A stretch of DNA of 61,081 nt, filler included, from Nemertoderma westbladi (taxonomy: Eukaryota > Animalia > Xenacoelomorpha): assembly GCA_032718475.1 (NCBI GenBank). It is 3 parts of 3 records of this genome, joined end to end, with 100 filler letters (N's around TTAATTAATTAA, not from the genome) between each part and the next. Parts side by side here need not be neighbours in the genome. Positions count along the whole stretch, not along the records: positions 1 to 28,567 come from JAUCBJ010000671.1; 2 more parts are not named here. One strand, given 5' to 3'. The translations under genes and the position numbers were made by a program. Numbering within the stretch: position 1 is the stretch's first letter; the number at the start of each line of letters is the position of its first letter. This document shows, one piece after another, positions 1 through 61,081 of this stretch. The notes below the pieces were generated by a model that was given only the letters and a program-made list of their open reading frames with translations, made no database searches and was not told the origin of the DNA.

Positions 1-375
1 CGGCGGTTTTTATGAAATGTAAAAATGGTGGTCTTATATTCAAACTGTCGGTTCTTGTTAATAAACACGTATGTAGTTTTCAAACCGGCGGTTTTTATGA
101 AATGTAAAAATGGTGGTCTTATATTCAAACTGTCGGTTCTTGTTAATAAACACGTATGTAGTTTTCAAACCGGCGGTTTTTATGAAATGTAAAAATGGTG
201 GTCTTATATTCAAACTGTCGGTTCTTGTTAATAAACACGTATGTAGTTTTCATACCGGCTGTTTTTATGAAATGTAAAAACGGTGGTCTTATATTCAAAC
301 TGTCGGTTCTTGTTAATAAACACGTATGTAGTTTTCAAACCGGCGGTTTTTATGAAATGTAAAAATGGCGGTTGT
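1..375. repeat. 85-bp tandem repeat, ~4.4 copies (inside the CACTG element)
   Basis: Unit starting cggcggtttttatgaaatg recurs at 1, 86, 171, 256 and 341. Confidence 0.95.
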
Positions 376-490
376 ATTTTCACAATTGCCGGTTCTTACT
401 ATACCGGTACATACAAAGAACCCTAAGTTGTATAATTCAACTGGTAATGCCGTTATTTCTGTATTACAGAGGCGTGATATGATATAACTA

Positions 491-770
491 ATTTACAATA
501 ATGACTGCCAGTTTATCACAGAACCACAGATTTACAATAATGACTGCCAGTTTATCACAGAACCACAGATTTACAATAATGACTGCCAGTTTATCACAGA
601 ACCACAGATTTACAATAAAGACTGCCAGTTTATCACAGAACCGCAGATTTACAATAATGACTGCCAGTTTATCACAGAACCACAGATATAGAACCGTAGA
701 TTTGCAATAATAACTGCCAGTTTATCACAGAACCACACACAGATTTACAAACTAATAACTGCCAGTTTGT
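491..770. repeat. 39-bp tandem repeat, ~6-7 copies
   Basis: Unit atttacaataatgactgccagtttatcacagaaccacag; explains the periodic ORF 501..710. Confidence 0.95.
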
Positions 771-2535
771 ATAATTATGTAAATATAAAAAGTAAATATA
801 TATAATCAAAACATAATTTTAAATTATTAATTAAACTTGGTTAAAATTAATTAATTTATATATATTAATTGAAATGAATTATCTAATATGGCTGAAAAGA
901 AGACAAATGATATTAAAATTAATAATCAAAACACTATTTGTTGATCATCAACTAAAATTAATTAGGATATCCATAAATCTAAATGAATTAAATATTTTCC
1001 TATATACTTAGCCGTGTGTATCCAATATGTATGTAGAGTATTGTATGCATTGGCCGTAAGCGTAGGGTAGGATGTAGGGATTAGATAAGGTAGGCTTTCA
1101 CCCCCCTCTCCCAATATCTCCATATTGTTACATTGAGCTTCATGTGTGCCCTGAATGTCCTGTGCTCCAACATTATTTTCAGATAACCACAGGTTTATAA
1201 GTTTGTTTTGCTCTTTATAACCACAGGTTAGTACGTTTTAACCGTTGGTTTTTCTTTAATAACCATAGGTTATAAATAAATTAAAGCATCAGTTTATTAA
1301 AATTACCGCCAGTTTTCTCAAATAAAACCGCCAGTTGACTGTTAATTAAACGGCGGTTTCGTAAAACTGGTTTATTTGGTTGCCGTTTTACCTGTGGTTT
1401 TTTGAGAAAACCGGCAGTTTTAAATAGTTGAAACGCCAGTTACCAGCAGTAAACCATAGGTTAATAAATTCCGATTAAGTATTCGACCGGGAATTTGCGT
1501 TAAACCAGAACCTGAGGTTACAGAAACCGGCAGTTCCTTGCGATATAAAATACCAGAGGTTTTACAACGCATTTTTAGGTTCTAAACAACTGGGGGTTAT
1601 GGAACCGCCGGTTTTACGAGAGATAATCAACCCCCGGTTTGCACAACTGCCAGTTCTTGGCAATGTTTATTTACCGCCGGTTTGTAAAAACAACCTGCGG
1701 TGGTTTTCGTTGCAAAACAACCCCAGGTAGTTCTTGCAAACCGGCATTTTTTTAACAAAATACCACCACTTACTTTTTTCAGTGTACCAGACGGAGCCAT
1801 AATTTTCGATTTTGCCTTTCAATTTTTAATTGTTACATCAGTATGAAACATGGTGTACCTTATTATTTAATCAAGATCTATACGAGTAGTTTAAATTCTC
1901 CGAAACAGTAATAACCAGCGCTGCCGAGGAGATTAGGAAATCTGCCAGAATGCTGTTGTTCCATTACACAAGACTTTGATGATCACGCGATGGACGTTTT
2001 AAATAATCATTTTCTATTGAAGCAATTCAACTGTCACCAACTTAATCCAAGTTGCTTATAGAGAACCAAATATATAATGAATACAATGAATTAGTTTCCA
2101 TGGTGTTAATATTCAATGCTGCGCGCAGGTGCTCGCTGCACTCACGGTCGCAATAATAATCACTACCCTTTAAGCAATAATTAATCAGATAGCCATGGCA
2201 ACAGCCAACCCATTCAATAAAGGATTATATAGTGAGGAATCAATATATAAAAATCCACTCGCCGTATTTATAAATCAAAATCCATAAACTATACCCAATT
2301 TATTTCAACTACTTAATATTAATTATTATGTAAATCTCGCACTCATAACTTATTCAACATTAATTAACTATTTTAATGTCTTACGCATACAATCCTTTTA
2401 TGCGATATAAGAAGTACAACTACCGTACGTAACTTAGATTAATTACCTTAAAAATATTAATTAATGCGATACATGTGACATCACAGGTTGTGAGAGTGAG
2501 TGTTGATTGCTTGAAGTATTGCGTGCATAGTGTCC

Positions 2536-3592
2536 ATGGCTCCGGACCGTACTGGTATGCGGAGAAGGCCACGACGTAGCAACTACCATCTTATTAACGA
2601 AGATGACAGGGAAATGGAACCAATGAAGGACATTGTCCGTCCACCTTACGCCGATAAAGTTTATCTCGCTCGCAAAAAGAAACCTGACTCCTGGGTTGTA
2701 ATCAGTGCAGAAGTGATACTCATACTCACACTGACTTGTTTAACTGTTTACGTGTATTATTACCTTGAACACGCACTATTCCAAGTACACAGGTTGGTTG
2801 GACTGAATTAATACTTAAAGCATCAGTTAATTGTGATAAATCGTGTTGGCACTGGAAGTTTCATCGTATTAACTAAGTCGCTGAAAGAGACGTGTGCGGC
2901 ATGAGATTGGTCTATCGAAACTTATAGCGGCATGTGATTGGCTGACCGAGAGGTATTACGATGTATGATTGGTTGACCGAGATGTAGCTGATTGGTTGGG
3001 TGAGCGGTTGGGTTGAGTGATTGGTTGCCGGACATGTATGGCGGCATGTGATTGGTTAATCGAGATGTATGGCGGCATGTGATTGGTTGACGGAGATGTA
3101 TGGCAGCTTGTGATTGGTTGACTGTGATGCATATTGGCGTGATTTGTTTATTTAAGTACAACAAACAGCAAGCGGTTTCTGACTATGGTGATAATTTGAA
3201 CCAGTGTTAATTTTCAGTAAAACAATTTTGGGAATTCATAACTTATCACAAGATTCCATTGTATCCAAAATATCCAACGAAATTATCTTATCTTTTCTAG
3301 ATTTTATGCCTACACAGGCCACCCTCACGCGCAGCACTTAGTCGCGGAGAAATACATTGAAGGTAAAATCGTAGACAAAGACTATCGTAAAGCTATAGAA
3401 TACTTTAAGATGGCGGCCGAACAAGGCCACGCCCACGCATCCTATAACCTAGCGGTCAGCCAGCTGAAAGGCCTCAACGTTGGGTTAAAGAAAGGAGAAG
3501 CTAGAAGGTTATTGGAGCACGCCGTGAACAACGGGATAGAGAAAGCTAAGGATGTGTTACACACTTACTGTTACAGGCATAAGGCCTGTTGA
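2536..3592 (+). CDS. Single-pass membrane protein with C-terminal Sel1-like repeats (~182 aa), 2 exons
   Basis: Exons 2536-2792 and 3301-3592, joined by a phase-2 GT..AG intron (ag|gttggt ... tcttttctag|a). The splice gives an open frame with a hydrophobic segment (VILILTLTCLTVYVYYYL) and then GHPHAQHLVAEKYIEGKIVDKDYRKAIEYFKMAAEQGHAHASYNLA, the Sel1 consensus. Confidence 0.85.
2895..3150. repeat. Degenerate ~30-35-bp tandem repeat in the Sel1-gene intron
   Basis: Recurring gatgtatggcggcatgtgattggttg-like units, about 8 copies, each with ATTGG/ATTTG. Confidence 0.7.
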
Positions 3593-4536
3593 AAGCCTCA
3601 TTTAGAATTTTGCATTTTTATGGTTTTAACTGAAATATCGTTCCTATATAAACACCACCTTCAACATAAATCCAAATACATGAATCGGATTTAGTGATAA
3701 ATGAATATCGTCTATACATTATTATTTATAGGCCTATATAGTAACCTAATTATGACACTCCATTCAATCTCTTTGCACACCAAACCAATAAATGGGTAAA
3801 TATTATTGTTGTTGTTTACACTCATTATATTTAATATTTTTTATTTTAAACGTTTCGTATTGTTATCTACTGTATTTTGGATTAAAACCTTTCAAAGATT
3901 AAAATGTTTGTTATTAAAAAGTTTCTTTAACATATACAGCTAATCAGTTATAATATACTGATAGAACTAATAACTACAACTGTGGGGCAAGCCTTAGAAT
4001 ATGGGTAGGCCTACTTTTAATGAGTTGTCTGTCGTCGTCTTTGATCACTGCTTAAATAGAACAAATCGGCAGTCTACCGAAGTAGTAGAGCAAACAGAAA
4101 CAAGTCGGGAACACAGCTTTCTCGGGTTAATCGTTCTCGCGTTAACCGAGTCTCGTACTGCGCAAAGGCCCCACGACCGTGTCCCACAATTACACTTACT
4201 CGTAGCGTTGCACTTTACAGTAAAGTAATTCAGTTATTCTAGTGGTTCGTTAGACGAACGAACGTAATGATTGAGTAAAAATAAAGCCGCATAGACCAGA
4301 ATACCGTCGTTAAGGTAAGGTATTTTGCAACAAATACTTTTATACTTAAAATATTCCTAACTATGATTGCTAAAGAAATCTAATATTTTCGGTGACATTT
4401 TATAATTGGAGTTTATAAAGTACATTAACACGGGGGGCGTGGCGCCTACGTTATTTCGAAATACTGTCAATATGAAAGGCAATATTGTATGTATGTATAT
4501 TTTACAGTTCCAAAAATGTTGGAGAATTCTTCCAAT

Positions 4537-7500
4537 TTATTTGGCAACGTTTCGAAAAAATAGCATCACTCTAATGAAACCAACCTGATCTTGAACTTTT
4601 TTCGCTAAACTCCTAACTTCCATTCCTAACTCGTGTTTACTTTGTTCAAATTCCATCAGCAATTTCAGTCGATCGCATTCCAACTTACGGCAACTAAAAA
4701 TAAATTAAATATAAACTAAACATCTGTTATAATTCATTTCGAAAACGAAAATATTAATGTAAAACTATGTAGGTAAAGAAAGATGTATAATAACTATATA
4801 CGTCATTGTTCATAAAATAACACATTATAGCGTTACGGCACGAGTGGTAATAGAACGAGGGCCGTAAAAGCTTTAATGTGCTAATTATGAACAATGGCGA
4901 ATCTAATTTTATTTATTTGTGGGGAATTTTTTGTAGTTATGCTCTTATACTTTCTAGAACAAACTAATAATGACGCGGTGACATACTGGATATACTGGAA
5001 ATACATAGTAAAGTGTATGGCGTAGGGACATACTGAGAAATAATGTCGCACTGCGATGTAAAATTAGAAAATATGTCGCCCTGGCGATTTGGTAGTGCGA
5101 AATTTATTCCATACAAATAAATAAAATATATAACTTTTTACAGCGGGTTTGAATTCAATTAGTTTTTATATGTCCCAGCATACGAGTTACGCCTGTTGTA
5201 CCGGTGGGGGGACTCCCAACACACATCTCCGCAGTGACTCACCGTGAGCGCTCCTCCTCAACTTTGTTCATCAGATGGTCGTTATTTGGGCCTCTCATCG
5301 TCGTATCCAGATGACTCACCAACTCACTCCTCTCTTTCTCCCAATTACTCCTCTCTAACCTCCATCTCGTCTCCTCCTCCATTCTCTCTTTCAACGACTT
5401 TATTAACTTCGCCTGCATTAAATGCTTGTCATGCTCCGCCACCTAAATAATTTGTTATAGAATAAAATTAACATTAGCATTTGCCGCCTCCAAGCCCCTA
5501 ATAAACAACAAACTGCGAGTTCCCAGAGCAGAGTTAAAGGCGGCACTATATGCTACGGCCATCGGCCGGAATGTAACTGAACAGATCGAATATCCACTAG
5601 AGAAAACCGTTTATTGGACTGACGCTTTACTCGTTCTGGAATATATCACTAATGAAGCCTGTCAGTTCAGCATCTTTGTTACCAACCGAGTAGCTATTAT
5701 ACTCAGTCGTACTAATATAGATCAATGGAGACATTGCCCCGGGACGATTAACCCCGCCGACATCGCCTCCAGAGGAGAGTATTGTATATTATTGTAACAT
5801 TCTTTGGACTTACTAAATCTAAATTACTAACTGTGTAAAACGAAACTTGAATAAAGCAGTCAAAAATATGATTATTACATTATAATATAGAAAATAAATA
5901 AATAAACGGTAATCAATAACAATGTGGATGTAAGTTGACTATATGTTAGAGTTAGTCCATCATTATTGCGACGAAAGTTGTCTCAAATTGTATACAGCTC
6001 CGGCTCTCGCTCCGGCTTCGGCTTCGGCTCCGGCTCCAGCCCCGGCTCCGGTTCTGGCTCCGGTTCCAGCTCCGGCTCCTGCTCCGGCTCCCTCTCCGGC
6101 TCCGTCTCCGGCTCCGGCTCCGATGATTCGTAGTTCGATGATTAACAATTAAGATAAATTTCTGAATTTGTATCGTCGTTTGAAGGTTTACGAATTTTTC
6201 CGTACGTATCAATTCTCACACATAGCTAGTTTACCTGTTTGTTCACTCACCTCTTTAGCTCGTTTAGCGTTAGCAGTCTCCTCGCTAAGCTCGTCGAGTT
6301 TCAACTGAAGATCGTCCGCCAATCTCTGGTACGTAACGCACGAGTTCTCCATGTTCTGCCGCTGGTGTTCCGCAACTACCACCGAATGTTCCAACTCCGA
6401 TTTGTTTTCGTTCCACTCAGCGGCGGGAACGGCATCCAAAGCCTAGCGGATAAACCAGAACACAAATAATGAGTAAATACATATATTACTTTAATTTTTT
6501 AATAATTAAAATTACATTAAAATAGTAAATTAACAAAATATTCATAAACAAACATTTCTAATATAGAATTGTTTTATTGGGACAGTGGGACGAAGTTCGT
6601 TTTAATTTAAAAGAAATGTAAATAAAAGAAAGTACATGAATTGAATGGATTTAACATACAATAATGTAAATGAAAATGTACTTTAAAAAAATAAAGGTCA
6701 AGCATTTCTAATGTTTTATGTTTATTAAGTTGTATGATGATTAGCAGTGGGATTTGTTTATCTAACAATGATGGTTGTCTGTTACTAACATCCTTAGTTA
6801 CAGCTTGTTTCCCATTGGTTAGAATCAAGGGCCCTATTCTGTTACCAAATTGCACATCGTCGTCAGTGGTTGAAGCAGCACTCCCCTCACTACACCAACT
6901 GTCGCGCCACCTAGAGTCGATGTCGGGAGAATCCATAGGGTTAGTCACAGGAGTAGTCTTGTTAGAGGACGAGGCCTTGTAAACCTTCAACTGCAAAAAA
7001 CGCAAACCATGTAAGACCCCAACAGAAACAGAACACACTTGTAACCAGAAAACAGACCAGAATAAATGGTTATATTTCTCTGAGGTAAATTTTCAAAAAG
7101 ATGAAGAATCTTAAAAATGATTGGATGGGAGATTGGGAGGCGCCACATTGCAATCCTTACTGAATACAGACCTTTTGACTCATTGATGTTTTCTCGCGAC
7201 CCCAATCCTTTCTCTCCATTTTATGTTGAAGTTCAAGCGATTCTCTTTCGAACTGATATTTTCTCTCCAATCTGCCGTATTCTTCTTGTAACTAAAAAAA
7301 AAACAATGTATAATCCACCGCTCTGTCGAAGACACAGTCACTGGAGAAAATTAATAGACAACTCACAACTCATATCGGATGTACTACATGTTAACTATTG
7401 TACAATGCACACTGCACAGTCCGACGACCCAGAAACGGAGAGAGATTGATAAACGTATATATATAGACTTCAAACGGACAGAAAACACAGAGATTCAAAC

Positions 7501-10500
7501 AGACAGACAACCATACTTAAATATACACATCCCCTGTCTCCAATTTCCACTCAAACTCTTCTACTTTTATCGTCAGCTCGCCTTCCCAATTTCCAAACAA
7601 ACCTCATCTTCTCTTTAAAATGCCACACAAACCTCTTGTATTTTTATTGTTAGCTCCTCTTTCTCGACTTCCCATTCCATCTCTCGGAACTTATGTTGTT
7701 CGGATTCTTCCACCATTTGTTTAACTGCATCGTTTTCCAGATCAAATTCACATCTATGTCATAAGAAATGTAATAAAATTATTGAACAATATCCCAGTTG
7801 TAGTCGGCAGCAGTTTCTTTTTGTGATTTCGATTTCCCCACAACTTTGATATTTCCTACGATTTATCTGTACAACTCTAATATCCTGTATTACCGGCGAA
7901 TTAATATCTCGTTTCAATTTTTAAATTAAAATTATCCAATAAGGGAAAGGGGCTGGTTACAATGACACGCTATTCTAACCAAAACAATAAACTAAAGTCA
8001 ATAGAACAGTTTACAATCTTGTATTTAAGAGTAATCAGCTGATATTTACCACGATTTTTCCATGGAGAGGGATGAATTGTGATTGCATCAATAGTCAGCC
8101 ACACCTGCCCTACTGATGCTACTACTTTCCTGAATTTTGAATAATTCCAGGCCAACCTTTTGTGATGGAATTTCCATCGGTTCAAAGTAGCTGCAATGGG
8201 TTTAAAGTAAACGATTATTAACGCTAATTAATGTTAATTATCGATTGAGGAAAGGAATCAGGTTACAGTTGTTTATTGCAAAACAATAAACGAGAGTCAA
8301 GATTGCAGGTTCATGTTTTTCGTTGTCAGATATCGACGAATCGTTAACAACAGCTGCTGGGGTATAAAGAATGATAGATTGATATCCGGGTAGATTTTTT
8401 TCTGGATTACCATTTGTTCCAGATCCTGAAGTTCTAGAACATTTAATTTAAATAAGTCAAATCAAAATACGAGGTAAGACTTTATCTAGTAAGTAACTTT
8501 CGGAAAGATTGGAGTCCTAACTCCTGACCTAACTGATCCTAACTACCAACCTGACTGCTGACTGCTGACTGGTTATATAAATTATCCCTACCGGGCACTT
8601 GATTCGTCCATTGAAGTTGACGATTCCAACACGGCTCTTGTGATTGGTGGGTTGGATCGATCGTGATTTGAGATTTCTTTGTTTAATCGATTGGCGGTTA
8701 TGATTGGTTGATTTGTACGACTTCTCATGTGTGAGTAAGGTAGATTCCCTACATCGACGCGCGTAGAGAAATCCTCCTAAACGTTAGCGGATATATGTGA
8801 GGTGTGTTACGGATAGCGGTACTGCAAACATATACTCTCTATTGGTAAAGCAAACAGATACTCTCAAACACTAGACATTGGTACAGCAAACAGATACTCT
8901 CAAACACTATAGATATTGGTAAAGCAAACAGTTACTCTCAAACACTAGACATTGGTACAGCAAACAGATACTCTCAAACACTATAGATATTGGTAAAGCA
9001 AACAGATACTCTCAAACACTAGACATTGGTACATCAAACAGGTACTCACAAACACTAGACATTGGTACATCAAACAGTTTCTCTCAAACACTAGACATTG
9101 GTACAGCAAACAGATACTCTCAAACACTATAGATATTGGTAAAGCAAACAGATACTCTCAAACACTATAGATATTGGTAAAGCAAACAGATACTCTCAAA
9201 CACTATAGATATTGGTAAACCAAACAGATACTCTCAAACACTAGACATTGGTACAGCAAACAGATACTCTCAAACACTATAGATATTGGTAAAGCAAACA
9301 GATTCTCTCAAACACTATAGATATTGGTACAGCAAACAGATACTCTCAAACACTATAGATATTGGTAAAGCAAACAGATACTCTCAAACACTAGACATTG
9401 GTACAGCAAACATATACTCTCAAACACTATAGATATTGGTACATCAAACAGATACTCAGAAAAACTAGACATTGGTACAGCAAACAGACACTCACAAAAA
9501 CTACACATTGGTACAGCAAACAGACACTCACAAAAACTACACATTGGTACAGCAAACAGATACTCAGAAAAACTAGACATTGGTACAGCAAACAGATACT
9601 CTCAAACACTAGACATTGGTACAGCAAACAGATACTCTCAAACACTATAGATATTGGTAAAGCAAACAGATTCTCTCAAACACTATAGATATTGGTACAG
9701 CAAACAGATACTCTCAAACACTATAGATATTGGTAAAGCAAACAGATTCTCTCAAACACTATAGATATTGGTAAAGCAAACAGATTCTCTCAAACACTAT
9801 AGATATTGGTACAGCAAACAGATACTCTCAAACACTATAGATATTGGTAAAGCAAACAGATACTCTCAAACACTATAGATATTGGTAAAGCAAACAGATA
9901 CTCTCAAACACTAGACATTGGTACAGCAAACAGATACTCTCAAACACTATAGATATTGGTACAGCAAACAGATACTCTCAAACACTATAGATATTGGTAC
10001 AGCAAACAGATACTCTCAAACACTATAGATATTGGTACAGCAAACAGATACTCTCAAACACTAGACATTGGTACAGCAAACAGATACTCTCAAACACTAT
10101 AGATATTGGTACAGCAAACAGATACTCTCAAACACTATAGATATTGGTACAGCAAACAGATACTCTCAAACACTATAGATATTGGTACAGCAAACAGATA
10201 CTCTCAAACACTATAGATATTGGTAAAGCAAACAGATACTCTCAAACACTAGACATTGGTACAGCAAACAGATACTCTCAAACACTATAGATATTGGTAC
10301 AGCAAACAGATACTCTCAAACACTATAGATATTGGTAAAGCAAACAGATTCTCTCAAACACTATAGATATTGGTACAGCAAACAGATACTCTCAAACACT
10401 ATAGATATTGGTAAAGCAAACAGATTCTCTCAAACACTATAGATATTGGTAAAGCAAACAGATACTCTCAAACACTATAGATATTGGTAAAGCAAACAGA

Positions 10501-13500
10501 TTCTCTCAAACACTATAGATATTGGTACAGCAAACAGATACTCTCAAACACTATAGATATTGGTAAAGCAAACAGATACTCTCAAACACTAGACATTGGT
10601 ACAGCAAACATATACTCTCAAACACTATAGATATTGGTACATCAAACAGATACTCAGAAAAACTAGACATTGGTACAGCAAACAGACACTCACAAAAACT
10701 ACACATTGGTACAGCAAACAGACACTCACAAAAACTACACATTGGTACAGCAAACAGATACTCAGAAAAACTAGACATTGGTACAGCAAACAGATACTCT
10801 CAAACACTAGACATTGGTACAGCAAACAGATACTCTCAAACACTACACTGAAAAAAGTAACTACATCTCGTTTGAAAAAGTGCCACTATCAATTATTAGT
10901 GGCATTAATTAATTTTTAAAGTTGCGATTTTATTAAACTGCAATTTTTTTCGAAATATGAAATTATTTATTTTTCCAAATTACAAAAACCCATTTTGTTA
11001 AATTTAATTAAATGTACTTCAAGAATATACCAGGTTATGGAAATTACTAAATATATTAAAGTTCCACTTTTTTAAATTTCTGTAAAAAGGTGCGCTTTTA
11101 AACAATTTATTGTTGTGTTGTAAAGTGCTACTTTAAAACAAAAAATTAAAACGTGTCCTTTTCTGTAAAAAGTTGCGATTTTAAACAATTTATTGTTATG
11201 TGTTGTAAAGTGCTACTTTAAAACAAAAATTTAAAAAGTACCCTAATCAGCATACTAATACACACATACAAAAATATGTATGTTGTGCAATCTAAATTTT
11301 GGGTGCAGTATTGCAAGGGTGAGGGTGTTGTGGGGGGGGGGGGGGGGGGTGGTTGGTCACGTCGTATTCATGTATATTGGTAGGTAAAAGTAGGCCTATC
11401 ATATCTCCTGCATCCTATCCACAGCCTGATAGCTGCACAGCATGCAGTTCTCAGAGTACCGGTACTGCTGGACTGGAGTTTACTGATGAACAGCATAACT
11501 GCCAAGTGTGCTCCTGGTGTGCTGTGCTTTGCAGATTTGTGCTAGTGCGTGTAGTGCTAACTAAACTAATCTAACTGCCTTTCTTAAAAAAGTGTTAAAA
11601 CAGTAAAAAAAAACATTACCGGGACGCGGTACATACCTCCACCACTCCACCGGTACGGTAGCCTACATCAGTACCTACATACAATGTCGCGGTGTTGCGG
11701 TAAAGGCGATAATCTAAGTGCAGAGTTTAGTTTCTGCCCACACTCTGGGGAGGAACAGAAAAAAAACACTGCTTGTCAAAGTTGCGGGAAACAGCTAGCA
11801 CAGTAGCAGCTAGATCCTGTATGGGTTAGTTGCCCATTTTGCCCAGTGCGTCCACATACCAACATGGGGATGGGTACTGGTACCGGTACATCTGGATGTG
11901 ATACCGGTGGTCCTACAGCTACCTGTACCGGCGGTGCTGCAAGTGCTAGTTGTCATCGAACACCACGATCTCAATTAGATACGAAAGTCGAAAATGGAAT
12001 CACGTATTATATTCCACCTCTACGCGAATCGTCTTCCGGAAATAAGCAACCGAGAGTCCCAGTAATTCAACTGGAAATAACCGCACAAGATGTAGCCAAG
12101 GATACTCATGGATTTCGTCGAGCCGTTCGTCAATTTCTATCTGACTTCGAAAGTCGGAATATTTGCGATATTTATCAAATGGCGGAATCAGTATGTTCTG
12201 TGTATCCGGAGATGCAGATTAAACACCACCGCCTTCACGATAAAACTGCATTTTTCCGTCATAAGTTATCCGTACACAAGGCGAACAAGTCTTACCGGCA
12301 CAGGGGTGCTGCAGCCGATAGGCCTAAGGATACCACCGTTGATCCATCCAAGGCCTACAACAAGGGCGATGACAATGTAAGTGTTACTACCGGTACCGAT
12401 ACTTCGGTAAAATCGACTGCTGTGGCGGATCAAGTGTTGAGTAAGGCTGCAACTAAGAGATTTACTGGGTGCAATGCAAACGAATGAAAGTGAACGTGTT
12501 GACGGCTAAGAAAAAATTTAAAAAACCAAGAAGGAAATAGGTTCTTGTAGACCTACAGGAGGATCTGCGGAGTTCAGATGATCCCGAATCGGATAATTCC
12601 GATTCAACAACCGCTTCCAGTTCGAGCCTCGAGTCAGTGTCTATTTCGGAGTCAGATTTAGGAGATACTGACAATGTTCCTGGAGGAGGAGGCGGCGCTC
12701 TCATTTGGGCGAGAATGAGAAAAAAGGATATACCCTGGCCTGGTAAGGTTTCTGTTGCACCAGATGGAACTGACCCTCCTCCGGAAAAAAATGGGGGGTT
12801 GTCTATGGGTATACTTTTTTGGGACGGGGAATGCTTGTTGGGTGAGGGAAGTCCAGGAAGAATATATATTCCCTTACAAAGAATTCCGCGCGGAATTTAG
12901 CTACCCTAAAGGCCAAGTGCCCCACTCATTCGCAGCCGCTCTAGAAAATATTGAGAAGGAGTACCTTAGTCGAGAGTACGGTACTGAGACTGTCAACGTA
13001 ACTGAGTCATAAGTTGTAAATAGGACACTGAAATCGTTAGAACTGATACGGCAGAGAATAATAATTTAGTTATGTTATGGCGAATGGCGTTTTGTCAGTT
13101 ACAAACTAATGAACTGAATTTTGTTGCAAATATGGATAGTTTAGGCTGAACTGTGGTGTTTTATTTTGTGTAGAATGTAGATTGGTCATGCTTGGTCATG
13201 ACATTGTTCATGTTATCTTCATATAGATGGAAGATAGGTGCACAGTAGCAGGATTGCATCTGTGCGTTAAGAACTAAACTGAACTTATTATATTTTAGGC
13301 ATTTTATTATATCGATTACATGGATTAGTTATTTTGTTTTTATATTGCCTTATTATTGTAGTACTGTCAACTAACATGTACGACATTGTAATATTCTGTA
13401 TGCAGGCGGTATGGCCTTACTGACCAGTCCAGTATAGGCCAGTCCGTGCATGTAATATATTTGTCGTACATGTTCGTTGCGTTATACGTTATATGTCATG

Positions 13501-16500
13501 TGTTATACCAGTATATATAACTATCTGTTTATGATGTAACCGAAGCAGCGGCTGGCATAGCAACTGTAAAACTGTTCTGTGTTAAGTATTTGATCAATCT
13601 CGTGTATATTAATAGCGATAATTATAATAATTGATTCTCGTGTTGTTTATTATTCTTTATTAAACTTTTATGGGGATAAACTTTGGGGTCAATATTCATC
13701 ATACCTTAAAAATATGACTTCATTTAATTTAAAGAAATTTACACTCATTATTAAAAATAATATAAGTTCCCCTTAGATAAGCAAACCAAACTAGTTCTTC
13801 TTTACAGTGAAAAGTACCTCTTTTTCACATACTAAGTAATATAAATTGATCTTAAATATTGCGGGGAGTGGTATTTTTAAATAGAAAGAAGCACTTTAAT
13901 TGGCAATCAAGTACCACTTTATATTTTAATAAGTGCTGCTTAATCTAAAAAGTGCATGTTTTAAATGATTAATCGTACAAATAAAGTACCTATTACAAAT
14001 AAAAGTACCTCTTTTTCACATAATAAGAAATATAAATGCATCTTAAATATACGGGGAGTGGCATTTTTAAATAGAAAGTAGCACTTTAATTGGAAATAAA
14101 GTACCACTTTATATTTTAATAAGTGCTGCTTAATCTAAAAAGTGCATGTTTTAAATGATTATCCCACAAGTAAAGTACATATTACATAGAAAAAGATGAG
14201 CTTTTTTCCTACTAATGAATATAAAAACGTAAATAATATTCAGAAAAGTGTCGTTTTGTAAACAGAAAATCAGTACTAACATTATCAAAAAAGTACCACT
14301 TTTTAGAGTAATTAAAAGTGATCTTTTCTGCTCCTTGAAAAAGTGCCATTTTTATATTGTAATAAAAAGTGACTCTTTTTGCTACTTGAAAAAGTGCCGG
14401 TTTTTCAAAAAAGCGTATCTCGTTTGAGTACTCAAAACCAGATGCACTTTTTTGGAAAATCGGCACTTTTTTATGAAAAAAGTACAACTTCGTTTTTTCA
14501 GTGTAGACATTGGTACAGCAAACAGATACTCTCAAACACTAGACATTGGTACAGCAAACAGATACTCTCAAACACTATAGACATTGGTACAGCAAACAGA
14601 TACTCTCAAACACTATAGATATTGGTAAAGCAAACAGATACTCTCAAACACTATAGATATTGGTAAACCAAACAGATACTCTCAAACACTATAGACATTG
14701 GTAAAGCAAACAGATACTCTCAAACACTAGACATTGGTACAGCAAACAGATACTCTCAAACACTATAGATATTGGTAAAGCAAACAGATACTCTCAAACA
14801 CTAGACATTGGTACAGCAAACAGATACTCTCAAACACTATAGACATTGGTACAGCAAACAGATACTCTCAAACACTATAGATATTGGTAAAGCAAACAGA
14901 TACTCTCAAACACTAGACATTGGTACAGCAAACAGATACTCTAAAACACTAGACATTGGTACAGCAAACAGATACTCTCAAACACTAGACATTGGTACAG
15001 CAAACAGATACTCTCAAACACTATAGATATTGGTAAAGCAAACAGATTCTCTCAAACACTATAGACATTGGTACAGCAAACAGATACTCTCAAACACTAT
15101 AGATATTGGTAAAGCAAACAGATACTCTCAAACACTATAGACATTGGTACAGCAAACAGATACTCTCAAACACTATAGATATTGGTACATCAAACAGATA
15201 CTCTCAAACACTAGACATTGGTACAGCAAACAGATACTCTCAAACACTATAGATATTGGTAAAGCAAACAGATACTCTCAAACACTAGACATTGGTACAG
15301 CAAACAGATACTCTCAAACACTAGACATTGGTACAGCAAACAGATACTCTCAAACACTATAGATATTGGTAAAGCAAACAGATACTCTCAAACACTAGAC
15401 ATTGGTACAGCAAACAGATACTCTAAAACACTAGACATTGGTACAGCAAACAGATACTCTCAAACACTAGACATTGGTACAGCAAACAGATACTCTCAAA
15501 CACTATAGATATTGGTAAAGCAAACAGATACTCTCAAACACTATAGATATTGGTAAACCAAACAGATACTCTCAAACACTTAGACATTGGTACAGCAAAC
15601 AGATACTCTAAAACACTAGACATTGGTACAGCAAACAGATACTCTCAAACACTAGACATTGGTACAGCAAACAGATACTCTCAAACACTAGACATTGGTA
15701 CAGCAAACAGATACTCTCAAACACTAGACATTGGTACAGCAAACAGATACTCTCAAACACTATAGATATTGGTACAGCAAACAGATACTCTCAAACACTA
15801 TAGATATTGGTAAAGCAAACAGATACTCTCAAACACTATAGATATTGGTAAAGCAAACAGATACTCTCAAACACTAGACATTGGTACAGCAAACAGATAC
15901 TCTCAAACACTATAGATATTGGTACAGCAAACAGATACTCTCAAACACTATAGATATTGGTAAAGCAAACAGATACTCTCAAACACTAGACATTGGTACA
16001 GCAAACATATACTCTCAAACACTATATAGATATGGTAAAGCAAACAGATTCTCTCAAACACTAGACATTGGTACAGCAAACATATACTCTCAAACACTAT
16101 AGATATTGGTACATCAAACAGATACTCAGAAAAACTAGACATTGGTACAGCAAACAGACACTCACAAAAACTACACATTGGTACAGCAAACAGACACTCA
16201 CAAAAACTACACATTGGTACAGCAAACAGATACTCAGAAAAACTAGACATTGGTACAGCAAACAGATACTCAGAAAAACTAGACATTGGTACAGCAAACA
16301 GACACTCACAAAAACTACACATTGGTACAGCAAACAGATACTCAGAAAAACTAGACATTGGTACAGCAAACAGACACTCACAAAAACTACACATTGGTAC
16401 AGCAAACAGACACTCACAAAAACTACACATTGGTGCAGCAAACAGACACTCACAAAAACTACACATTGGTACAGCAAACAGACACTCACAAAAACTACAC

Positions 16501-19500
16501 ATTGGTACAGCAAACAGATACTCACATGAACTACGGACAGCGGTACAGCGTATCGATCGTCGATAGACCGTTGATGCGACTCGGGAATCAGTTCATTACC
16601 GTTATCTACTCTAGTAGTCCCTGTGGACTCGAAAGGTTTTACGTGAGCTAACAACTTGCTCCCCTTAGATCGGGCGCTCCAAACTTCCTCTCTGTTTGAT
16701 TCTGAAAGAGTATAAAGTATATAGGAGAACAGTGTCGGATGAGTAAACATTTATTGTGAGGGATAATCAAAATAATACTATTTAGAGAGAAGCTTATTTA
16801 GGTAGTCGAGAGACGAGACCCTAATAAAGAAATTAATTTTTAGTTGTTTTCCCCGCTAACTCAATACCGTTGACTTCATGTTCTCTTAGGGGCTCTGTAT
16901 TTTGGAGCCAAAACATGCTATCATGGTAAATATCAACAATGTGTTTATGTTATCATCGAACATTCCAAAAATAATCAAAGATATGGAATATATACTTTAT
17001 AATATGATATTATTGTCAAGATTGTTTTATGTAAAAAATTTGTACATAAAACAATCATTTGTAAGGCAATGAATAAAAAAGTTCATGTGATGTTTTTGGC
17101 CTATAACATGCGGAAATGTAACACCCCAAAATTAAACACTAATAATCTATGTTTAATTAGGAAGTAATAAATTTGTACATATTTACAAAAAATACATTAT
17201 ATAATACATAATTATTATATATATTGATAGTGTATGTACCGTGGTGTAGTTAGTATCAGTGACGTCACTACATACCTTTAACGAGCTCCTGGGATTTCAA
17301 TCTTTCTATATCCATGTTGCTTCTCTTTAGTTTGGCTGCCAAATCTTCATTGACGAGATTCACTTCATCCAGTCGTTGTTTCAACAGATCCCTTTCGGAT
17401 TCGGCAGCGGTCGCCACTTTCCTTAGAGCCGTCGACTCCTCACAAGCGGCCGTTATCTGTTGTCGCATAGGCTCGATCATTCTAGAACGTTCCCGCAACC
17501 AATCCTGCTCCTTAGCGGCGAACTGAAGTTTCTCTTCGCGCAGGACTTTGAGATCAAACCCTTGAGCCTCGACTTTGAGACGGAGTTTCCTCGTTTCCTC
17601 TTGTAATCCGACGAGCAATTCCGCGGACTCGTTCACCGGAACCGGGGGTGGGCTCCCGACGAAGTCGACGACGCTCGGAGTGCTGCCGGAGGAGGCCGAT
17701 CGAACGATCCTCTCTAACTCCGCCGACAACTCACTGATTCTCTTCTCCAATTCTCCGACTAATCGGTCCGATTCGAGTTTAACCGATTTCATCGCGGCTT
17801 TTAAATCCTCGTTTTCGTCGATTAGCGAGGACATCTGCAACGAGAGCTGCAGAGTGTCATCCATACCTCCAACAGACGACAATCGCACCGATTTCGATTT
17901 CAGTCCCTCCACCGATTCCTCCAAATCCGCTATCACCTTCCTCATATTTTCGCATTCCCTTTCGGATTCATCCAAGCTCGATTGTTTTCGGTTGCTAAGT
18001 AACGTATGCTCTCGGACCTGGTGTTGAAGACGCGCGTTTTCTCGATGTACAGAACTCCATTGTTCTCGTGAAGGTGGGTATAACTGCGTGGGTGTGTCCT
18101 CTAACAAACCCAGCCCAGTCTGGTTTGGATAGACCTCATCTTCCGCTGATGTTCTAGAATTAAACAATTATAAGCAGTTAAAACTTAAATAAAATTATAC
18201 CAATACCAATTTACCAATACGAAGTACATTTACATACTACAGTAACCAATTCAGTAACCAATACAGTAACCAATATAATGTATTCGAAAATATGTGCATT
18301 ACACTCTGAAGCTGAACCCATACCATTGACGACTAGGAACGTAAAATAAACATTTTTTCATACAATTGAAGGCCAAACATATACGTCACTGAACACACTC
18401 ACTTAAATTTGAAACACATGTGATACACATGGTAGTTTAGTTTTAATTTTGGATATCTTTATTAATATCATTAAACACAATTATCATGAATGCGTTATAC
18501 ATTAAAAACACACTTGGACATCCCCCCCCCCCTTCCCCATCCTGTTGTTACTCAATGCCGGTTGAGTTTGTAACCTAACATACCTGTAGCGTCTCCTCTG
18601 GTAGAATAAACCCTTGTAACAACACAATGACATATTAATAATATTTTCAAATATAATGGAAAGATGGTTTGAGGCAACTGGTTGGTTGTTATCTAAACAC
18701 TCATGTAAAACAATAATTTTATTTCACAAAATATCCTGATTTATTTATAACTTTTTATATAAGGTTTTGGGAATAATCATTAGACTTTTTCCTCCAACCA
18801 ACTTTTTTTCCTAAAAATAGTGGATTGTTACCTTGAAATTAGTATTTATTTTCTTAATGACGACTGTACGACGAAATTAATTTCTTGTTATTTTTTTTAC
18901 ATTTTGACTTTGACTCGGTAGTGTGACCGCGGCCTAACTGGTGCAATATCGACGGAGACACTTTTTTCAAACGCTTATAGCTAAAGAATGAAGACGCAAA
19001 TATAAATTCTGGCTCACCCAGTATGGGGAGGGGAGGGCAGATAAGGAGGGAGATGAACCAATCTCTATTTCGGGTGTAAACGTTACGCCAACAGCCGACA
19101 ACCAACAGCAGACAACCGACAGAAGACAACCGACAGAAGAAAACCGATAGCAGACAACCGACTGCAGACAACCGACAGCAGACACCAGACAGCAGACAAC
19201 CAACAGCAGACAACCGACAGCAGACAATCGACAACAGACAACCGACAGAGAGACAACCAACAGCAGACAACCGACAGCAGACAACCGATAGCAGTTCATT
19301 CGTTATGGTTAGATAAATTATATGGGCCATGGGGCCACAATTGTTCAAGATTATATTTTATACAGCACAATAGTTCAGTAGAAACCTGTAAGCCTACAAT
19401 ATATTAAAATAATCGATTTGATTTTTGTTTTAAAAAGGGATAAGGTAATATTAGTCATTCCAGCTGCCAGCAGTGAGGTTTTATTGTCGTGTCGGCCTAC

Positions 19501-22500
19501 CGTAGTTAAAGACAGAAACTCAAAAGACTTTATTTAGTCTGTGGGTTTCATGCATGAAACCAAACTATTTTTGACATCAGAAATTTTCAAAAAACAAGCA
19601 ATTGGGCTCTTTTTGGTGATCAAAAACCTAAAAACCTAGTTTTGGGCTTTTTTAAAATTTTAGGTTTTTGACAAAAATCGACAAAAACCTAGATTTACAA
19701 AAACCTACTTTGCCAGCCCTGGGTGAACAGTAGATTTTGTGAAATAAAATTACCTTTTACATTAAAAAACTAATATCGTAAACCTTTATGATCTCAAGAA
19801 AGAATGTAATTAAATTATACGGTCAGCGAGTAAAAAGTCTTAATTAGTTATTAAAGCAACGGCTATAGATTCTTGTTAAAAATGTATGTAAAGTCACGCT
19901 GTGTGAAGTGGGAGTTTTATAGGGGGCGGCTTCTACATACAATAATGTAAGGGCCTTCCTTTGGTTATAATAGTTCGTTAGGATCTAAGGTTTAGGCATG
20001 TTCAACATGCCATACCAATTGACAAGGAAGGGTTTTTGATAGAAGTTAAAGATGTTCACCACGGCACACAAAATGAGTCACCTTATTTGGTATTGAAGTA
20101 GCGCTGGGTTTGGGGAATGTATGTGATTCCATTAAAAGCGGAATGAGGGCCGTTTAAATTCAATAGACGGAGGTATTCAATGATTCAATGACTCATTTAC
20201 GGACCTGCCTTAATACTTATAGTCTTGGGGATTAAATATTTAATTTAATTTGTAATAACGGCCGTTCGATAGGAGATTAGATGAGACGCTCTATGACTAT
20301 GAACAATAAAATGTCGGCCCAAATATTTCCTCCTCAGTAAAACCGAGTAAAAGAGATAATTGTATAAATTACATATCATAATTAATAATATCAACTGGTA
20401 TTTATAATTCACTCACCTCCTTTGATTATCGACAATATTATTAGCCTCATCATTTACACCTGTGTGGGTGGATTCCTATAAATGTCGCAGAAATAATTTA
20501 ATGTTTAATATATATAAATATATAACAATCTATTTACATATTACATATAAACACTTTTCAGCGTGTATGACCCTTGCTTGTATATTTATGTAAACGTCCA
20601 ACGTCCCTCGCGTGATACTTTTCACGCATTGATGTAAATAATTATACTATTGCCACACGGTTGTAAACACGCCTACACCTTCATTATACAGGTACGTGTA
20701 GGTATAGGCGTAGGTGTAGGTATAGGTTTAGGCGTAGGTGTAGGTATAGGCGTAGGTGTAGGTTTAGCGTCATAACACACCTTGAAATTCGTACTTTTAT
20801 TCGAAACTTGAAACATTACTTAATATATGTAAAGGTACTACTGAAGCTAATACTAAACGAAGTATTCTAGAAAGTGATTTTATAACAAGGTGTTCTAGAA
20901 AGTGATTTTATAACAAGGTGTTCTAGAAAGTGATTTTATAACGAGATGTTCTAGAAAGTGATTTTATAACGAAGTATTCTAGAAAGTGATTTTATAACGA
21001 AGTATTCTAGAAAGTGATTTTATAACAAGGTGTTCTAGAAAGTGATTTTATAACGAGATATTCTAGAAAGTGATTTTATAACGAGATGTTCTAGAAACAG
21101 ATTACCTGGTTGTTTGCCGGAGAGTTATTTGTGATTTCTGCGTCTCCACCAGTTGTATCGGCGCCACAAGGGGGAGATTCACTCCTCGCAACTTCGTTGC
21201 CAGAAACCAGGTTGAGAGGCGCGTCTTTAGGCATCGACCCTAGTCTGCGGAGACGACGTCTATTTGGTTTCGAACCCGTTTTCTCAACATTATTTTTGGG
21301 GGAACCAAAAGAGCGATCCTCAACCATTAATACATGTTGTGTCTACGGATCAACAATTATAATCACTATAATAATTGAAAAATCTTAAACAAATAATATT
21401 TCTTAAAAGTTTTATATAATAAATTGATAACAAGTTCATGCCTACGACACGATATGATGCTAGGCCTACTCCACGTGTTACGCAAAGTCCTTACAAACAT
21501 TGAAGGATGTTGAACTTTTGAGCCTTTGTAAATATAATTGATACATTAACATAGCACCCCATGTATATATTGCTGTACAATACAAACATGTGCGCAGTCG
21601 AGAACAAATATTACTGAATAAGAGAGTAAACAGGGCGACTGGGTCGTGCGACTTCTTCACAATATGGGGCAATCTAAATAGACAGTCGTGATTGTCAGCC
21701 ACTTTGTGGTCTTTCATGAACACACAAGCAGATAAAATGTCAATAGTGTGAAAATGTGAAATGGTGGTATCGGAAACGCAATAAATCGTTAAGGAGTTTA
21801 ACTCTGTTAATCACACACCCTTCAACAAATGGCTTTATACAATATTATTTGATTCAGAGATAAGCAGCAAACTAACAAACTTCACCAGCCTAGCCTACCA
21901 ACCAACCCCGGCTATAATCACACCAGCTAACCTCACAATCTGTCGATATTTCTGTCTCCACACAGATAACTTCGGTCAGGGCAGCGGTGTTAGTCGATAC
22001 GGTGGAGTCATTGACGGAGCCTTTGGAAAAAGTAAATAAAAATGTTTATTATTATATTTAATCAATAATATAAATATGGCAGAAATGCGGGGGCGGGGCA
22101 CCCAGCACAATACGGTAGGCTGGCTTCCTGGCTTAGATCTGAGACATGTGTGATGGACTCTACCAACGAAACCACAAGATGTGTAGGGTAGGTCCTATCG
22201 CGATAACCTGACACATCATAAATAAAATATATATAAAAAATAATCGATATCGATATGACCTTGTCCCAAAGGACCTGCCAGTTAAGTGAGAGGGATGTGG
22301 ATGGAGGCCCATTCTCCACATCCCACATTCTGATTTACAAGTCTGGCGGTCTGGTGACCAACCGCCAGCCAATCTGATGCCGCCGGGGACCTATCAATAG
22401 CTGACGCAGGGATAATGGATATCGCGTTAATCAACGGCGCTGCATCACCTTGTATGTAAAAACCATCCGCTCTACCAAGTGAAACATCGAGGAGAGGGGC

Positions 22501-24768
22501 CGCCTAAATGGGCGACACCATCAGAAGTTTGCGGAGGTTGTCCTGGTGGTGGCTGGTATGTCCAGATGACTAGATTCAAATTATCAATCCTCAGTAGTGT
22601 CCGGGGTGGCCGGCGCCCTTGGAGAGATTTTGGGTTTTGGCAATGGTGCTGGTTTGCGTAGCAAAATTCAATTTCAATAATTATTTATTGATCAAAAACT
22701 CACGATACATTTTAGATAGATAAAATATAGTAATTTATTACAAGAATATTAATAATTTATCGGTCAATACGCAATACCCGACCCAAAAATACCGTAAAAC
22801 TAACAATACCCGACCCAAAAATACCGTAAAACTAACAATACCACAGCGCACAGAACAAGTGGACTAACCGCACGTTTGTGCCAGTATAGTAAATGTGACA
22901 GTAGAACAAGTGTTTACGCAGCACTCATGTGCATGTACTGTTGTAGCACAAGTGCCCCGCCCCCAGCAAAAGTGTACCCACAAGCACAGCACAATTGTAA
23001 GAGGGTCACAAATGTGCCCGAAGAACAAGTGTGTCCACTCCACAAGTGATCCGCATTGCAAGTGTGGCAATAAGACGAGTATTCCACAGGACAAGTTTGC
23101 CAAAATCACAAATGTGCCTCCAGCAGAAGTGTGCAACCCGCTCAAGTATGTCCTTCGCACAATTTTGCCCATAGAGAATTGTTCGAAGCACGAGTGTAAC
23201 TTTGCGACAGCGCAGCGGTCGCCTTTTTCCCATGACCAATAAATTATAATTTAGGTTAGATTGGCCAACGTCTAACCTTTGCAAAGTATAGATTTCCATA
23301 ATATTATTTATTACCTGACTCTGGTGTTTCCTGATTATCACATTTTACACGACTTTCTTCGGATTCTCTTAGCTCTCTGAGTCTGTTTTCGGATTTTCGT
23401 AACTTTAGCGCCGCTGTTCTAAAGTCTCGTCTTGTTCTCTGAAGATCCTTTTCCAGCTCCCTATTAACATATAATGGGAAATAATTAATGTATGAACCTC
23501 TCTAACTTTAGATGTATTTCTTAGTCTGTAAGAGTCCTTCCTATAAGGTATCAAGTAGAACATGTTTTACAAATTTCTAAAAAATACTGAATTCATCTAT
23601 TGAAAAGTAACATATTAAACTAAATTCCATATTTGTAGGCTGAGTATCTACGAATCTATAGTCATAGAGGTCTGACACCAAATATATATATCTGCGTGAT
23701 ACACCGAAGGTATAGATTTTTTTCTGAAAATTTGTTCTGACTGTAGAAAGTGAACCAGATCACTAGGTTTTACTTAGGTCCAATGGCCCAAATACGCATT
23801 GCCTGTTGTCAAAACCCTGAAAATTTGTCGCGACCTTCGATGGTGCCTCAGAATTAAATTATCGGTCATTTTTAAAACGTTCTAAGCTTTTGTCTACTAA
23901 AACGCATAAGAAATTTATACAGAGCCGTTGCAAGATACCGAACGTCGGAGGCGGATGGGTAGGCAGAAAGTGCTCCCATCACAGATCACATATATCGACC
24001 CATACTACGCCACTAGGATGCAAAACAGTAAATCCCAAATTCTACTGCATTATTATGTTTCATCACACCGACCGGCTACCGTAGGGGTGGCCGTCATGCC
24101 TGCAGTGCTACGGGGTAGAGCTGTTTTTTCACAAGAAGATGTTTCCGAGGCTGTATATAAATCGCATCTCAAGTGGTAATTATATCAAATAGCGTTCTAA
24201 GCGAAAGGTCTGGCATTAGAGCCCCAGAAAGGGAAGGTCCTGTTTTCGTTAAGCTGTTAACTCTAAGCAAGGCGATCTGTAAGAAACTAGCTTCAGACCA
24301 CCCAGCTGTTATGGGGACCTGGCATAGGCTGTGGAGTTTAATGTTACAGATAACAGCCAGGAGAGAGGAAGGATAATTGGGTTTATATAATTGGGATAAT
24401 TGTGATTCGGAATTTGGTTAGTTTCACGTTCACCAATATATATTAATAATACCAAATAACTTCGCTTTTATTTTTATTGGCCTATTAAATTATACGGAAT
24501 TGCATCTACTTTACTTATTTTCCAGTTTGTACCGATGTAGTCCTACTTCTATCTATGAACTAGCTTTCAGTTACCTGTATTGGTTTTCGTCATTCTCTCT
24601 GAATCTATTTTCTGTCTCCAACAAAAGTGTTTTTAAATCCTTCACCTGAGATCTCAGTTTAATGTTCTCACCATTGCAACATTCTAATCGTTCGGTAAGA
24701 GTTTGTATTTCCCGCGCGTTTGGGTCTTTATCCCCATTGGGTGAATGACATTCATCACCCCCTCCCAT
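4537..24768 (-). CDS. Large coiled-coil protein (~984 aa), ~14 coding exons; family not recognised
   Basis: Manually assembled, phase-consistent GT-AG exon chain on the minus strand: 24768-24575, 23460-23315, 22020-21932, 21342-21106, 20475-20417, 18153-17276, 16701-16526, 8776-8592, 7753-7633, 7291-7172, 6990-6790 (less sure), 6442-6251, 5442-5243 and 4693-4537. Much of it is E/K/L/R-rich heptad sequence. The 3' end is uncertain: a donor at 4585 could instead join 4212-4045. Confidence 0.7.
5480..5780 (+). mobile_element. Pao/BEL LTR-retrotransposon pol fragment (RNase H region)
   Basis: Translates [10 protein letters not shown]...[12 protein letters not shown]...FVTNRVAII...[18 protein letters not shown], matching the BEL/Pao motifs IPRLEL, WTDS, FVxNRV and NPADxxSRG. 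Intronic and antisense to the host gene. Confidence 0.9.
5996..6122. repeat. (CCGGCT)n hexamer microsatellite
   Basis: Direct reading; source of the PAPAPA/RSRS/GAGA ORFs. Confidence 0.9.
10846..14503 (+). mobile_element. CACTG-ended (CMC/EnSpm-like) non-autonomous DNA transposon, 3658 bp
   Basis: TIRs CACTGAAAAAA / TTTTTTCAGTG. Removing the element and one TA restores the satellite unit aaacacTAgacattgg, so the TSD is 2-bp TA. Many subterminal AAAAGT(A/G)C motifs and a ~190-bp direct duplication (13811/14001). No transposase ORF seen. Confidence 0.88.
11684..13012 (+). pseudogene. Transposon-borne decayed gene: double zinc ribbon - helical middle region - acidic linker - PWWP domain
   Basis: ATG 11684 gives MSRCCG...FSFCPHSG...[23 protein letters not shown] (stop at 11804), in frame with ORF 11846-12487. 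There is a frameshift near 12460-12480 and a stop at 12538. It then reads [17 protein letters not shown] and, after a frameshift near 12790, [28 protein letters not shown]...FAAALENIE, which are PWWP hallmarks. Confidence 0.75.
19091..19293. repeat. 14-bp minisatellite (cagcagacaaccga)n
   Basis: Direct reading, ~14 degenerate copies. Confidence 0.9.
20690..20766. repeat. (TAGGYR)n hexamer microsatellite
   Basis: gtaggtataggcgtaggtgtaggt... Confidence 0.85.
20858..21097. repeat. 28-bp tandem repeat, ~8.5 copies, starting ~8 nt inside the intron after the donor at 21105
   Basis: Unit ttctagaaagtgattttataacaaggtg, period 28 (20865, 20893 ... 21089). Confidence 0.95.
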
Positions 24769-25084
24769 CGGCTAATTAAGTTATTTTGCGATTAAACATA
24801 ATTTATAACAATTTTAAAAATTATCAGAAACTATTTATAACGTTATTAATATTACTCACTGCATATAATATGCAGATGCACTGGCACTGTAGTTTTATAA
24901 TTACAGAATGCTAATTCGCCTTCCAACCTTAATTAATAGCCATCCCATTTCCAACTTTGATATGAATAGTCTATCCAAACTGACATTGGAAGAGAAAGAT
25001 AAATATAATCCTAAATCGATCCTAATTATGGCTATCGATTGGGGTCACTACAAAACAAAGACCAAAGACCCAAATAATAAAGAC

Positions 25085-25690
25085 CTGGCAAAGTAGACTG
25101 ATAAAGTAGACTGGTAAAGTAGACTGGTAAAGTAGACTGGCAAAGTAGACTGATAAATTAGACTGGTAAAGTAGACTGGTGAAGTAGACTGGTAAAGTAG
25201 ACTGGTAAAGTAGACTGGTAAAGTAGACTGGTAAAGTAGACTGGTAAAGTAGACTGGTAAAGTAGACTGGTAAAGTAGACTGGTAAAGTAGACTGGTAAA
25301 GTAGACTGGTAAAGTAGACTGGTATAGTAGACTGGTATAGTAAACTGGTAAAGTAGACTGGTAAAGTAGACTGGTAAAGTAGACTGGTAAATTAGACTGG
25401 TAAAGTAGACTGGTAAAGTAGACTGGTAAAGTAGACTGGTAAAGTAGACTGGTAAAGCAGACTGGTAAAGCAGACTGGTAAAGTAGACTGGTAAAGTAGA
25501 CTGGTAAAGTAGACTGGTAAAGTAGACTGGTAAAGTAGACTGGTAAAGTCGACTGGTAAAGTAGACTGGTAAAGTAGACTGGTAAAGTAGACTAGTAAAG
25601 TAGACTGGTAAAGTAGACTAGTAAAGTAGACTGGTAAAGTAGACTGGTAAAGTAGACTGGTAAAGTAGACTGGTAAAGTAGACTGGTAAA
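25085..25690. repeat. 14-bp minisatellite (aaagtagactggta)n, ~43 copies
   Basis: Direct reading. Confidence 0.97.
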
Positions 25691-26368
25691 GAACAATAAA
25701 TAATTAGATGTAAATACAATTTTGATCATTAAAACAATAATAAATTACAAACGACATTTCGAAAAGCAGAAATGCACGAAGTTAGGCCAAGTATATCGTA
25801 TAGTTCTGTAGTTTTAATTAGGAAAACTTTAGTAAACTACTTTTCAAAAACTTATATAAAATAAGAAGTGTAACATTATAAATTCCTAATTCTAAATCAG
25901 TTTATTAGTGAAGTAATTTTAAAGAACAAAAAACAGTATTGACGTCGGCCATTTTTTCAGAGAAACGAACACATTAATTCAATTTCCAAAGTAATAACAA
26001 ATGTCTACTAAATATGCAATCCTGCTCTCCTCAATTCCAAGAGGAATCCCAGAAAACCTGCAAGAGACACACATCAATGCAATATGATTGGTTCTTTATT
26101 AGCCAATAATTTTGTAACAGGCAGGGCGAATATGTCTGACACGTTTTCAGGTAGTCAATCATTTTGAATACCAATAACCATGAAGTTGACGAAATTAATT
26201 TATGTGATGTTTTTATTACCGGTCCAGGTAGTGCCGCAGTGGGCAATCCTGGGTTAAATTTAATTTCAAATGTTCAAAAATATTGACTGCTGTTGCAGAA
26301 GCTGCTAAAATTGCTGAGAAATAATTTCCTGAATAAAACTTATTAAGATAAAATTAGGTATGTCTATA

Positions 26369-27357
26369 CAGGGCCGGATTAAAGTGATCAGGGCAGGGCT
26401 GTGAGAAATAAAAAGGGCCACTTCCGACGCCAGAAAAATAACATAAAAACTATATAATATGTACTGTAATTTATTACCCAGGTCAGCAAGTTAATGTTAC
26501 TGACTAATACTAAACTAAAATAACTAAAACTAAAATTAAACTAAAAATACTAACTTTAAGACCTTTGATGGCATTGTCCGTCCAAGGGGGGGGGGTCTAT
26601 AATGATATGGAGTGGTCAATATTATTGGATTTGGATGGTTTCAATACAATCAAGGCTGCTTTCACCTTTTCAGGGCCTCTAGATAGTAATTTTAAAATTT
26701 TGACCAAAATTGTTAACATTCTTAAGAAATCGGCATTTACGATCTATGTTTATCTCTGTATCTATATATGTCAAATATCAATTTGCTCAAAATGTCAAAT
26801 GTCAAATTGTCCTTTATTCTTAACCAAGTTATAAACTTATTAGTCCCACCTAACTTTTCAGTATAAATTGTCCATTTGGACCAATTTAATTTATATTAAT
26901 TACTCCTAACAATAAACGATAATATGAGCACAGATTTAGGGCTTCCTTCCGTGCGTTTATGAGGCTGTGCATAGCAGAATTAAATTAATGGAACTATAGT
27001 CACTCCTCCTAACGGCCGACAGAAGAAATTTAGATCTCTGTAAGTGAGTAGAATTTCTAAACCTCTCATAGACTATACCATTGTAAACGCGAGCGAAACG
27101 AGAGGAATTTTTTTAAAAACCTGTTTAAAACTTTGTGATATAAAATGGAAGTTGGTGCCGAGTTGGGCCTTTCTTTTCAGGATTACCTTCAGTTTGTACT
27201 GTATTGCTCAGCCATTCATCGGTTATTTTCGAATTTGGGGCCCCTTTCAAGACGGGGCCCCTGGACGGGCCTAGTAAGTTTTTAAGTCTCGCTTGGGTCG
27301 TGGGCTGCAGGCAGCCCACACAGCCACCCCCCCCCCCCCTTAATCCAGTCTAGTCTG
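26369..27357. mobile_element. hAT-like MITE, ~990 bp
   Basis: Starts CAGGGCCGGATTAA and ends TTAATCCAGTCTAGTCTG (imperfect TIR). Identical 8-bp flanks TGTCTATA at 26361-26368 and 27358-27365. Confidence 0.75.
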
Positions 27358-28567
27358 TGTCTATATGTATATTCTAGCTATCCATGCTAAACCACTACCA
27401 CCACACCGGTCACAGTCACACACAATGGTCCCGTCAAAATCCGTCGTAAAATGAAACGCTAATAACAAAACACGACAGCAAAATGTAAAAATACCAAGTG
27501 CCTTCAGTAGTATTTGGAAGGAATACTAATTTCACAAATTGTTTTAAAACAATTCAAATTTACTTATGCATCTACAGTTACTCGAATGTAATAATATGAA
27601 ATTCAATTCTACATTACACATCATCTTACATTCATTTTATTTACCGAAGGTTGATCACGAATACAATAAAAATTAGCTTAAAGTATAACTCTTTAATATT
27701 TATTAATAATTTATTTTTTTAAAATCAACTTAACACATATTGACAGTAACCAAAAGTTTGATTACAAAGGCTTTATGTAACAGGCCCGAGACAGCCAATG
27801 TATGTTTTGCTACAATCGTACGATATCATCTCAATATCAACTGTATTTTCACTTTAATTCAAATAAGAACCAACAATCTGCATGTGTAAACTTGGTAATG
27901 TATTGAATCACTGTATAAATTAGCAGTTGTAATCTATTCGATTACATACTGCATTATCTTACAATCTGGTAATCATCGATTACTCACAACATTCCAAACA
28001 TTAACAAATAATTAATGTATAATAAAAATAGATTCATCTATTGTCATATCGTCCATGCTGCATGTGGTGATTCCCGCCGTCTCGCGCCACCAACTATTTT
28101 TTTTTCACCCGGACCTATTATAAATGGTTTGTTAGATTGTTCCACGCACCAATTAATTTATCCCACCGCCCCCACGCCAACTATTTTTTCATACAGCCTT
28201 ACATTATCATTGCCAGACAGCCTATCATTATTAGTTAGTGGGATATAAACACTACAAGTAGTATAGAAATAACTAGCTAACTAATAGAATTGGATGGGTA
28301 GCACACATTTGGGATGATACAAGTGTTGTCTGTTGTGTAGTGTAGATAGATTTGTATTATTAATGAAATGTATACTCTGAGCATAGTGAAGTGAGAACAA
28401 CGTCACACTGTAACATTCCACAAGAATCGTTAAAAGTATAAAATATCAATTACAAAATTGAATCAGCTGGCAAACATAAAGTGGGGGTGGTTATAATCAG
28501 CTGTCTCCCTGTCTCTGTCAGGGAATCACTAATCACATACAGCTCACTATATTTGTTATCTACTTGT

Positions 28568-28667
28568 NNNNNNNNNNNNNNNNNNNNNNNNNNNNNNNNN
28601 NNNNNNNNNNNTTAATTAATTAANNNNNNNNNNNNNNNNNNNNNNNNNNNNNNNNNNNNNNNNNNNN
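28568..28667. other. Artificial assembly linker (44N + TTAATTAATTAA + 44N)
   Basis: Exactly 100 nt with a six-frame-stop core; an identical linker is at 51238. Confidence 0.97.
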
Positions 28668-28696
28668 CTAGATATTTTTTTTATTTTGTTCTCAAG

Positions 28697-31600
28697 GGTT
28701 TGATGATTTCGATGTTGATACAGTTCCTATTGTAATAGCCAATAGTAGTGACTCGAACTCCCTGGTCGCCATGGCGAAAAAGTCTCGTATAATAATCAAC
28801 TGCGTGGGTCCATTCCGTCACCACGGTGAACCGGTTGTGGAGGCATGCGTGGACTACCACTGTCATTACGTTGATATTAGTGGTGAACCCGAGTTTATGG
28901 AGAGAATGGAATGGAAGTACAATAGGTTGGTATTTATAGAGCTCGGAAGTACAATAGGTTGGTATTTATAGAGCTCGGAAGTACAATAGGTTGGTATTTA
29001 TAGAGCTCGAGAAGTACAATAGGTTGGTATTTATAAAGCTCGGAAGTACAATAGGTTGGTATTTATAGAGCTCGGAAGTACAATAGGTTGGTATTTATAG
29101 AGCTCGGAAGTACAATAGGTTGGTATTTATAGAGCTCGGAAGTACAATAGGTTGGTATTTATAGAGCTCGGAAGTACAATAGGTTGGTATTTATAGAGCT
29201 CGGAAGTACAATAGGTTGGTATTTATAGAGCTCGGAAGTACAATAGGTTGGTATTTATAGAGCTCGGAAGTACAATAGGTTGGTATTTATAGAGCTCGGA
29301 AGTACAATAGGTTGGTATTTATAGAGCTCGGAAGTACAATAGGTTGGTATTTATAGAGCTCGGAAGTACAATAGGTTGGTATTTATAAAGCTCGGAAGTA
29401 CAATAGGTTGGTATTTATAGAGCTCGGAAGTACAATAGGTTGGTATTTATAGAGCTCGGAAGTACAATAGGTTGGTATTTATAGAGCTCGGAAGTACAAT
29501 AGGTTGGTATTTATAGAGCTCGGAAGTACAATAGGTTGGTATTTATAGAGCTCGGAAGTACAATAGGTTGGTATTTATAGAGCTCGGAAGTACAATAGGT
29601 TGGTATTTATAGAGCTCGGAAGTACAATAGGTTGGTATTTATAGAGCTCGGAAGTACAATAGGTTGGTATTTATAGAGCTCGGAAGTACAATAGGTTGGT
29701 ATTTATAGAGCTCGGAAGTACAATAGGTTGGTATTTATAGAGCTCGGAAGTACAATAGGTTGGTATTTATAGAGCTCGGAAGTACAATAGGTTGGTATTT
29801 ATAGAGCTCGGAAGTACAATAGGTTGGTATTTATAGAGCTCGGAAGTACAATAGGTTGGTATTTATAGAGCTCGGAAGTACAATAGGTTGGTATTTATAG
29901 AGCTCGGAAGTACAATAGGTTGGTATTTATAGAGCTCGGAAGTACAATAGGTTGGTATTTATAGAGCTCGGAAGTACAATAGGTTGGTATTTATAGAGCT
30001 CGGAAGTACAATAGGTTGGTATTTATAGAGCTCGGAAGTACAATAGGTTGGTATTTATAGAGCTCGGAAGTACAATAGGTTGGTATTTATAGAGCTCGGA
30101 AGTACAATAGGTTGGTATTTATAGAGCTCGGAAGTACAATAGGTTGGTATTTATAGAGCTCGGAAGTACAATAGGTTGGTATTTATAGAGCTCGGAAGTA
30201 CAATAGGTTGGTATTTATAGAGCTCGGAAGTACAATAGGTTGGTATTTATAGAGCTCGGAAGTACAATAGGTTGGTATTTATAGAGCTCGGAAGTACAAT
30301 AGGTTGGTATTTATAGAGCTCGGAAGTACAATAGGTTGGTATTTATAGAGCTCGGAAGTACAATAGGTTGGTATTTATAGAGCTCGGAAGTACAATAGGT
30401 TGGTATTTATAGAGCTCGGAAGTACAATAGGTTGGTATTTATAGAGCTCGGAAGTACAATAGGTTGGTATTTATAGAGCTCGGAAGTACAATAGGTTGGT
30501 ATTTATAGAGCTCGGAAGTACAATAGGTTGGTATTTATAGAGCTCGGAAGTACAATAGGTTGGTATTTATAGAGCTCGGAAGTACAATAGGTTGGTATTT
30601 ATAGAGCTCGGAAGTACAATAGGTTGGTATTTATAGAGCTCGGAAGTACAATAGGTTGGTATTTATAGAGCTCGGAAGTACAATAGGTTGGTATTTATAG
30701 AGCTCGAATGAAGTACAATAGGTTGGTATTTATAGAGCTCGGAAGTACAATAGGTTGGTATTTATAGAGCTCGGAAGTACAATAGGTTGGTATTTATAGA
30801 GCTCGAATGAAGTACAATAGGTTGGTATTTATAGAGCTCGGAAGTACAATAGGTTGGTATTTATAGAGCTCGGAAGTACAATAGGTTGGTATTTATAGAG
30901 CTCGGAAGTACAATAGGTTGGTATTTATAGAGCTCGGAAGTACAATAGGTTGGTATTTATAGAGCTCGGAAGTACAATAGGTTGGTATTTATAGAGCTCG
31001 GAAGTACAATAGGTTGGTATTTATAGAGCTCGGAAGTACAATAGGTTGGTATTTATAGAGCTCGGAAGTACAATAGGTTGGTATTTATAGAGCTCGGAAG
31101 TACAATAGGTTGGTATTTATAGAGCTCGGAAGTACAATAGGTTGGTATTTATAGAGCTCGGAAGTACAATAGGTTGGTATTTATAGAGCTCGGAAGTACA
31201 ATAGGTTGGTATTTATAGAGCTCGGAAGTACAATAGGTTGGTATTTATAGAGCTCGGAAGTACAATAGGTTGGTATTTATAGAGCTCGGAAGTACAATAG
31301 GTTGGTATTTATAGAGCTCGGAAGTACAATAGGTTGGTATTTATAGAGCTCGGAAGTACAATAGGTTGGTATTTATAGAGCTCGGAAGTACAATAGGTTG
31401 GTATTTATAGAGCTCGGAAGTACAATAGGTTGGTATTTATAGAGCTCGGAAGTACAATAGGTTGGTATTTATAGAGCTCGGAAGTACAATAGGTTGGTAT
31501 TTATAGAGCTCGGAAGTACAATAGGTTGGTATTTATAGAGCTCGGAAGTACAATAGGTTGGTATTTATAGAGCTCGGAAGTACAATAGGTTGGTATTTAT

Positions 31601-34600
31601 AGAGCTCGGAAGTACAATAGGTTGGTATTTATAGAGCTCGGAAGTACAATAGGTTGGTATTTATAGAGCTCGGAAGTACAATAGGTTGGTATTTATAGAG
31701 CTCGGAAGTACAATAGGTTGGTATTTATAGAGCTCGGAAGTACAATAGGTTGGTATTTATAGAGCTCGGAAGTACAATAGGTTGGTATTTATAGAGCTCG
31801 GAAGTACAATAGGTTGGTATTTATAGAGCTCGGAAGTACAATAGGTTGGTATTTATAGAGCTCGGAAGTACAATAGGTTGGTATTTATAGAGCTCGGAAG
31901 TACAATAGGTTGGTATTTATAGAGCTCGGAAGTACAATAGGTTGGTATTTATAGAGCTCGAATGGAAGTACAATAGGTTGGTATTTATAGAGCTCGGAAG
32001 TACAATAGGTTGGTATTTATAGAGCTCGGAAGTACAATAGGTTGGTATTTATAGAGCTCGGAAGTACAATAGGTTGGTATTTATAGAGCTCGGAAGTACA
32101 ATAGGTTGGTATTTATAGAGCTCGGAAGTACAATAGGTTGGTATTTATAGAGCTCGGAAGTACAATAGGTTGGTATTTATAGAGCTCGGAAGTACAATAG
32201 GTTGGTATTTATAGAGCTCGGAAGTACAATAGGTTGGTATTTATAGAGCTCGGAAGTACAATAGGTTGGTATTTATAGAGCTCGGAAGTACAATAGGTTG
32301 GTATTTATAGAGCTCGGAAGTACAATAGGTTGGTATTTATAGAGCTCGGAAGTACAATAGGTTGGTATTTATAGAGCTCGGAAGTACAATAGGTTGGTAT
32401 TTATAGAGCTCGGAAGTACAATAGGTTGGTATTTATAGAGCTCGGAAGTACAATAGGTTGGTATTTATAGAGCTCGGAAGTACAATAGGTTGGTATTTAT
32501 AGAGCTCGGAAGTACAATAGGTTGGTATTTATAGAGCTCGGAAGTACAATAGGTTGGTATTTATAGAGCTCGGAAGTACAATAGGTTGGTATTTATAGAG
32601 CTCGGAAGTACAATAGGTTGGTATTTATAGAGCTCGGAAGTACAATAGGTTGGTATTTATAGAGCTCGGAAGTACAATAGGTTGGTATTTATAGAGCTCG
32701 GAAGTACAACGGGTTGGTATTTATAGAGCTCGGAAGTACAATGGGTTGGTATTTATAGAGCTCGGAAGTACAATAGGATGGTATTTATAGAGCTCGGAAG
32801 TACAATAGGTTGGTATTTATAGAGCTCGGAAGTACAATAGGTTGGTATTTATAGAGCTCGAATGGAAGTACATTATGTTGGTATTTATAGAGCTCGGAAG
32901 TACAATAGGTTGGTATTTATAGAGCTCGCAAGTACAATAGGTTGGTATTTATAGAGCTCGGAAGTACAATAGGTTGGTATTTATAGAGCTCAAATGGAAG
33001 TACATTATGTTGGTATTTATAGAGCTCGGAAGTACAATAGGTTGGTATTTATAGAGCTCGCAAGTACAATAGGTTGGTATTTATAGAGCTCGGAAGTACA
33101 ATAGGTTGGTATTTATAAAGCTCGGAAGTACAATAGGTTGGTATTTATAGAGCTCGGAAGTACAATAGGTTGGTATTTATAGAGCTCGGAAGTACAATAG
33201 GTTGGTATTTATAGAGCTCGAATGGAAGTACATTATGTTGGTATTTATAGAGCTCGGAAGTACAATAGGTTGGTATTTATAGAGCTCGGAAGTACAATAG
33301 GTTGGTATTTATAGAGCTCGGAAGTACAATAGGTTGGTATTTATAGAGCTCGGAAGTACAATAGGTTGGTATTTATAGAGCTCGAATGGAAGTACATTAT
33401 GTTGGTATTTATAGAGCTCGGAAGTACAATAGGTTGGTATTTATAGAGCTCGGAAGTACAATAGGTTGGTATTTATAGAGCTCGGAAGTACAATAGGTTG
33501 GTATTTATAGAGCTCGGAAGTACAATAGGTTGGTATTTATAGAGCTCGGAAGTACAATAGGTTGGTATTTATAAAGCTCGGAAGTACAATAGGTTGGTAT
33601 TTATAGAGCTCGGAAGTACAATAGGTTGGTATTTATAGAGCTCGGAAGTACAATAGGTTGGTATTTATAGAGCTCGGAAGTACAATAGGTTGGTATTTAT
33701 AAAGCTCGGAAGTACAATAGGTTGGTATTTATAGAGCTCGGAAGTACAATAGGTTGGTATTTATAAAGCTCGGAAGTACAATAGGTTGGTATTTATAAAG
33801 CTCGGAAGTACAATAGGTTGGTATTTATAGAGCTCGGAAGTACAATAGGTTGGTATTTATAAAGCTCGGAAGTACAATAGGTTGGTATTTATAGAGCTCG
33901 GAAAGTACAATAGGTTGGTATTTATAGAGCTCGGAAGTACAATAGGTTGGTATTTATAGAGCTCGGAAGTACAATAGGTTGGTATTTATAGAGCTCGGAA
34001 GTACAATAGGTTGGTCATTTATATAGCTCGGAAGTACATTATGTTGGTATTTATAGAGCTCGGAAGTACAATAGGTTGGTATTTATAGAGCTCGGAAGTA
34101 CAATAGGTTGGTATTTATAAAGCTCGGAAGTACAATAGGTTGGTATTTATAGAGCTCGGAAGTACAATAGGTTGGTATTTATAGAGCTCGGAAGTACAAT
34201 AGGTTGGTATTTATAAAGCTCGGAAGTACAATAGGTTGGTATTTATAGAGCTCGGAAGTACAATAGGTTGGTATTTATAGAGCTCGGAAGTACAATAGGT
34301 TGGTATTTATAGAGCTCGGAAGTACAATAGGTTGGTATTTATAGAGCTCGGAAGTACAATAGGTTGGTATTTAAGAGCTCGGAAGTACAATGGGTTGGTA
34401 TTTATAGAGCTCGGAAGTACAATAGGTTGGTATTTATAGAGCTCGGAAGTACAATGGGTTGGTATTTATAGAGCTCGGAAGTACAATAGGTTGGTATTTA
34501 TAGAGCTCGGAAGTACAATGGGTTGGTATTTATAGAGCTCGGAAGTACAATGGGTTGGTATTTATAGAGCTCGGAAGTACAATAGGATGGTATTTATAGA

Positions 34601-37600
34601 GCTCGGAAGTACAATGGGTTGGTATTTATAGAGCTCGGAAGTACAATGGGTTGGTATTTATAGAGCTCGGAAGTACAATGGGTTGGTATTTATAGAGCTC
34701 GGAAGTACAATGGGTTGGTATTTATAGAGCTCGGAAGTACAATAGGTTGGTATTTATAGAGCTCGGAAGTACAATAGGTTGGTATTTATAGAGCTCGGAA
34801 GTACAATAGGTTGGTATTTATAGAGCTCGGAAGTACAATGGGTTGGTATTTATAGAGCTCGGAAGTACAATAGGTTGGTATTTATAGAGCTCGAAAGTAC
34901 AATGGGTTGGTATTTATAGAGCTCGGAAGTACAATGGGTTGGTATTTATAGAGCTCGGAAGTACAATGGGTTGGTATTTATAGAGCTCGGAAGTACAATA
35001 GGTTGGTATTTATAGAGCTCGAATGGAAGTACAATAGGTTGGTATTTATAGAGCTCGGAAGTACAATAGGTTGGTATTTATAGAGCTCGGAAGTACAATG
35101 GGTTGGTATTTATAGAGCTCGGAAGTACAATAGGTTGGTATTTATAGAGCTCGAATGGAAGTACAATAGGTTGGTATTTATAGAGCTCGAATGGAAGTAC
35201 AATAGGTTGGTATTTATAGAGCTCGGAAGTACAATAGGTTGGTATTTATATAGCTCGGAAGTACAATAGGTTGTATGCTGTTCCTCCACTTTTTGTTTAT
35301 AAGAATGTAATCCAGCTGTGCTCTTGCTACATTTAGGGTATTGAAAGGTCCACAGCTTATTCATTCCCCTTACTCTTTTCGAATGTGGTGTTTGTTGGTA
35401 TCAATTTACATTCTTCCATTAGGTCAGGTCTAAGAGTATAATCACCGACTTCTGTCCGAACTGGTGTTATACTATAGGTGTAGCCCTTGGTGTCACATCC
35501 AACAATGACTTTAACATTGTGTTTCGGAATGTCCTTTATAAGTCCAGTCAGTTCTTCATAAAACTTGACTGCTTGTTCTGGCTCTGAGGCATTGGTTGGA
35601 CTGTAGCAACATATAACTGTTGCCTTAGGATTTCCATCAAATGTTGCAATCATAACCCTAAAATTTATAGTCGATTCTGTTTAGGGTCTGAAGTGCTAAT
35701 GGGCTATATCTTCTGCATCGTATGAACTCAAAAGAGAAGAATGGAAGTTCAATAGGTTTTTGTTCTTTTTGTGGAATTTCTGGAGCTACTTAAATAAATA
35801 TGTCAGTGAAATTGAATAAGGAAATAATATAATATTCTAGAATAGGGATGTCCCGGAATTCCGTTCCGGCCGGAATTCCGGCGGTTTTTGCCCGATTCCG
35901 GTTCCAGCCGGAATTGCCGGAATGGGGTCAATTCCGGCCGGAATTTTACCGGAATTGCTAAGTTCCTATCTAGTTTGATAGTTGCACATTTTGCACGTTG
36001 ATATGTAACATATTTCCAAAAACATTCCACCTGGTAATCAAACTAAAATGGTCCCACCATCTGTAACACCACTTAAGTAGTATTCATATACAATTCACAA
36101 TAACCATCATAATTTACATTAACTAATGAAATGCATCAATATGCCCGTGCCCCACTGGTCAGAATGTCAAAATGAATGCCTCATTGCTCCATAGGTAACA
36201 CAAGTCATGAGTCATTTGATAAAAAATATAAGATGCATCTCACATTTACTGCATATTTATACCCAAAGTAACCAATCACAGGCCTCTTGCCGGATATAAC
36301 ATAACACATGAGTCATGTGTCAAAAGATGGAACATGGGACATAATCACTTTCGTCTCCTTGGTCGTAACTTACGATTTACCAGTGGAGACGCTCCCATTG
36401 AAACCAACGTGTTCCATAATTTATTCTGACTAAGACTTTCTAAGACTTACCAGTGGAGCACGGGCCTTAAATAGTGGTTTTTTCAATTTGCTTTTTACAA
36501 TTTGTTTATAAAATGGCGTTTTTAGATTGATCTTACACTATTTTACATTGATTTTATATTATTTTATATTAATTATTAAATAATATGATAATATTATGAT
36601 GGGTATTATCTCGTCCAACGTAACATATAGAATGACCCCTAAAGATTTGCAGCTTATTTCCATGCGGGTCCTTTATGTTACTTGGTTACAAATACAATAT
36701 TACACAAATACAATTACTACTCTAACTTAAAACTAATATAAAACGTTATTACAATACGTACAGGTCTTGCGTCGTAGGTGCTTCATAATATAGTAGTTTT
36801 GTTTCTATTTACAGCAAATCCATTTCTTACCATAAATCTATTTATTCCCAGCAATAATTAAACTGTAACATGTGATGTACTATTGGCCTCTTTTATTGTT
36901 TTGGTTCAAATAACATGTCACTGTAACATGCTCCTTTCCCTTAAAGACACCAGGATATTGCACCAAAGGACCTACCTAATGACGCGAAACCATAGGTTTT
37001 TGTTTAACGTAGGTTTTTAGGAGTCTAAATGCTAATAACCTAACTTTTGGCCAAAGTTATAGATTTTAGAAAAATTTTTATTGAATTCCCTGTCGTTCAA
37101 TGCCGAAGTACCATCCCGTCCCCTTAACGACCCAGGCCATTCTCCACTCCACCCACTTTAATTCCCCCCAAGGTTCTGATTCCTTTCATTATCAAACTTA
37201 GCTGTTCTGTAGAAATTAAAAAAAATCATTTGTTTCACACAAAATTGTAAAGTTTCATGGGTCATTTAGTGTATTTCACTAATTATAGAAAATTCCGGTT
37301 CCGGCCGGAATTCCGGCCGGAATATTCCGGCATGTTGAATTCCGGTTCCGGTTCCGGCCGGAATCAAAATATCGATTCCGGGACATCCCTATTCTAGAAC
37401 ATTGCTCTACTTTTTTTTATTGTTGGTATTCTTATTATTATTATTATTTTTCCGTTTTTTTTTAGTCGCGCTAGTGATAATGGCGTTTATATCGTCTCCG
37501 CCTGCGGATTCGACTCGATTCCCGCTGAGATGGGAGTGGTTCATCTCAAGAAGGCATTCAGTGATGCTGACAGCACTCTCACTGGAGTAGAGAGTTACAT

Positions 37601-40600
37601 GTCATTTATATCCGGATCTTCAGGGTTCACAGTAAGTATGAATTTACTTTATTATTAAATTATATATTACCGTAAAATTTTACTAATAATAATTATTTTT
37701 TGCTGATAAGGAAGTGAAATCGAGAGCATATTGAAAATATGTTACACGTTATTTAACAGAAATATTGTACCATATTGTACCATATTGTACCATATTGTAC
37801 CATATTGTACCATATTGTACCATATTGTACCATATTGTACCATATTGTACCATATTGTACCATATTGTACCATATTGTACCATATTGTACCATATTGTAC
37901 CATATTGTACCATATTGTACCATATTGTACCATATTGTACCATATTGTACCATATTGTACCATATTGTACCATATTGTACCATATTGTACCATATTGTAC
38001 CATATTGTACCATATTGTACCATATTGTACCATATTGTACCATATTGTACCATATTGTACCATATTGTACCATATTGTACCATATTGTACCATATTGTAC
38101 CATATTGTACCATATTGTACCATATTGTACCATATTGTACCATATTGTACCATATTGTACCATATTGTACCATATTGTACCATATTGTACCATATTGTAC
38201 CATATTGTACCATATTGTACCATATTGTACCATATTGTACCATATTGTACCATATTGTACCATATTGTACCATATTGTACCATATTGTACCATATTGTAC
38301 CATATTGTACCATATTGTACCATATTGTACCATATTGTACCATATTGTACCATATTGTACCATATTGTACCATATTGTACCATATTGTACCATATTGTAC
38401 CATATTGTACCATATTGTACCATATTGTACCATATTGTACCATATTGCCGGCCAGCATCTATCAATAATATTTGTATCCCAATGAAAAACCAATATTCAT
38501 ACCGTATTAACTCGAATAAGAGTCTGGGCGTTTAAGTTTATATATAAATTGCCAATTGGGAAGGCGTTTATTCGGGAAGGCGTTTATTCGGGGAAGGCGT
38601 TTATTCGGGGAAGGCGTTTATTCGGGGAGGGCGTTTATTCGGGGAAGGCGTTTATTCGGGGAAGGCGTTTATTCGGGGAAGGCGTTTATTCGGGGAAGGC
38701 GTTTATTCGGGGAAGGCGTTTATTCGGGGAAGGCGTTTATTCGAGGGGGGCATTTATTCGGGGAAGGCGTTTATTCGGGGAAGGCGTTTATTCGGGGAAG
38801 GCGTTTATTCGGGGAAGGCGTTTATTCGGGGAAGGCGTTTATTCGGGGAAGGCGTTTATTCGGGGAAGGCGTTTATTCGGGGAAGGCGTTTATTCGGGGA
38901 AGGCGTTTATTCGGGGAAGGCGTTTATTCGGGGAAGGCGTTTATTCGGGGAAGGCGTTTATTCGGGGAAGGCGTTTATTCGGGGAAGGCGTTTATTCGAG
39001 GGGGGCATTTATTCGGGGAAGGCGTTTATTCGGGGAAGGCGTTTATTCGGGGAAGGCGTTTATTCGGGGAAGGCGTTTATTCGGGGAAGGCGTTTATTCG
39101 GGGAAGGCGTTTATTCGAGGGGGGCATTTATTCGGGGAAGGCGTTTATTCGGGGAAGGCGTTTATTCGGGGAAGGCGTTTATTCGGGGAAGGCGTTTATT
39201 CGGGGAAGGCGTTTATTCGGGGAAGGCGTTTATTCGGGGAAGGCGTTTATTCGGGGAAGGCGTTTATTCGGGGAAGGCGTTTATTCGGGGAAGGCGTTTA
39301 TTCGGGGAAGGCGTTTATTCGGGGAAGGCGTTTATTCGGGGAAGGCGTTTATTCGGGGAGGGCGTTTATTCGGGGAAGGCGTTTATTCGGGGAAGGCGTT
39401 TATTCGGGGAAGGCGTTTATTCGGGGAAGGCGTTTATTCGGGGAAGGCGTTTATTCGAGGGGGGCATTTATTCGGGGAAGGCGTTTATTCGGGGAAGGCG
39501 TTTATTCGGGGAAGGCGTTTATTCGGGGAAGGCGTTTATTCGGGGAAGGCGTTTATTCGGGGAAGGCGTTTATTCGGGGAAGGCGTTTATTCGGGGAAGG
39601 CGTTTATTCGGGGAAGGCGTTTATTCGGGGAAGGCGTTTATTCGGGGAAGGCGTTTATTCGGGGAAGGCGTTTATTCGGGGAAGGCGTTTATTCGGGGAA
39701 GGCGTTTATTCGAGGGGGGCATTTATTCGGGGAAGGCGTTTATTCGGGGAAGGCGTTTATTCGGGGAAGGCGTTTATTCGGGGAAGGCGTTTATTCGGGG
39801 AAGGCGTTTATTCGGGGAAGGCGTTTATTCGAGGGGGGCATTTATTCGGGGAAGGCGTTTATTCGGGGAAGGCGTTTATTCGGGGAAGGCGTTTATTCGG
39901 GGAAGGCGTTTATTCGGGGAAGGCGTTTATTCGGGGAAGGCGTTTATTCGGGGAAGGCGTTTATTCGGGGAAGGCGTTTATTCGGGGAAGGCGTTTATTC
40001 GGGGAAGGCGTTTATTCGGGGAAGGCGTTTATTCGGGGAAGGCGTTTATTCGGGGAAGGCGTTTATTCGGGGAAGGCGTTTATTCGGGGAAGGCGTTTAT
40101 TCGAGGGGGGCATTTATTCGGGGAAGGCGTTTATTCGGGGAAGGCGTTTATTCGGGGAAGGCGTTTATTCGGGGAAGGCGTTTATTCGGGGAAGGCGTTT
40201 ATTCGGGGAAGGCGTTTATTCGAGGGGGGCATTTATTCGGGGAAGACGTTTAAGTTCCAAATTGTGTGGTTCGAGTGGGGGTGTTTGTTTATGTTTTAGA
40301 TTTTCAGCATTTTGAATCTAAATACCCTAATAAAGAATGTTGTTAAATTCAAGAAAACAAGTTAAACAAAATAAATAATTCAAATAAAACTAGGAATATC
40401 TTTATTACACATATTACCGCGGTACAACACCCTAAAATTATATTTACTTCAATTTGGCCTTATATATTAATGACAATCGTGTGCTAGAGGCATCGCTCAC
40501 TAATCGTGGCTCGCCCCACATAGTAATATTATTAAATGTCGGGACGTTTATTCGGCCGGAGGAGTTTAAGTTGCTAATTTGATGGTAAAGTGGGCGTTTA

Positions 40601-42183
40601 GTCGAAGAACTACGGAGTAATATATTGATAAAATTAAATTATTCTTCTTGTTTACCTATTCACTTATAATTAATTGAAACTTTATTTGCATTCGTTTATC
40701 CTAATTGATTTGGCAATAATAATAATTGTATTTACAGGCTAACCAAGGAACCTGGCAGACTATAATCGAATCTCTAGCGAACGCAAACGAGTTGTCTAGA
40801 CTGCGACGCGCGATCGGTCGCAAAGAGATCCCGTACAGCCAATTCGGCCCCCCGAAACGCGGTTCGGTGTTCCGTAACCCGGTCGACAACGGCATCTCGG
40901 TACCCTTCCAGGGTGCCGACTCCAGCGTGGTACGACGCAGTCAGCTGGCCCTCTACAACCTGTACAACGAACACCCCACCCGGTTCAACCCATACTTCAC
41001 CGTCGGTAGTCTCTTCTCCGCATTCCTTCTGGTTGTATTCGGTTCCCTGTTTCTCCTCCTCACGAAGTTTATCTTCGGTCGATATCTTCTCTCCTCCTAC
41101 CCGGAGTTTTTCTCCGGAGGTTTCTTCTCTAAACGCGGTCCGACTCTCAAACAGATTCGCGAAACTTCATTCTCCATGGTGTTTAAAGGTACGTGACTTA
41201 TTGGAGTTTCAGTTTTAATATCGGTATTTATCATCACTTCAACTTGATTGCACCCATACGGCCATCACTATCGGCATCACCATCACATCTGTAGACTAGT
41301 CTAGGAAACGACCTGCCAAAATCCGATGTGGTTTTGGTAAATTTTTATCGATTTAAAAAAAAACAGACAACACAAAGACTACATGTCCATCATGTTGTTG
41401 GGGTAACAGTTGGTTCTTTTTTGGATAACTATTCTCATTGTTTTTAATTTTTTAATTCTCTGGCATTCTCGAGTCTGACTAAAGACGACGACGCCGACGA
41501 CCTATTACTTTGGTAACCCAAAATATTTAAACGGGCTGACTTTTATAAAAAAAACATGGTATACATGACACAGCGGTTAAAATGAAAATGTTCGTAAAGA
41601 TTCTCGGTAAAAATCTATTAGTTAAAAGTTTAGTATAAATGCATGTTGCAGCAAGTAAAATATATGTGTGAGTTAATAGAATTGATATTTAATCTAAATA
41701 AAATTCCTAAAACAATGAAATAAAACTGCAATGATGCTGTATGAGAGTCGTCAATGTTACGTTGGACGCGTAACATTGACGACCAGTAGGAAACTCATTT
41801 AAACTCAATTTAACTCAAAACCAATTCTTATTGAAATTGTAAATACGATTTTTCGGGCCGTTTTTATAATTTAATAATAAATACCGATTAGTTTTTACTT
41901 TATAATTTGTATCTATCTGATTGTCATGGTTACAGGCGAAGGCTACCCGCGTGGTGCGTCAATGGACCAATCGAGACCGAGCAAGCAGCTAACCAGCCGT
42001 GTCATTGGCCCGGAGCCTGGCTACGCGACCACCCCCATTTGCGCCGTCCAATCGGCGCTGTGCGTGTTAGAAGAGTCGTTGCCAGGTAACGGCGGAGTTA
42101 TTACTACCGCCGCCGCTTTTAGTCGCACAAATCTGATAGAAAGGCTCTCCAGTAGGGGAATAAACTTCGTTCTAGAACAGTGA
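28697..42183 (+). CDS. SCCPDH: Saccharopine dehydrogenase-like oxidoreductase, 5'-partial (~363 aa seen), 4 exons
   Basis: Exons 28697-28925, 37466-37631, 40738-41188 and 41936-42183 splice in frame (phases 2, 0, 1). Motifs IINCVGPFRHHGEPVVEACV, HYVDISGEPEFME, VYIVSACGFDSIPAEMG, FFSKRGPT, GPEPGY and GGVITTAAAF. The N-terminal GASGFTG exon is absent and presumably lies beyond the gap. Confidence 0.92.
28913..35273. repeat. 32-bp satellite, ~198 near-identical copies; unit = last 13 nt of a SCCPDH exon + first 19 nt of the intron
   Basis: Unit ggaagtacaatag|gttggtatttatagagctc. The first copy straddles the real donor at 28925/28926. Occasional 36-bp units add gaat. Confidence 0.98.
35274..35780 (-). 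mobile_element. RTE-type LINE fragment, APE endonuclease region
   Basis: IATFDGNPKATVICCYSPTNAS...FYEELTGLIKDIPKHNVKVIVG...LIPTNTTF...KLWTFQYP, frameshifted. Confidence 0.85.
35843..37391. mobile_element. hAT-family non-autonomous element, 1549 bp
   Basis: Perfect 17-bp TIR TAGGGATGTCCCGGAAT / ATTCCGGGACATCCCTA, 8-bp TSD TTCTAGAA (35835-35842, 37392-37399) and subterminal CCGGAAT repeats. Confidence 0.93.
37762..38447. repeat. 10-bp perfect tandem repeat (catattgtac)n, ~68 copies
   Basis: Direct reading; lies in a SCCPDH intron. Confidence 0.98.
38500..40620. mobile_element. Tc1/mariner-like MITE with an internally expanded 17-bp array
   Basis: Begins TACCGTATTAACTCGAATAAG and the right end is degenerate (gtttagtcgaagaactacggag). 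The sequence on both sides of the array matches the reverse complement of the short copy at 58445-58622. Superfamily is inferred from TA-flanked CCGTA ends only. Confidence 0.7.
38557..40252. repeat. 17-bp satellite (ggggaaggcgtttattc)n, ~100 copies, with periodic gaggggggcatttattc variants
   Basis: Direct reading; produces the spurious 588-aa and 565-aa ORFs. Confidence 0.98.
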
Positions 42184-43354
42184 TGAATGTTAGTGACCTG
42201 ACATCTGATTATTCGATATAACAGAGTGTGTTTACTTTCCATTTTATAATATCCCGGAAATTAACTATAATTCCATAATTATTCGGTTTCTGCTATAGTT
42301 TTGATTCGTGTTGGGTGATTTTCTTTAGGCTCACATTGTATAACTTCCTCGGCTACTTATTGTGCTATGTGGTGGGAAAATTGTGTTGACTAATAATATA
42401 TTTTTCGTCGAATTTAGCATACAATTATTTATCTATAGTTAATTAATTAGCGCGGAATTAAGTACTTATTAGTGTTTATATTATTATTTACATTTTGGTC
42501 TATCTTTACCAAACCTAGGACTACAATAACTCAGTTTTCTCGTATTTATCTCTGTTTTCCCTTCTCCTCATACTTTTGCAGTAGTACACCTATAATATAC
42601 CGACCGATAAGTTGCAATAGAGATACATCCACCAGAAACACTTAGTTTGTAACTTTGATTATTTAATACCAAGACCATTCAGTGACTTTTACTGACTTTA
42701 TTATCACTTTATTAATTAACACCATTCTATATTTGTCAGATATAATGTTTCAACGATAATTTGTTCATTAGAAGAAGAGCATATTACAATTTAAGACTCC
42801 CATTTTATATCATTGGGGATATCCAATATATTATTTCAAAGCATCTGAAACGGTATTTAATTTTGTGGACATATTACATTTTTCGTTCCGCATACACCTG
42901 TTGCACATTATGGACTTTGTGAACTAAGTTATCGATACTAATACCCAATTACGTTTACCAACTAAAACTATTCCCAATGCGTTGAAATTTATGTAAACCT
43001 GATTTCAGAAGCGTGACTGGGGGAGGGGGGTGGGTAGGGATATGAGTTGTCCGGAAATATGTTTTTCAAGGAAATTTCCGGAAAAGTATATCACAAGAAT
43101 CAGGACACCGAACCACTTCAACGCCACTCAGCAGGAATCACTTAGTGTTTTGTTTACTCATTATGTATTCGTGTTTTCAGAATGTGTATAAAGTGGGAAA
43201 ACAGCGGGAGGTATTAAATTGTGAAAGAGTTGAAATTGAAAATGTACCGGTATTAATTTCCGAAATAACGTTCAGCCCTAAATGGGGCAGCACTGTTTCG
43301 GCCCGGTGCTTTAAATGCTGCAGACTAGCCCAACCCCGGCTTTCATCCTTAACC

Positions 43355-44151
43355 GGTGGAAGCGTTTACTGTGGAAGATCACCCTTGGTGGTGAACAGGT
43401 ATTCCTTTGGGAAACAGAGTGGAAGGGTTTACTGTGGAAGATCACCCATGGTGGTGAACAGGCATTCCTTTAGGAAACATAGCGGAAGGGTTTACTGTGG
43501 AAGATCACCCATGGTGGTGAACATGTATTCATTTAGGTAACAGAGTGGAAGGGTTTACTGTAGAAGAAGATCACCCATGGCCATGGTGGTGAACAGGCTT
43601 TCATTTAGAGAACAGAGTGGAAGGGTTTACTGTGGAAGATCACCCATGGTGGTGAACAAGATTTCCATTAGGAAACAGAGTGGAGGGGTTTAGTGGAAGA
43701 TCACCCATGGTGATGAACAGGCATTCCTTTAGGAAATAGATTGGAAGAGTTTACTGTAGAAGAAGATCACCCATAGTGGTGAACAGGCATTCATTTAGGA
43801 AACAGAGTGGAAGGGTTTACTGTGGAAGATCACCCATGGTGGTGAACAGGCATTCCTTTAGAGAACAGAGTGGAAGGGTTTACTGTGGAAGATCACCCAT
43901 GGTGGTGAACAAGCTTTCCTTTAGGAAACAGAGTGGAAGGGTTTACTGTGGAAGATCACCCATGGTGGTGAACAGGCATTCCTTTAGGAAACAGAGTGGT
44001 AGGGTTTACTGTGGAAGATCACCCATGGTGGTGAACAAGCTTTCCTTTAGGAAACAGAGTGGAAGGGTTTACTGTGGAAGATCACCCATCCATGGTGGTG
44101 AACAGGCATTCCTTTAGGAAACAGCGTGGAAGGGTTTACTGTGGAAGATCA
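43355..44151. repeat. 63-bp tandem repeat, ~12.5 copies
   Basis: Unit ggaaacagagtggaagggtttactgtggaagatcacccatggtggtgaacaggcattccttta. Confidence 0.95.
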
Positions 44152-44174
44152 CACATGCATATATGAAACACGTT

Positions 44175-44790
44175 CGTGGGGACTTCGCGCAGCACGTAGT
44201 CGGCAAGCCTTGGCATACGGTTTATATAGAGCAAATGGGGCATGTCTAGTTTGGACCCCATATCCCATGCTATAAATGTATTCATTCGAAATACAATCAT
44301 TTGTTAATCCGCTAGGTGGTGTCAAATTGTTATTCTGCAATTTCGTACTTACCAGTGCAGCACTGTACAGCAGTACCGTACCGGTAGGCCTATGTCATTA
44401 CTTCTGAGTCTCTAGCGGATCCCCAATTAAATGTCTTAACTTTTCAATTTCGTAAAAGATAGACTTCATGATTCTCTACAGGCCACCAAAATTTCAGCTC
44501 AGGAAAATGAGGCCTTCCCGAGAAATTTAACATTTTCTAAAAACCACATAATCTGTTGTAGCTGACGTCAGACTGCATGATTTTTCACCAAACTTTACAA
44601 ACTTTCTAAACTTTCTCTCTACTACTTACCTACTAAGTTTGGTTCAATTCCGAACCAGCGATGCAGAGAAATTCGCGTTCAAACATTTACCAGACAGACA
44701 GACGGACGGACAGATAGACAGACGGACATGCCCCATTTGCCCTATATGAACCGTATGCCAAGGCTCGCCGACTACGTGTCTCGCCCCACA
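44175..44790. mobile_element. Non-autonomous element with ~55-bp inverted repeats and an internal (CAGA/CGGA)n tract
   Basis: cacgtagtcggcaagccttggcatacggtttatatagagcaaatggggcatgtc (~44193-44246) is the near reverse complement of ~44725-44778. Superfamily not determined. Confidence 0.7.
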
Positions 44791-46039
44791 GATTGGAAGG
44801 GTTTATAATTTTAATTCTCAATCAATAATTTTTTGCAAAAATATTTTTTATTTCATCTAGAGCAGATTTTTATCAAGATTCCAAATTTGAAAACCGTTTA
44901 GCAAGATCTGTCCTACTTCTCGAGATAATTATGTCCGTTTTACTGTCGGTTTGTCCGTCAGTATGTCTGTCAGTCAATAAAAAACAAACGATATGTCTAA
45001 AAAATTCCATGTATGGGTTTTCGTAGTCGATGACTTCATTTCTGATGTTATTAATCAAATTTGGCGGTTCAGTCTGTATGCCTGTCTGTCAAAATATACC
45101 GACAGTCTGACAGCCAAACAGACAATTTGGAAGTCATCAAATGTTAAAATTGACACTCGAAATGAATTATGCAACCAGGAAAACTCCTATAGCTAAACTT
45201 TTAGCTCAATGCTGTGCCTTTTTCTTATATTTGACAGACAGATAAGTCGGATGGTCAGAAAGACCGACAGACTGACATACAGACAAACTAGATTTCATTA
45301 AAATTGAAAACTGACCTCAGAAATGAAATCAGCGACCAGGAAAACCCCCATAGCAAAATTCTTAGCATGGTTTTATTCTTTCTTGTGTGATACTGTAGAT
45401 ATATTTTGGCAGACATTCTCACATATTCTCACATGGTATTTTTTCATTTCAATGAATTTTAAAATGCTACTCCTCTGCCAATTTTTAATATTTTTTCATG
45501 AAATTTGGACAGAGTAACCACATGCCTGGGATCTTCAAAAGTATTGGTCAGAATTTTAAAATTTTGATCCTAACTAATTTTATTGGCTTCGAAATGTGAA
45601 AAAAGCTAATTAAAAAAAAAAAATAGGAAAATAATAAATTAATTTGATAATAAAATTGTGTAATATTATGGGTTTATTATTATGGGTTATGGGTACACCT
45701 TTAATTACAGTTGCAACAACTCATTTCCAATTTATTTTAAATAATAAAATTGGAAATAATCAATATAAAAAAATTTTGACCAATACTTTTATTCAACCAT
45801 ATATTTATCCTAATTATAAATACGAAATAACTAGTTATATAACTAATGTTTGTACGAAGAGTTAGTGTTTTTAGTAATAGTAATAATTTGAAGCTACTAA
45901 TTAGCACTAAATTATTATAACTATATTACAAAAAAAAATTATTTTTTAAAAAGTTCAGTTATCGATTGACACTTATACCAAAAATTACTCATTTTGGACA
46001 AAGCCTTGCCCTGTTACTATTGGTTTTCATTGACTGTGC

Positions 46040-46860
46040 CATTATAGCGCTAACCCCCCCCCCCCCTCCCCCCCTTTAACTAAAAGATTCTCCCATTCAA
46101 TATAAAATAAATTCTTTCCAACCATTGAGGCGATCGGCTGGTGATTCAGCCTTAACCTTGGTGGTTGGTTGGCTTTTTCGACCAGCAAGCAAGTTGATCG
46201 ATCTCCATGCCTGGGATGATTGCCTGCTGTCGTCAGCATCATTGATGGCATCAACCTGTTAGTTTATTAGCTCCTGTAAATTACCTGAGTACTGCCTGTT
46301 CAGGGACCTAGATGCGGCCTTAACTGCATTCTTGGCCGCTGTAGTCTGTTTGAGTCGGGACTCTTTCTGCGCCTTGTAGAGGTCATTTCGGCACTTCTGA
46401 ATTTTGTTGTCAGTCCAGGGGGCCCGTTTCCTGTTTCGAGGGTATACAGGAACTGTTTCTGCAGCTGCTAACTTAACTGCCTCTGTGAAGGCAGTATAGC
46501 CCTCACAGTGATCTGCCGCCTCAGAGGCAAGAGCCTCATACCTGTTGCTCAGCTGTAGTGTGAAGCTGGATCTCACACTTGGCTGTTGCAACAGAGAGGA
46601 CCAGTCATGCCGCGGCAAGGCAGATTTCGTTGTTCTGCTAGCACGCAGACTAAGTCTTACCTTGGCCACAATAAGGCGGTGATCACTGGAGAAGGGTCGT
46701 AGTGTAAATGCATTACAGTCTTGTATAGAGCTCCTGTATTTCCTACGAAACAGGATATGGTCTATCTGGGACTCGTGACCACTGGGTTCACTATGAGTCC
46801 ATAGCTTTCCAGTTCGCTTCTTGAACTGGGTTCCAGCCGAAAACAATCCATTTCCAGATA
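46040..46860 (-). mobile_element. RTE-type LINE fragment (endonuclease C-terminus and linker)
   Basis: KLWTHSEPSGHESQIDHILFRRKYRSSIQDC...FSSDHRLIVAKVRLSL...LSNRYEAL: APE motifs IDHI and SDH. Confidence 0.9.
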
Positions 46861-47648
46861 TAATAATATTGAATAATAGATAATATAGGTATAATAGATA
46901 ATATTGAAGCCTCAAGTCTTAGTGGTATGTCATTATTGGTACACCAAAATTAGGGCGTGGTTTTTTTCAAAATTTGAATAAGTGCCACTCCCTAATTTTG
47001 GTGCACCAAAAATGTCGAACCACTAAGTCTTCAGGCTTCTATAATACTTTCAATTGATTCAGCGGTCCAGAAAACCTATAAATGTGCGTTGAAATCTCAA
47101 CTTTGGTTTATTTTCCGAATCTCGTGTTTTTCAAAATTTGAAGTGCCACGCCCACTTCTTAGGTGCACGAAAAATAGCATCCAGTTCAATTTTTGGAAAT
47201 GGAATATAATCACATTCGAATCAGCATAGTGAAAAACCTACTAATGCTAGCCAATAATACCACGCTATCAGTTTTTAGAATATCAAAAAAATTTATATTT
47301 TGTCCTGGGACTACTCGTATTTTTCATGAAAATTATTATACCCACGTTATGAAATTTTCATTTTTTTGGATTTTAAAATGTTCTTCGATAATTTTTTCTC
47401 CTACAGCCCAAATTTCGTAGAATTTCATTGGATGATTACAAAAATACAGAGGGGGGGGGGCGAATCGACCCCCCGCCATTGCTGCTAATGGTCTAAACAC
47501 CCCAGTGGTAATAGGGTTAAAATTACGTAACGTCAAAAATCGTTTAAAAAAGCATTACGACCCCTTATCAAAAACTCCCCCACAGCATCGATTGGTTGGA
47601 TAATAAATAGGCCTTCAACAATCCCTGCCGCCGGATTTACCATACTTA

Positions 47649-48720
47649 AGGCCCGTTCACATCCAACGGAACGGTACATCGCGCGGTGTACCGCAGGGCC
47701 AGCGCGGTACACCGCTGACTGTGAACGACCCAACAGGTAGTTGTGGGCTAAACCGCGCGGTTTACCGCAGCCCATTTAAACAATGTTAAAATAATTAATG
47801 TAATTTCCTGTTGATTTCACAGCCGAAAATAAACAATCAGTTACCGCAATGGTACCGTTGGGTGTGAACGGACTCCGGGTAGTGTACTGCTGGCTTACCG
47901 CTTCAATACCGCCAGACTACTTTACGGCAGCTCCAAACCAAAACCCAGTATGTCAATTTTTTTCGAATTCGATTTTTTTCAATGTTTGGGGTTTTTGGGG
48001 GCGTAGAATTCATCTGACTCAGTTTCGAAACCATAGCACTAACCGATTTCGCAGTATTAACAATTAATTAATTAACTAATTAGCTAATTTAGAGCAAACA
48101 CCACGTCGAAACACAGTAATGCTAGTTACTGGGTTTCGTTTACCTTTCTGGTGTATTTTGAAAAAGGTACGCCATCAAAACCAAGTATGTGCTCAAAAAT
48201 CCCGAAATCCTATGCCAAAACCCAGTAACTGTACTTACTGGGTTTCGAGCAAAATTCTTTACTGGGTTTTTACATGGTATTTTCTGAACAAAATCGAGTG
48301 CCAGTTACTTGGTTTTGGCATGGGAAAGGTAACTGGTTGGAAAAGTTAAATGTTAGTTTACTGGGTTTTGGTGTGGGAAAATTAGTTACTGTGTTTTGAA
48401 ATGGGAACCATGACGTTACTGGGTATTGATGCATCAAAAATTACAATTGTTTTCTTTTCTACCATACCAAAACCGTGTAAGTCGATTTATATGAAAAGTA
48501 AGGAATAAATTAAAAAAAAAGTTTTGGCACTAATATATATGTACAATTTGTAAAGGTACACAAAATTATAACTCATCAAATTAAATTTCAACCAAATGTC
48601 AGCTGTTTAAAGTCCAAAAACTTTAAACGCGATATCTCGAAAAGTCCGAAAATGTACTTACTGGGTTTTGGTTTGGAGCTGCCGTTTACCGCTCACGCAC
48701 CGTTGGATGTGAACGGGGCT
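47649..48720. mobile_element. PIF/Harbinger-like MITE with a nested insertion
   Basis: TIR AGGCCCGTTCACATCCAACGG / CCGTTGGATGTGAACGGGGCT and 3-bp TSD TTA (47646-47648, 48721-48723). Confidence 0.85.
47925..48684. mobile_element. MITE, 760 bp, nested inside the Harbinger-like element
   Basis: Perfect 26-bp TIR CGGCAGCTCCAAACCAAAACCCAGTA / TACTGGGTTTTGGTTTGGAGCTGCCG, flanked by TTTA on both sides, with internal TTACTGGGTTT repeats. Confidence 0.88.
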
Positions 48721-51237
48721 TTAGGGGACATTCTTCGAATACCGGACTGGAATGTACGTAAACGATATAGCGATGGTGATGGTCCAGTGATATTGTCGAC
48801 CACGGTCACGTGATATTAAACAAGGCCAGGTGTTTTAACCTGGTACGGGGTGGGATGCGTAAAGAATGAAGTCCAGGAACTGTGATAACAAATTGACGAA
48901 TTGGACAGATATTGCCTGTAACAAACTTACTGTATATATATGTATATTGTGTCGATAAGCATATAAACCCACAAAATGTGAATGTCAAATTTGAAGTGGA
49001 CATTGTGATTGTAGTGGAGTGGGGTGGTAGATATATATACAATACACTGTAGCAGAAATGCAATGCAATCTAGAGGTTTAGATGGGCAGGCACCTCATTG
49101 TATTTCATTCAAAGATTCTACAGTAACAAAATGTGAAATTATTTTTTTAGCAGAAACGCCACAGATAACAGATATACCATCTACCATGGTTGGGGAACCA
49201 TCTTCAAAAAGATTCGACGTATGCGTTAGTTTATTGATTTGAAATATCCATGGCATGTTGGAATTCATCTGCGGAACGTGTCATGGCCTGAGATTTAGAT
49301 TAATGAATGACTATTTGCTACTGAAACTTCAAAGCAATTATATTATATATTACGCAACATTTCAAATGTATCATTCAACTAATATGTAATGGAATGGTGC
49401 GGCGGGCGGGATATTCTTGAGTAAGGCAAATATTTGCGAATAATAATAGATTAACTTGGAAAATAATAGTCTTTAAAAATGAAATAAAATTAGCAAAAAA
49501 AACCCTATCCCTCGGTGTTAACCCATTTCCAACCTTGGGCCCATAATTCCACATAATTTTAATGTAAGCAACAATTATTAAGGAATAATTAGAGGTAGAC
49601 TCCAATAGGAGCGCCGGTTCTACTGCTGCTCTAAATAATCGAATCTATAACATAATGCCAGACGATAGGAAATCAGTAACAATATTATAAAGCAAATTTT
49701 CTTTGTGTTTAATGAAGAAATTAACAGTTTAAACAAGTCACTAAATCTAAATCCCCCCCCCCCCCCCCCCCCCCCCCCCCGAGTGCATTACATAATAATT
49801 GAATGTGTCATACGACAAAAAACTGTGTACACTGTCAGCTTGAATTTACCAAATAATAATAATACTCAGATAAAGCTAGGTATGTAAATGTCATACAAAG
49901 TCCACAATATCCATTACTTAATGAGGAAAATATGATCTTCTTAAAAAAAACTGATTTATAGTAATAAACAAGTAGTTGCGATGGTAGTCTCACAAGGAAA
50001 CTAATAAAACTGAGAATCTCTGAGTAAACTATAAATGAGTAGGTTCCAACGTAGAGTAGCTTCTATCCTTAGTTTGCAGCAATGTTGTTTAGGGAACTTT
50101 ATGGCCGTAAGAAGGAACGCTTAATCATTCTACTCCGCCCAATTCTCCATCATCATCATTCGCTGAGGTATTCTCAAGGGGGTTGTATTTTAGCAACGCA
50201 GTCTGAATTATATTCCTCTTGGTAAACACACCCCCACCTGCGAGAAAACATATTGGACATCCGTAAACGTATAAGAGAGACAACTTACAGTGCACAACTT
50301 CTACCTGTCACCACTAGCGATAAGAGACGATGCACAATTTCTACCTGTCTTCACTAGCGGTAACAAACAACGCAAAACTTATACCTGTAACCACTAGCGA
50401 TAACAGTCAAGGCACTAATTCCATATTCCCATAGTCCTCATTGATATCGGTGGATATGGTTATGGACAACCTACCAAGTGGAAGTGTTTAAGCTAAAATT
50501 CGGTGAAAACAAAAGGCATACTAATGTATTTTGAATTCTCAACGTAGTTAACAATAACACTAACTTATCGTCTCTAGATCTTATTGACCATCGCTCGCTG
50601 CGCTCGTTTGGTAAATAACACATATTGATAAGATAGGTAAATAACTCCTGATGTATTTACAGGACAGATATACAGAGTTACTTCGCATATTACTACTATC
50701 TTATCAAGGTTTCACAGTTTTCACAAGATCGTTTGCACAAAGGTGTATAGTTAGTTACACAACAGCATTACAAAGCAGGACAAATTGGGTACAAATTTCG
50801 GGCAGTTATCTTGATTTCATAATATTTACCATAATTTGTTTTAATGAAAAAAAAAAACTTGTCATTTTTTAAATTTCTTAATTAAGAAAATCGACAATTA
50901 TCAAATAGAAAATGAAAATACAGGGTGGCCCACTAAATTGGATATATACTTTTTGTATTTTGATTTGTGCAGCTCTTCATATTAATAATTTTCAATCAGT
51001 GATTTTCAGGCTATTTGAAGAATATCCTGTACGCCTCACACGTTAACCAGCATTGAACAGCTCATATTCGCGATTGAAGAGGCCTTCGCCCACTATTCCC
51101 TCTCTCGTGTTTTTGGCTCATATATATATTTATATATATATTTCAGCAATAGAATGCCATAGTCTAAAATTAAAATACCTACAGGATATATAAATACAGT
51201 AGTACTAATAAAATTAATTACCGGTATATAATCGTAT

Positions 51238-51337
51238 NNNNNNNNNNNNNNNNNNNNNNNNNNNNNNNNNNNNNNNNNNNNTTAATTAATTAANNNNNNN
51301 NNNNNNNNNNNNNNNNNNNNNNNNNNNNNNNNNNNNN
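51238..51337. other. Artificial assembly linker (44N + TTAATTAATTAA + 44N)
   Basis: Same 100-nt structure as 28568-28667. Confidence 0.97.
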
Positions 51338-51369
51338 CAACCATCAATTCGTTGTTCAAGTGATTTAGT

Positions 51370-51578
51370 CAGAATTTAGCAACAATTAAAGAATTAAGCA
51401 GCAAAAAAGTACCAATTTAAGAATAAAATTACGCATTACATGGGAAAAAACGTAGAACATTTTTTTTTTCAATATTCTCTCGACCCTTTATTAACCTCGC
51501 TATCGCTCGGTAAATAAAATGCCTCGAGAATAATGAAAAAAATTATACTTTTTTTCCCCATGTAATAAATAATTATTA
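51370..51578. repeat. Interspersed quasi-palindromic repeat (copy 1)
   Basis: attacatgggaaaaaa...ctcgctatcgctcg...ttttcccatgtaata; near reverse complement of 56682-56868. Confidence 0.8.
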
Positions 51579-51886
51579 ATCGCAAACATTATTTTTTGAT
51601 TTTACAGATCATATTAAATCAACTTTTCTTACGTTTTAATTGCCTTTTGTGTATTATCGATTAGGTTCCCCCTTATCTGCACTGACAGAACTCAATTACA
51701 CATTCAGCGTTGCAGCATTGTATGTATCTGTGTATTGTTTATAGTACCGGTACCGTAGGCCTACCGATACCTGGAACCTACTGACTTACCAACACTGCCA
51801 ACTGCAGCACTGTAGCCTACCAACACTCATGTAACTTTCACTCCTTCTCTACGCTGTACGGCATTCTGATCTGTCAATACCAATTC

Positions 51887-52894
51887 ATGGATGTTCTTCG
51901 CCCACCACTGGTGTGGGTTGAAGGCAGGTGTTACCGTAACTACCCGACTCGCGACCAGCCGATAACCGACGATACATCCGAGCCCTGGGAGGAGGACGAC
52001 ATTGAATGTTGCGACGAGGATACCTCCGTCTACCAGGTGGGATCCGAGTTTCGGATAGAACTCCAGGTACCCAGCAAGCTGTTCGGCTTTATCATCGGCC
52101 GTAAACGCGAGACAGTGACCCGACTGGAGGCCGAAACTGGCGTAAAAATAAAAATCCCGCGTCCGGAAAGCGCTGGCCCGGTTGTCGTTACCGGAACCCG
52201 GCGATCTTCCGTCGTCTCCGCTAAAACTCGTATCGGAATCCTCGTGGACCGTGGGCGGCTCTCCTTCCCCCCAACCCACTTTATTTCCTTCCCTCTTATA
52301 GGGGAAGAAGTTATATTTAATTACCGAGAGTTTATAGATGACGTGTTGCGGGAATGCCCCGAAATTTCTTCGGAATTGTTTCAGAATCCCAAAAAACTCC
52401 ATCTCACTATCGGTTCTTTAGTTTTATTAGACCAAGAAGATGTAAATAGAGCGGTTGATTTGCTATACGACACTTATAAACATTATATTTCCCCGTTACT
52501 TGCAGGTGAGCCGTTAGCTGTAGATTGTAGGGGGCTGGAGTATATGAACGATGACCCGTCCATGGTAAACGTTCTGTACTGTAAAGTAGAATCAGTTCTA
52601 CTGCAGAGAGTAGCCGAGATACTGGTAGAGCAATTCTTATCCGCGGGATTAATGCGTAGGGAGTACGATCGGGTTAAACTCCATCTAACAGTAATGAACA
52701 CGGCTTTTAGGAAACGCGGGGCTGGGAAAATCGATTCTAATAGTAATTACTTGGACGCTAGAGGCGTTCTAGAACGGTTTGGTGATGTCCGTCTGGGTCG
52801 CCAGTTGGTAGACCGTATAGAACTATCGGAGTTGAGTCCGCGAGTTAGAGAGGACGGCTATTATTATAGTGCGGGCGGCGTGGCCACCACCTAA
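51887..52894 (+). CDS. ASCC1: Activating signal cointegrator 1 complex subunit 1 (KH + 2H-phosphoesterase), intronless ORF, 335 aa
   Basis: N-terminus MDVLRPPLVWVEGRCYR, KH domain (VPSKLFGFIIGRK...LEAETGVKIKIP), PTHFISFPL, two HxT motifs (KLHLTIG, KLHLTVMN) and GLEYMNDDP. Confidence 0.95.
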   Translation: MDVLRPPLVWVEGRCYRNYPTRDQPITDDTSEPWEEDDIECCDEDTSVYQVGSEFRIELQVPSKLFGFIIGRKRETVTRLEAETGVKIKIPRPESAGPVVVTGTRRSSVVSAKTRIGILVDRGRLSFPPTHFISFPLIGEEVIFNYREFIDDVLRECPEISSELFQNPKKLHLTIGSLVLLDQEDVNRAVDLLYDTYKHYISPLLAGEPLAVDCRGLEYMNDDPSMVNVLYCKVESVLLQRVAEILVEQFLSAGLMRREYDRVKLHLTVMNTAFRKRGAGKIDSNSNYLDARGVLERFGDVRLGRQLVDRIELSELSPRVREDGYYYSAGGVATT

Positions 52895-53900
52895 ACGAAT
52901 TAATTAATTAATAAATTACAACAAGGTTGTATAAATTTAGTTTCATTCCAACATTATTACATCACAAATTAGCTGCAGATGAAAACTTAAATCTGTTTAA
53001 TAAAAGTATTATATTTTTAGTGGAAAGTTTCATATTGTATAATATCTGCAGATCAAAGAAGAAAATGTTTGCAGTTCATTTATATCAAAACAATGTTTAT
53101 AACAAGGTGGCTTTATATTGTTTACCGGTAGTACTTACTAATATATAGAATTATGTATAATGTGCTACAGAAACCTGCCACCAAAGAATGCGTGGTTATA
53201 TTATAATATGGTAATAATAAAATAATATTTTGAAATAAAATCTGTAAAGCTGTTATTTATGGTTTTATTAGTATTTTATTAGTTAACTAACAACAATTTT
53301 GTTCGCCTAGGATTGCATGTTTATTTTGGATAGTTATAGTCTGACGTCATATGATTGTTTTTTAGAACAGGACAACTTGCCCATATCACTTGCCATCATT
53401 CCTTGACTGATTTCTAAAATTTCTTTGTAAGGGGTTAGCTCAATAATAATATAAATAGGACCTAATAATATAAATAGTAAAGCAAAATAACAAATTGTAA
53501 AGCAAAATAACAATGTCCTGATAGATAAGATATAGTAATAATAATATAAATTACCCACCGGTAATAATAATATTATATAGTATAAAGATCATATAACATA
53601 ACGCCACCACATGTTCAGAGCCACCCACAGATCCACCCAAGCCTCATCTCTTGTCCTTGTCACCATACAAAAATGTAATATTAATGGTTAATTATATTTA
53701 TTTAATATATTTTTATTAAGTATTTATTTCAACCGAGCCATTTGAAATGTCTAAATATCAGTGTAAACTTAATAAATTACAAAATATATTTACTGAGGTA
53801 TATTTCAAATAATAAATATACAAACATTGTCTGATTACCCATAATAAGCACTGAGTTGCCTATATCCTATTGTAAAAGTTTCAGCCTACGATTATTTTAC

Positions 53901-54126
53901 CTAAATCTCGGCTGCATGGCCTGTATTAAAGGACGTCTTGGGTTAGGTACATACAGAAGCGAAGGATTGGGTTCGGGTAACGCCATGTTTTCCGCTTCCT
54001 TTTCAAACTTTTTGCGTTTGAAACATGTGTAACCCTTATTGTGATTTGCCCGACCTTTTTGAACGGGATCCAGTGAAGTGAAGTGAAGGGATCCAATTAG
54101 TGAAGTAAATTCCATGAATGAATATC
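53901..54126 (-). CDS. Possible exon of a small unknown gene
   Basis: Open frame (73 aa from ATG 54115) bounded by gttcatag| and ag|gtaaaa. It may splice to 53413 (adding NQSRNDGK*). No recognisable motif. Confidence 0.3.
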
Positions 54127-54916
54127 CTATGAACAGTAAATAAATATATTTAATTATATCGAATTAATATATAAAATAATATTATTGGAATATCATATTA
54201 CTAATATTTTAGCAGTGTGAGATAAAGTGATATTAAGTTGCCAAAAACCTGTAACATCTTACACCTTCACCTAATACTGTAAACTTTGAGGAAATTGAAT
54301 GCAAAATTGCAATAACGAAAATCAGGATCCCGACAGTGGCAATCCCGGGTTCCGATCCGGATCCCGAAATGTATGTTTCATTTTAAACACTAACATGTCC
54401 GTAACTGATTACTGTAAAATATTAATCTCATAATCATTATTCATCGCGCAAAGATTCATCAGATAGTCCCGTAATATCGTGTCATTTTCTTGTAACACTT
54501 TATAACTCAATGATAGATTAGTTGGTGTTGTGTTGCCTGACTTGTTGCGTTTCTTTGTGGCATCCCTTAACTTTTGAATATATATTTATAGAATATTATT
54601 ATTGTATTATTAATAATATAGAATATTATGTTACAGATATTAATATTAATCCAATGCTCAACTCATATAATGATTTGGCAGATATTTCATTGGACAGTAG
54701 GAAGGGCGTGGCCTGTCTCCGACAGCTACCACCCACTAAAATTAACCAATAAAATTATTCGAGTATATAATGTGACAGTGAAGGTGACCTATTCTTTATC
54801 TGAAATTATTGTGCTTGACTGGTCTTGGCAGACGGTGTATCCCATATTATTTGTAGGCTAATGACCTAATGTCATAGATTTGTTGCACTCCGCATGTATA
54901 GATATATGTATTCAAT

Positions 54917-56383
54917 ATGAATATTGTTACGTCATTAATGTTAGCGGGACGCATGTTTGTTGAAACTAATACAACTGTTGTTCAATTCCGGTGTTGTAAT
55001 AACATAGCTACTAGTTGTTCTAGAACAAATACAACGCACTCAACATTAGCAATGCAGAGATTATTTAAAACTCGCCGATGTAGATCCTCAACTACTCCCC
55101 ATTCCGTTGGAATTCACCCTCTGATTAGCGCCAAAGTGTTTGTTACAATGGAAACGGAAGAGCAACTCGATACCTTATTGAATTTCGCCAAACCGGACTC
55201 GCATGGTATTACACGGTCCCTCGCCGTCTACAATTACTCCGCAGATACGCCGGTCGACCAAGCATCCTACATAAACGGGTTTATTAGCCTAAAGAATTCG
55301 ATGAGTTTACCTATCGATGAGTTTATAAACGATGTCGCAAAACAATCCCGCGGGATCGGGATACTTATTGATTTACGCGGTAGAATCATATCGTTGTTAC
55401 GGTCTGTGAACCACGACCCCCGTTACACTCTAGTCGAGGCGTCGCTAAAGGCCGCCCTCACGTGGTACTTCAACCCCGGTCTATTCAGAACCGAACGAAT
55501 ATCAACCGCGAGTCCCTCCGAGACGTTAGATAAACTCATTGGTTACGAGAACATCCATAAAATGCGGAGTAAATCTGATTTAATTCAGCGACTAGGGGAG
55601 AATCGGCGGTGTTACGTGTCCTACCATGATAGCGCGTTACCAGGGGAACCGGTTGTCGTACTGTACGTGGCCCTCACTGACAGAATAGTTGAAACTATAG
55701 GCGATATTCTGGAAGACAAAGAAACGGATAATGTAGACCAGCCGACTACCGCAATGTTCTACTCAATAACCTCAACGCAACCCGGTCTAGTTGGTATAGA
55801 CTTAGGCAGTTCGCTTATACACCACGCGGTGGCGCAACTGCAAATAGAAGTCCCTTCAATCAACATATGGTCTTCTCTTTCCCCCATCCCCGGGTTCGCT
55901 AAATGGCTTCTAGCCGCTATCGATAGTGGTATCCATGGCAACGTGCAGACGCTCCCTTTCCCCGCACGGGACATTAAGAACATTAAAGTTTTATATAAAA
56001 ATGAAGATTTATCTACCGTGTTGAAGGACCTGAGGAAGATGTTGCTTACATCCGATTGGTTTAACGATGTTAGTATGGTGGACATTCTGCAACCTCTTCT
56101 GTACAACAGTTGCCTCCTCTACCTCACTGTAGAGAAAAACGGAGGCTTCGCCAGGGACCCCGTCGCCAACTTCCATCTCCGAAACGGCGCCACGTTGTGG
56201 CGTATTAACTTCCTGGCCGACGTGAGCCGCAACGGGATCTCCGTAGGGCTGAGCCACATGGTTAATTACAGATACTTTCTGGAAGACTTGGTGGAGAACA
56301 GATACAGATACCAGACAAATAAAGAAGTCGTTGTAGACAAACAGGTCTATGGTTTATGTCGTAGACCCTCTGTCTTACTATAA
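54917..56383 (+). CDS. MLYCD: Malonyl-CoA decarboxylase, intronless ORF, up to 488 aa
   Basis: Motifs RLGENRRCY, PGEPVVVLYVALT, AMFYSITSTQPGLVGIDLG, SSLSPIPGF, DPVANFHLRNGATLWRINFLAD and MVNYRY. The start ATG is uncertain. Confidence 0.95.
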   Translation: MNIVTSLMLAGRMFVETNTTVVQFRCCNNIATSCSRTNTTHSTLAMQRLFKTRRCRSSTTPHSVGIHPLISAKVFVTMETEEQLDTLLNFAKPDSHGITRSLAVYNYSADTPVDQASYINGFISLKNSMSLPIDEFINDVAKQSRGIGILIDLRGRIISLLRSVNHDPRYTLVEASLKAALTWYFNPGLFRTERISTASPSETLDKLIGYENIHKMRSKSDLIQRLGENRRCYVSYHDSALPGEPVVVLYVALTDRIVETIGDILEDKETDNVDQPTTAMFYSITSTQPGLVGIDLGSSLIHHAVAQLQIEVPSINIWSSLSPIPGFAKWLLAAIDSGIHGNVQTLPFPARDIKNIKVLYKNEDLSTVLKDLRKMLLTSDWFNDVSMVDILQPLLYNSCLLYLTVEKNGGFARDPVANFHLRNGATLWRINFLADVSRNGISVGLSHMVNYRYFLEDLVENRYRYQTNKEVVVDKQVYGLCRRPSVLL

Positions 56384-56529
56384 TCTGTTTGCTGAACTTT
56401 TCTCCGGAAGGTTCAATTTAAATTTAATACATTTTAGATATAATTTATTATTGTGGAAATTCATCAGTAGAAATATTATCTTAAAATTCAAGGGAGGAAC
56501 TTTTGATTAAATTAATCTGATAATAAATG

Positions 56530-57295
56530 GTTTTATTCTTAAATTGTAACTTTTTCGCTCTAATATACCTCAAATACGGGAGAAAATGGCGTACGTTTTG
56601 CCCTAGGAAAAAAAGTAATCAATAGGATTGCATTGCTTTACTGATGGAGGATTTACTTTTTTCCCGTCAAAAAAAGTAAAATATAATTATTTATTACATG
56701 GGAAAAAAGTAGAACTTTTTTTTCATTATTCTCGAGGCATTTTAATTACCGAGCGTCAGCGAGGTTAATAAAGGGTCGAGAGAATATTGGAAAAAAATGT
56801 CCTACGTTTTTTCCCATGTAATACGTAATTGTATTCTTAAATTGATACTTTTTTGTTGCTAAATTCTGTATAAAACAGCGATATACTACAGTACAGTTGT
56901 GTTACAAAATAAATTGAACTATAGTGGTTTACTATATTGCTTCCATAGTTACTGCGATTCAAATTATTGAACTCTTCAACTCCTAATGATGCCTTACTCA
57001 ATGTTAAATGATTTAGTGTTCTCGAATATTTATTACGTCACTAGAGAGCCGCAGTGTGTGAATGGATTTCGCTCCAATTACTTTCAATCCTTTTCTACGT
57101 CGATGCTCTTTCAATACATGTAATAAAATTTATAAAATTCCACCAAAAATATTTTACTTTACTCGCCGGGAAAAAAAGTAAAATCAATGCATTCCTATTA
57201 ATTAATTTTTTTCCCTAGGGAAAAAAAGTGAAACTTTTTCTCCCGATTTTGGGGTATTTTCGAGCGAAGAAGTGACAATTTAAGAATAAATAATT
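56530..57295. repeat. Composite inverted-repeat element containing copy 2 (56682-56868) of the repeat at 51370
   Basis: Outer inverted repeat attcttaaattgtaactttttcgctc...cgggagaaaa versus ttttctcccg...gagcgaagaagtgacaatttaagaat. Confidence 0.7.
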
Positions 57296-58444
57296 ATATT
57301 TATGAATTTGATAACTTTATTTGTTACCGTTTAAGTAGGCGTCGTAAATATTGCAAATAGTAAAGGTTGTCGAATAGTAATTTTGTTTCAAAACTCCTTT
57401 GTAACTTATTAGCCCACCGTTTCCACGTATTATATTATTATAGTATAGAACAATAAATAACATCTGTGTTTATTTGTGGGTTCACAATATATGTGTAGGG
57501 GGTTTTTTAATGTGATTATCACGATATTCAGACTGCCGCAAGCCGTTTTTAGAACATCATATTTACAGTATAAGATAGTTAATAAGATAGTGATTCTCGT
57601 TTCGTGATGTAAAATTTATCTGTTTATTAAACATTAATTAAGTAAATAATAATTTTTTCTTTTTTTTCAATTAATATGGTGCCCTAACCATTCTAACTGT
57701 TCTACTAAACCATTCAGGAATATATTTACCTTACTTGGAAGGGTCAAAATAATTACTTAGTATAAAATAAGTTAACGTAATAGTATAAAACTACATTTAT
57801 TCGCATCAATACATACCCAAAACCTAACCACATTTTTTGTATTCTAAATTACCAATTGTTTATGTTATGTCCAATAGACTGGCATAGGGAAATCGGCTAT
57901 CCCTCCGTCCAAAAATCATACAATTTTGAATGTTTTTTCCACTGGCATTATGAATTAAACTAATTGCTCTGTACATAAATAAGCACAATTTTACTCATTC
58001 AACAAAACTTTGTCTAAACCAACTTTTGTTAGAATTCCACCAATACCTGCTACCTTGTTGCTATGTTAAATCCATTATGCTAAAGAAAAACATATCTTAA
58101 ATGGTAATTTATTTTTATAGATATTTTTGGTGGTATTATCTAGATTATGTAGAATCAGTAACATTTGGTATTGGTACGGTTGAATTGCTAATTAGTAAAT
58201 AAATCCCATACTTGCTTGACGTCTCAATGTTAAATTATCAATTGAGGGAAAGGAGAACAGCTTTCAGTGACACGTTTTTCTAACCAAAAAAAATAAACTA
58301 AGTCAAAAAGAAAAATTTAGGACTACAGTTATTTTTGAGCAATCTGCCGTTATAGTTATTGGCGTCGATTTTCCCAGGAAAAGGGATGACTTGATTGCGT
58401 CTGGGGTATCACTAATCCCTATCTGTTTGTAAGATGGATTGGAA

Positions 58445-58622
58445 TACCTATTTACTCGAATAAAAGCCCACCAACATTCTTTATTAGGGTATTTAAATTC
58501 AAAGTGCTGAAAATCTAGAACCTAAACATAAACGCCCCCACTCGAACCACACATTTTGGCGCATCCCCAATTGGCAATTTATAAACTTAAACGCCCAGGC
58601 TCTTATTCGAATAACTACGGTA
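58445..58622 (-). mobile_element. Short (178-bp) array-free copy of the MITE at 38500-40620
   Basis: Imperfect TIRs tacctatttactcgaataa / ttattcgaataactacggta. The interior matches 38500-38560 and 40257-40345 in reverse complement. Confidence 0.8.
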
Positions 58623-59869
58623 AGTACATAGAACACGCCATCCACCAATTTCGTGTGAATGCACCGGAAATGTACTGCCAAGTGTGGGAATGAGTAGGGC
58701 AAGGCTGTATAACCCTAATGGTGACCCACTGCGACGGTGAGCCTGAGGAACATTGGTTAATTGACTGGTTTGAACAGTTTAAATATTACAAAGTAATTAC
58801 AAGGCATTAATGCCGGTTCTACCAAGAGTGTTTATATTTCACACGCGTCTGTTCACTGATAACAAGTACAGTATAATCATGACTGGTGTTAGTTTATGGT
58901 GTTGTGACCCGCTACTACACCAGGGCTCCTCAATGTTATATTGATAAAGCGATCTACTCCAGAGATCATGTGTTGGAACACCACAAGAAGCCGGATAAGT
59001 TTTAATTACGGTAAAAATGCTCTTAAAAAAACTGCCTTGCATCCTTATATGGTCTCTATACGAGAACCAGTTTCCTCTGGGGTGTATAATTCTTGGGGAC
59101 CGCACTGGAAATAAGTCGTCGGACTCTGCGTAATCCCTGGCCTAACAGCGAAGATAAGTTTACTTTTATTGGATACGGACAGCAGGGATCCCTCGTCATC
59201 ATCACACGTACAGTATTTTCCCTTAGGAACTTTGATCTTGTAACTGTTTTTAGAAGTACTAAAGTGCTAACAAACAGCAGTCCTGCAATGGTAAAGTGCT
59301 AACTGTTTTAAAGTGCTAACCTAAAGTGCTAACACTCCCTGAAAAAAATTTGTTGAGACAAGTTGACTACAATTCCAGGTTCCGATTGGCTCATTTCGAA
59401 GTGTTAGCAGTTTGACCCCTTTGCAAGCACAAATTAAAAACGTCAAATAGCAACAAATTTTAACAACTGCCCCCTAGCGACCAGATTCAGAATTATTGAA
59501 AAAGGTAAAGTGCTAACTGTTAGCACTATAGAGTTTCTCCATAAGACATATTCTAAATGTTAGCTCTTTAAGGCTAATTTTGTTGTATAATTATTGCATA
59601 GCAAGCCAGACCAGATGTTAGCGTTTTATAACTAAAATTGAAATAAATTGATTATTAATCAAGCCGAGATCACAAGAGGAGATTATGAGTTTCTGAAATG
59701 AATAATACCGGCCAACAGAAAGCATAAAGTGCTAACATTAGGCCTATTCAATTCATATATTAAACGTCTATGTCTTTGCAACTAATTCAATTTCTTAAAA
59801 GCATTCAATAATATGGCACATAATCAACAACCATTAATTAATTTATTCTCATAATTATATATTATTCTA

Positions 59870-60960
59870 AATAATCTGAGGATAATTGAAGAGATTGATC
59901 AAAAAAGAAAGACAGGCATCTGGCTGTTATCTTTGTTGACTTATTCAAGGCCTTTTATTCAGTCTCTCGCTCACGTATGTTCAGCATACTTTCATTATAT
60001 GGGATTCCTGATGAAATTATTGCAGCAATCAGATCAGTATACGATGGTTCGACAACATTTGTGTCTACTGCTGACGGTGACACAGAACCAATTTAAGTGT
60101 TATGGGGCGTCCTCCAGGGAGACACACTTGCGCCATTCTTGTTCATAATTATGGTTGACTATAAGCATGTCACTAGATCATCATAATGATGATGGGGGTG
60201 ATGATAACTCCACCTACTGGCTCCAGAAGTTGAGGATATCCTGCCAAGTACCTAACTGATCTAGACTTTGCTGATGACTTAGGAGTACTCTCAGAATCAC
60301 TAGAGGGAGCCCAACGGCTCCTCAGCTCATTAGAACATGCTGCTTCTAGTGTTGGTCTTTTTATTAACTCCAAAAATGACCACAATTTTGACAGTTAACT
60401 ATGAAAGTCATCAGCAAGTCTCTGACCGGATGAGCCCTTGAATAGGCTTTCCAGGATTTGGAAGTCACATAGAATTAATCGGAATCTTAAGGTACGATTA
60501 TTTAGAGCAGCAGTAGTTCCAGTACTCCTCTATGGGAGTCCATGCTGGGCTCTAACTGCAGAGGATACCAAATCTCTGGATGGCACATTCACAAGAATGC
60601 TACGCCGGGTTCACTGTGTCAAGTACAATCCACACATCTCCAACCAGACACAATATAACATTGGAGGTGTCTCATTGGTTCCCCCAGGCTTGACACTAGA
60701 ACAAACCCGCCTCCGCTTTGCAGGACATTGCTTTCGCCGTGTGGACCAGCCAGTGCATAATCTTGTACTTTGGCAGCCTCATGGAGTGAATAAGCATGGT
60801 GGACAGCCCATGACTTTCTTGAGACGCATCTTAAAGGACACTGGCCTTGAAGATTCGGATGATCTAGCAAATGTCATGGGTGATAGGGAGTTGTGGTGGC
60901 TCAATTTTGTCGTCAAGCCGGCACAGCATTCTATTTATTGCGTTTATTGTGTTTATTGCT
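59870..60960 (+). mobile_element. RTE-type LINE, degenerate reverse transcriptase and 3' end
   Basis: FVDLFKAFYSVSR, GVLQGDTLAPFLFIIMVDY, LTDLDFADDL, LKVRLFRAAVVPVLLYGS and RLRFAGHCFR...LVLWQP, with stops and frameshifts. Short tandem tail (tttattgyg)3 at ~60934-60960. Confidence 0.93.
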
Positions 60961-61081
60961 TTTTAATCAGCCATAGATCACAATATAGATGACAATGTGT
61001 TTCAGAAATAAATAATTCCAGTCAGCAGAAATCATATAGTGGTAACATACATCCATAAATACGAGCATTCATTGTCTTATA

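What the first reader, a model, noticed from the sequence alone, without database searches (positions are those of the whole stretch)
7535..35273. Recurrent pattern: intron growth seeded at 5' splice sites
Seen: within 30 kb two large arrays (28913, 16549) and one decayed short array (7535-7660) each span a donor site, and a fourth (20858-21097) starts ~8 nt after a donor. The units are unrelated to each other and gene-specific. Inference: this genome may have a mutational process that preferentially amplifies exon-intron junctions, for example one linked to R-loops, Pol II pausing or U1 binding. An alternative is a selective filter, since duplications across a donor leave the first copy functional.
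Basis: inference. Interest (0 to 1): 0.8.

Follow-up and report, generated by a model that had tools for sequence, protein, structure and literature searches.

The report
Mirage repeats inflate three introns
In two genes of an unidentified animal, three exon ends with their splice signal are copied head-to-tail into the next intron (about 200, 110 and 3 times), swelling two introns about tenfold; this repeat type is known from lancelets and humans, and it likely collects at exon edges because it is tolerated and hard to delete there, not because the splice signal drives the copying.

Summary
Three arrays span 5' splice donors: 28913 (32-mer, about 198 copies, SCCPDH; donor fixed by homology), 16549 (36/38-mer, about 110 copies, really running to 8802 and split by a CACTG transposon) and 7535 (about 3 decayed copies). 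The last two donors come from a stop-free 12-exon model. The 20856 array only abuts its donor.

A junction copy was found at 3 of 15 donors, against 3.1% of non-exonic positions (P=0.011, post hoc), and at 0 of 18 acceptors (donor versus acceptor P=0.08). So there is an excess, but donor specificity is not shown.

A U1, pausing or R-loop drive is not supported: 95 of 107 scored units of one array have lost the GT, and the duplicated donors are not stronger than the others. These are 'mirage' minisatellites, known from lancelets and from human F7, CBS and 6-16. The scan has already noted the pattern many times in this genome, at acceptors too, and in two other genomes.

One new clue: the SCCPDH array ends at a LINE fragment followed by a second copy of the exon end, so an insertion may have seeded it.

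The parts
28697..28925 (+). SCCPDH (saccharopine dehydrogenase-like) exon whose 3' end seeds array 1; donor GT at 28926
   Evidence: Pfam PF03435; homologue alignment across the junction
28905..35273 (+). Array 1: about 198 copies of a 32-nt unit (some 36-nt variants with 4 more exon bases), exon end plus donor plus about 15-nt filler; 191 of 193 anchored units keep GT
35274..35732 (-). Broken LINE-like endonuclease-region fragment directly behind the last unit
   Evidence: three-frame translation with stops; weak tblastn match (E 0.075) to the LINE fragment at 46262-46915; no Pfam hit; family label is recalled from the motifs
35733..35758 (+). Second copy of the SCCPDH exon end plus GTT (25 of 28 columns identical), followed by non-array intron
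37466..37631 (+). Next SCCPDH exon (further exons 40738-41188 and 41936-42183)
16526..16701 (-). Exon of the coiled-coil gene whose end seeds array 2; donor GTGAGT at 16525
   Evidence: gene model
14504..16549 (-). Array 2, exon-proximal half (about 55 units of 36/38 nt); 7 of the first 11 downstream copies keep GT and are in frame
10846..14503 (.). CACTG...CAGTG DNA transposon inserted into array 2, TA on both sides, with subterminal repeats and a PWWP-like ORF
   Evidence: superfamily label (CACTA/CMC type) recalled
8802..10845 (-). Array 2, distal half (about 54 units); the far-edge copy 8825-8802 keeps 18 of 24 nt of the exon end and lies 25 nt from the acceptor
8592..8776 (-). Next exon of the coiled-coil gene, found from the reading-phase requirement
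7633..7753 (-). Exon whose end seeds array 3; donor GTTTGT at 7632
7535..7661 (-). Array 3: about 3 decayed copies of roughly 45 nt spanning donor 7632
20856..21103 (-). Array 4: 28-nt unit, 8.6 copies, starts 2-8 nt inside the intron; no exon sequence in the unit
21106..21342 (-). Exon upstream of array 4; a contig of the RNA-like run X4 leaves the genome sequence at this donor
   Evidence: (record 30)

Best explanation
Three introns begin with head-to-tail copies of their own exon end and splice donor; these likely start as ordinary short local duplications, likely grow by ordinary minisatellite turnover, and likely pile up at exon edges because the first donor is still used and an exon-anchored array is hard to delete. 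Shown: the units derive from their own junctions; only the first SCCPDH donor gives a full reading frame; in array 2 the edge copies stay exon-like while the interior has been replaced by donor-less variants. Inferred: (1) seeding by a 30-50 nt duplication, at SCCPDH probably together with a LINE-fragment insertion that duplicated the exon end; (2) growth by slippage or unequal exchange, in a window that is 27.5% tandem repeat; (3) tolerance through use of the most upstream donor, as shown experimentally for human F7; (4) excess over background through survival: a deletion can erase a mid-intron array from many start points, but can erase a junction array only from a window about one unit wide.
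For: Junction origin and excess. First donor required. 95 of 107 scored units of array 2 lack GT and the far-edge copy keeps the exon sequence, which matches the concerted evolution with excluded boundaries described for lancelet mirages (PMC3087553 passages). Duplicated donors match the donor consensus at 6, 6 and 7 of 9 positions, against 6-8 for all 15. Upstream-donor selection: PMC1557585 passages. Array 4 sits at an exon edge with no splice signal in its unit. Repeat share of the window.
Against: The survival step is my inference and was not supported by the one test I could run: 3 of 8 non-spanning, non-TE intronic arrays lie in the outer tenths of their introns (P=0.20). It predicts acceptor arrays too, and this window has 0 of 18. 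The LINE fragment with a duplicated exon end fits breakage or insertion aimed at the junction equally well. No RNA was read across the three spanned donors.
Confidence: 0.55

Rival explanations
1. Seeding bias: breaks or retroelement-assisted insertions occur preferentially at exon-intron junctions in this genome, and their staggered repair duplicates the exon end, giving the first two units; growth afterwards is ordinary.
For: 20% of donors vs 3.1% of control positions, which tolerance alone cannot give. At SCCPDH a LINE fragment lies between the array and a second exon-end copy that matches the exon further upstream than any array unit does. The filler shares 10 nt with an abundant LINE family at the codon homologous to the fragment's break (0.03% of shuffles at that site). 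Unchecked scan notes list many more junction arrays in this genome.
Against: The insertion anatomy is seen at 1 of 3 arrays. The 10-nt match is post hoc: 46% of shuffled fillers hit somewhere in the window, and the real filler has 3 such hits. No genome was available for a count.
Confidence: 0.25
2. The splice signal itself drives amplification (U1 binding, Pol II pausing or R-loops at the 5' splice site).
For: All three spanned junctions here are donors. Array 1 keeps GT in 191 of 193 anchored units and is strongly G-skewed on the sense strand (about +0.5); its donor ranks 1 of 15 for G skew.
Against: Array 2 expanded mainly units without GT (95 of 107). The other two duplicated donors rank 4 and 13 of 15 for G skew, and none is a stronger consensus match. 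Donor vs acceptor P=0.08. Array 4 has no donor in its unit.
Confidence: 0.08
3. Chance: in a window this rich in repeats, three arrays overlap donors by accident and were picked out afterwards.
For: Small numbers; the window and the score threshold were chosen knowing the cases; the ungapped test found only 2 of 15. An unchecked note on an octopod genome reports such arrays as rarer than chance there.
Against: P=0.011 against a control that keeps TE repeats and array edges. After setting aside arrays in high-copy elements, both kilobase-scale locus-derived arrays are at donors. Many independent loci are noted in the same genome (unchecked).
Confidence: 0.07
4. The introns were created by the duplications (Rogers-type intron gain from an exonic AG|GT).
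For: Intron 16525-8777 is almost all array plus transposon; only 25 nt remain between the far-edge copy and the acceptor. The model is discussed for mirages.
Against: The part of each unit after GT does not resemble the start of the next exon at any of the three sites, and no array reaches the acceptor (sequence; 0 of 18 acceptors).
Confidence: 0.04

Closest known systems
Lancelet 'mirage' minisatellites (Adh3, globins BflGb6 and BflGb9, troponin C, PGBD5). PMC3087553 and PMC3902484: matching passages read, supplements not opened; the original Adh3 paper not seen.
   Same: Tandem copies of a gene's own exon-intron boundary, 10-160 bp units, many but not all with splice signals, boundary units spared from homogenisation, several loci in one genome, mechanism stated to be unclear.
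   Different: The copy numbers in the passages read are 2-7, against about 110 and 200 here. Here the arrays dominate intron length, one has been hit by a transposon, and one adjoins a LINE fragment with a duplicated exon end.
Human donor-spanning minisatellites: F7 intron 7 (37 bp, 5-9 copies), 6-16 (25 pseudo-sites), CBS intron 13 (15-20), LMNB2, PDGF. PMC1557585: matching passages read.
   Same: First unit spans the donor and the donor is reiterated in the intron; the most upstream site is used, sometimes also the next two.
   Different: Scattered single loci with 5-25 copies; no claim of genome-wide enrichment in the passages read.
Variable internal tandem repeats at exon-intron boundaries of human segmental-duplication genes (PMC2812944: matching passages read)
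   Same: Minisatellites overlapping exon-intron boundaries that alter gene structure.
   Different: There many create new introns or are retained in alternative transcripts; here the features of intron gain were not found.

Membership tests
Mirage / junction-spanning minisatellite | Head-to-tail units that contain the host gene's own exon-intron boundary | tested here: met
   Arrays 1-3; not met for array 4
Mirage / junction-spanning minisatellite | Unit of minisatellite size (10-160 bp in the lancelet cases) | tested here: met
   32/36, 36/38 and about 45 nt
Mirage / junction-spanning minisatellite | Many but not all units keep the splice signal | tested here: met
   GT in 191 of 193 anchored units of array 1 and 12 of 107 scored units of array 2
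Mirage / junction-spanning minisatellite | Boundary units excluded from homogenisation | tested here: met
   Array 2: far-edge copy 18 of 24 nt identical to the exon end, interior units diverged
Mirage / junction-spanning minisatellite | Normal splicing at the authentic site | tested here: inconclusive
   Only the first SCCPDH donor gives an intact protein; no RNA contig was read across the three donors
Mirage / junction-spanning minisatellite | Length polymorphism or somatic instability | not testable with these tools
   Short-read contigs collapse the arrays; array 2 is present in a second sample but its length cannot be read
Intron gain by tandem duplication (Rogers model) | Duplicated unit is exonic on both sides of AG|GT and supplies the acceptor | tested here: not met
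   Post-GT parts do not match the next exons; arrays stop short of the acceptors
TE-borne or dispersed satellite | Unit present at high copy elsewhere in the genome | tested here: not met

The most novel reading that the evidence does not exclude
This animal has a mutational process that breaks or primes DNA at exon-intron junctions, with LINE cDNA captured at the break, so that exon ends are duplicated far above the intronic rate and junction satellites have become a main source of intron length genome-wide. The SCCPDH locus would preserve the seeding event: exon end, filler, array, LINE fragment, second exon end.
Probability: 0.2. Interest if true: 0.72.

Novelty: new member of a known kind. 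Interest (0 to 1): 0.36.

Why it matters
The origin of mirage repeats was called unclear in the lancelet paper. A genome where about a fifth of the sampled donors carry one, some with hundreds of copies, makes the question countable: seeding bias and survival bias predict different age profiles. The arrays also test first-donor selection against up to about 190 identical decoys, and show a route to intron growth other than transposon insertion (36% of modelled intron sequence here). The repeat type is not new and the scan has already recorded it many times in this genome, which limits what this window adds.

Tried and rejected
Genome-wide test: impossible, no genome is held. RNA: no RNA holder was listed. 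Run X4 is recorded as 'DNA?' but covers exons and high-copy repeats only and has contigs that leave the genome at splice sites, so I read it as RNA.

Two further candidate donor arrays were rejected. The 63-mer at 43356-44157 has an AG|GT in its first unit, but its bin depth is 371,500 in X1 and contigs join it to LINE-adjacent DNA at 46080, so it is a dispersed repeat. The 40-mer x3 at 50287-50405 has AG|GT in each unit on the minus strand, but X4 splices into 50237 from an exon not found in the window and shows no cover over it; lack of cover is not proof. Pfam found no meaningful family for 5 candidate exon translations.

A candidate microexon at 18612-18584 broke the reading phase and was dropped. 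The Sel1-repeat gene's donor was not fixed and was left out of the counts. Edge clustering of 8 non-spanning arrays was not significant. No inverted ends were found to delimit elements around the 19091, 25085, 37762 and 3017 arrays. No homologue for the coiled-coil gene.

Seven paper searches listed no genome-wide study of junction-spanning arrays. The library lacks most subscription journals, and no supplements were opened.

Full report
Setting. The window is animal DNA with no close relative among the listed hits: the intronless ASCC1 gene is at most 45% identical to the 120 hits shown of 266. TRF lists 44 rows; arrays cover 27.5% of the window.

Gene models. SCCPDH lies on the plus strand (exons 28697-28925, 37466-37631, 40738-41188, 41936-42183). 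Four homologues align without a gap across the 28925/37466 junction, and moving the donor to the 2nd, 3rd or 4th copy gives stops. A coiled-coil gene lies on the minus strand. Twelve hand-picked GT-AG exons chain into 865 residues without a stop, including exon 8776-8592, which I found from the phase that the neighbouring exons required. It has no homologue and only sub-threshold coiled-coil Pfam hits. Run X4 behaves as RNA in my reading: one contig leaves the genome at donor 21105 and another enters at acceptor 18153.

Array 1 (28905-35273). About 198 units of 32 nt, each exon end plus GT plus about 15 nt of filler; 147 of 192 counted units are one identical sequence, and 191 of 193 anchored units keep GT. 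Some 36-nt variants carry four more exon bases. The last unit runs into a broken LINE-like endonuclease fragment, followed at 35733-35758 by a second copy of the exon end (25 of 28 columns), which matches the exon further upstream than any unit does. The simplest reading is an insertion that duplicated the exon end before the array grew; this is inferred from one locus. The filler shares 10 nt with a very abundant LINE family at the codon homologous to the fragment's break. That match is rare at that site (0.03% of shuffles) but common somewhere in the window (46%), so it is only a lead.

Array 2 (16549-8802). Array plus element fill nearly all of a 7,749-nt intron. Only 12 of 107 scored units keep GT, 7 of them among the first 11 copies. 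The far-edge copy keeps 18 of 24 nt of the exon end and lies 25 nt from the acceptor. So the ancestral unit was exon end plus donor, and the variants that expanded mostly lack the donor. The first 11 copies are in frame and open. The array is low-depth and is present in a second sample.

Arrays 3 and 4. The decayed copies at 7535-7661 are real: the segment -29..+15 of donor 7632 aligns to the intron with score 45. The 28-mer at 20856-21103 starts 2-8 nt into the intron and contains no exon sequence.

Is it more than chance? With gapped alignment, a junction-crossing copy (score 34 or more) was found at 3 of 15 donors and 0 of 18 acceptors, against 3.1% of 3,000 non-exonic control positions (binomial P=0.011; donors vs acceptors Fisher P=0.083). 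An ungapped version found 2 of 15 donors and 0 of 17 acceptors at score 36 or more, against 1% of 400 controls. The window and the threshold were chosen knowing the cases, so these P values are optimistic. Many other arrays in the window are carried by high-copy elements. Two further candidates with AG|GT in their units, at 43356 and 50287, were rejected. Donor-spanning arrays make up 36% of modelled intron sequence.

Mechanism. Tolerance has experimental precedent: in human F7 the most upstream of several identical donors is used (PMC1557585, passages). Tolerance alone makes such copies neutral, not over-represented, so the excess needs either longer survival or biased seeding. I favour survival at the exon edge (0.55), because unit turnover looks ordinary and independent of the donor, and because array 4 sits at an edge without a splice signal. 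My one direct test of it was not significant (3 of 8, P=0.20), and the empty acceptor count does not help it. Biased seeding by breaks or LINE capture (0.25) has the SCCPDH anatomy in its favour. A drive by U1, pausing or R-loops (0.08) is weakened by GT loss in array 2 and by ordinary donor strength and G skew, although array 1 alone fits it.

Known systems. Tandem copies of exon-intron boundaries are named mirages in lancelets, occur at both kinds of boundary and are reported not to disturb splicing (PMC3087553 and PMC3902484, passages). Human cases are F7, 6-16, CBS, LMNB2 and PDGF, and boundary repeats in duplicated genes (PMC2812944, passages). Seven searches listed no genome-wide study; the library is incomplete and supplements were not opened. 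Unchecked scan notes describe many donor arrays and several acceptor arrays in this genome, and cases in two other genomes. I used them as leads only.

Verdict. New member of a known kind; interest 0.36.

Noticed in passing
window 43356-44157 and 46080-46918: The 63-nt repeat and the nearby LINE endonuclease-region fragment are extremely abundant (bin depth 350,000-570,000 in X1 against 2-25 for single-copy DNA), and contigs join the repeat directly to 46080: possibly one very high-copy LINE-derived element with a tandem tail.
   Followed up: partly
window 50122-50237 (-), with 51887-52894 and 55052-56383 (+): A deeply covered X4 contig splices into an acceptor at 50237 from an exon not found in the window. 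Intronless ASCC1 and malonyl-CoA decarboxylase genes on the other strand may be nested in that intron, or the exon may lie in the N gap at about 51258-51338.
   Followed up: partly
window 50287-50405 (-): Three low-copy 40-nt units each hold AG|GT, about 50 nt from that acceptor; this could be the donor of an unused alternative exon. X4 shows no cover.
   Followed up: partly
window 35831-37403: Element with 29-nt inverted ends and an 8-nt direct repeat at both sides (hAT-like MITE; label recalled) in the same SCCPDH intron.
   Followed up: no
window 10846-14503 and 1-1785: Two CACTG-type elements with related ends; the first carries a PWWP-like ORF at 12722-13009 (Pfam E 2.5e-5, just under the cut-off).
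   Followed up: no
window 38500-40342 and 58472-58622: The 17-nt array (100 copies) lies inside an element whose inverted copy at about 58.5 kb has the same flanks without the array: a filled and an empty version side by side.
   Followed up: no
window 8825-8777 (-): Three of the six differences between the far-edge copy and the exon end are synonymous third positions, and the five bases after the copy are the reverse complement of the donor's first five; possibly a small inversion that removed the last pseudo-donor.
   Followed up: no
window 5243-24771 (-): An 865+ residue coiled-coil gene with no homologue found; its first and last exons were not fixed.
   Followed up: partly
window 28568-28668 and about 51258-51338: Two N gaps, each holding a short six-frame-stop spacer: scaffold joins. 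The SCCPDH 5' exons may lie in or beyond the first.
   Followed up: no

What the first reader, a model, noticed from the sequence alone, without database searches (positions are those of the whole stretch)
10846..14503. CACTG/EnSpm-like transposon carrying a zinc-ribbon + PWWP chromatin-reader cargo gene
Seen: clean TIRs, a TA TSD and no transposase. There is one intronless decayed ORF (11684-13012) with paired CxxC knuckles, a helical middle region, a K/R-rich NLS-like stretch ([10 protein letters not shown]), an acidic Ser linker and a C-terminal PWWP domain. Established: PWWP domains bind H3K36me2/3 nucleosomes of gene bodies, LEDGF's PWWP tethers HIV integrase there, and some plant DNA transposons encode anti-silencing accessory proteins (TnpA, VANC). 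Inference: this family may encode its own chromatin-targeting or anti-silencing factor, which fits its position inside an intron. It could be an undescribed TE accessory system.
Basis: partly seen in the sequence, partly recalled or inferred. Interest (0 to 1): 0.82.

Follow-up and report, generated by a model that had tools for sequence, protein, structure and literature searches.

The report
Animal transposon carrying a PWWP reader
A repeated jumping DNA element with no enzyme of its own, in an animal genome, carries one gene (broken in this copy) for a protein ending in a PWWP nucleosome-binding domain; it likely served as the element's own helper for working in chromatin, but its methyl-reading pocket is incomplete and steering into gene bodies is untested.

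Summary
10846-14503 is a 3,658-bp CACTG...CAGTG element with an 11-bp perfect TIR, TA flanks and motif-rich subterminal repeats. It has no transposase and sits in a satellite inside a host intron. It is multi-copy in four public runs, with MITE-like and deleted derivatives. Its ORF ends in a real PWWP domain (Pfam 40 bits; confident fold), nearest to GLYR1/N-PAC rather than LEDGF. Contigs of other copies lack both frameshifts (4 of 4 runs) and the first stop (2 of 4 runs, one sample), and they complete the CxxC zinc ribbon. An open ~435-aa family gene is therefore likely, but no single contig shows it. Best reading: a TnpA-like helper gene with a captured nucleosome-binding domain (0.5). Main rival: passive Pack-type cargo (0.3). 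I found no transposon-encoded PWWP in five literature searches or in this scan's earlier notes. New variant of a known kind.

The parts
10846..14503 (.). Non-autonomous DNA transposon, 3,658 bp, CACTG...CAGTG
   Evidence: multi-copy with different flanks
10844..10845 (.). Left TA, likely target-site duplication
14504..14505 (.). Right TA, likely target-site duplication
10846..10856 (+). Left TIR, perfect 11-bp core CACTGAAAAAA
14493..14503 (-). Right TIR, perfect 11-bp core
10857..11260 (.). Left subterminal region: 5 copies of motif AAAGYRCH (0.4 expected; motif chosen from the data) and an 85-bp tandem pair
13791..14492 (.). Right subterminal region: 15 copies of the same motif (0.6 expected), 190-bp and 51-bp tandem repeats
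14389..14471 (.). Subterminal palindrome, 37-nt arms (fold of 14385-14503 as ssDNA: z = -6.8)
11684..13012 (+). Cargo ORF, broken here by 2 stops and 2 frameshifts; 435 aa if the three indels are absent; GC 47% against 32% for the rest of the element
11684..11845 (+). Cys-rich N-terminus, double-zinc-ribbon-like; other copies read CPHC and CPSC where this copy reads CPHS and CQSC (4 of 4 runs)
   Evidence: Pfam DZR below cut-off
11984..12319 (+). Middle domain, no relative found; candidate DNA-binding domain (inferred only)
   Evidence: all without a usable hit
12508..12537 (+). Basic NLS-like stretch [10 protein letters not shown]
   Evidence: function inferred
12565..12680 (+). Acidic Ser/Asp-rich linker
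   Evidence: low pLDDT
12694..12980 (+). PWWP domain, GLYR1/N-PAC-like, cage lacking the Y18-type aromatic; split here by the frameshift at 12783
8840..16523 (.). 36/38-nt satellite array into which the element inserted
8777..16525 (-). Host intron (7,749 bp) of a coiled-coil gene, holding satellite and element
   Evidence: predicted from splice sites and frame, no RNA

Best explanation
This is a transposase-less, multi-copy cut-and-paste element with CMC/EnSpm-type ends whose single gene likely encodes the family's own helper protein, built from a zinc ribbon, an unknown middle domain and a PWWP domain that was likely taken from a host GLYR1/N-PAC-type gene. Shown: ends, TA flanks, dispersal, derivatives, PWWP fold, incomplete cage, and absence of most of this copy's breaks in other copies. 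Inferred: intact copies make a ~435-aa nuclear protein; its zinc ribbon or middle domain binds the roughly 20 family-specific subterminal motifs, as maize TnpA binds Spm ends; its PWWP grips neighbouring nucleosomes mainly through DNA and an only partly specific histone pocket; together this keeps the ends accessible or transcribed for a transposase supplied in trans by an autonomous element not seen here. The protein would act in trans, so broken and deleted copies such as this one can still be moved.
For: Ends match zebrafish EnSpm-N49B (TIR CACTCAAAAAAATGA, 2-bp TSD; PMC13189230 passage) and the CA..TG / 2-5-bp TSD rule for CMCT elements (PMC12730594 section 3.1.6). Subterminal motif: 5 + 15 copies against about 0.5 expected at each end, and 0 in a second element of this window that shares the terminus but has its own motif (20 copies); this is the layout expected where each family has its own sequence-specific helper. 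(4 runs, 3 studies): the 5-nt duplication and the extra base at 12783 are absent from contigs in 4 of 4 runs; the 15-nt stop-bearing segment is absent in 2 of 4 (X1, X2, one sample); S->C and Q->P changes that complete two CxxCG motifs stand in 4 of 4. Listed ORF differences are 6 synonymous to 8 non-synonymous against 23% expected (p = 0.076, omega about 0.4). PWWP is folded and complete (blocks of pLDDT 79-94; Foldseek HRP3/HDGFL2/LEDGF PWWP, best E 1.2e-6, TM 0.81 by target). Nearest sequences are GLYR1-type (best 46%, 51.9 bits), but here PWWP is C-terminal and no dehydrogenase follows, so this is not a copied GLYR1. En/Spm elements are known to encode helpers that bind their ends (10.64898/2026.08.24.746577, passages and section 6).
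Against: No contig spans the whole ORF. The second stop is seen as a sense codon in only one displayed X1 loose end, which belongs to a variant with another frameshift at 12520; that variant is the main X3 contig, so PWWP is out of frame there. X3 and X4 do not show the clean 15-nt absence. Derivatives lacking the zinc ribbon (junction at 12024) or half the PWWP (12783->13487) are common in the contigs. The selection signal is not significant and rests on 14 ORF differences among the 40 of 89 that the tool displayed. The middle domain has no relative or recognisable fold, so DNA binding is conjecture, and separate TnpA-like proteins were reported as restricted to flowering plants. No autonomous partner with these ends could be sought.
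Confidence: 0.5

Rival explanations
1. Pack-type cargo. A non-autonomous element captured an intronless host gene, or pieces of several, and multiplied it passively; the protein has no role in transposition and all copies are decaying.
For: Host genes here can be intronless. A host housekeeping protein is only about 33-41% identical to its nearest relatives, so 46% identity of the PWWP to foreign GLYR1 does not exclude a recent capture from this host's own gene. Frameshifted and deleted variants are abundant. No relative of the N-terminal and middle part was found in other genomes. Selection is not significant.
Against: Three parts lie in one likely frame of 435 codons. The architecture differs from GLYR1 (N-terminal PWWP plus dehydrogenase; PMC6004073 passages). 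None of the displayed loose ends at 85% likeness marks a host flank at the PWWP borders (25 loose ends not displayed). The cage has drifted from the F/Y found in 18 of 21 aligned relatives, which a fresh copy of host GLYR1 would probably keep.
Confidence: 0.3
2. Built-in LEDGF-like tether. The protein links the transposase or the element ends to H3K36me2/3 nucleosomes and steers insertions into transcribed gene bodies.
For: True PWWP of the H3K36me3-reading GLYR1/HDGF group. M15, W21 and F44 equivalents are kept. This copy lies in an intron.
Against: The Y18 equivalent is K or D, with a one-residue insertion. X1 and X3 each list a single G>T place in the whole element (11040), so their contigs do not restore a Tyr codon; X2 and X4 cannot be excluded. 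Y18A in LEDGF strongly lowers specificity. One site, in a satellite array, cannot show targeting.
Confidence: 0.12
3. Accidental fusion. Internal deletion of a larger autonomous element joined the start of one gene in frame to the end of another; the chimera has no function as such.
For: The family readily makes internal deletions (3 kinds of junction). An earlier scan note describes such a case in another animal EnSpm-like element (e1-9542376, unchecked).
Against: No transposase remnant in the frames scanned. Even so, PWWP would still have been part of a parent element's gene.
Confidence: 0.08

Closest known systems
Animal CMC-EnSpm non-autonomous elements, e.g. zebrafish EnSpm-N49/N49B (PMC13189230, passages); animal CACTA 'TRC' elements (PMC1636069, passages)
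   Same: CACT-start TIR followed by an A run, 2-bp TSD, no transposase, moved in trans
   Different: TA target preference; carries a long coding gene with PWWP; transposase partner not identified, so the superfamily rests on the ends only
Maize/Arabidopsis Spm TnpA and VANDAL VANC helpers (10.64898/2026.08.24.746577, passages and section 6)
   Same: Second, non-catalytic gene in an element with motif-studded ends; proposed trans-acting role
   Different: No tandem-HTH domain could be shown; has a zinc ribbon and a host-type PWWP; animal host; function untested
ESTA (EnSpm-like with TA TSD; PMC12730594, section 3.1.6)
   Same: CA..TG termini with TA duplication; carries a chromatin-related extra gene
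   Different: ESTA was described from rust fungi and carries TET/JBP; defined by a transposase that is absent here
TE-captured chromatin readers: Chromo in Gypsy/MAGGY, Chromo-hAT in Ephydatia, PHD-retrotransposons in cnidarians (10.1101/2021.11.30.470311, section 10)
   Same: A histone-reader domain recruited by a transposon
   Different: Those are mostly Chromo/PHD fused to TE enzymes.
GLYR1 / N-PAC / NDF (PMC6004073, passages) and LEDGF/HDGF PWWP (PMC3663649, passages)
   Same: PWWP sequence and fold; 3 of 4 cage residues
   Different: PWWP is C-terminal, no dehydrogenase or IBD, Y18-type aromatic missing, gene is inside a multi-copy transposon

Membership tests
CMC/EnSpm (CMCT) DNA transposons | 5'-CAC..GTG-3' termini | tested here: met
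   rule
CMC/EnSpm (CMCT) DNA transposons | Short TSD (2 bp in animal members) | tested here: met
   TA/TA; 40 vs 5 of 95 satellite junctions favour duplication; 4 of 5 readable other flanks TA. No empty-site allele was seen.
CMC/EnSpm (CMCT) DNA transposons | Repeated subterminal motifs in both orientations | tested here: met
   (motif chosen post hoc); feature recalled from En/Spm and stated for Spm ends
CMC/EnSpm (CMCT) DNA transposons | DDE transposase with C(2)C and H(3-4)H motifs in the element or its autonomous partner | tested here: inconclusive
   none inside the element; partner cannot be searched without the genome. Filed as EnSpm-like by its ends only.
PWWP domain (PF00855) | Profile score above cut-off and PWWP fold | tested here: met
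H3K36me-reading PWWP (LEDGF/HDGF/GLYR1 type) | Complete cage M15, Y18, W21, F44 | tested here: not met
   3 of 4; Y18 position is K/D in this copy; cage definition
H3K36me-reading PWWP (LEDGF/HDGF/GLYR1 type) | Preferential binding to H3K36-methylated nucleosomes | not testable with these tools
   needs a binding assay
GLYR1/N-PAC orthologue | N-terminal PWWP plus C-terminal dehydrogenase domain | tested here: not met
   PWWP is C-terminal, stop follows at 13010-13012
Double zinc ribbon (PF12773) | Profile score above cut-off; paired CxxC | tested here: inconclusive
   10.2 bits vs 27.3 in this damaged copy; other copies complete the CxxC motifs
TnpA-like / BEN-type helper proteins | Tandem HTH or BEN DNA-binding domain | tested here: inconclusive
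   no Pfam hit; single-sequence model pLDDT 47, best Z 5.3. The BEN/SAMD3-like resemblance was recalled and comes from no call.
Pack-type captured gene fragments | Near-identity to a host gene outside the element; neutral evolution | not testable with these tools
   no genome; partial synonymous/non-synonymous count inconclusive

The most novel reading that the evidence does not exclude
An animal EnSpm-like family has built its own LEDGF equivalent: a trans-acting protein that binds the element's ends with one part and active-gene nucleosomes with a PWWP taken from GLYR1/NDF, steering insertions into, or keeping copies expressed within, transcribed introns. It would be the first transposon-encoded PWWP helper and a rare case of a transposon recruiting a reader of active rather than silent chromatin.
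Probability: 0.2. Interest if true: 0.8.

Novelty: new variant of a known kind. Interest (0 to 1): 0.52.

Why it matters
Transposons are known to recruit Chromo and PHD readers, and En/Spm elements are known to carry helper genes, but readers of active chromatin are rare among such captures (10.1101/2021.11.30.470311, section 10, says so for Bromo domains). A transposon-encoded PWWP helper would show a self-contained way to work in, or aim at, gene bodies, the job HIV borrows from host LEDGF. The comparison of insertion sites between this family and sister CACTG families without PWWP in the same genome makes it directly testable. If it is passive cargo, it is an ordinary capture with an unusual domain.

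Tried and rejected
Homologue searches for the N-terminal/middle part found nothing (longer proteins, 1345 candidates, none at E<=0.01, similar lengths, 210 candidates, none at E<=0.1; ESM Atlas, best 0.76 and none; PDB sequences, none). The single-sequence model of the middle domain was unusable (pLDDT 47) and its structural matches (best Z 5.3) are noise. The Pfam Nucleolin_bd match (E 0.007-0.06, below cut-off) was rejected as chance. Metagenome scans found no relative (221 pattern matches, none confirmed, 0 matches). No RNA holder was listed; this says nothing on expression. Contig depth was not used as copy number. A complete table of ORF differences between copies could not be obtained, so the state of the second stop and of the cage codon in most copies stays open. 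Earlier scan notes hold no look-alike. The published version and Supplementary Table 6 of the chromatin-evolution paper were not available (bioRxiv supplements are closed) and may list PWWP-TE fusions; Repbase and Dfam cannot be searched here. Rejected: 'intronless, so TE-native' (host genes are intronless too); 'intronic, so targeted' (n = 1); an alternative in-frame N-terminus at the 12024 junction (the 30 displayed letters contain stops in frame, read by eye). No complex prediction was run, since no partner protein is in hand.
Full report
Element. The stretch 10846-14503 begins CACTG and ends CAGTG. The TIR is perfect for 11 bp and degenerate beyond. It interrupts a 36/38-nt satellite that runs 8840-10845 and 14504-16523. 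TA stands on both sides. Because the satellite has units with TA and with TATA at this spot, I counted them: the duplication reading restores a junction type found at 40 of 95 junctions, the no-duplication reading one found at 5 of 95. In contigs of other copies, 4 of 5 readable flanks are TA and 1 is CT (25 loose ends not displayed). A second element end in this window (1784) shares 15 terminal bases with the left end and is also followed by TA. The subterminal regions hold 5 and 15 copies of AAAGYRCH against 0.4 and 0.6 expected; the inner 2.5 kb holds 1, and the second element holds none but has 20 copies of its own motif (motifs were picked from the data). Both elements have a long palindrome 30-40 bp inside the right end. 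These ends fit animal CMC-EnSpm elements: zebrafish EnSpm-N49B has TIR CACTCAAAAAAATGA and a 2-bp TSD (PMC13189230, passages), and CMCT lineages share CA..TG ends with 2-5-bp TSDs, ESTA having TA (PMC12730594, passages and section 3.1.6). No transposase family was hit in 19 of 24 stop-free frames of 50 aa or more. The superfamily therefore rests on the ends.

Setting. The host is a divergent animal: its MLYCD is 33-41% identical to the 120 listed relatives, and ASCC1 and MLYCD lie in single long ORFs. The satellite and the element fill a predicted 7,749-bp intron (16525..8777) of a minus-strand coiled-coil gene, with canonical splice sites and an open frame over three exons. The cargo ORF is antisense to it. 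No genome is held.

ORF. 11684-13012 is 47% GC against 32% for the rest of the element. Read through with X, the C-terminal part scores 40 bits on PWWP (E 5.8e-10, cut-off 25.6). It folds confidently with a 22-sequence alignment (domain blocks pLDDT 79-94; 21 of 23 hits aligned, P0013 and P0021 left out) and matches HRP3, HDGFL2 and LEDGF PWWP structures (best E 1.2e-6). Among 1.84 billion representatives, 23 proteins score E<=0.001, the best at 46% identity and 51.9 bits. One is named GLYR1/N-PAC and several carry the GLYR1 dehydrogenase; LEDGF scores 26.8 bits. GLYR1 has its PWWP at the N-terminus (PMC6004073, passages), so the cargo is a new arrangement, not a copy of that gene. The N-terminus is a damaged double zinc ribbon. 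The middle domain has no detectable relative or fold.

The cage. LEDGF uses M15, Y18, W21 and F44; Y18A strongly lowers specificity for H3K36me3 nucleosomes with a much smaller effect on affinity (PMC3663649, passages). The cargo reads [12 protein letters not shown] where 18 of 21 aligned relatives have F or Y three places before W: M, W and F are kept, the Y18 place is K or D. X1 and X3 each show only one G>T place in the whole element, at 11040, so their contigs do not restore Tyr; X2 and X4 have unlisted G>T places and cannot be excluded. The domain therefore likely binds nucleosomes, with doubtful methyl specificity.

Other copies. Five public DNA runs of one organism, from 3 studies, hold the stretch or part of it; I laid 4 of them. 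They gave 222, 58, 87 and 14 contigs, several different flanks, and about 1.3-1.9% difference from this copy in the longest pieces. The 5-nt duplication and the extra base at 12783 are absent from contigs in 4 of 4 runs. The 15-nt segment is absent in X1 and X2, which are one sample; X3 and X4 do not show this. Changes that turn CPHS into CPHC and CQSC into CPSC stand in 4 of 4 runs. Without the three indels the frame is 435 aa. Against this: no contig spans the ORF; the second stop appears as ACG in only one displayed loose end, in a variant that has a different frameshift at 12520, and that variant is the main X3 contig. The X2 contig over this place has only the 5-nt difference and two unlisted substitutions, which is compatible with an open frame but does not show it. 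Derivatives are common: an 825-bp MITE-like contig joining 11250 to 14200 (X4, same junction as a loose end in X1-X3), a deletion 12783->13487 that removes half the PWWP (X1, X4), and a junction at 12024 that drops the zinc ribbon (X1-X3). The 14 ORF substitutions among the 40 of 89 displayed are 6 synonymous and 8 non-synonymous (23% synonymous expected, p = 0.076); this mixes this copy's own decay with family differences and is only a hint.

Mechanism. The most likely reading (0.5) is a family-borne helper acting in trans. Shown: mobile multi-copy element, family-specific end motifs, a folded PWWP, and a likely open ancestral frame. Inferred: nuclear import by the basic stretch, binding of the end motifs by the N-terminal half, nucleosome binding by PWWP, and help to a transposase from an unseen autonomous partner. 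Passive Pack-type cargo (0.3) remains open because the host's own genes cannot be compared. H3K36me3-guided targeting (0.12) is weakened by the cage and has one site behind it. An accidental deletion fusion (0.08) is possible.

What is known. En/Spm helpers (TnpA, VANC) are established, and a 2026 survey of 962 Spm protein models found separate TnpA-like proteins only in flowering plants and does not mention PWWP in its main text (10.64898/2026.08.24.746577, passages and section 6). Animal CACTA elements with non-transposase ORFs are described (PMC1636069, passages). Capture of chromatin readers by TEs is described across 172 genomes, mostly Chromo and PHD, with active-mark Bromo readers rare (10.1101/2021.11.30.470311, passages and section 10; its Supplementary Table 6 was not visible and may list PWWP cases). 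Five full-text searches pairing PWWP with transposon terms returned 2, 0, 0, 12 and 5 papers; from the listings and abstract starts (2, 0, 0, 9 and 4 listed) none reports a transposon-encoded PWWP. Repbase and Dfam could not be searched. Earlier notes of this scan hold no look-alike but describe BEN- and CIDE-N-bearing helper genes in other animal CMC elements (unchecked).

Verdict. A real feature and a new variant of a known kind: an EnSpm-like non-autonomous family with a zinc-ribbon-PWWP gene. The role as a helper is plausible and unproven; gene-body targeting is not supported by present evidence. Interest 0.52.

Noticed in passing
window 1-1784: Right part of a second CACTG-ended element (terminus shares 15 nt with this element's left end, followed by TA) with a different subterminal motif (AAMCYGSCRG, 20 copies), 85- and 39-bp tandem repeats and a similar subterminal palindrome (1676-1745). 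A natural control family.
   Followed up: partly
window 51785-52894 (+) and 54902-56383 (+): ASCC1-like (KH + AKAP7 domain) and malonyl-CoA decarboxylase genes, each in one long ORF, so apparently intronless; MLYCD only 33-41% identical to listed relatives.
   Followed up: partly
window 18153-8592 (-): Multi-exon coiled-coil host gene whose 7.7-kb intron is almost wholly satellite plus transposon; family not identified (weak Pfam coiled-coil hits only).
   Followed up: partly
window 28913-35273, 37762-38447, 38558-40252: Large young tandem arrays (32 nt x 197, 10 nt x 69 at 100% identity, 17 nt x 100) with strong GC skew.
   Followed up: no
window 60426-60992 (+), 46259-46918 (-): ORFs with DUF6451 (E 1.5e-5) and a weak endonuclease hit; likely retrotransposon fragments.
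   Followed up: no
window 3300-3592 (+) and 23006-23344 (-): By eye, a Sel1-repeat-like last exon and a Cys/His-rich, B-box-like exon; labels recalled, not tested.
   Followed up: no
window 43356-44157: 63-nt tandem repeat whose translation hits zf-nanos (E 1.3e-6, no single stretch passing); probably a repeat artefact.
   Followed up: no

What the first reader, a model, noticed from the sequence alone, without database searches (positions are those of the whole stretch)
28913..35273. A 6.4-kb satellite made of ~200 copies of the SCCPDH exon/5' splice-site junction
Seen: the 32-bp unit is the last 13 exonic nt (GGAAGTACAATAG) plus the first 19 intronic nt (GTTGGTATTTATAGAGCTC). The real donor is therefore followed by about 200 identical donors with the same upstream context. 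Only copy 1 keeps the frame into exon 37466: copy 2 adds 32 nt (frameshift) and later copies include the stop at 28969-28971. Inference: the spliceosome must pick the first of ~200 equal donors, or the array works as a U1 sponge, an unproductive-splicing/NMD rheostat, or a chain of TAG|GT recursive-splicing points. I know of no standard feature class for this.
Basis: partly seen in the sequence, partly recalled or inferred. Interest (0 to 1): 0.85.

Follow-up and report, generated by a model that had tools for sequence, protein, structure and literature searches.

The report
Splice-donor minisatellite in SCCPDH intron
The end of one exon of an animal's SCCPDH gene, splice signal included, is repeated 198 times in a row into the next intron, yet the one assembled transcript found is cut at the first copy, so this is a large but likely harmless example of a repeat type already known from human genes, lancelets and chicken.

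Summary
The array is real: 198 copies of a 32-bp unit (13 exon + 19 intron bases); 174 of the 197 extra copies carry the same 9-base donor. Word depth in three DNA records of two samples points to roughly 110-210 copies, which argues against assembly inflation. Only donor 1 keeps the frame. One public run that behaves as RNA (X4) has a single contig, depth about 5000, joining donor 1 straight to exon 37466 with no fork at the donor, although a 0.5% fork upstream was kept. X4's own array genotype is unknown, and nonsense-mediated decay (NMD) could hide leaks. A decayed last copy at 35733-35787, cut off by a LINE-like fragment, marks where the original duplication likely ended; the intron was likely about 150 bases before the array and two insertions. 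The class is known: human F7 IVS7, IFI6, CBS, LMNB2 and PDGF minisatellites, amphioxus 'mirages', chicken 'exon stuttering'. In F7 the most upstream donor wins. What differs is scale: 198 against at most 44 copies in the papers read. The scan has already noted the same thing at many other loci of this genome (up to about 2,100 copies, unchecked). Verdict: new member of a known kind, likely near-neutral.

The parts
28697..28925 (+). SCCPDH-like coding exon whose last 13 bases begin the repeat unit
   Evidence: PF03435 30.5 bits, cut-off 25.1; tblastn; X4 contig covers it at depth 4999 and is joined to an upstream exon that is not in the window
28913..35273 (+). Minisatellite, 198 copies of a 32-bp exon-end/donor unit; 5' half nearly uniform, 3' half carries most variants, including 36-bp forms with 17 exon bases
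   Evidence: modal units per quarter 46/49, 46/49, 38/49, 25/50; Fisher p 1.7e-7 for halves; present in DNA runs of samples S1 and S2
28923..28931 (+). Donor 1 (intron starts 28926), the donor used in the RNA-like run
   Evidence: one X4 contig (301 nt, depth 4999) runs from 28925 directly into exon 37466
28969..28971 (+). In-frame TAG that any mRNA using donor 3 or later would contain
   Evidence: 196 of 198 donors give a 90-codon frame ending here
35274..35732 (-). High-copy, decayed LINE-like fragment (endonuclease-like frame 35360-35680) that separates the array from its last copy; ends approximate
   Evidence: very high summed depth in DNA runs; no Pfam hit; Atlas features 0.95 to unnamed clusters, 0.93 to Exo_endo_phos clusters: likely, not proven
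35733..35787 (+). Decayed relic copy of the exon end and intron start (about 25 exon bases, weak donor at 35756, 14-base extra stretch), continuous with the rest of the old intron
   Evidence: local alignment score 49 against a maximum of 33.5 in 300 shuffles; intronic part 12 of 15, matched in 1 of 291 background windows
35843..37391 (.). Polymorphic DNA-transposon-like insertion with 17-bp terminal inverted repeats and an 8-bp target-site duplication (35835-35842, 37392-37399); hAT-like by TSD length (recalled rule)
   Evidence: empty-site contigs in X2 (depth 26.6) and X1 (depth 19)
37466..37631 (+). Next SCCPDH exon, the acceptor partner of donor 1
   Evidence: X4 loose ends show the upstream exon before it and exon 40738 behind it
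40738..41188 (+). Third SCCPDH exon in the contig
   Evidence: tblastn; X4 joint from 37632
41936..42183 (+). Last coding exon, to the stop codon
   Evidence: tblastn and open frame; its upstream junction was not checked in reads

Best explanation
This is an ordinary minisatellite that likely began as a local tandem duplication of the exon end and intron start, grew to 198 copies, and is likely tolerated because splicing commits to the first donor, the one seen in the assembled transcript. Shown: the unit is local sequence, the array exists in DNA of two samples, only donor 1 keeps the frame, and the assembled RNA-like contig uses donor 1. Inferred: (1) the first duplication covered about 25 exon bases; a LINE-like insertion then cut off its last copy, which decayed, while the rest was shortened (36 to 32 bp) and homogenised by slippage or unequal exchange; (2) donor 1 wins by position, being transcribed first and attached to the full 229-base exon and its acceptor, as in the F7 model; (3) rare use of later donors would be removed by NMD; (4) such arrays show up at exon edges because duplications inside exons would be purged while these survive.
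For: X4 contig joins 28925 to 37466 at depth 4999 with no fork at the donor, while a fork of depth 23.8 at the upstream acceptor was kept; all 3 X4 records laid on 28668-28970 were shown (same contig). Relic copy and insertions explain the history; the intron without array and insertions would be about 153 bases. Variant polarity along the array is what turnover of a tandem array gives. Tandem arrays are common here: 17 arrays of 100 bp or more cover 27% of the window, 18% without this one, and two purely intronic arrays sit in the next intron of the same gene. Donor-weakening variants have spread (14 copies TGG|GT, 5 TAT|GT, 2 GA), so the signal is not strictly kept. Published precedent with mutational proof that the most upstream identical donor is used (PMC1557585) and that mirages do not disturb splicing (PMC3087553).
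Against: The RNA evidence is one contig from one run that the tool labels 'DNA?'; it is read as RNA because it joins exons at three junctions. It comes from sample S3, whose array genotype is unknown. Contigs drop rare forms, and NMD would hide later-donor products. In IFI6 and CBS two pseudo-donors are used besides the real one (PMC1557585, introduction), and an unchecked scan note on GALNS in this genome reports use of an internal copy. Here copy 2 is identical to donor 1, and 174 of 197 copies remain perfect donors. Folding gives donor 1 no advantage: it is predicted less open than donors 2-10 (0.35 against 0.43-0.54).
Confidence: 0.76

Rival explanations
1. Length-dependent leak: a share of transcripts would be cut at donor 2 or later and destroyed by NMD, so array length would set SCCPDH dose.
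For: All 197 later donors lead to a premature stop upstream of at least two further junctions. The modal donor pairs with the U1 5' end as well as the gene's other two donors (-8.3 against -7.5 and -7.2 kcal/mol). IFI6 and CBS use nearby pseudo-donors (PMC1557585, introduction); a CBS VNTR paper in its reference list links the repeat to enzyme activity (title only).
Against: No fork at the donor in the X4 contig although a 0.5% fork was kept upstream. F7 pseudo-sites did not compete even when strengthened (PMC1557585, discussion). If only the nearest copies compete, copy number beyond a few would not matter (inference).
Confidence: 0.12
2. Recursive or stepwise removal: the TAG|GT in each unit would act as a joint acceptor and donor, so the intron would be removed in jumps that leave the same mRNA.
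For: Each modal unit has YAG directly before GT, the motif of recursive and dual-specific sites; a tandem array of such sites is used in human UBC (PMC10809524, abstract). The mature mRNA would look the same, so X4 cannot exclude it.
Against: Upstream of the unit's TAG only 7 of 20 bases are pyrimidines, with 3 competing AGs; the gene's four real acceptors have 17, 17, 12 and 9, with 0-1 AG. The TAG is simply the coding end of the exon, so its presence needs no explanation. One real acceptor is also weak (9 of 20), so this is not decisive.
Confidence: 0.05
3. Microexon bank: each unit also holds an AG 18 bases before the next donor, which would define an in-frame, stop-free 18-base microexon that could be added to the mRNA.
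For: Seen in the sequence: the AG ending at 28971 lies 18 bases before donor 28990; 9 of 20 upstream bases are pyrimidines, equal to the weakest real acceptor.
Against: The X4 contig has no inserted letters at the junction. Homologues align without an insertion at this junction.
Confidence: 0.03
4. U1 sponge: the nascent array would titrate U1 snRNP away from other genes.
For: 174 extra perfect donors per transcript with good predicted U1 pairing.
Against: A few nascent transcripts with 200 sites each are far below the cellular U1 pool (about a million copies in human cells; recalled). No array RNA accumulation was shown.
Confidence: 0.01
5. Assembly artefact: a short array inflated by the assembler.
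For: No read spanning the array was seen; the window is made of pieces joined by linkers.
Against: Unit depth is about 110-210 times single-copy depth in X1 and 160 times in X3. A 4-base-insertion variant appears in X2 at depth 137.5 against 24-27, about 5-6 copies, close to the 8 such units in the window.
Confidence: 0.03

Closest known systems
Human F7 intron 7 (IVS7) 37-bp VNTR, with IFI6 (6-16), CBS intron 13, LMNB2 and PDGF intron 4 minisatellites (PMC1557585: abstract, introduction, passages and whole discussion read; the primary papers on the other four genes not read)
   Same: First unit spans the exon-intron boundary, so identical donors follow the real one; the first donor is the one used (F7, LMNB2, PDGF).
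   Different: 5-25 copies there, 198 here; 13 exon bases in the unit against 4 in F7; an invertebrate-like animal; function of the pseudo-donors was tested by mutation in F7 and not here.
Amphioxus 'mirage' minisatellites: Adh3, globins BflGb6 and BflGb9 (PMC3087553, 8 passages read)
   Same: Tandem copies of an exon-intron boundary, unit 10-160 bp, concerted evolution inside the cluster with divergent boundary copies, regular splicing not disturbed.
   Different: 3-6 units in BflGb6 against 198 here; length instability was shown there, here only suggested by depth.
Chicken 'exon stuttering' on dot chromosomes (bioRxiv 10.1101/2025.09.16.676548, passages read; supplements not seen)
   Same: Local expansion of an exon edge with its splice site into the neighbouring intron, alongside purely intronic expansions in the same genes; span within their range (112-23,555 bp).
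   Different: 1-44 copies detected there (hits of 20 bases or more); GC-rich chromosomes there, 37% GC here.
Recursive and dual-specific splice sites, human UBC tandem array (PMC10809524 abstract; PMC10156609 passages)
   Same: YAG|GT repeated in tandem.
   Different: Poor pyrimidine tract, non-coding array, no intermediate shown.

Membership tests
Exon-intron-junction minisatellite (F7 IVS7 type, mirage, exon stuttering) | Tandem array whose first unit spans an authentic exon-intron boundary | tested here: met
   boundary confirmed by the X4 joint
Exon-intron-junction minisatellite (F7 IVS7 type, mirage, exon stuttering) | Splice signal repeated in the intron | tested here: met
   174 of 197 extra copies identical over -3..+6; 195 keep GT
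Exon-intron-junction minisatellite (F7 IVS7 type, mirage, exon stuttering) | Unit of local origin, not an interspersed element | tested here: met
   unit begins with the exon's own last 13 bases; no exact 20-mer of it elsewhere in the window on either strand; rest of the genome not available
Exon-intron-junction minisatellite (F7 IVS7 type, mirage, exon stuttering) | Normal mRNA made from the authentic site | tested here: met
   one contig of one RNA-like run, from an animal of unknown array genotype
Exon-intron-junction minisatellite (F7 IVS7 type, mirage, exon stuttering) | Copy number varies between alleles (VNTR) | tested here: inconclusive
   depth ratios of about 110-210 (X1) and 160 (X3) are too rough to show different alleles
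Recursive splice sites | YAG immediately followed by GT | tested here: met
   modal unit TAG|GT
Recursive splice sites | Acceptor context (pyrimidine tract, few competing AGs) | tested here: not met
   7 of 20 pyrimidines and 3 AGs, the poorest of the sites compared; the requirement is established knowledge, recalled
Recursive splice sites | Lariats, intermediates or saw-tooth coverage | not testable with these tools
   only assembled contigs were offered
Regulated unproductive splicing coupled to NMD | Alternative event gives a premature stop upstream of a later junction | tested here: met
   in silico for all 197 later donors
Regulated unproductive splicing coupled to NMD | The alternative event occurs and rises when NMD is blocked | not testable with these tools
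   no raw RNA reads and no NMD-inhibited sample

The most novel reading that the evidence does not exclude
The array is a heritable dial on gene dose: a hidden share of transcripts is cut at later donors and destroyed by NMD, rising with copy number, in a lineage that has seeded such giant arrays at many exon edges, so that satellite turnover tunes expression genome-wide without touching any protein.
Probability: 0.1. Interest if true: 0.65.

Novelty: new member of a known kind. Interest (0 to 1): 0.25.

Why it matters
By itself it is one more junction minisatellite. Its value is as a natural test at a scale above the published cases read here (198 against 44 or fewer): if donor 1 is used exclusively even with NMD blocked, donor choice is set by position and exon context and is indifferent to 174 perfect competitors in an invertebrate-like animal. 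The relic copy gives an unusually readable history of how a roughly 150-base intron became 8.5 kb. The larger question belongs to the genome, not this locus: scan notes (unchecked) list many such arrays, up to about 2,100 copies, which would allow a test of whether exon edges are enriched beyond what purifying selection explains.

Tried and rejected
No whole genome is held, so the unit could not be sought at other loci. No RNA holder was listed among 6 runs; X4 is read as RNA only from its exon-to-exon joints. X4 has no cover on the array unit at 28932-28970 or on single-copy intron parts: lack of cover is no evidence, and leaves open whether S3 carries the array. X5 (same sample as X2 and X3) was laid in the hope that it was RNA; 1 record was laid and none on exon 37466, so it says nothing. 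The loose-end table showed 19 rows and hid 199, so a rare second junction at 37466 could be hidden there. Structural masking of later donors was tested on donors 1-10 of 198 and not supported. The LINE-like fragment got no Pfam hit and no alignment to a second decayed frame at 46262-46918; only the Atlas features support it. The upstream exon and upstream intron seen in reads are not in the window (0 matches). Two protein searches found no close relative (best identities 64-65% over one exon; 41% for the neighbouring malonyl-CoA decarboxylase), so no sister species could be compared. Paper searches for a published case with hundreds of copies found none; the library lacks most subscription papers, and the chicken preprint's supplements were not seen. 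PMC3902484, PMC10078293, PMC4238797 and PMC2630376 were seen as search listings only. No earlier scan note lies near this locus.
Full report
Observation. The unit is the last 13 bases of a coding exon and the first 19 bases of its intron. Of 197 extra donors, 174 are identical to the real one over -3..+6 and 195 keep GT. The 5' half is nearly uniform and the 3' half holds most variants (modal units 46/49, 46/49, 38/49, 25/50 by quarter), among them 36-base forms that carry 17 exon bases.

Gene. The exon matches PF03435 and SCCPDH-like proteins. tblastn with 6 of those proteins places four exons at 28697-28925, 37466-37631, 40738-41188 and 41936-42183, which give one open frame of 363 codons when donor 1 is used. 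Donor 2 shifts the frame and stops inside the next exon; all 196 later donors include the TAG at 28969-28971. The window is three pieces joined by 100-base linkers; the gene's piece starts at 28668, and its upstream exon, seen in reads, is not in the window. The organism is likely an invertebrate animal with no close relative in the protein collection (best identity 41% for the neighbouring malonyl-CoA decarboxylase).

Is the array real? Six runs of one organism were listed, none on record as RNA. In DNA runs of two samples the unit forms very deep contigs: 2475-2500 in X1 against 11.9 for the exon contig (19-22 at other single-copy places), and 672 against 4.2 in X3. That gives about 110-210 copies, against 153-161 occurrences of the same words in the window. 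X1 may be the source of the assembly; X2 and X3 are another sample. Contig depth is rough, and other loci with the unit cannot be excluded without a genome, but inflation is unlikely.

Which donor is used? X4 behaves as RNA: its contigs join exon to exon at three places, with depth near 5000 on exons. One 301-base contig runs from 28696 through 28925 directly into exon 37466, and seen from the acceptor side it carries the unique exon sequence upstream of donor 1, not repeat sequence (the same contig). All 3 X4 records laid on 28668-28970 were shown. The assembler kept a fork of depth 23.8 (0.5%) at the upstream acceptor but none at the donor, which suggests that forms reading into the array are rare at steady state (inference; assemblers also remove tips and bubbles). 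Limits: one run, one contig, sample S3 not genotyped for the array, and NMD would hide later-donor products.

History. The 8,540-base intron consists of the array, a high-copy LINE-like fragment (35274-35732; endonuclease-like by Atlas features; no Pfam hit), a decayed copy of the junction (35733-35787; score 49 against at most 33.5 in 300 shuffles), a 1.55-kb element with terminal inverted repeats and an 8-base target-site duplication that is absent from contigs of X1 and X2, and short unique ends. Removing the additions leaves about 153 bases. The relic has about 25 exon bases and a weak donor (-4.0 against -8.3 kcal/mol with the U1 5' end, recalled motif). The likely order is: local duplication of the junction, separation of its last copy by the LINE-like insertion, then shortening and expansion of the remaining copies. 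This order is inferred. Tandem arrays are common in this window (17 arrays of 100 bases or more, 27% of it); 1 of the 7 junctions of this gene in the window has one, and two arrays in the next intron contain no exon sequence.

Mechanism. The best reading is positional choice of the first donor, with NMD as a likely backstop. Folding does not explain it: donor 1 is predicted less open than donors 2-10. The recursive reading has the right motif but the poorest acceptor context of the sites compared, and the TAG is just the exon's coding end. An 18-base in-frame microexon can be drawn in each unit, but the X4 contig has no insertion. A U1 sponge fails on numbers (recalled U1 abundance). A length-dependent leak is not excluded.

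What is known. PMC1557585 (abstract, introduction, passages and discussion read) describes this arrangement in human F7 (37 bp, 5-9 copies) and lists IFI6 (25 pseudo-sites), CBS (15-20), LMNB2 (10-15) and PDGF (16-18). In F7 only the most upstream site is used, and inactivating it moves splicing to the next; in IFI6 and CBS two pseudo-sites are also used. PMC3087553 (passages) calls such repeats 'mirages' in amphioxus and reports regular splicing, length instability and divergent boundary copies. The chicken preprint 10.1101/2025.09.16.676548 (passages) finds 236 introns with exon stuttering, 1-44 copies. PMC10809524 (abstract) shows a used tandem array of dual-specific sites in UBC; PMC10156609 (passages) gives the lariat criteria for recursive sites. 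I found no paper with hundreds of copies, in a library that lacks most subscription journals.

Earlier scan notes (unchecked AI notes, not support). They list the same kind of array in other genomes and at many loci of this genome: 68 of 79 notes fit my words, 8 were shown, with up to about 2,100 copies. They gave me the leads to the amphioxus and chicken papers, which I then read. One note (GALNS) reports use of an internal copy, which I could not test and which keeps the leak reading alive.

Verdict. Observation confirmed; interpretation partly supported; new member of a known kind, large but not the largest even in this genome; interest 0.25.

Noticed in passing
window 35835-37399: A 1.55-kb element with 17-bp terminal inverted repeats and an 8-bp target-site duplication; contigs of X1 and X2 show the empty site, so it is polymorphic and likely recently mobile.
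   Followed up: partly
window 28568-28667 and 51238-51337: Two 100-base linkers (N runs around a 12-base spacer) join unrelated pieces; reads continue differently before 28671, so 1-28567 is not the gene's upstream DNA.
   Followed up: yes
window 37762-38447 and 38558-40252: Two more arrays in the next SCCPDH intron: a 10-mer, 68.6 copies at 100% identity, and a G-rich 17-mer, about 100 copies; neither includes exon sequence.
   Followed up: partly
window 20856-21097: A 28-bp array ends about 10 bases from what looks like a minus-strand donor near 21107 of an unannotated multi-exon gene (frames at 17268-18167, 21106-21345, 23316-23460, 24575-24770 by eye); it may be another exon-edge expansion that stops short of the signal.
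   Followed up: no
window 8840-10845 and 14504-16523: Two 2-kb arrays of the same 36-38-bp family, 3.7 kb apart, each flanked on one side by similar sequence rich in AAAAGT words; possibly satellite carried inside a transposon.
   Followed up: no
window 51785-52894 and 54902-56383: Long single frames: a KH plus AKAP7-type 2H domain protein (ASCC1-like architecture, name recalled) and a malonyl-CoA decarboxylase, each apparently with most of its coding sequence in one exon.
   Followed up: partly
run X4 on window 28671-28725: The intron upstream of exon 28697 is retained in a contig of depth 23.8 against 4638 for the spliced form.
   Followed up: no
window 43356-44157: A 63-bp array (12.5 copies) 1.2 kb downstream of the SCCPDH stop codon.
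   Followed up: no
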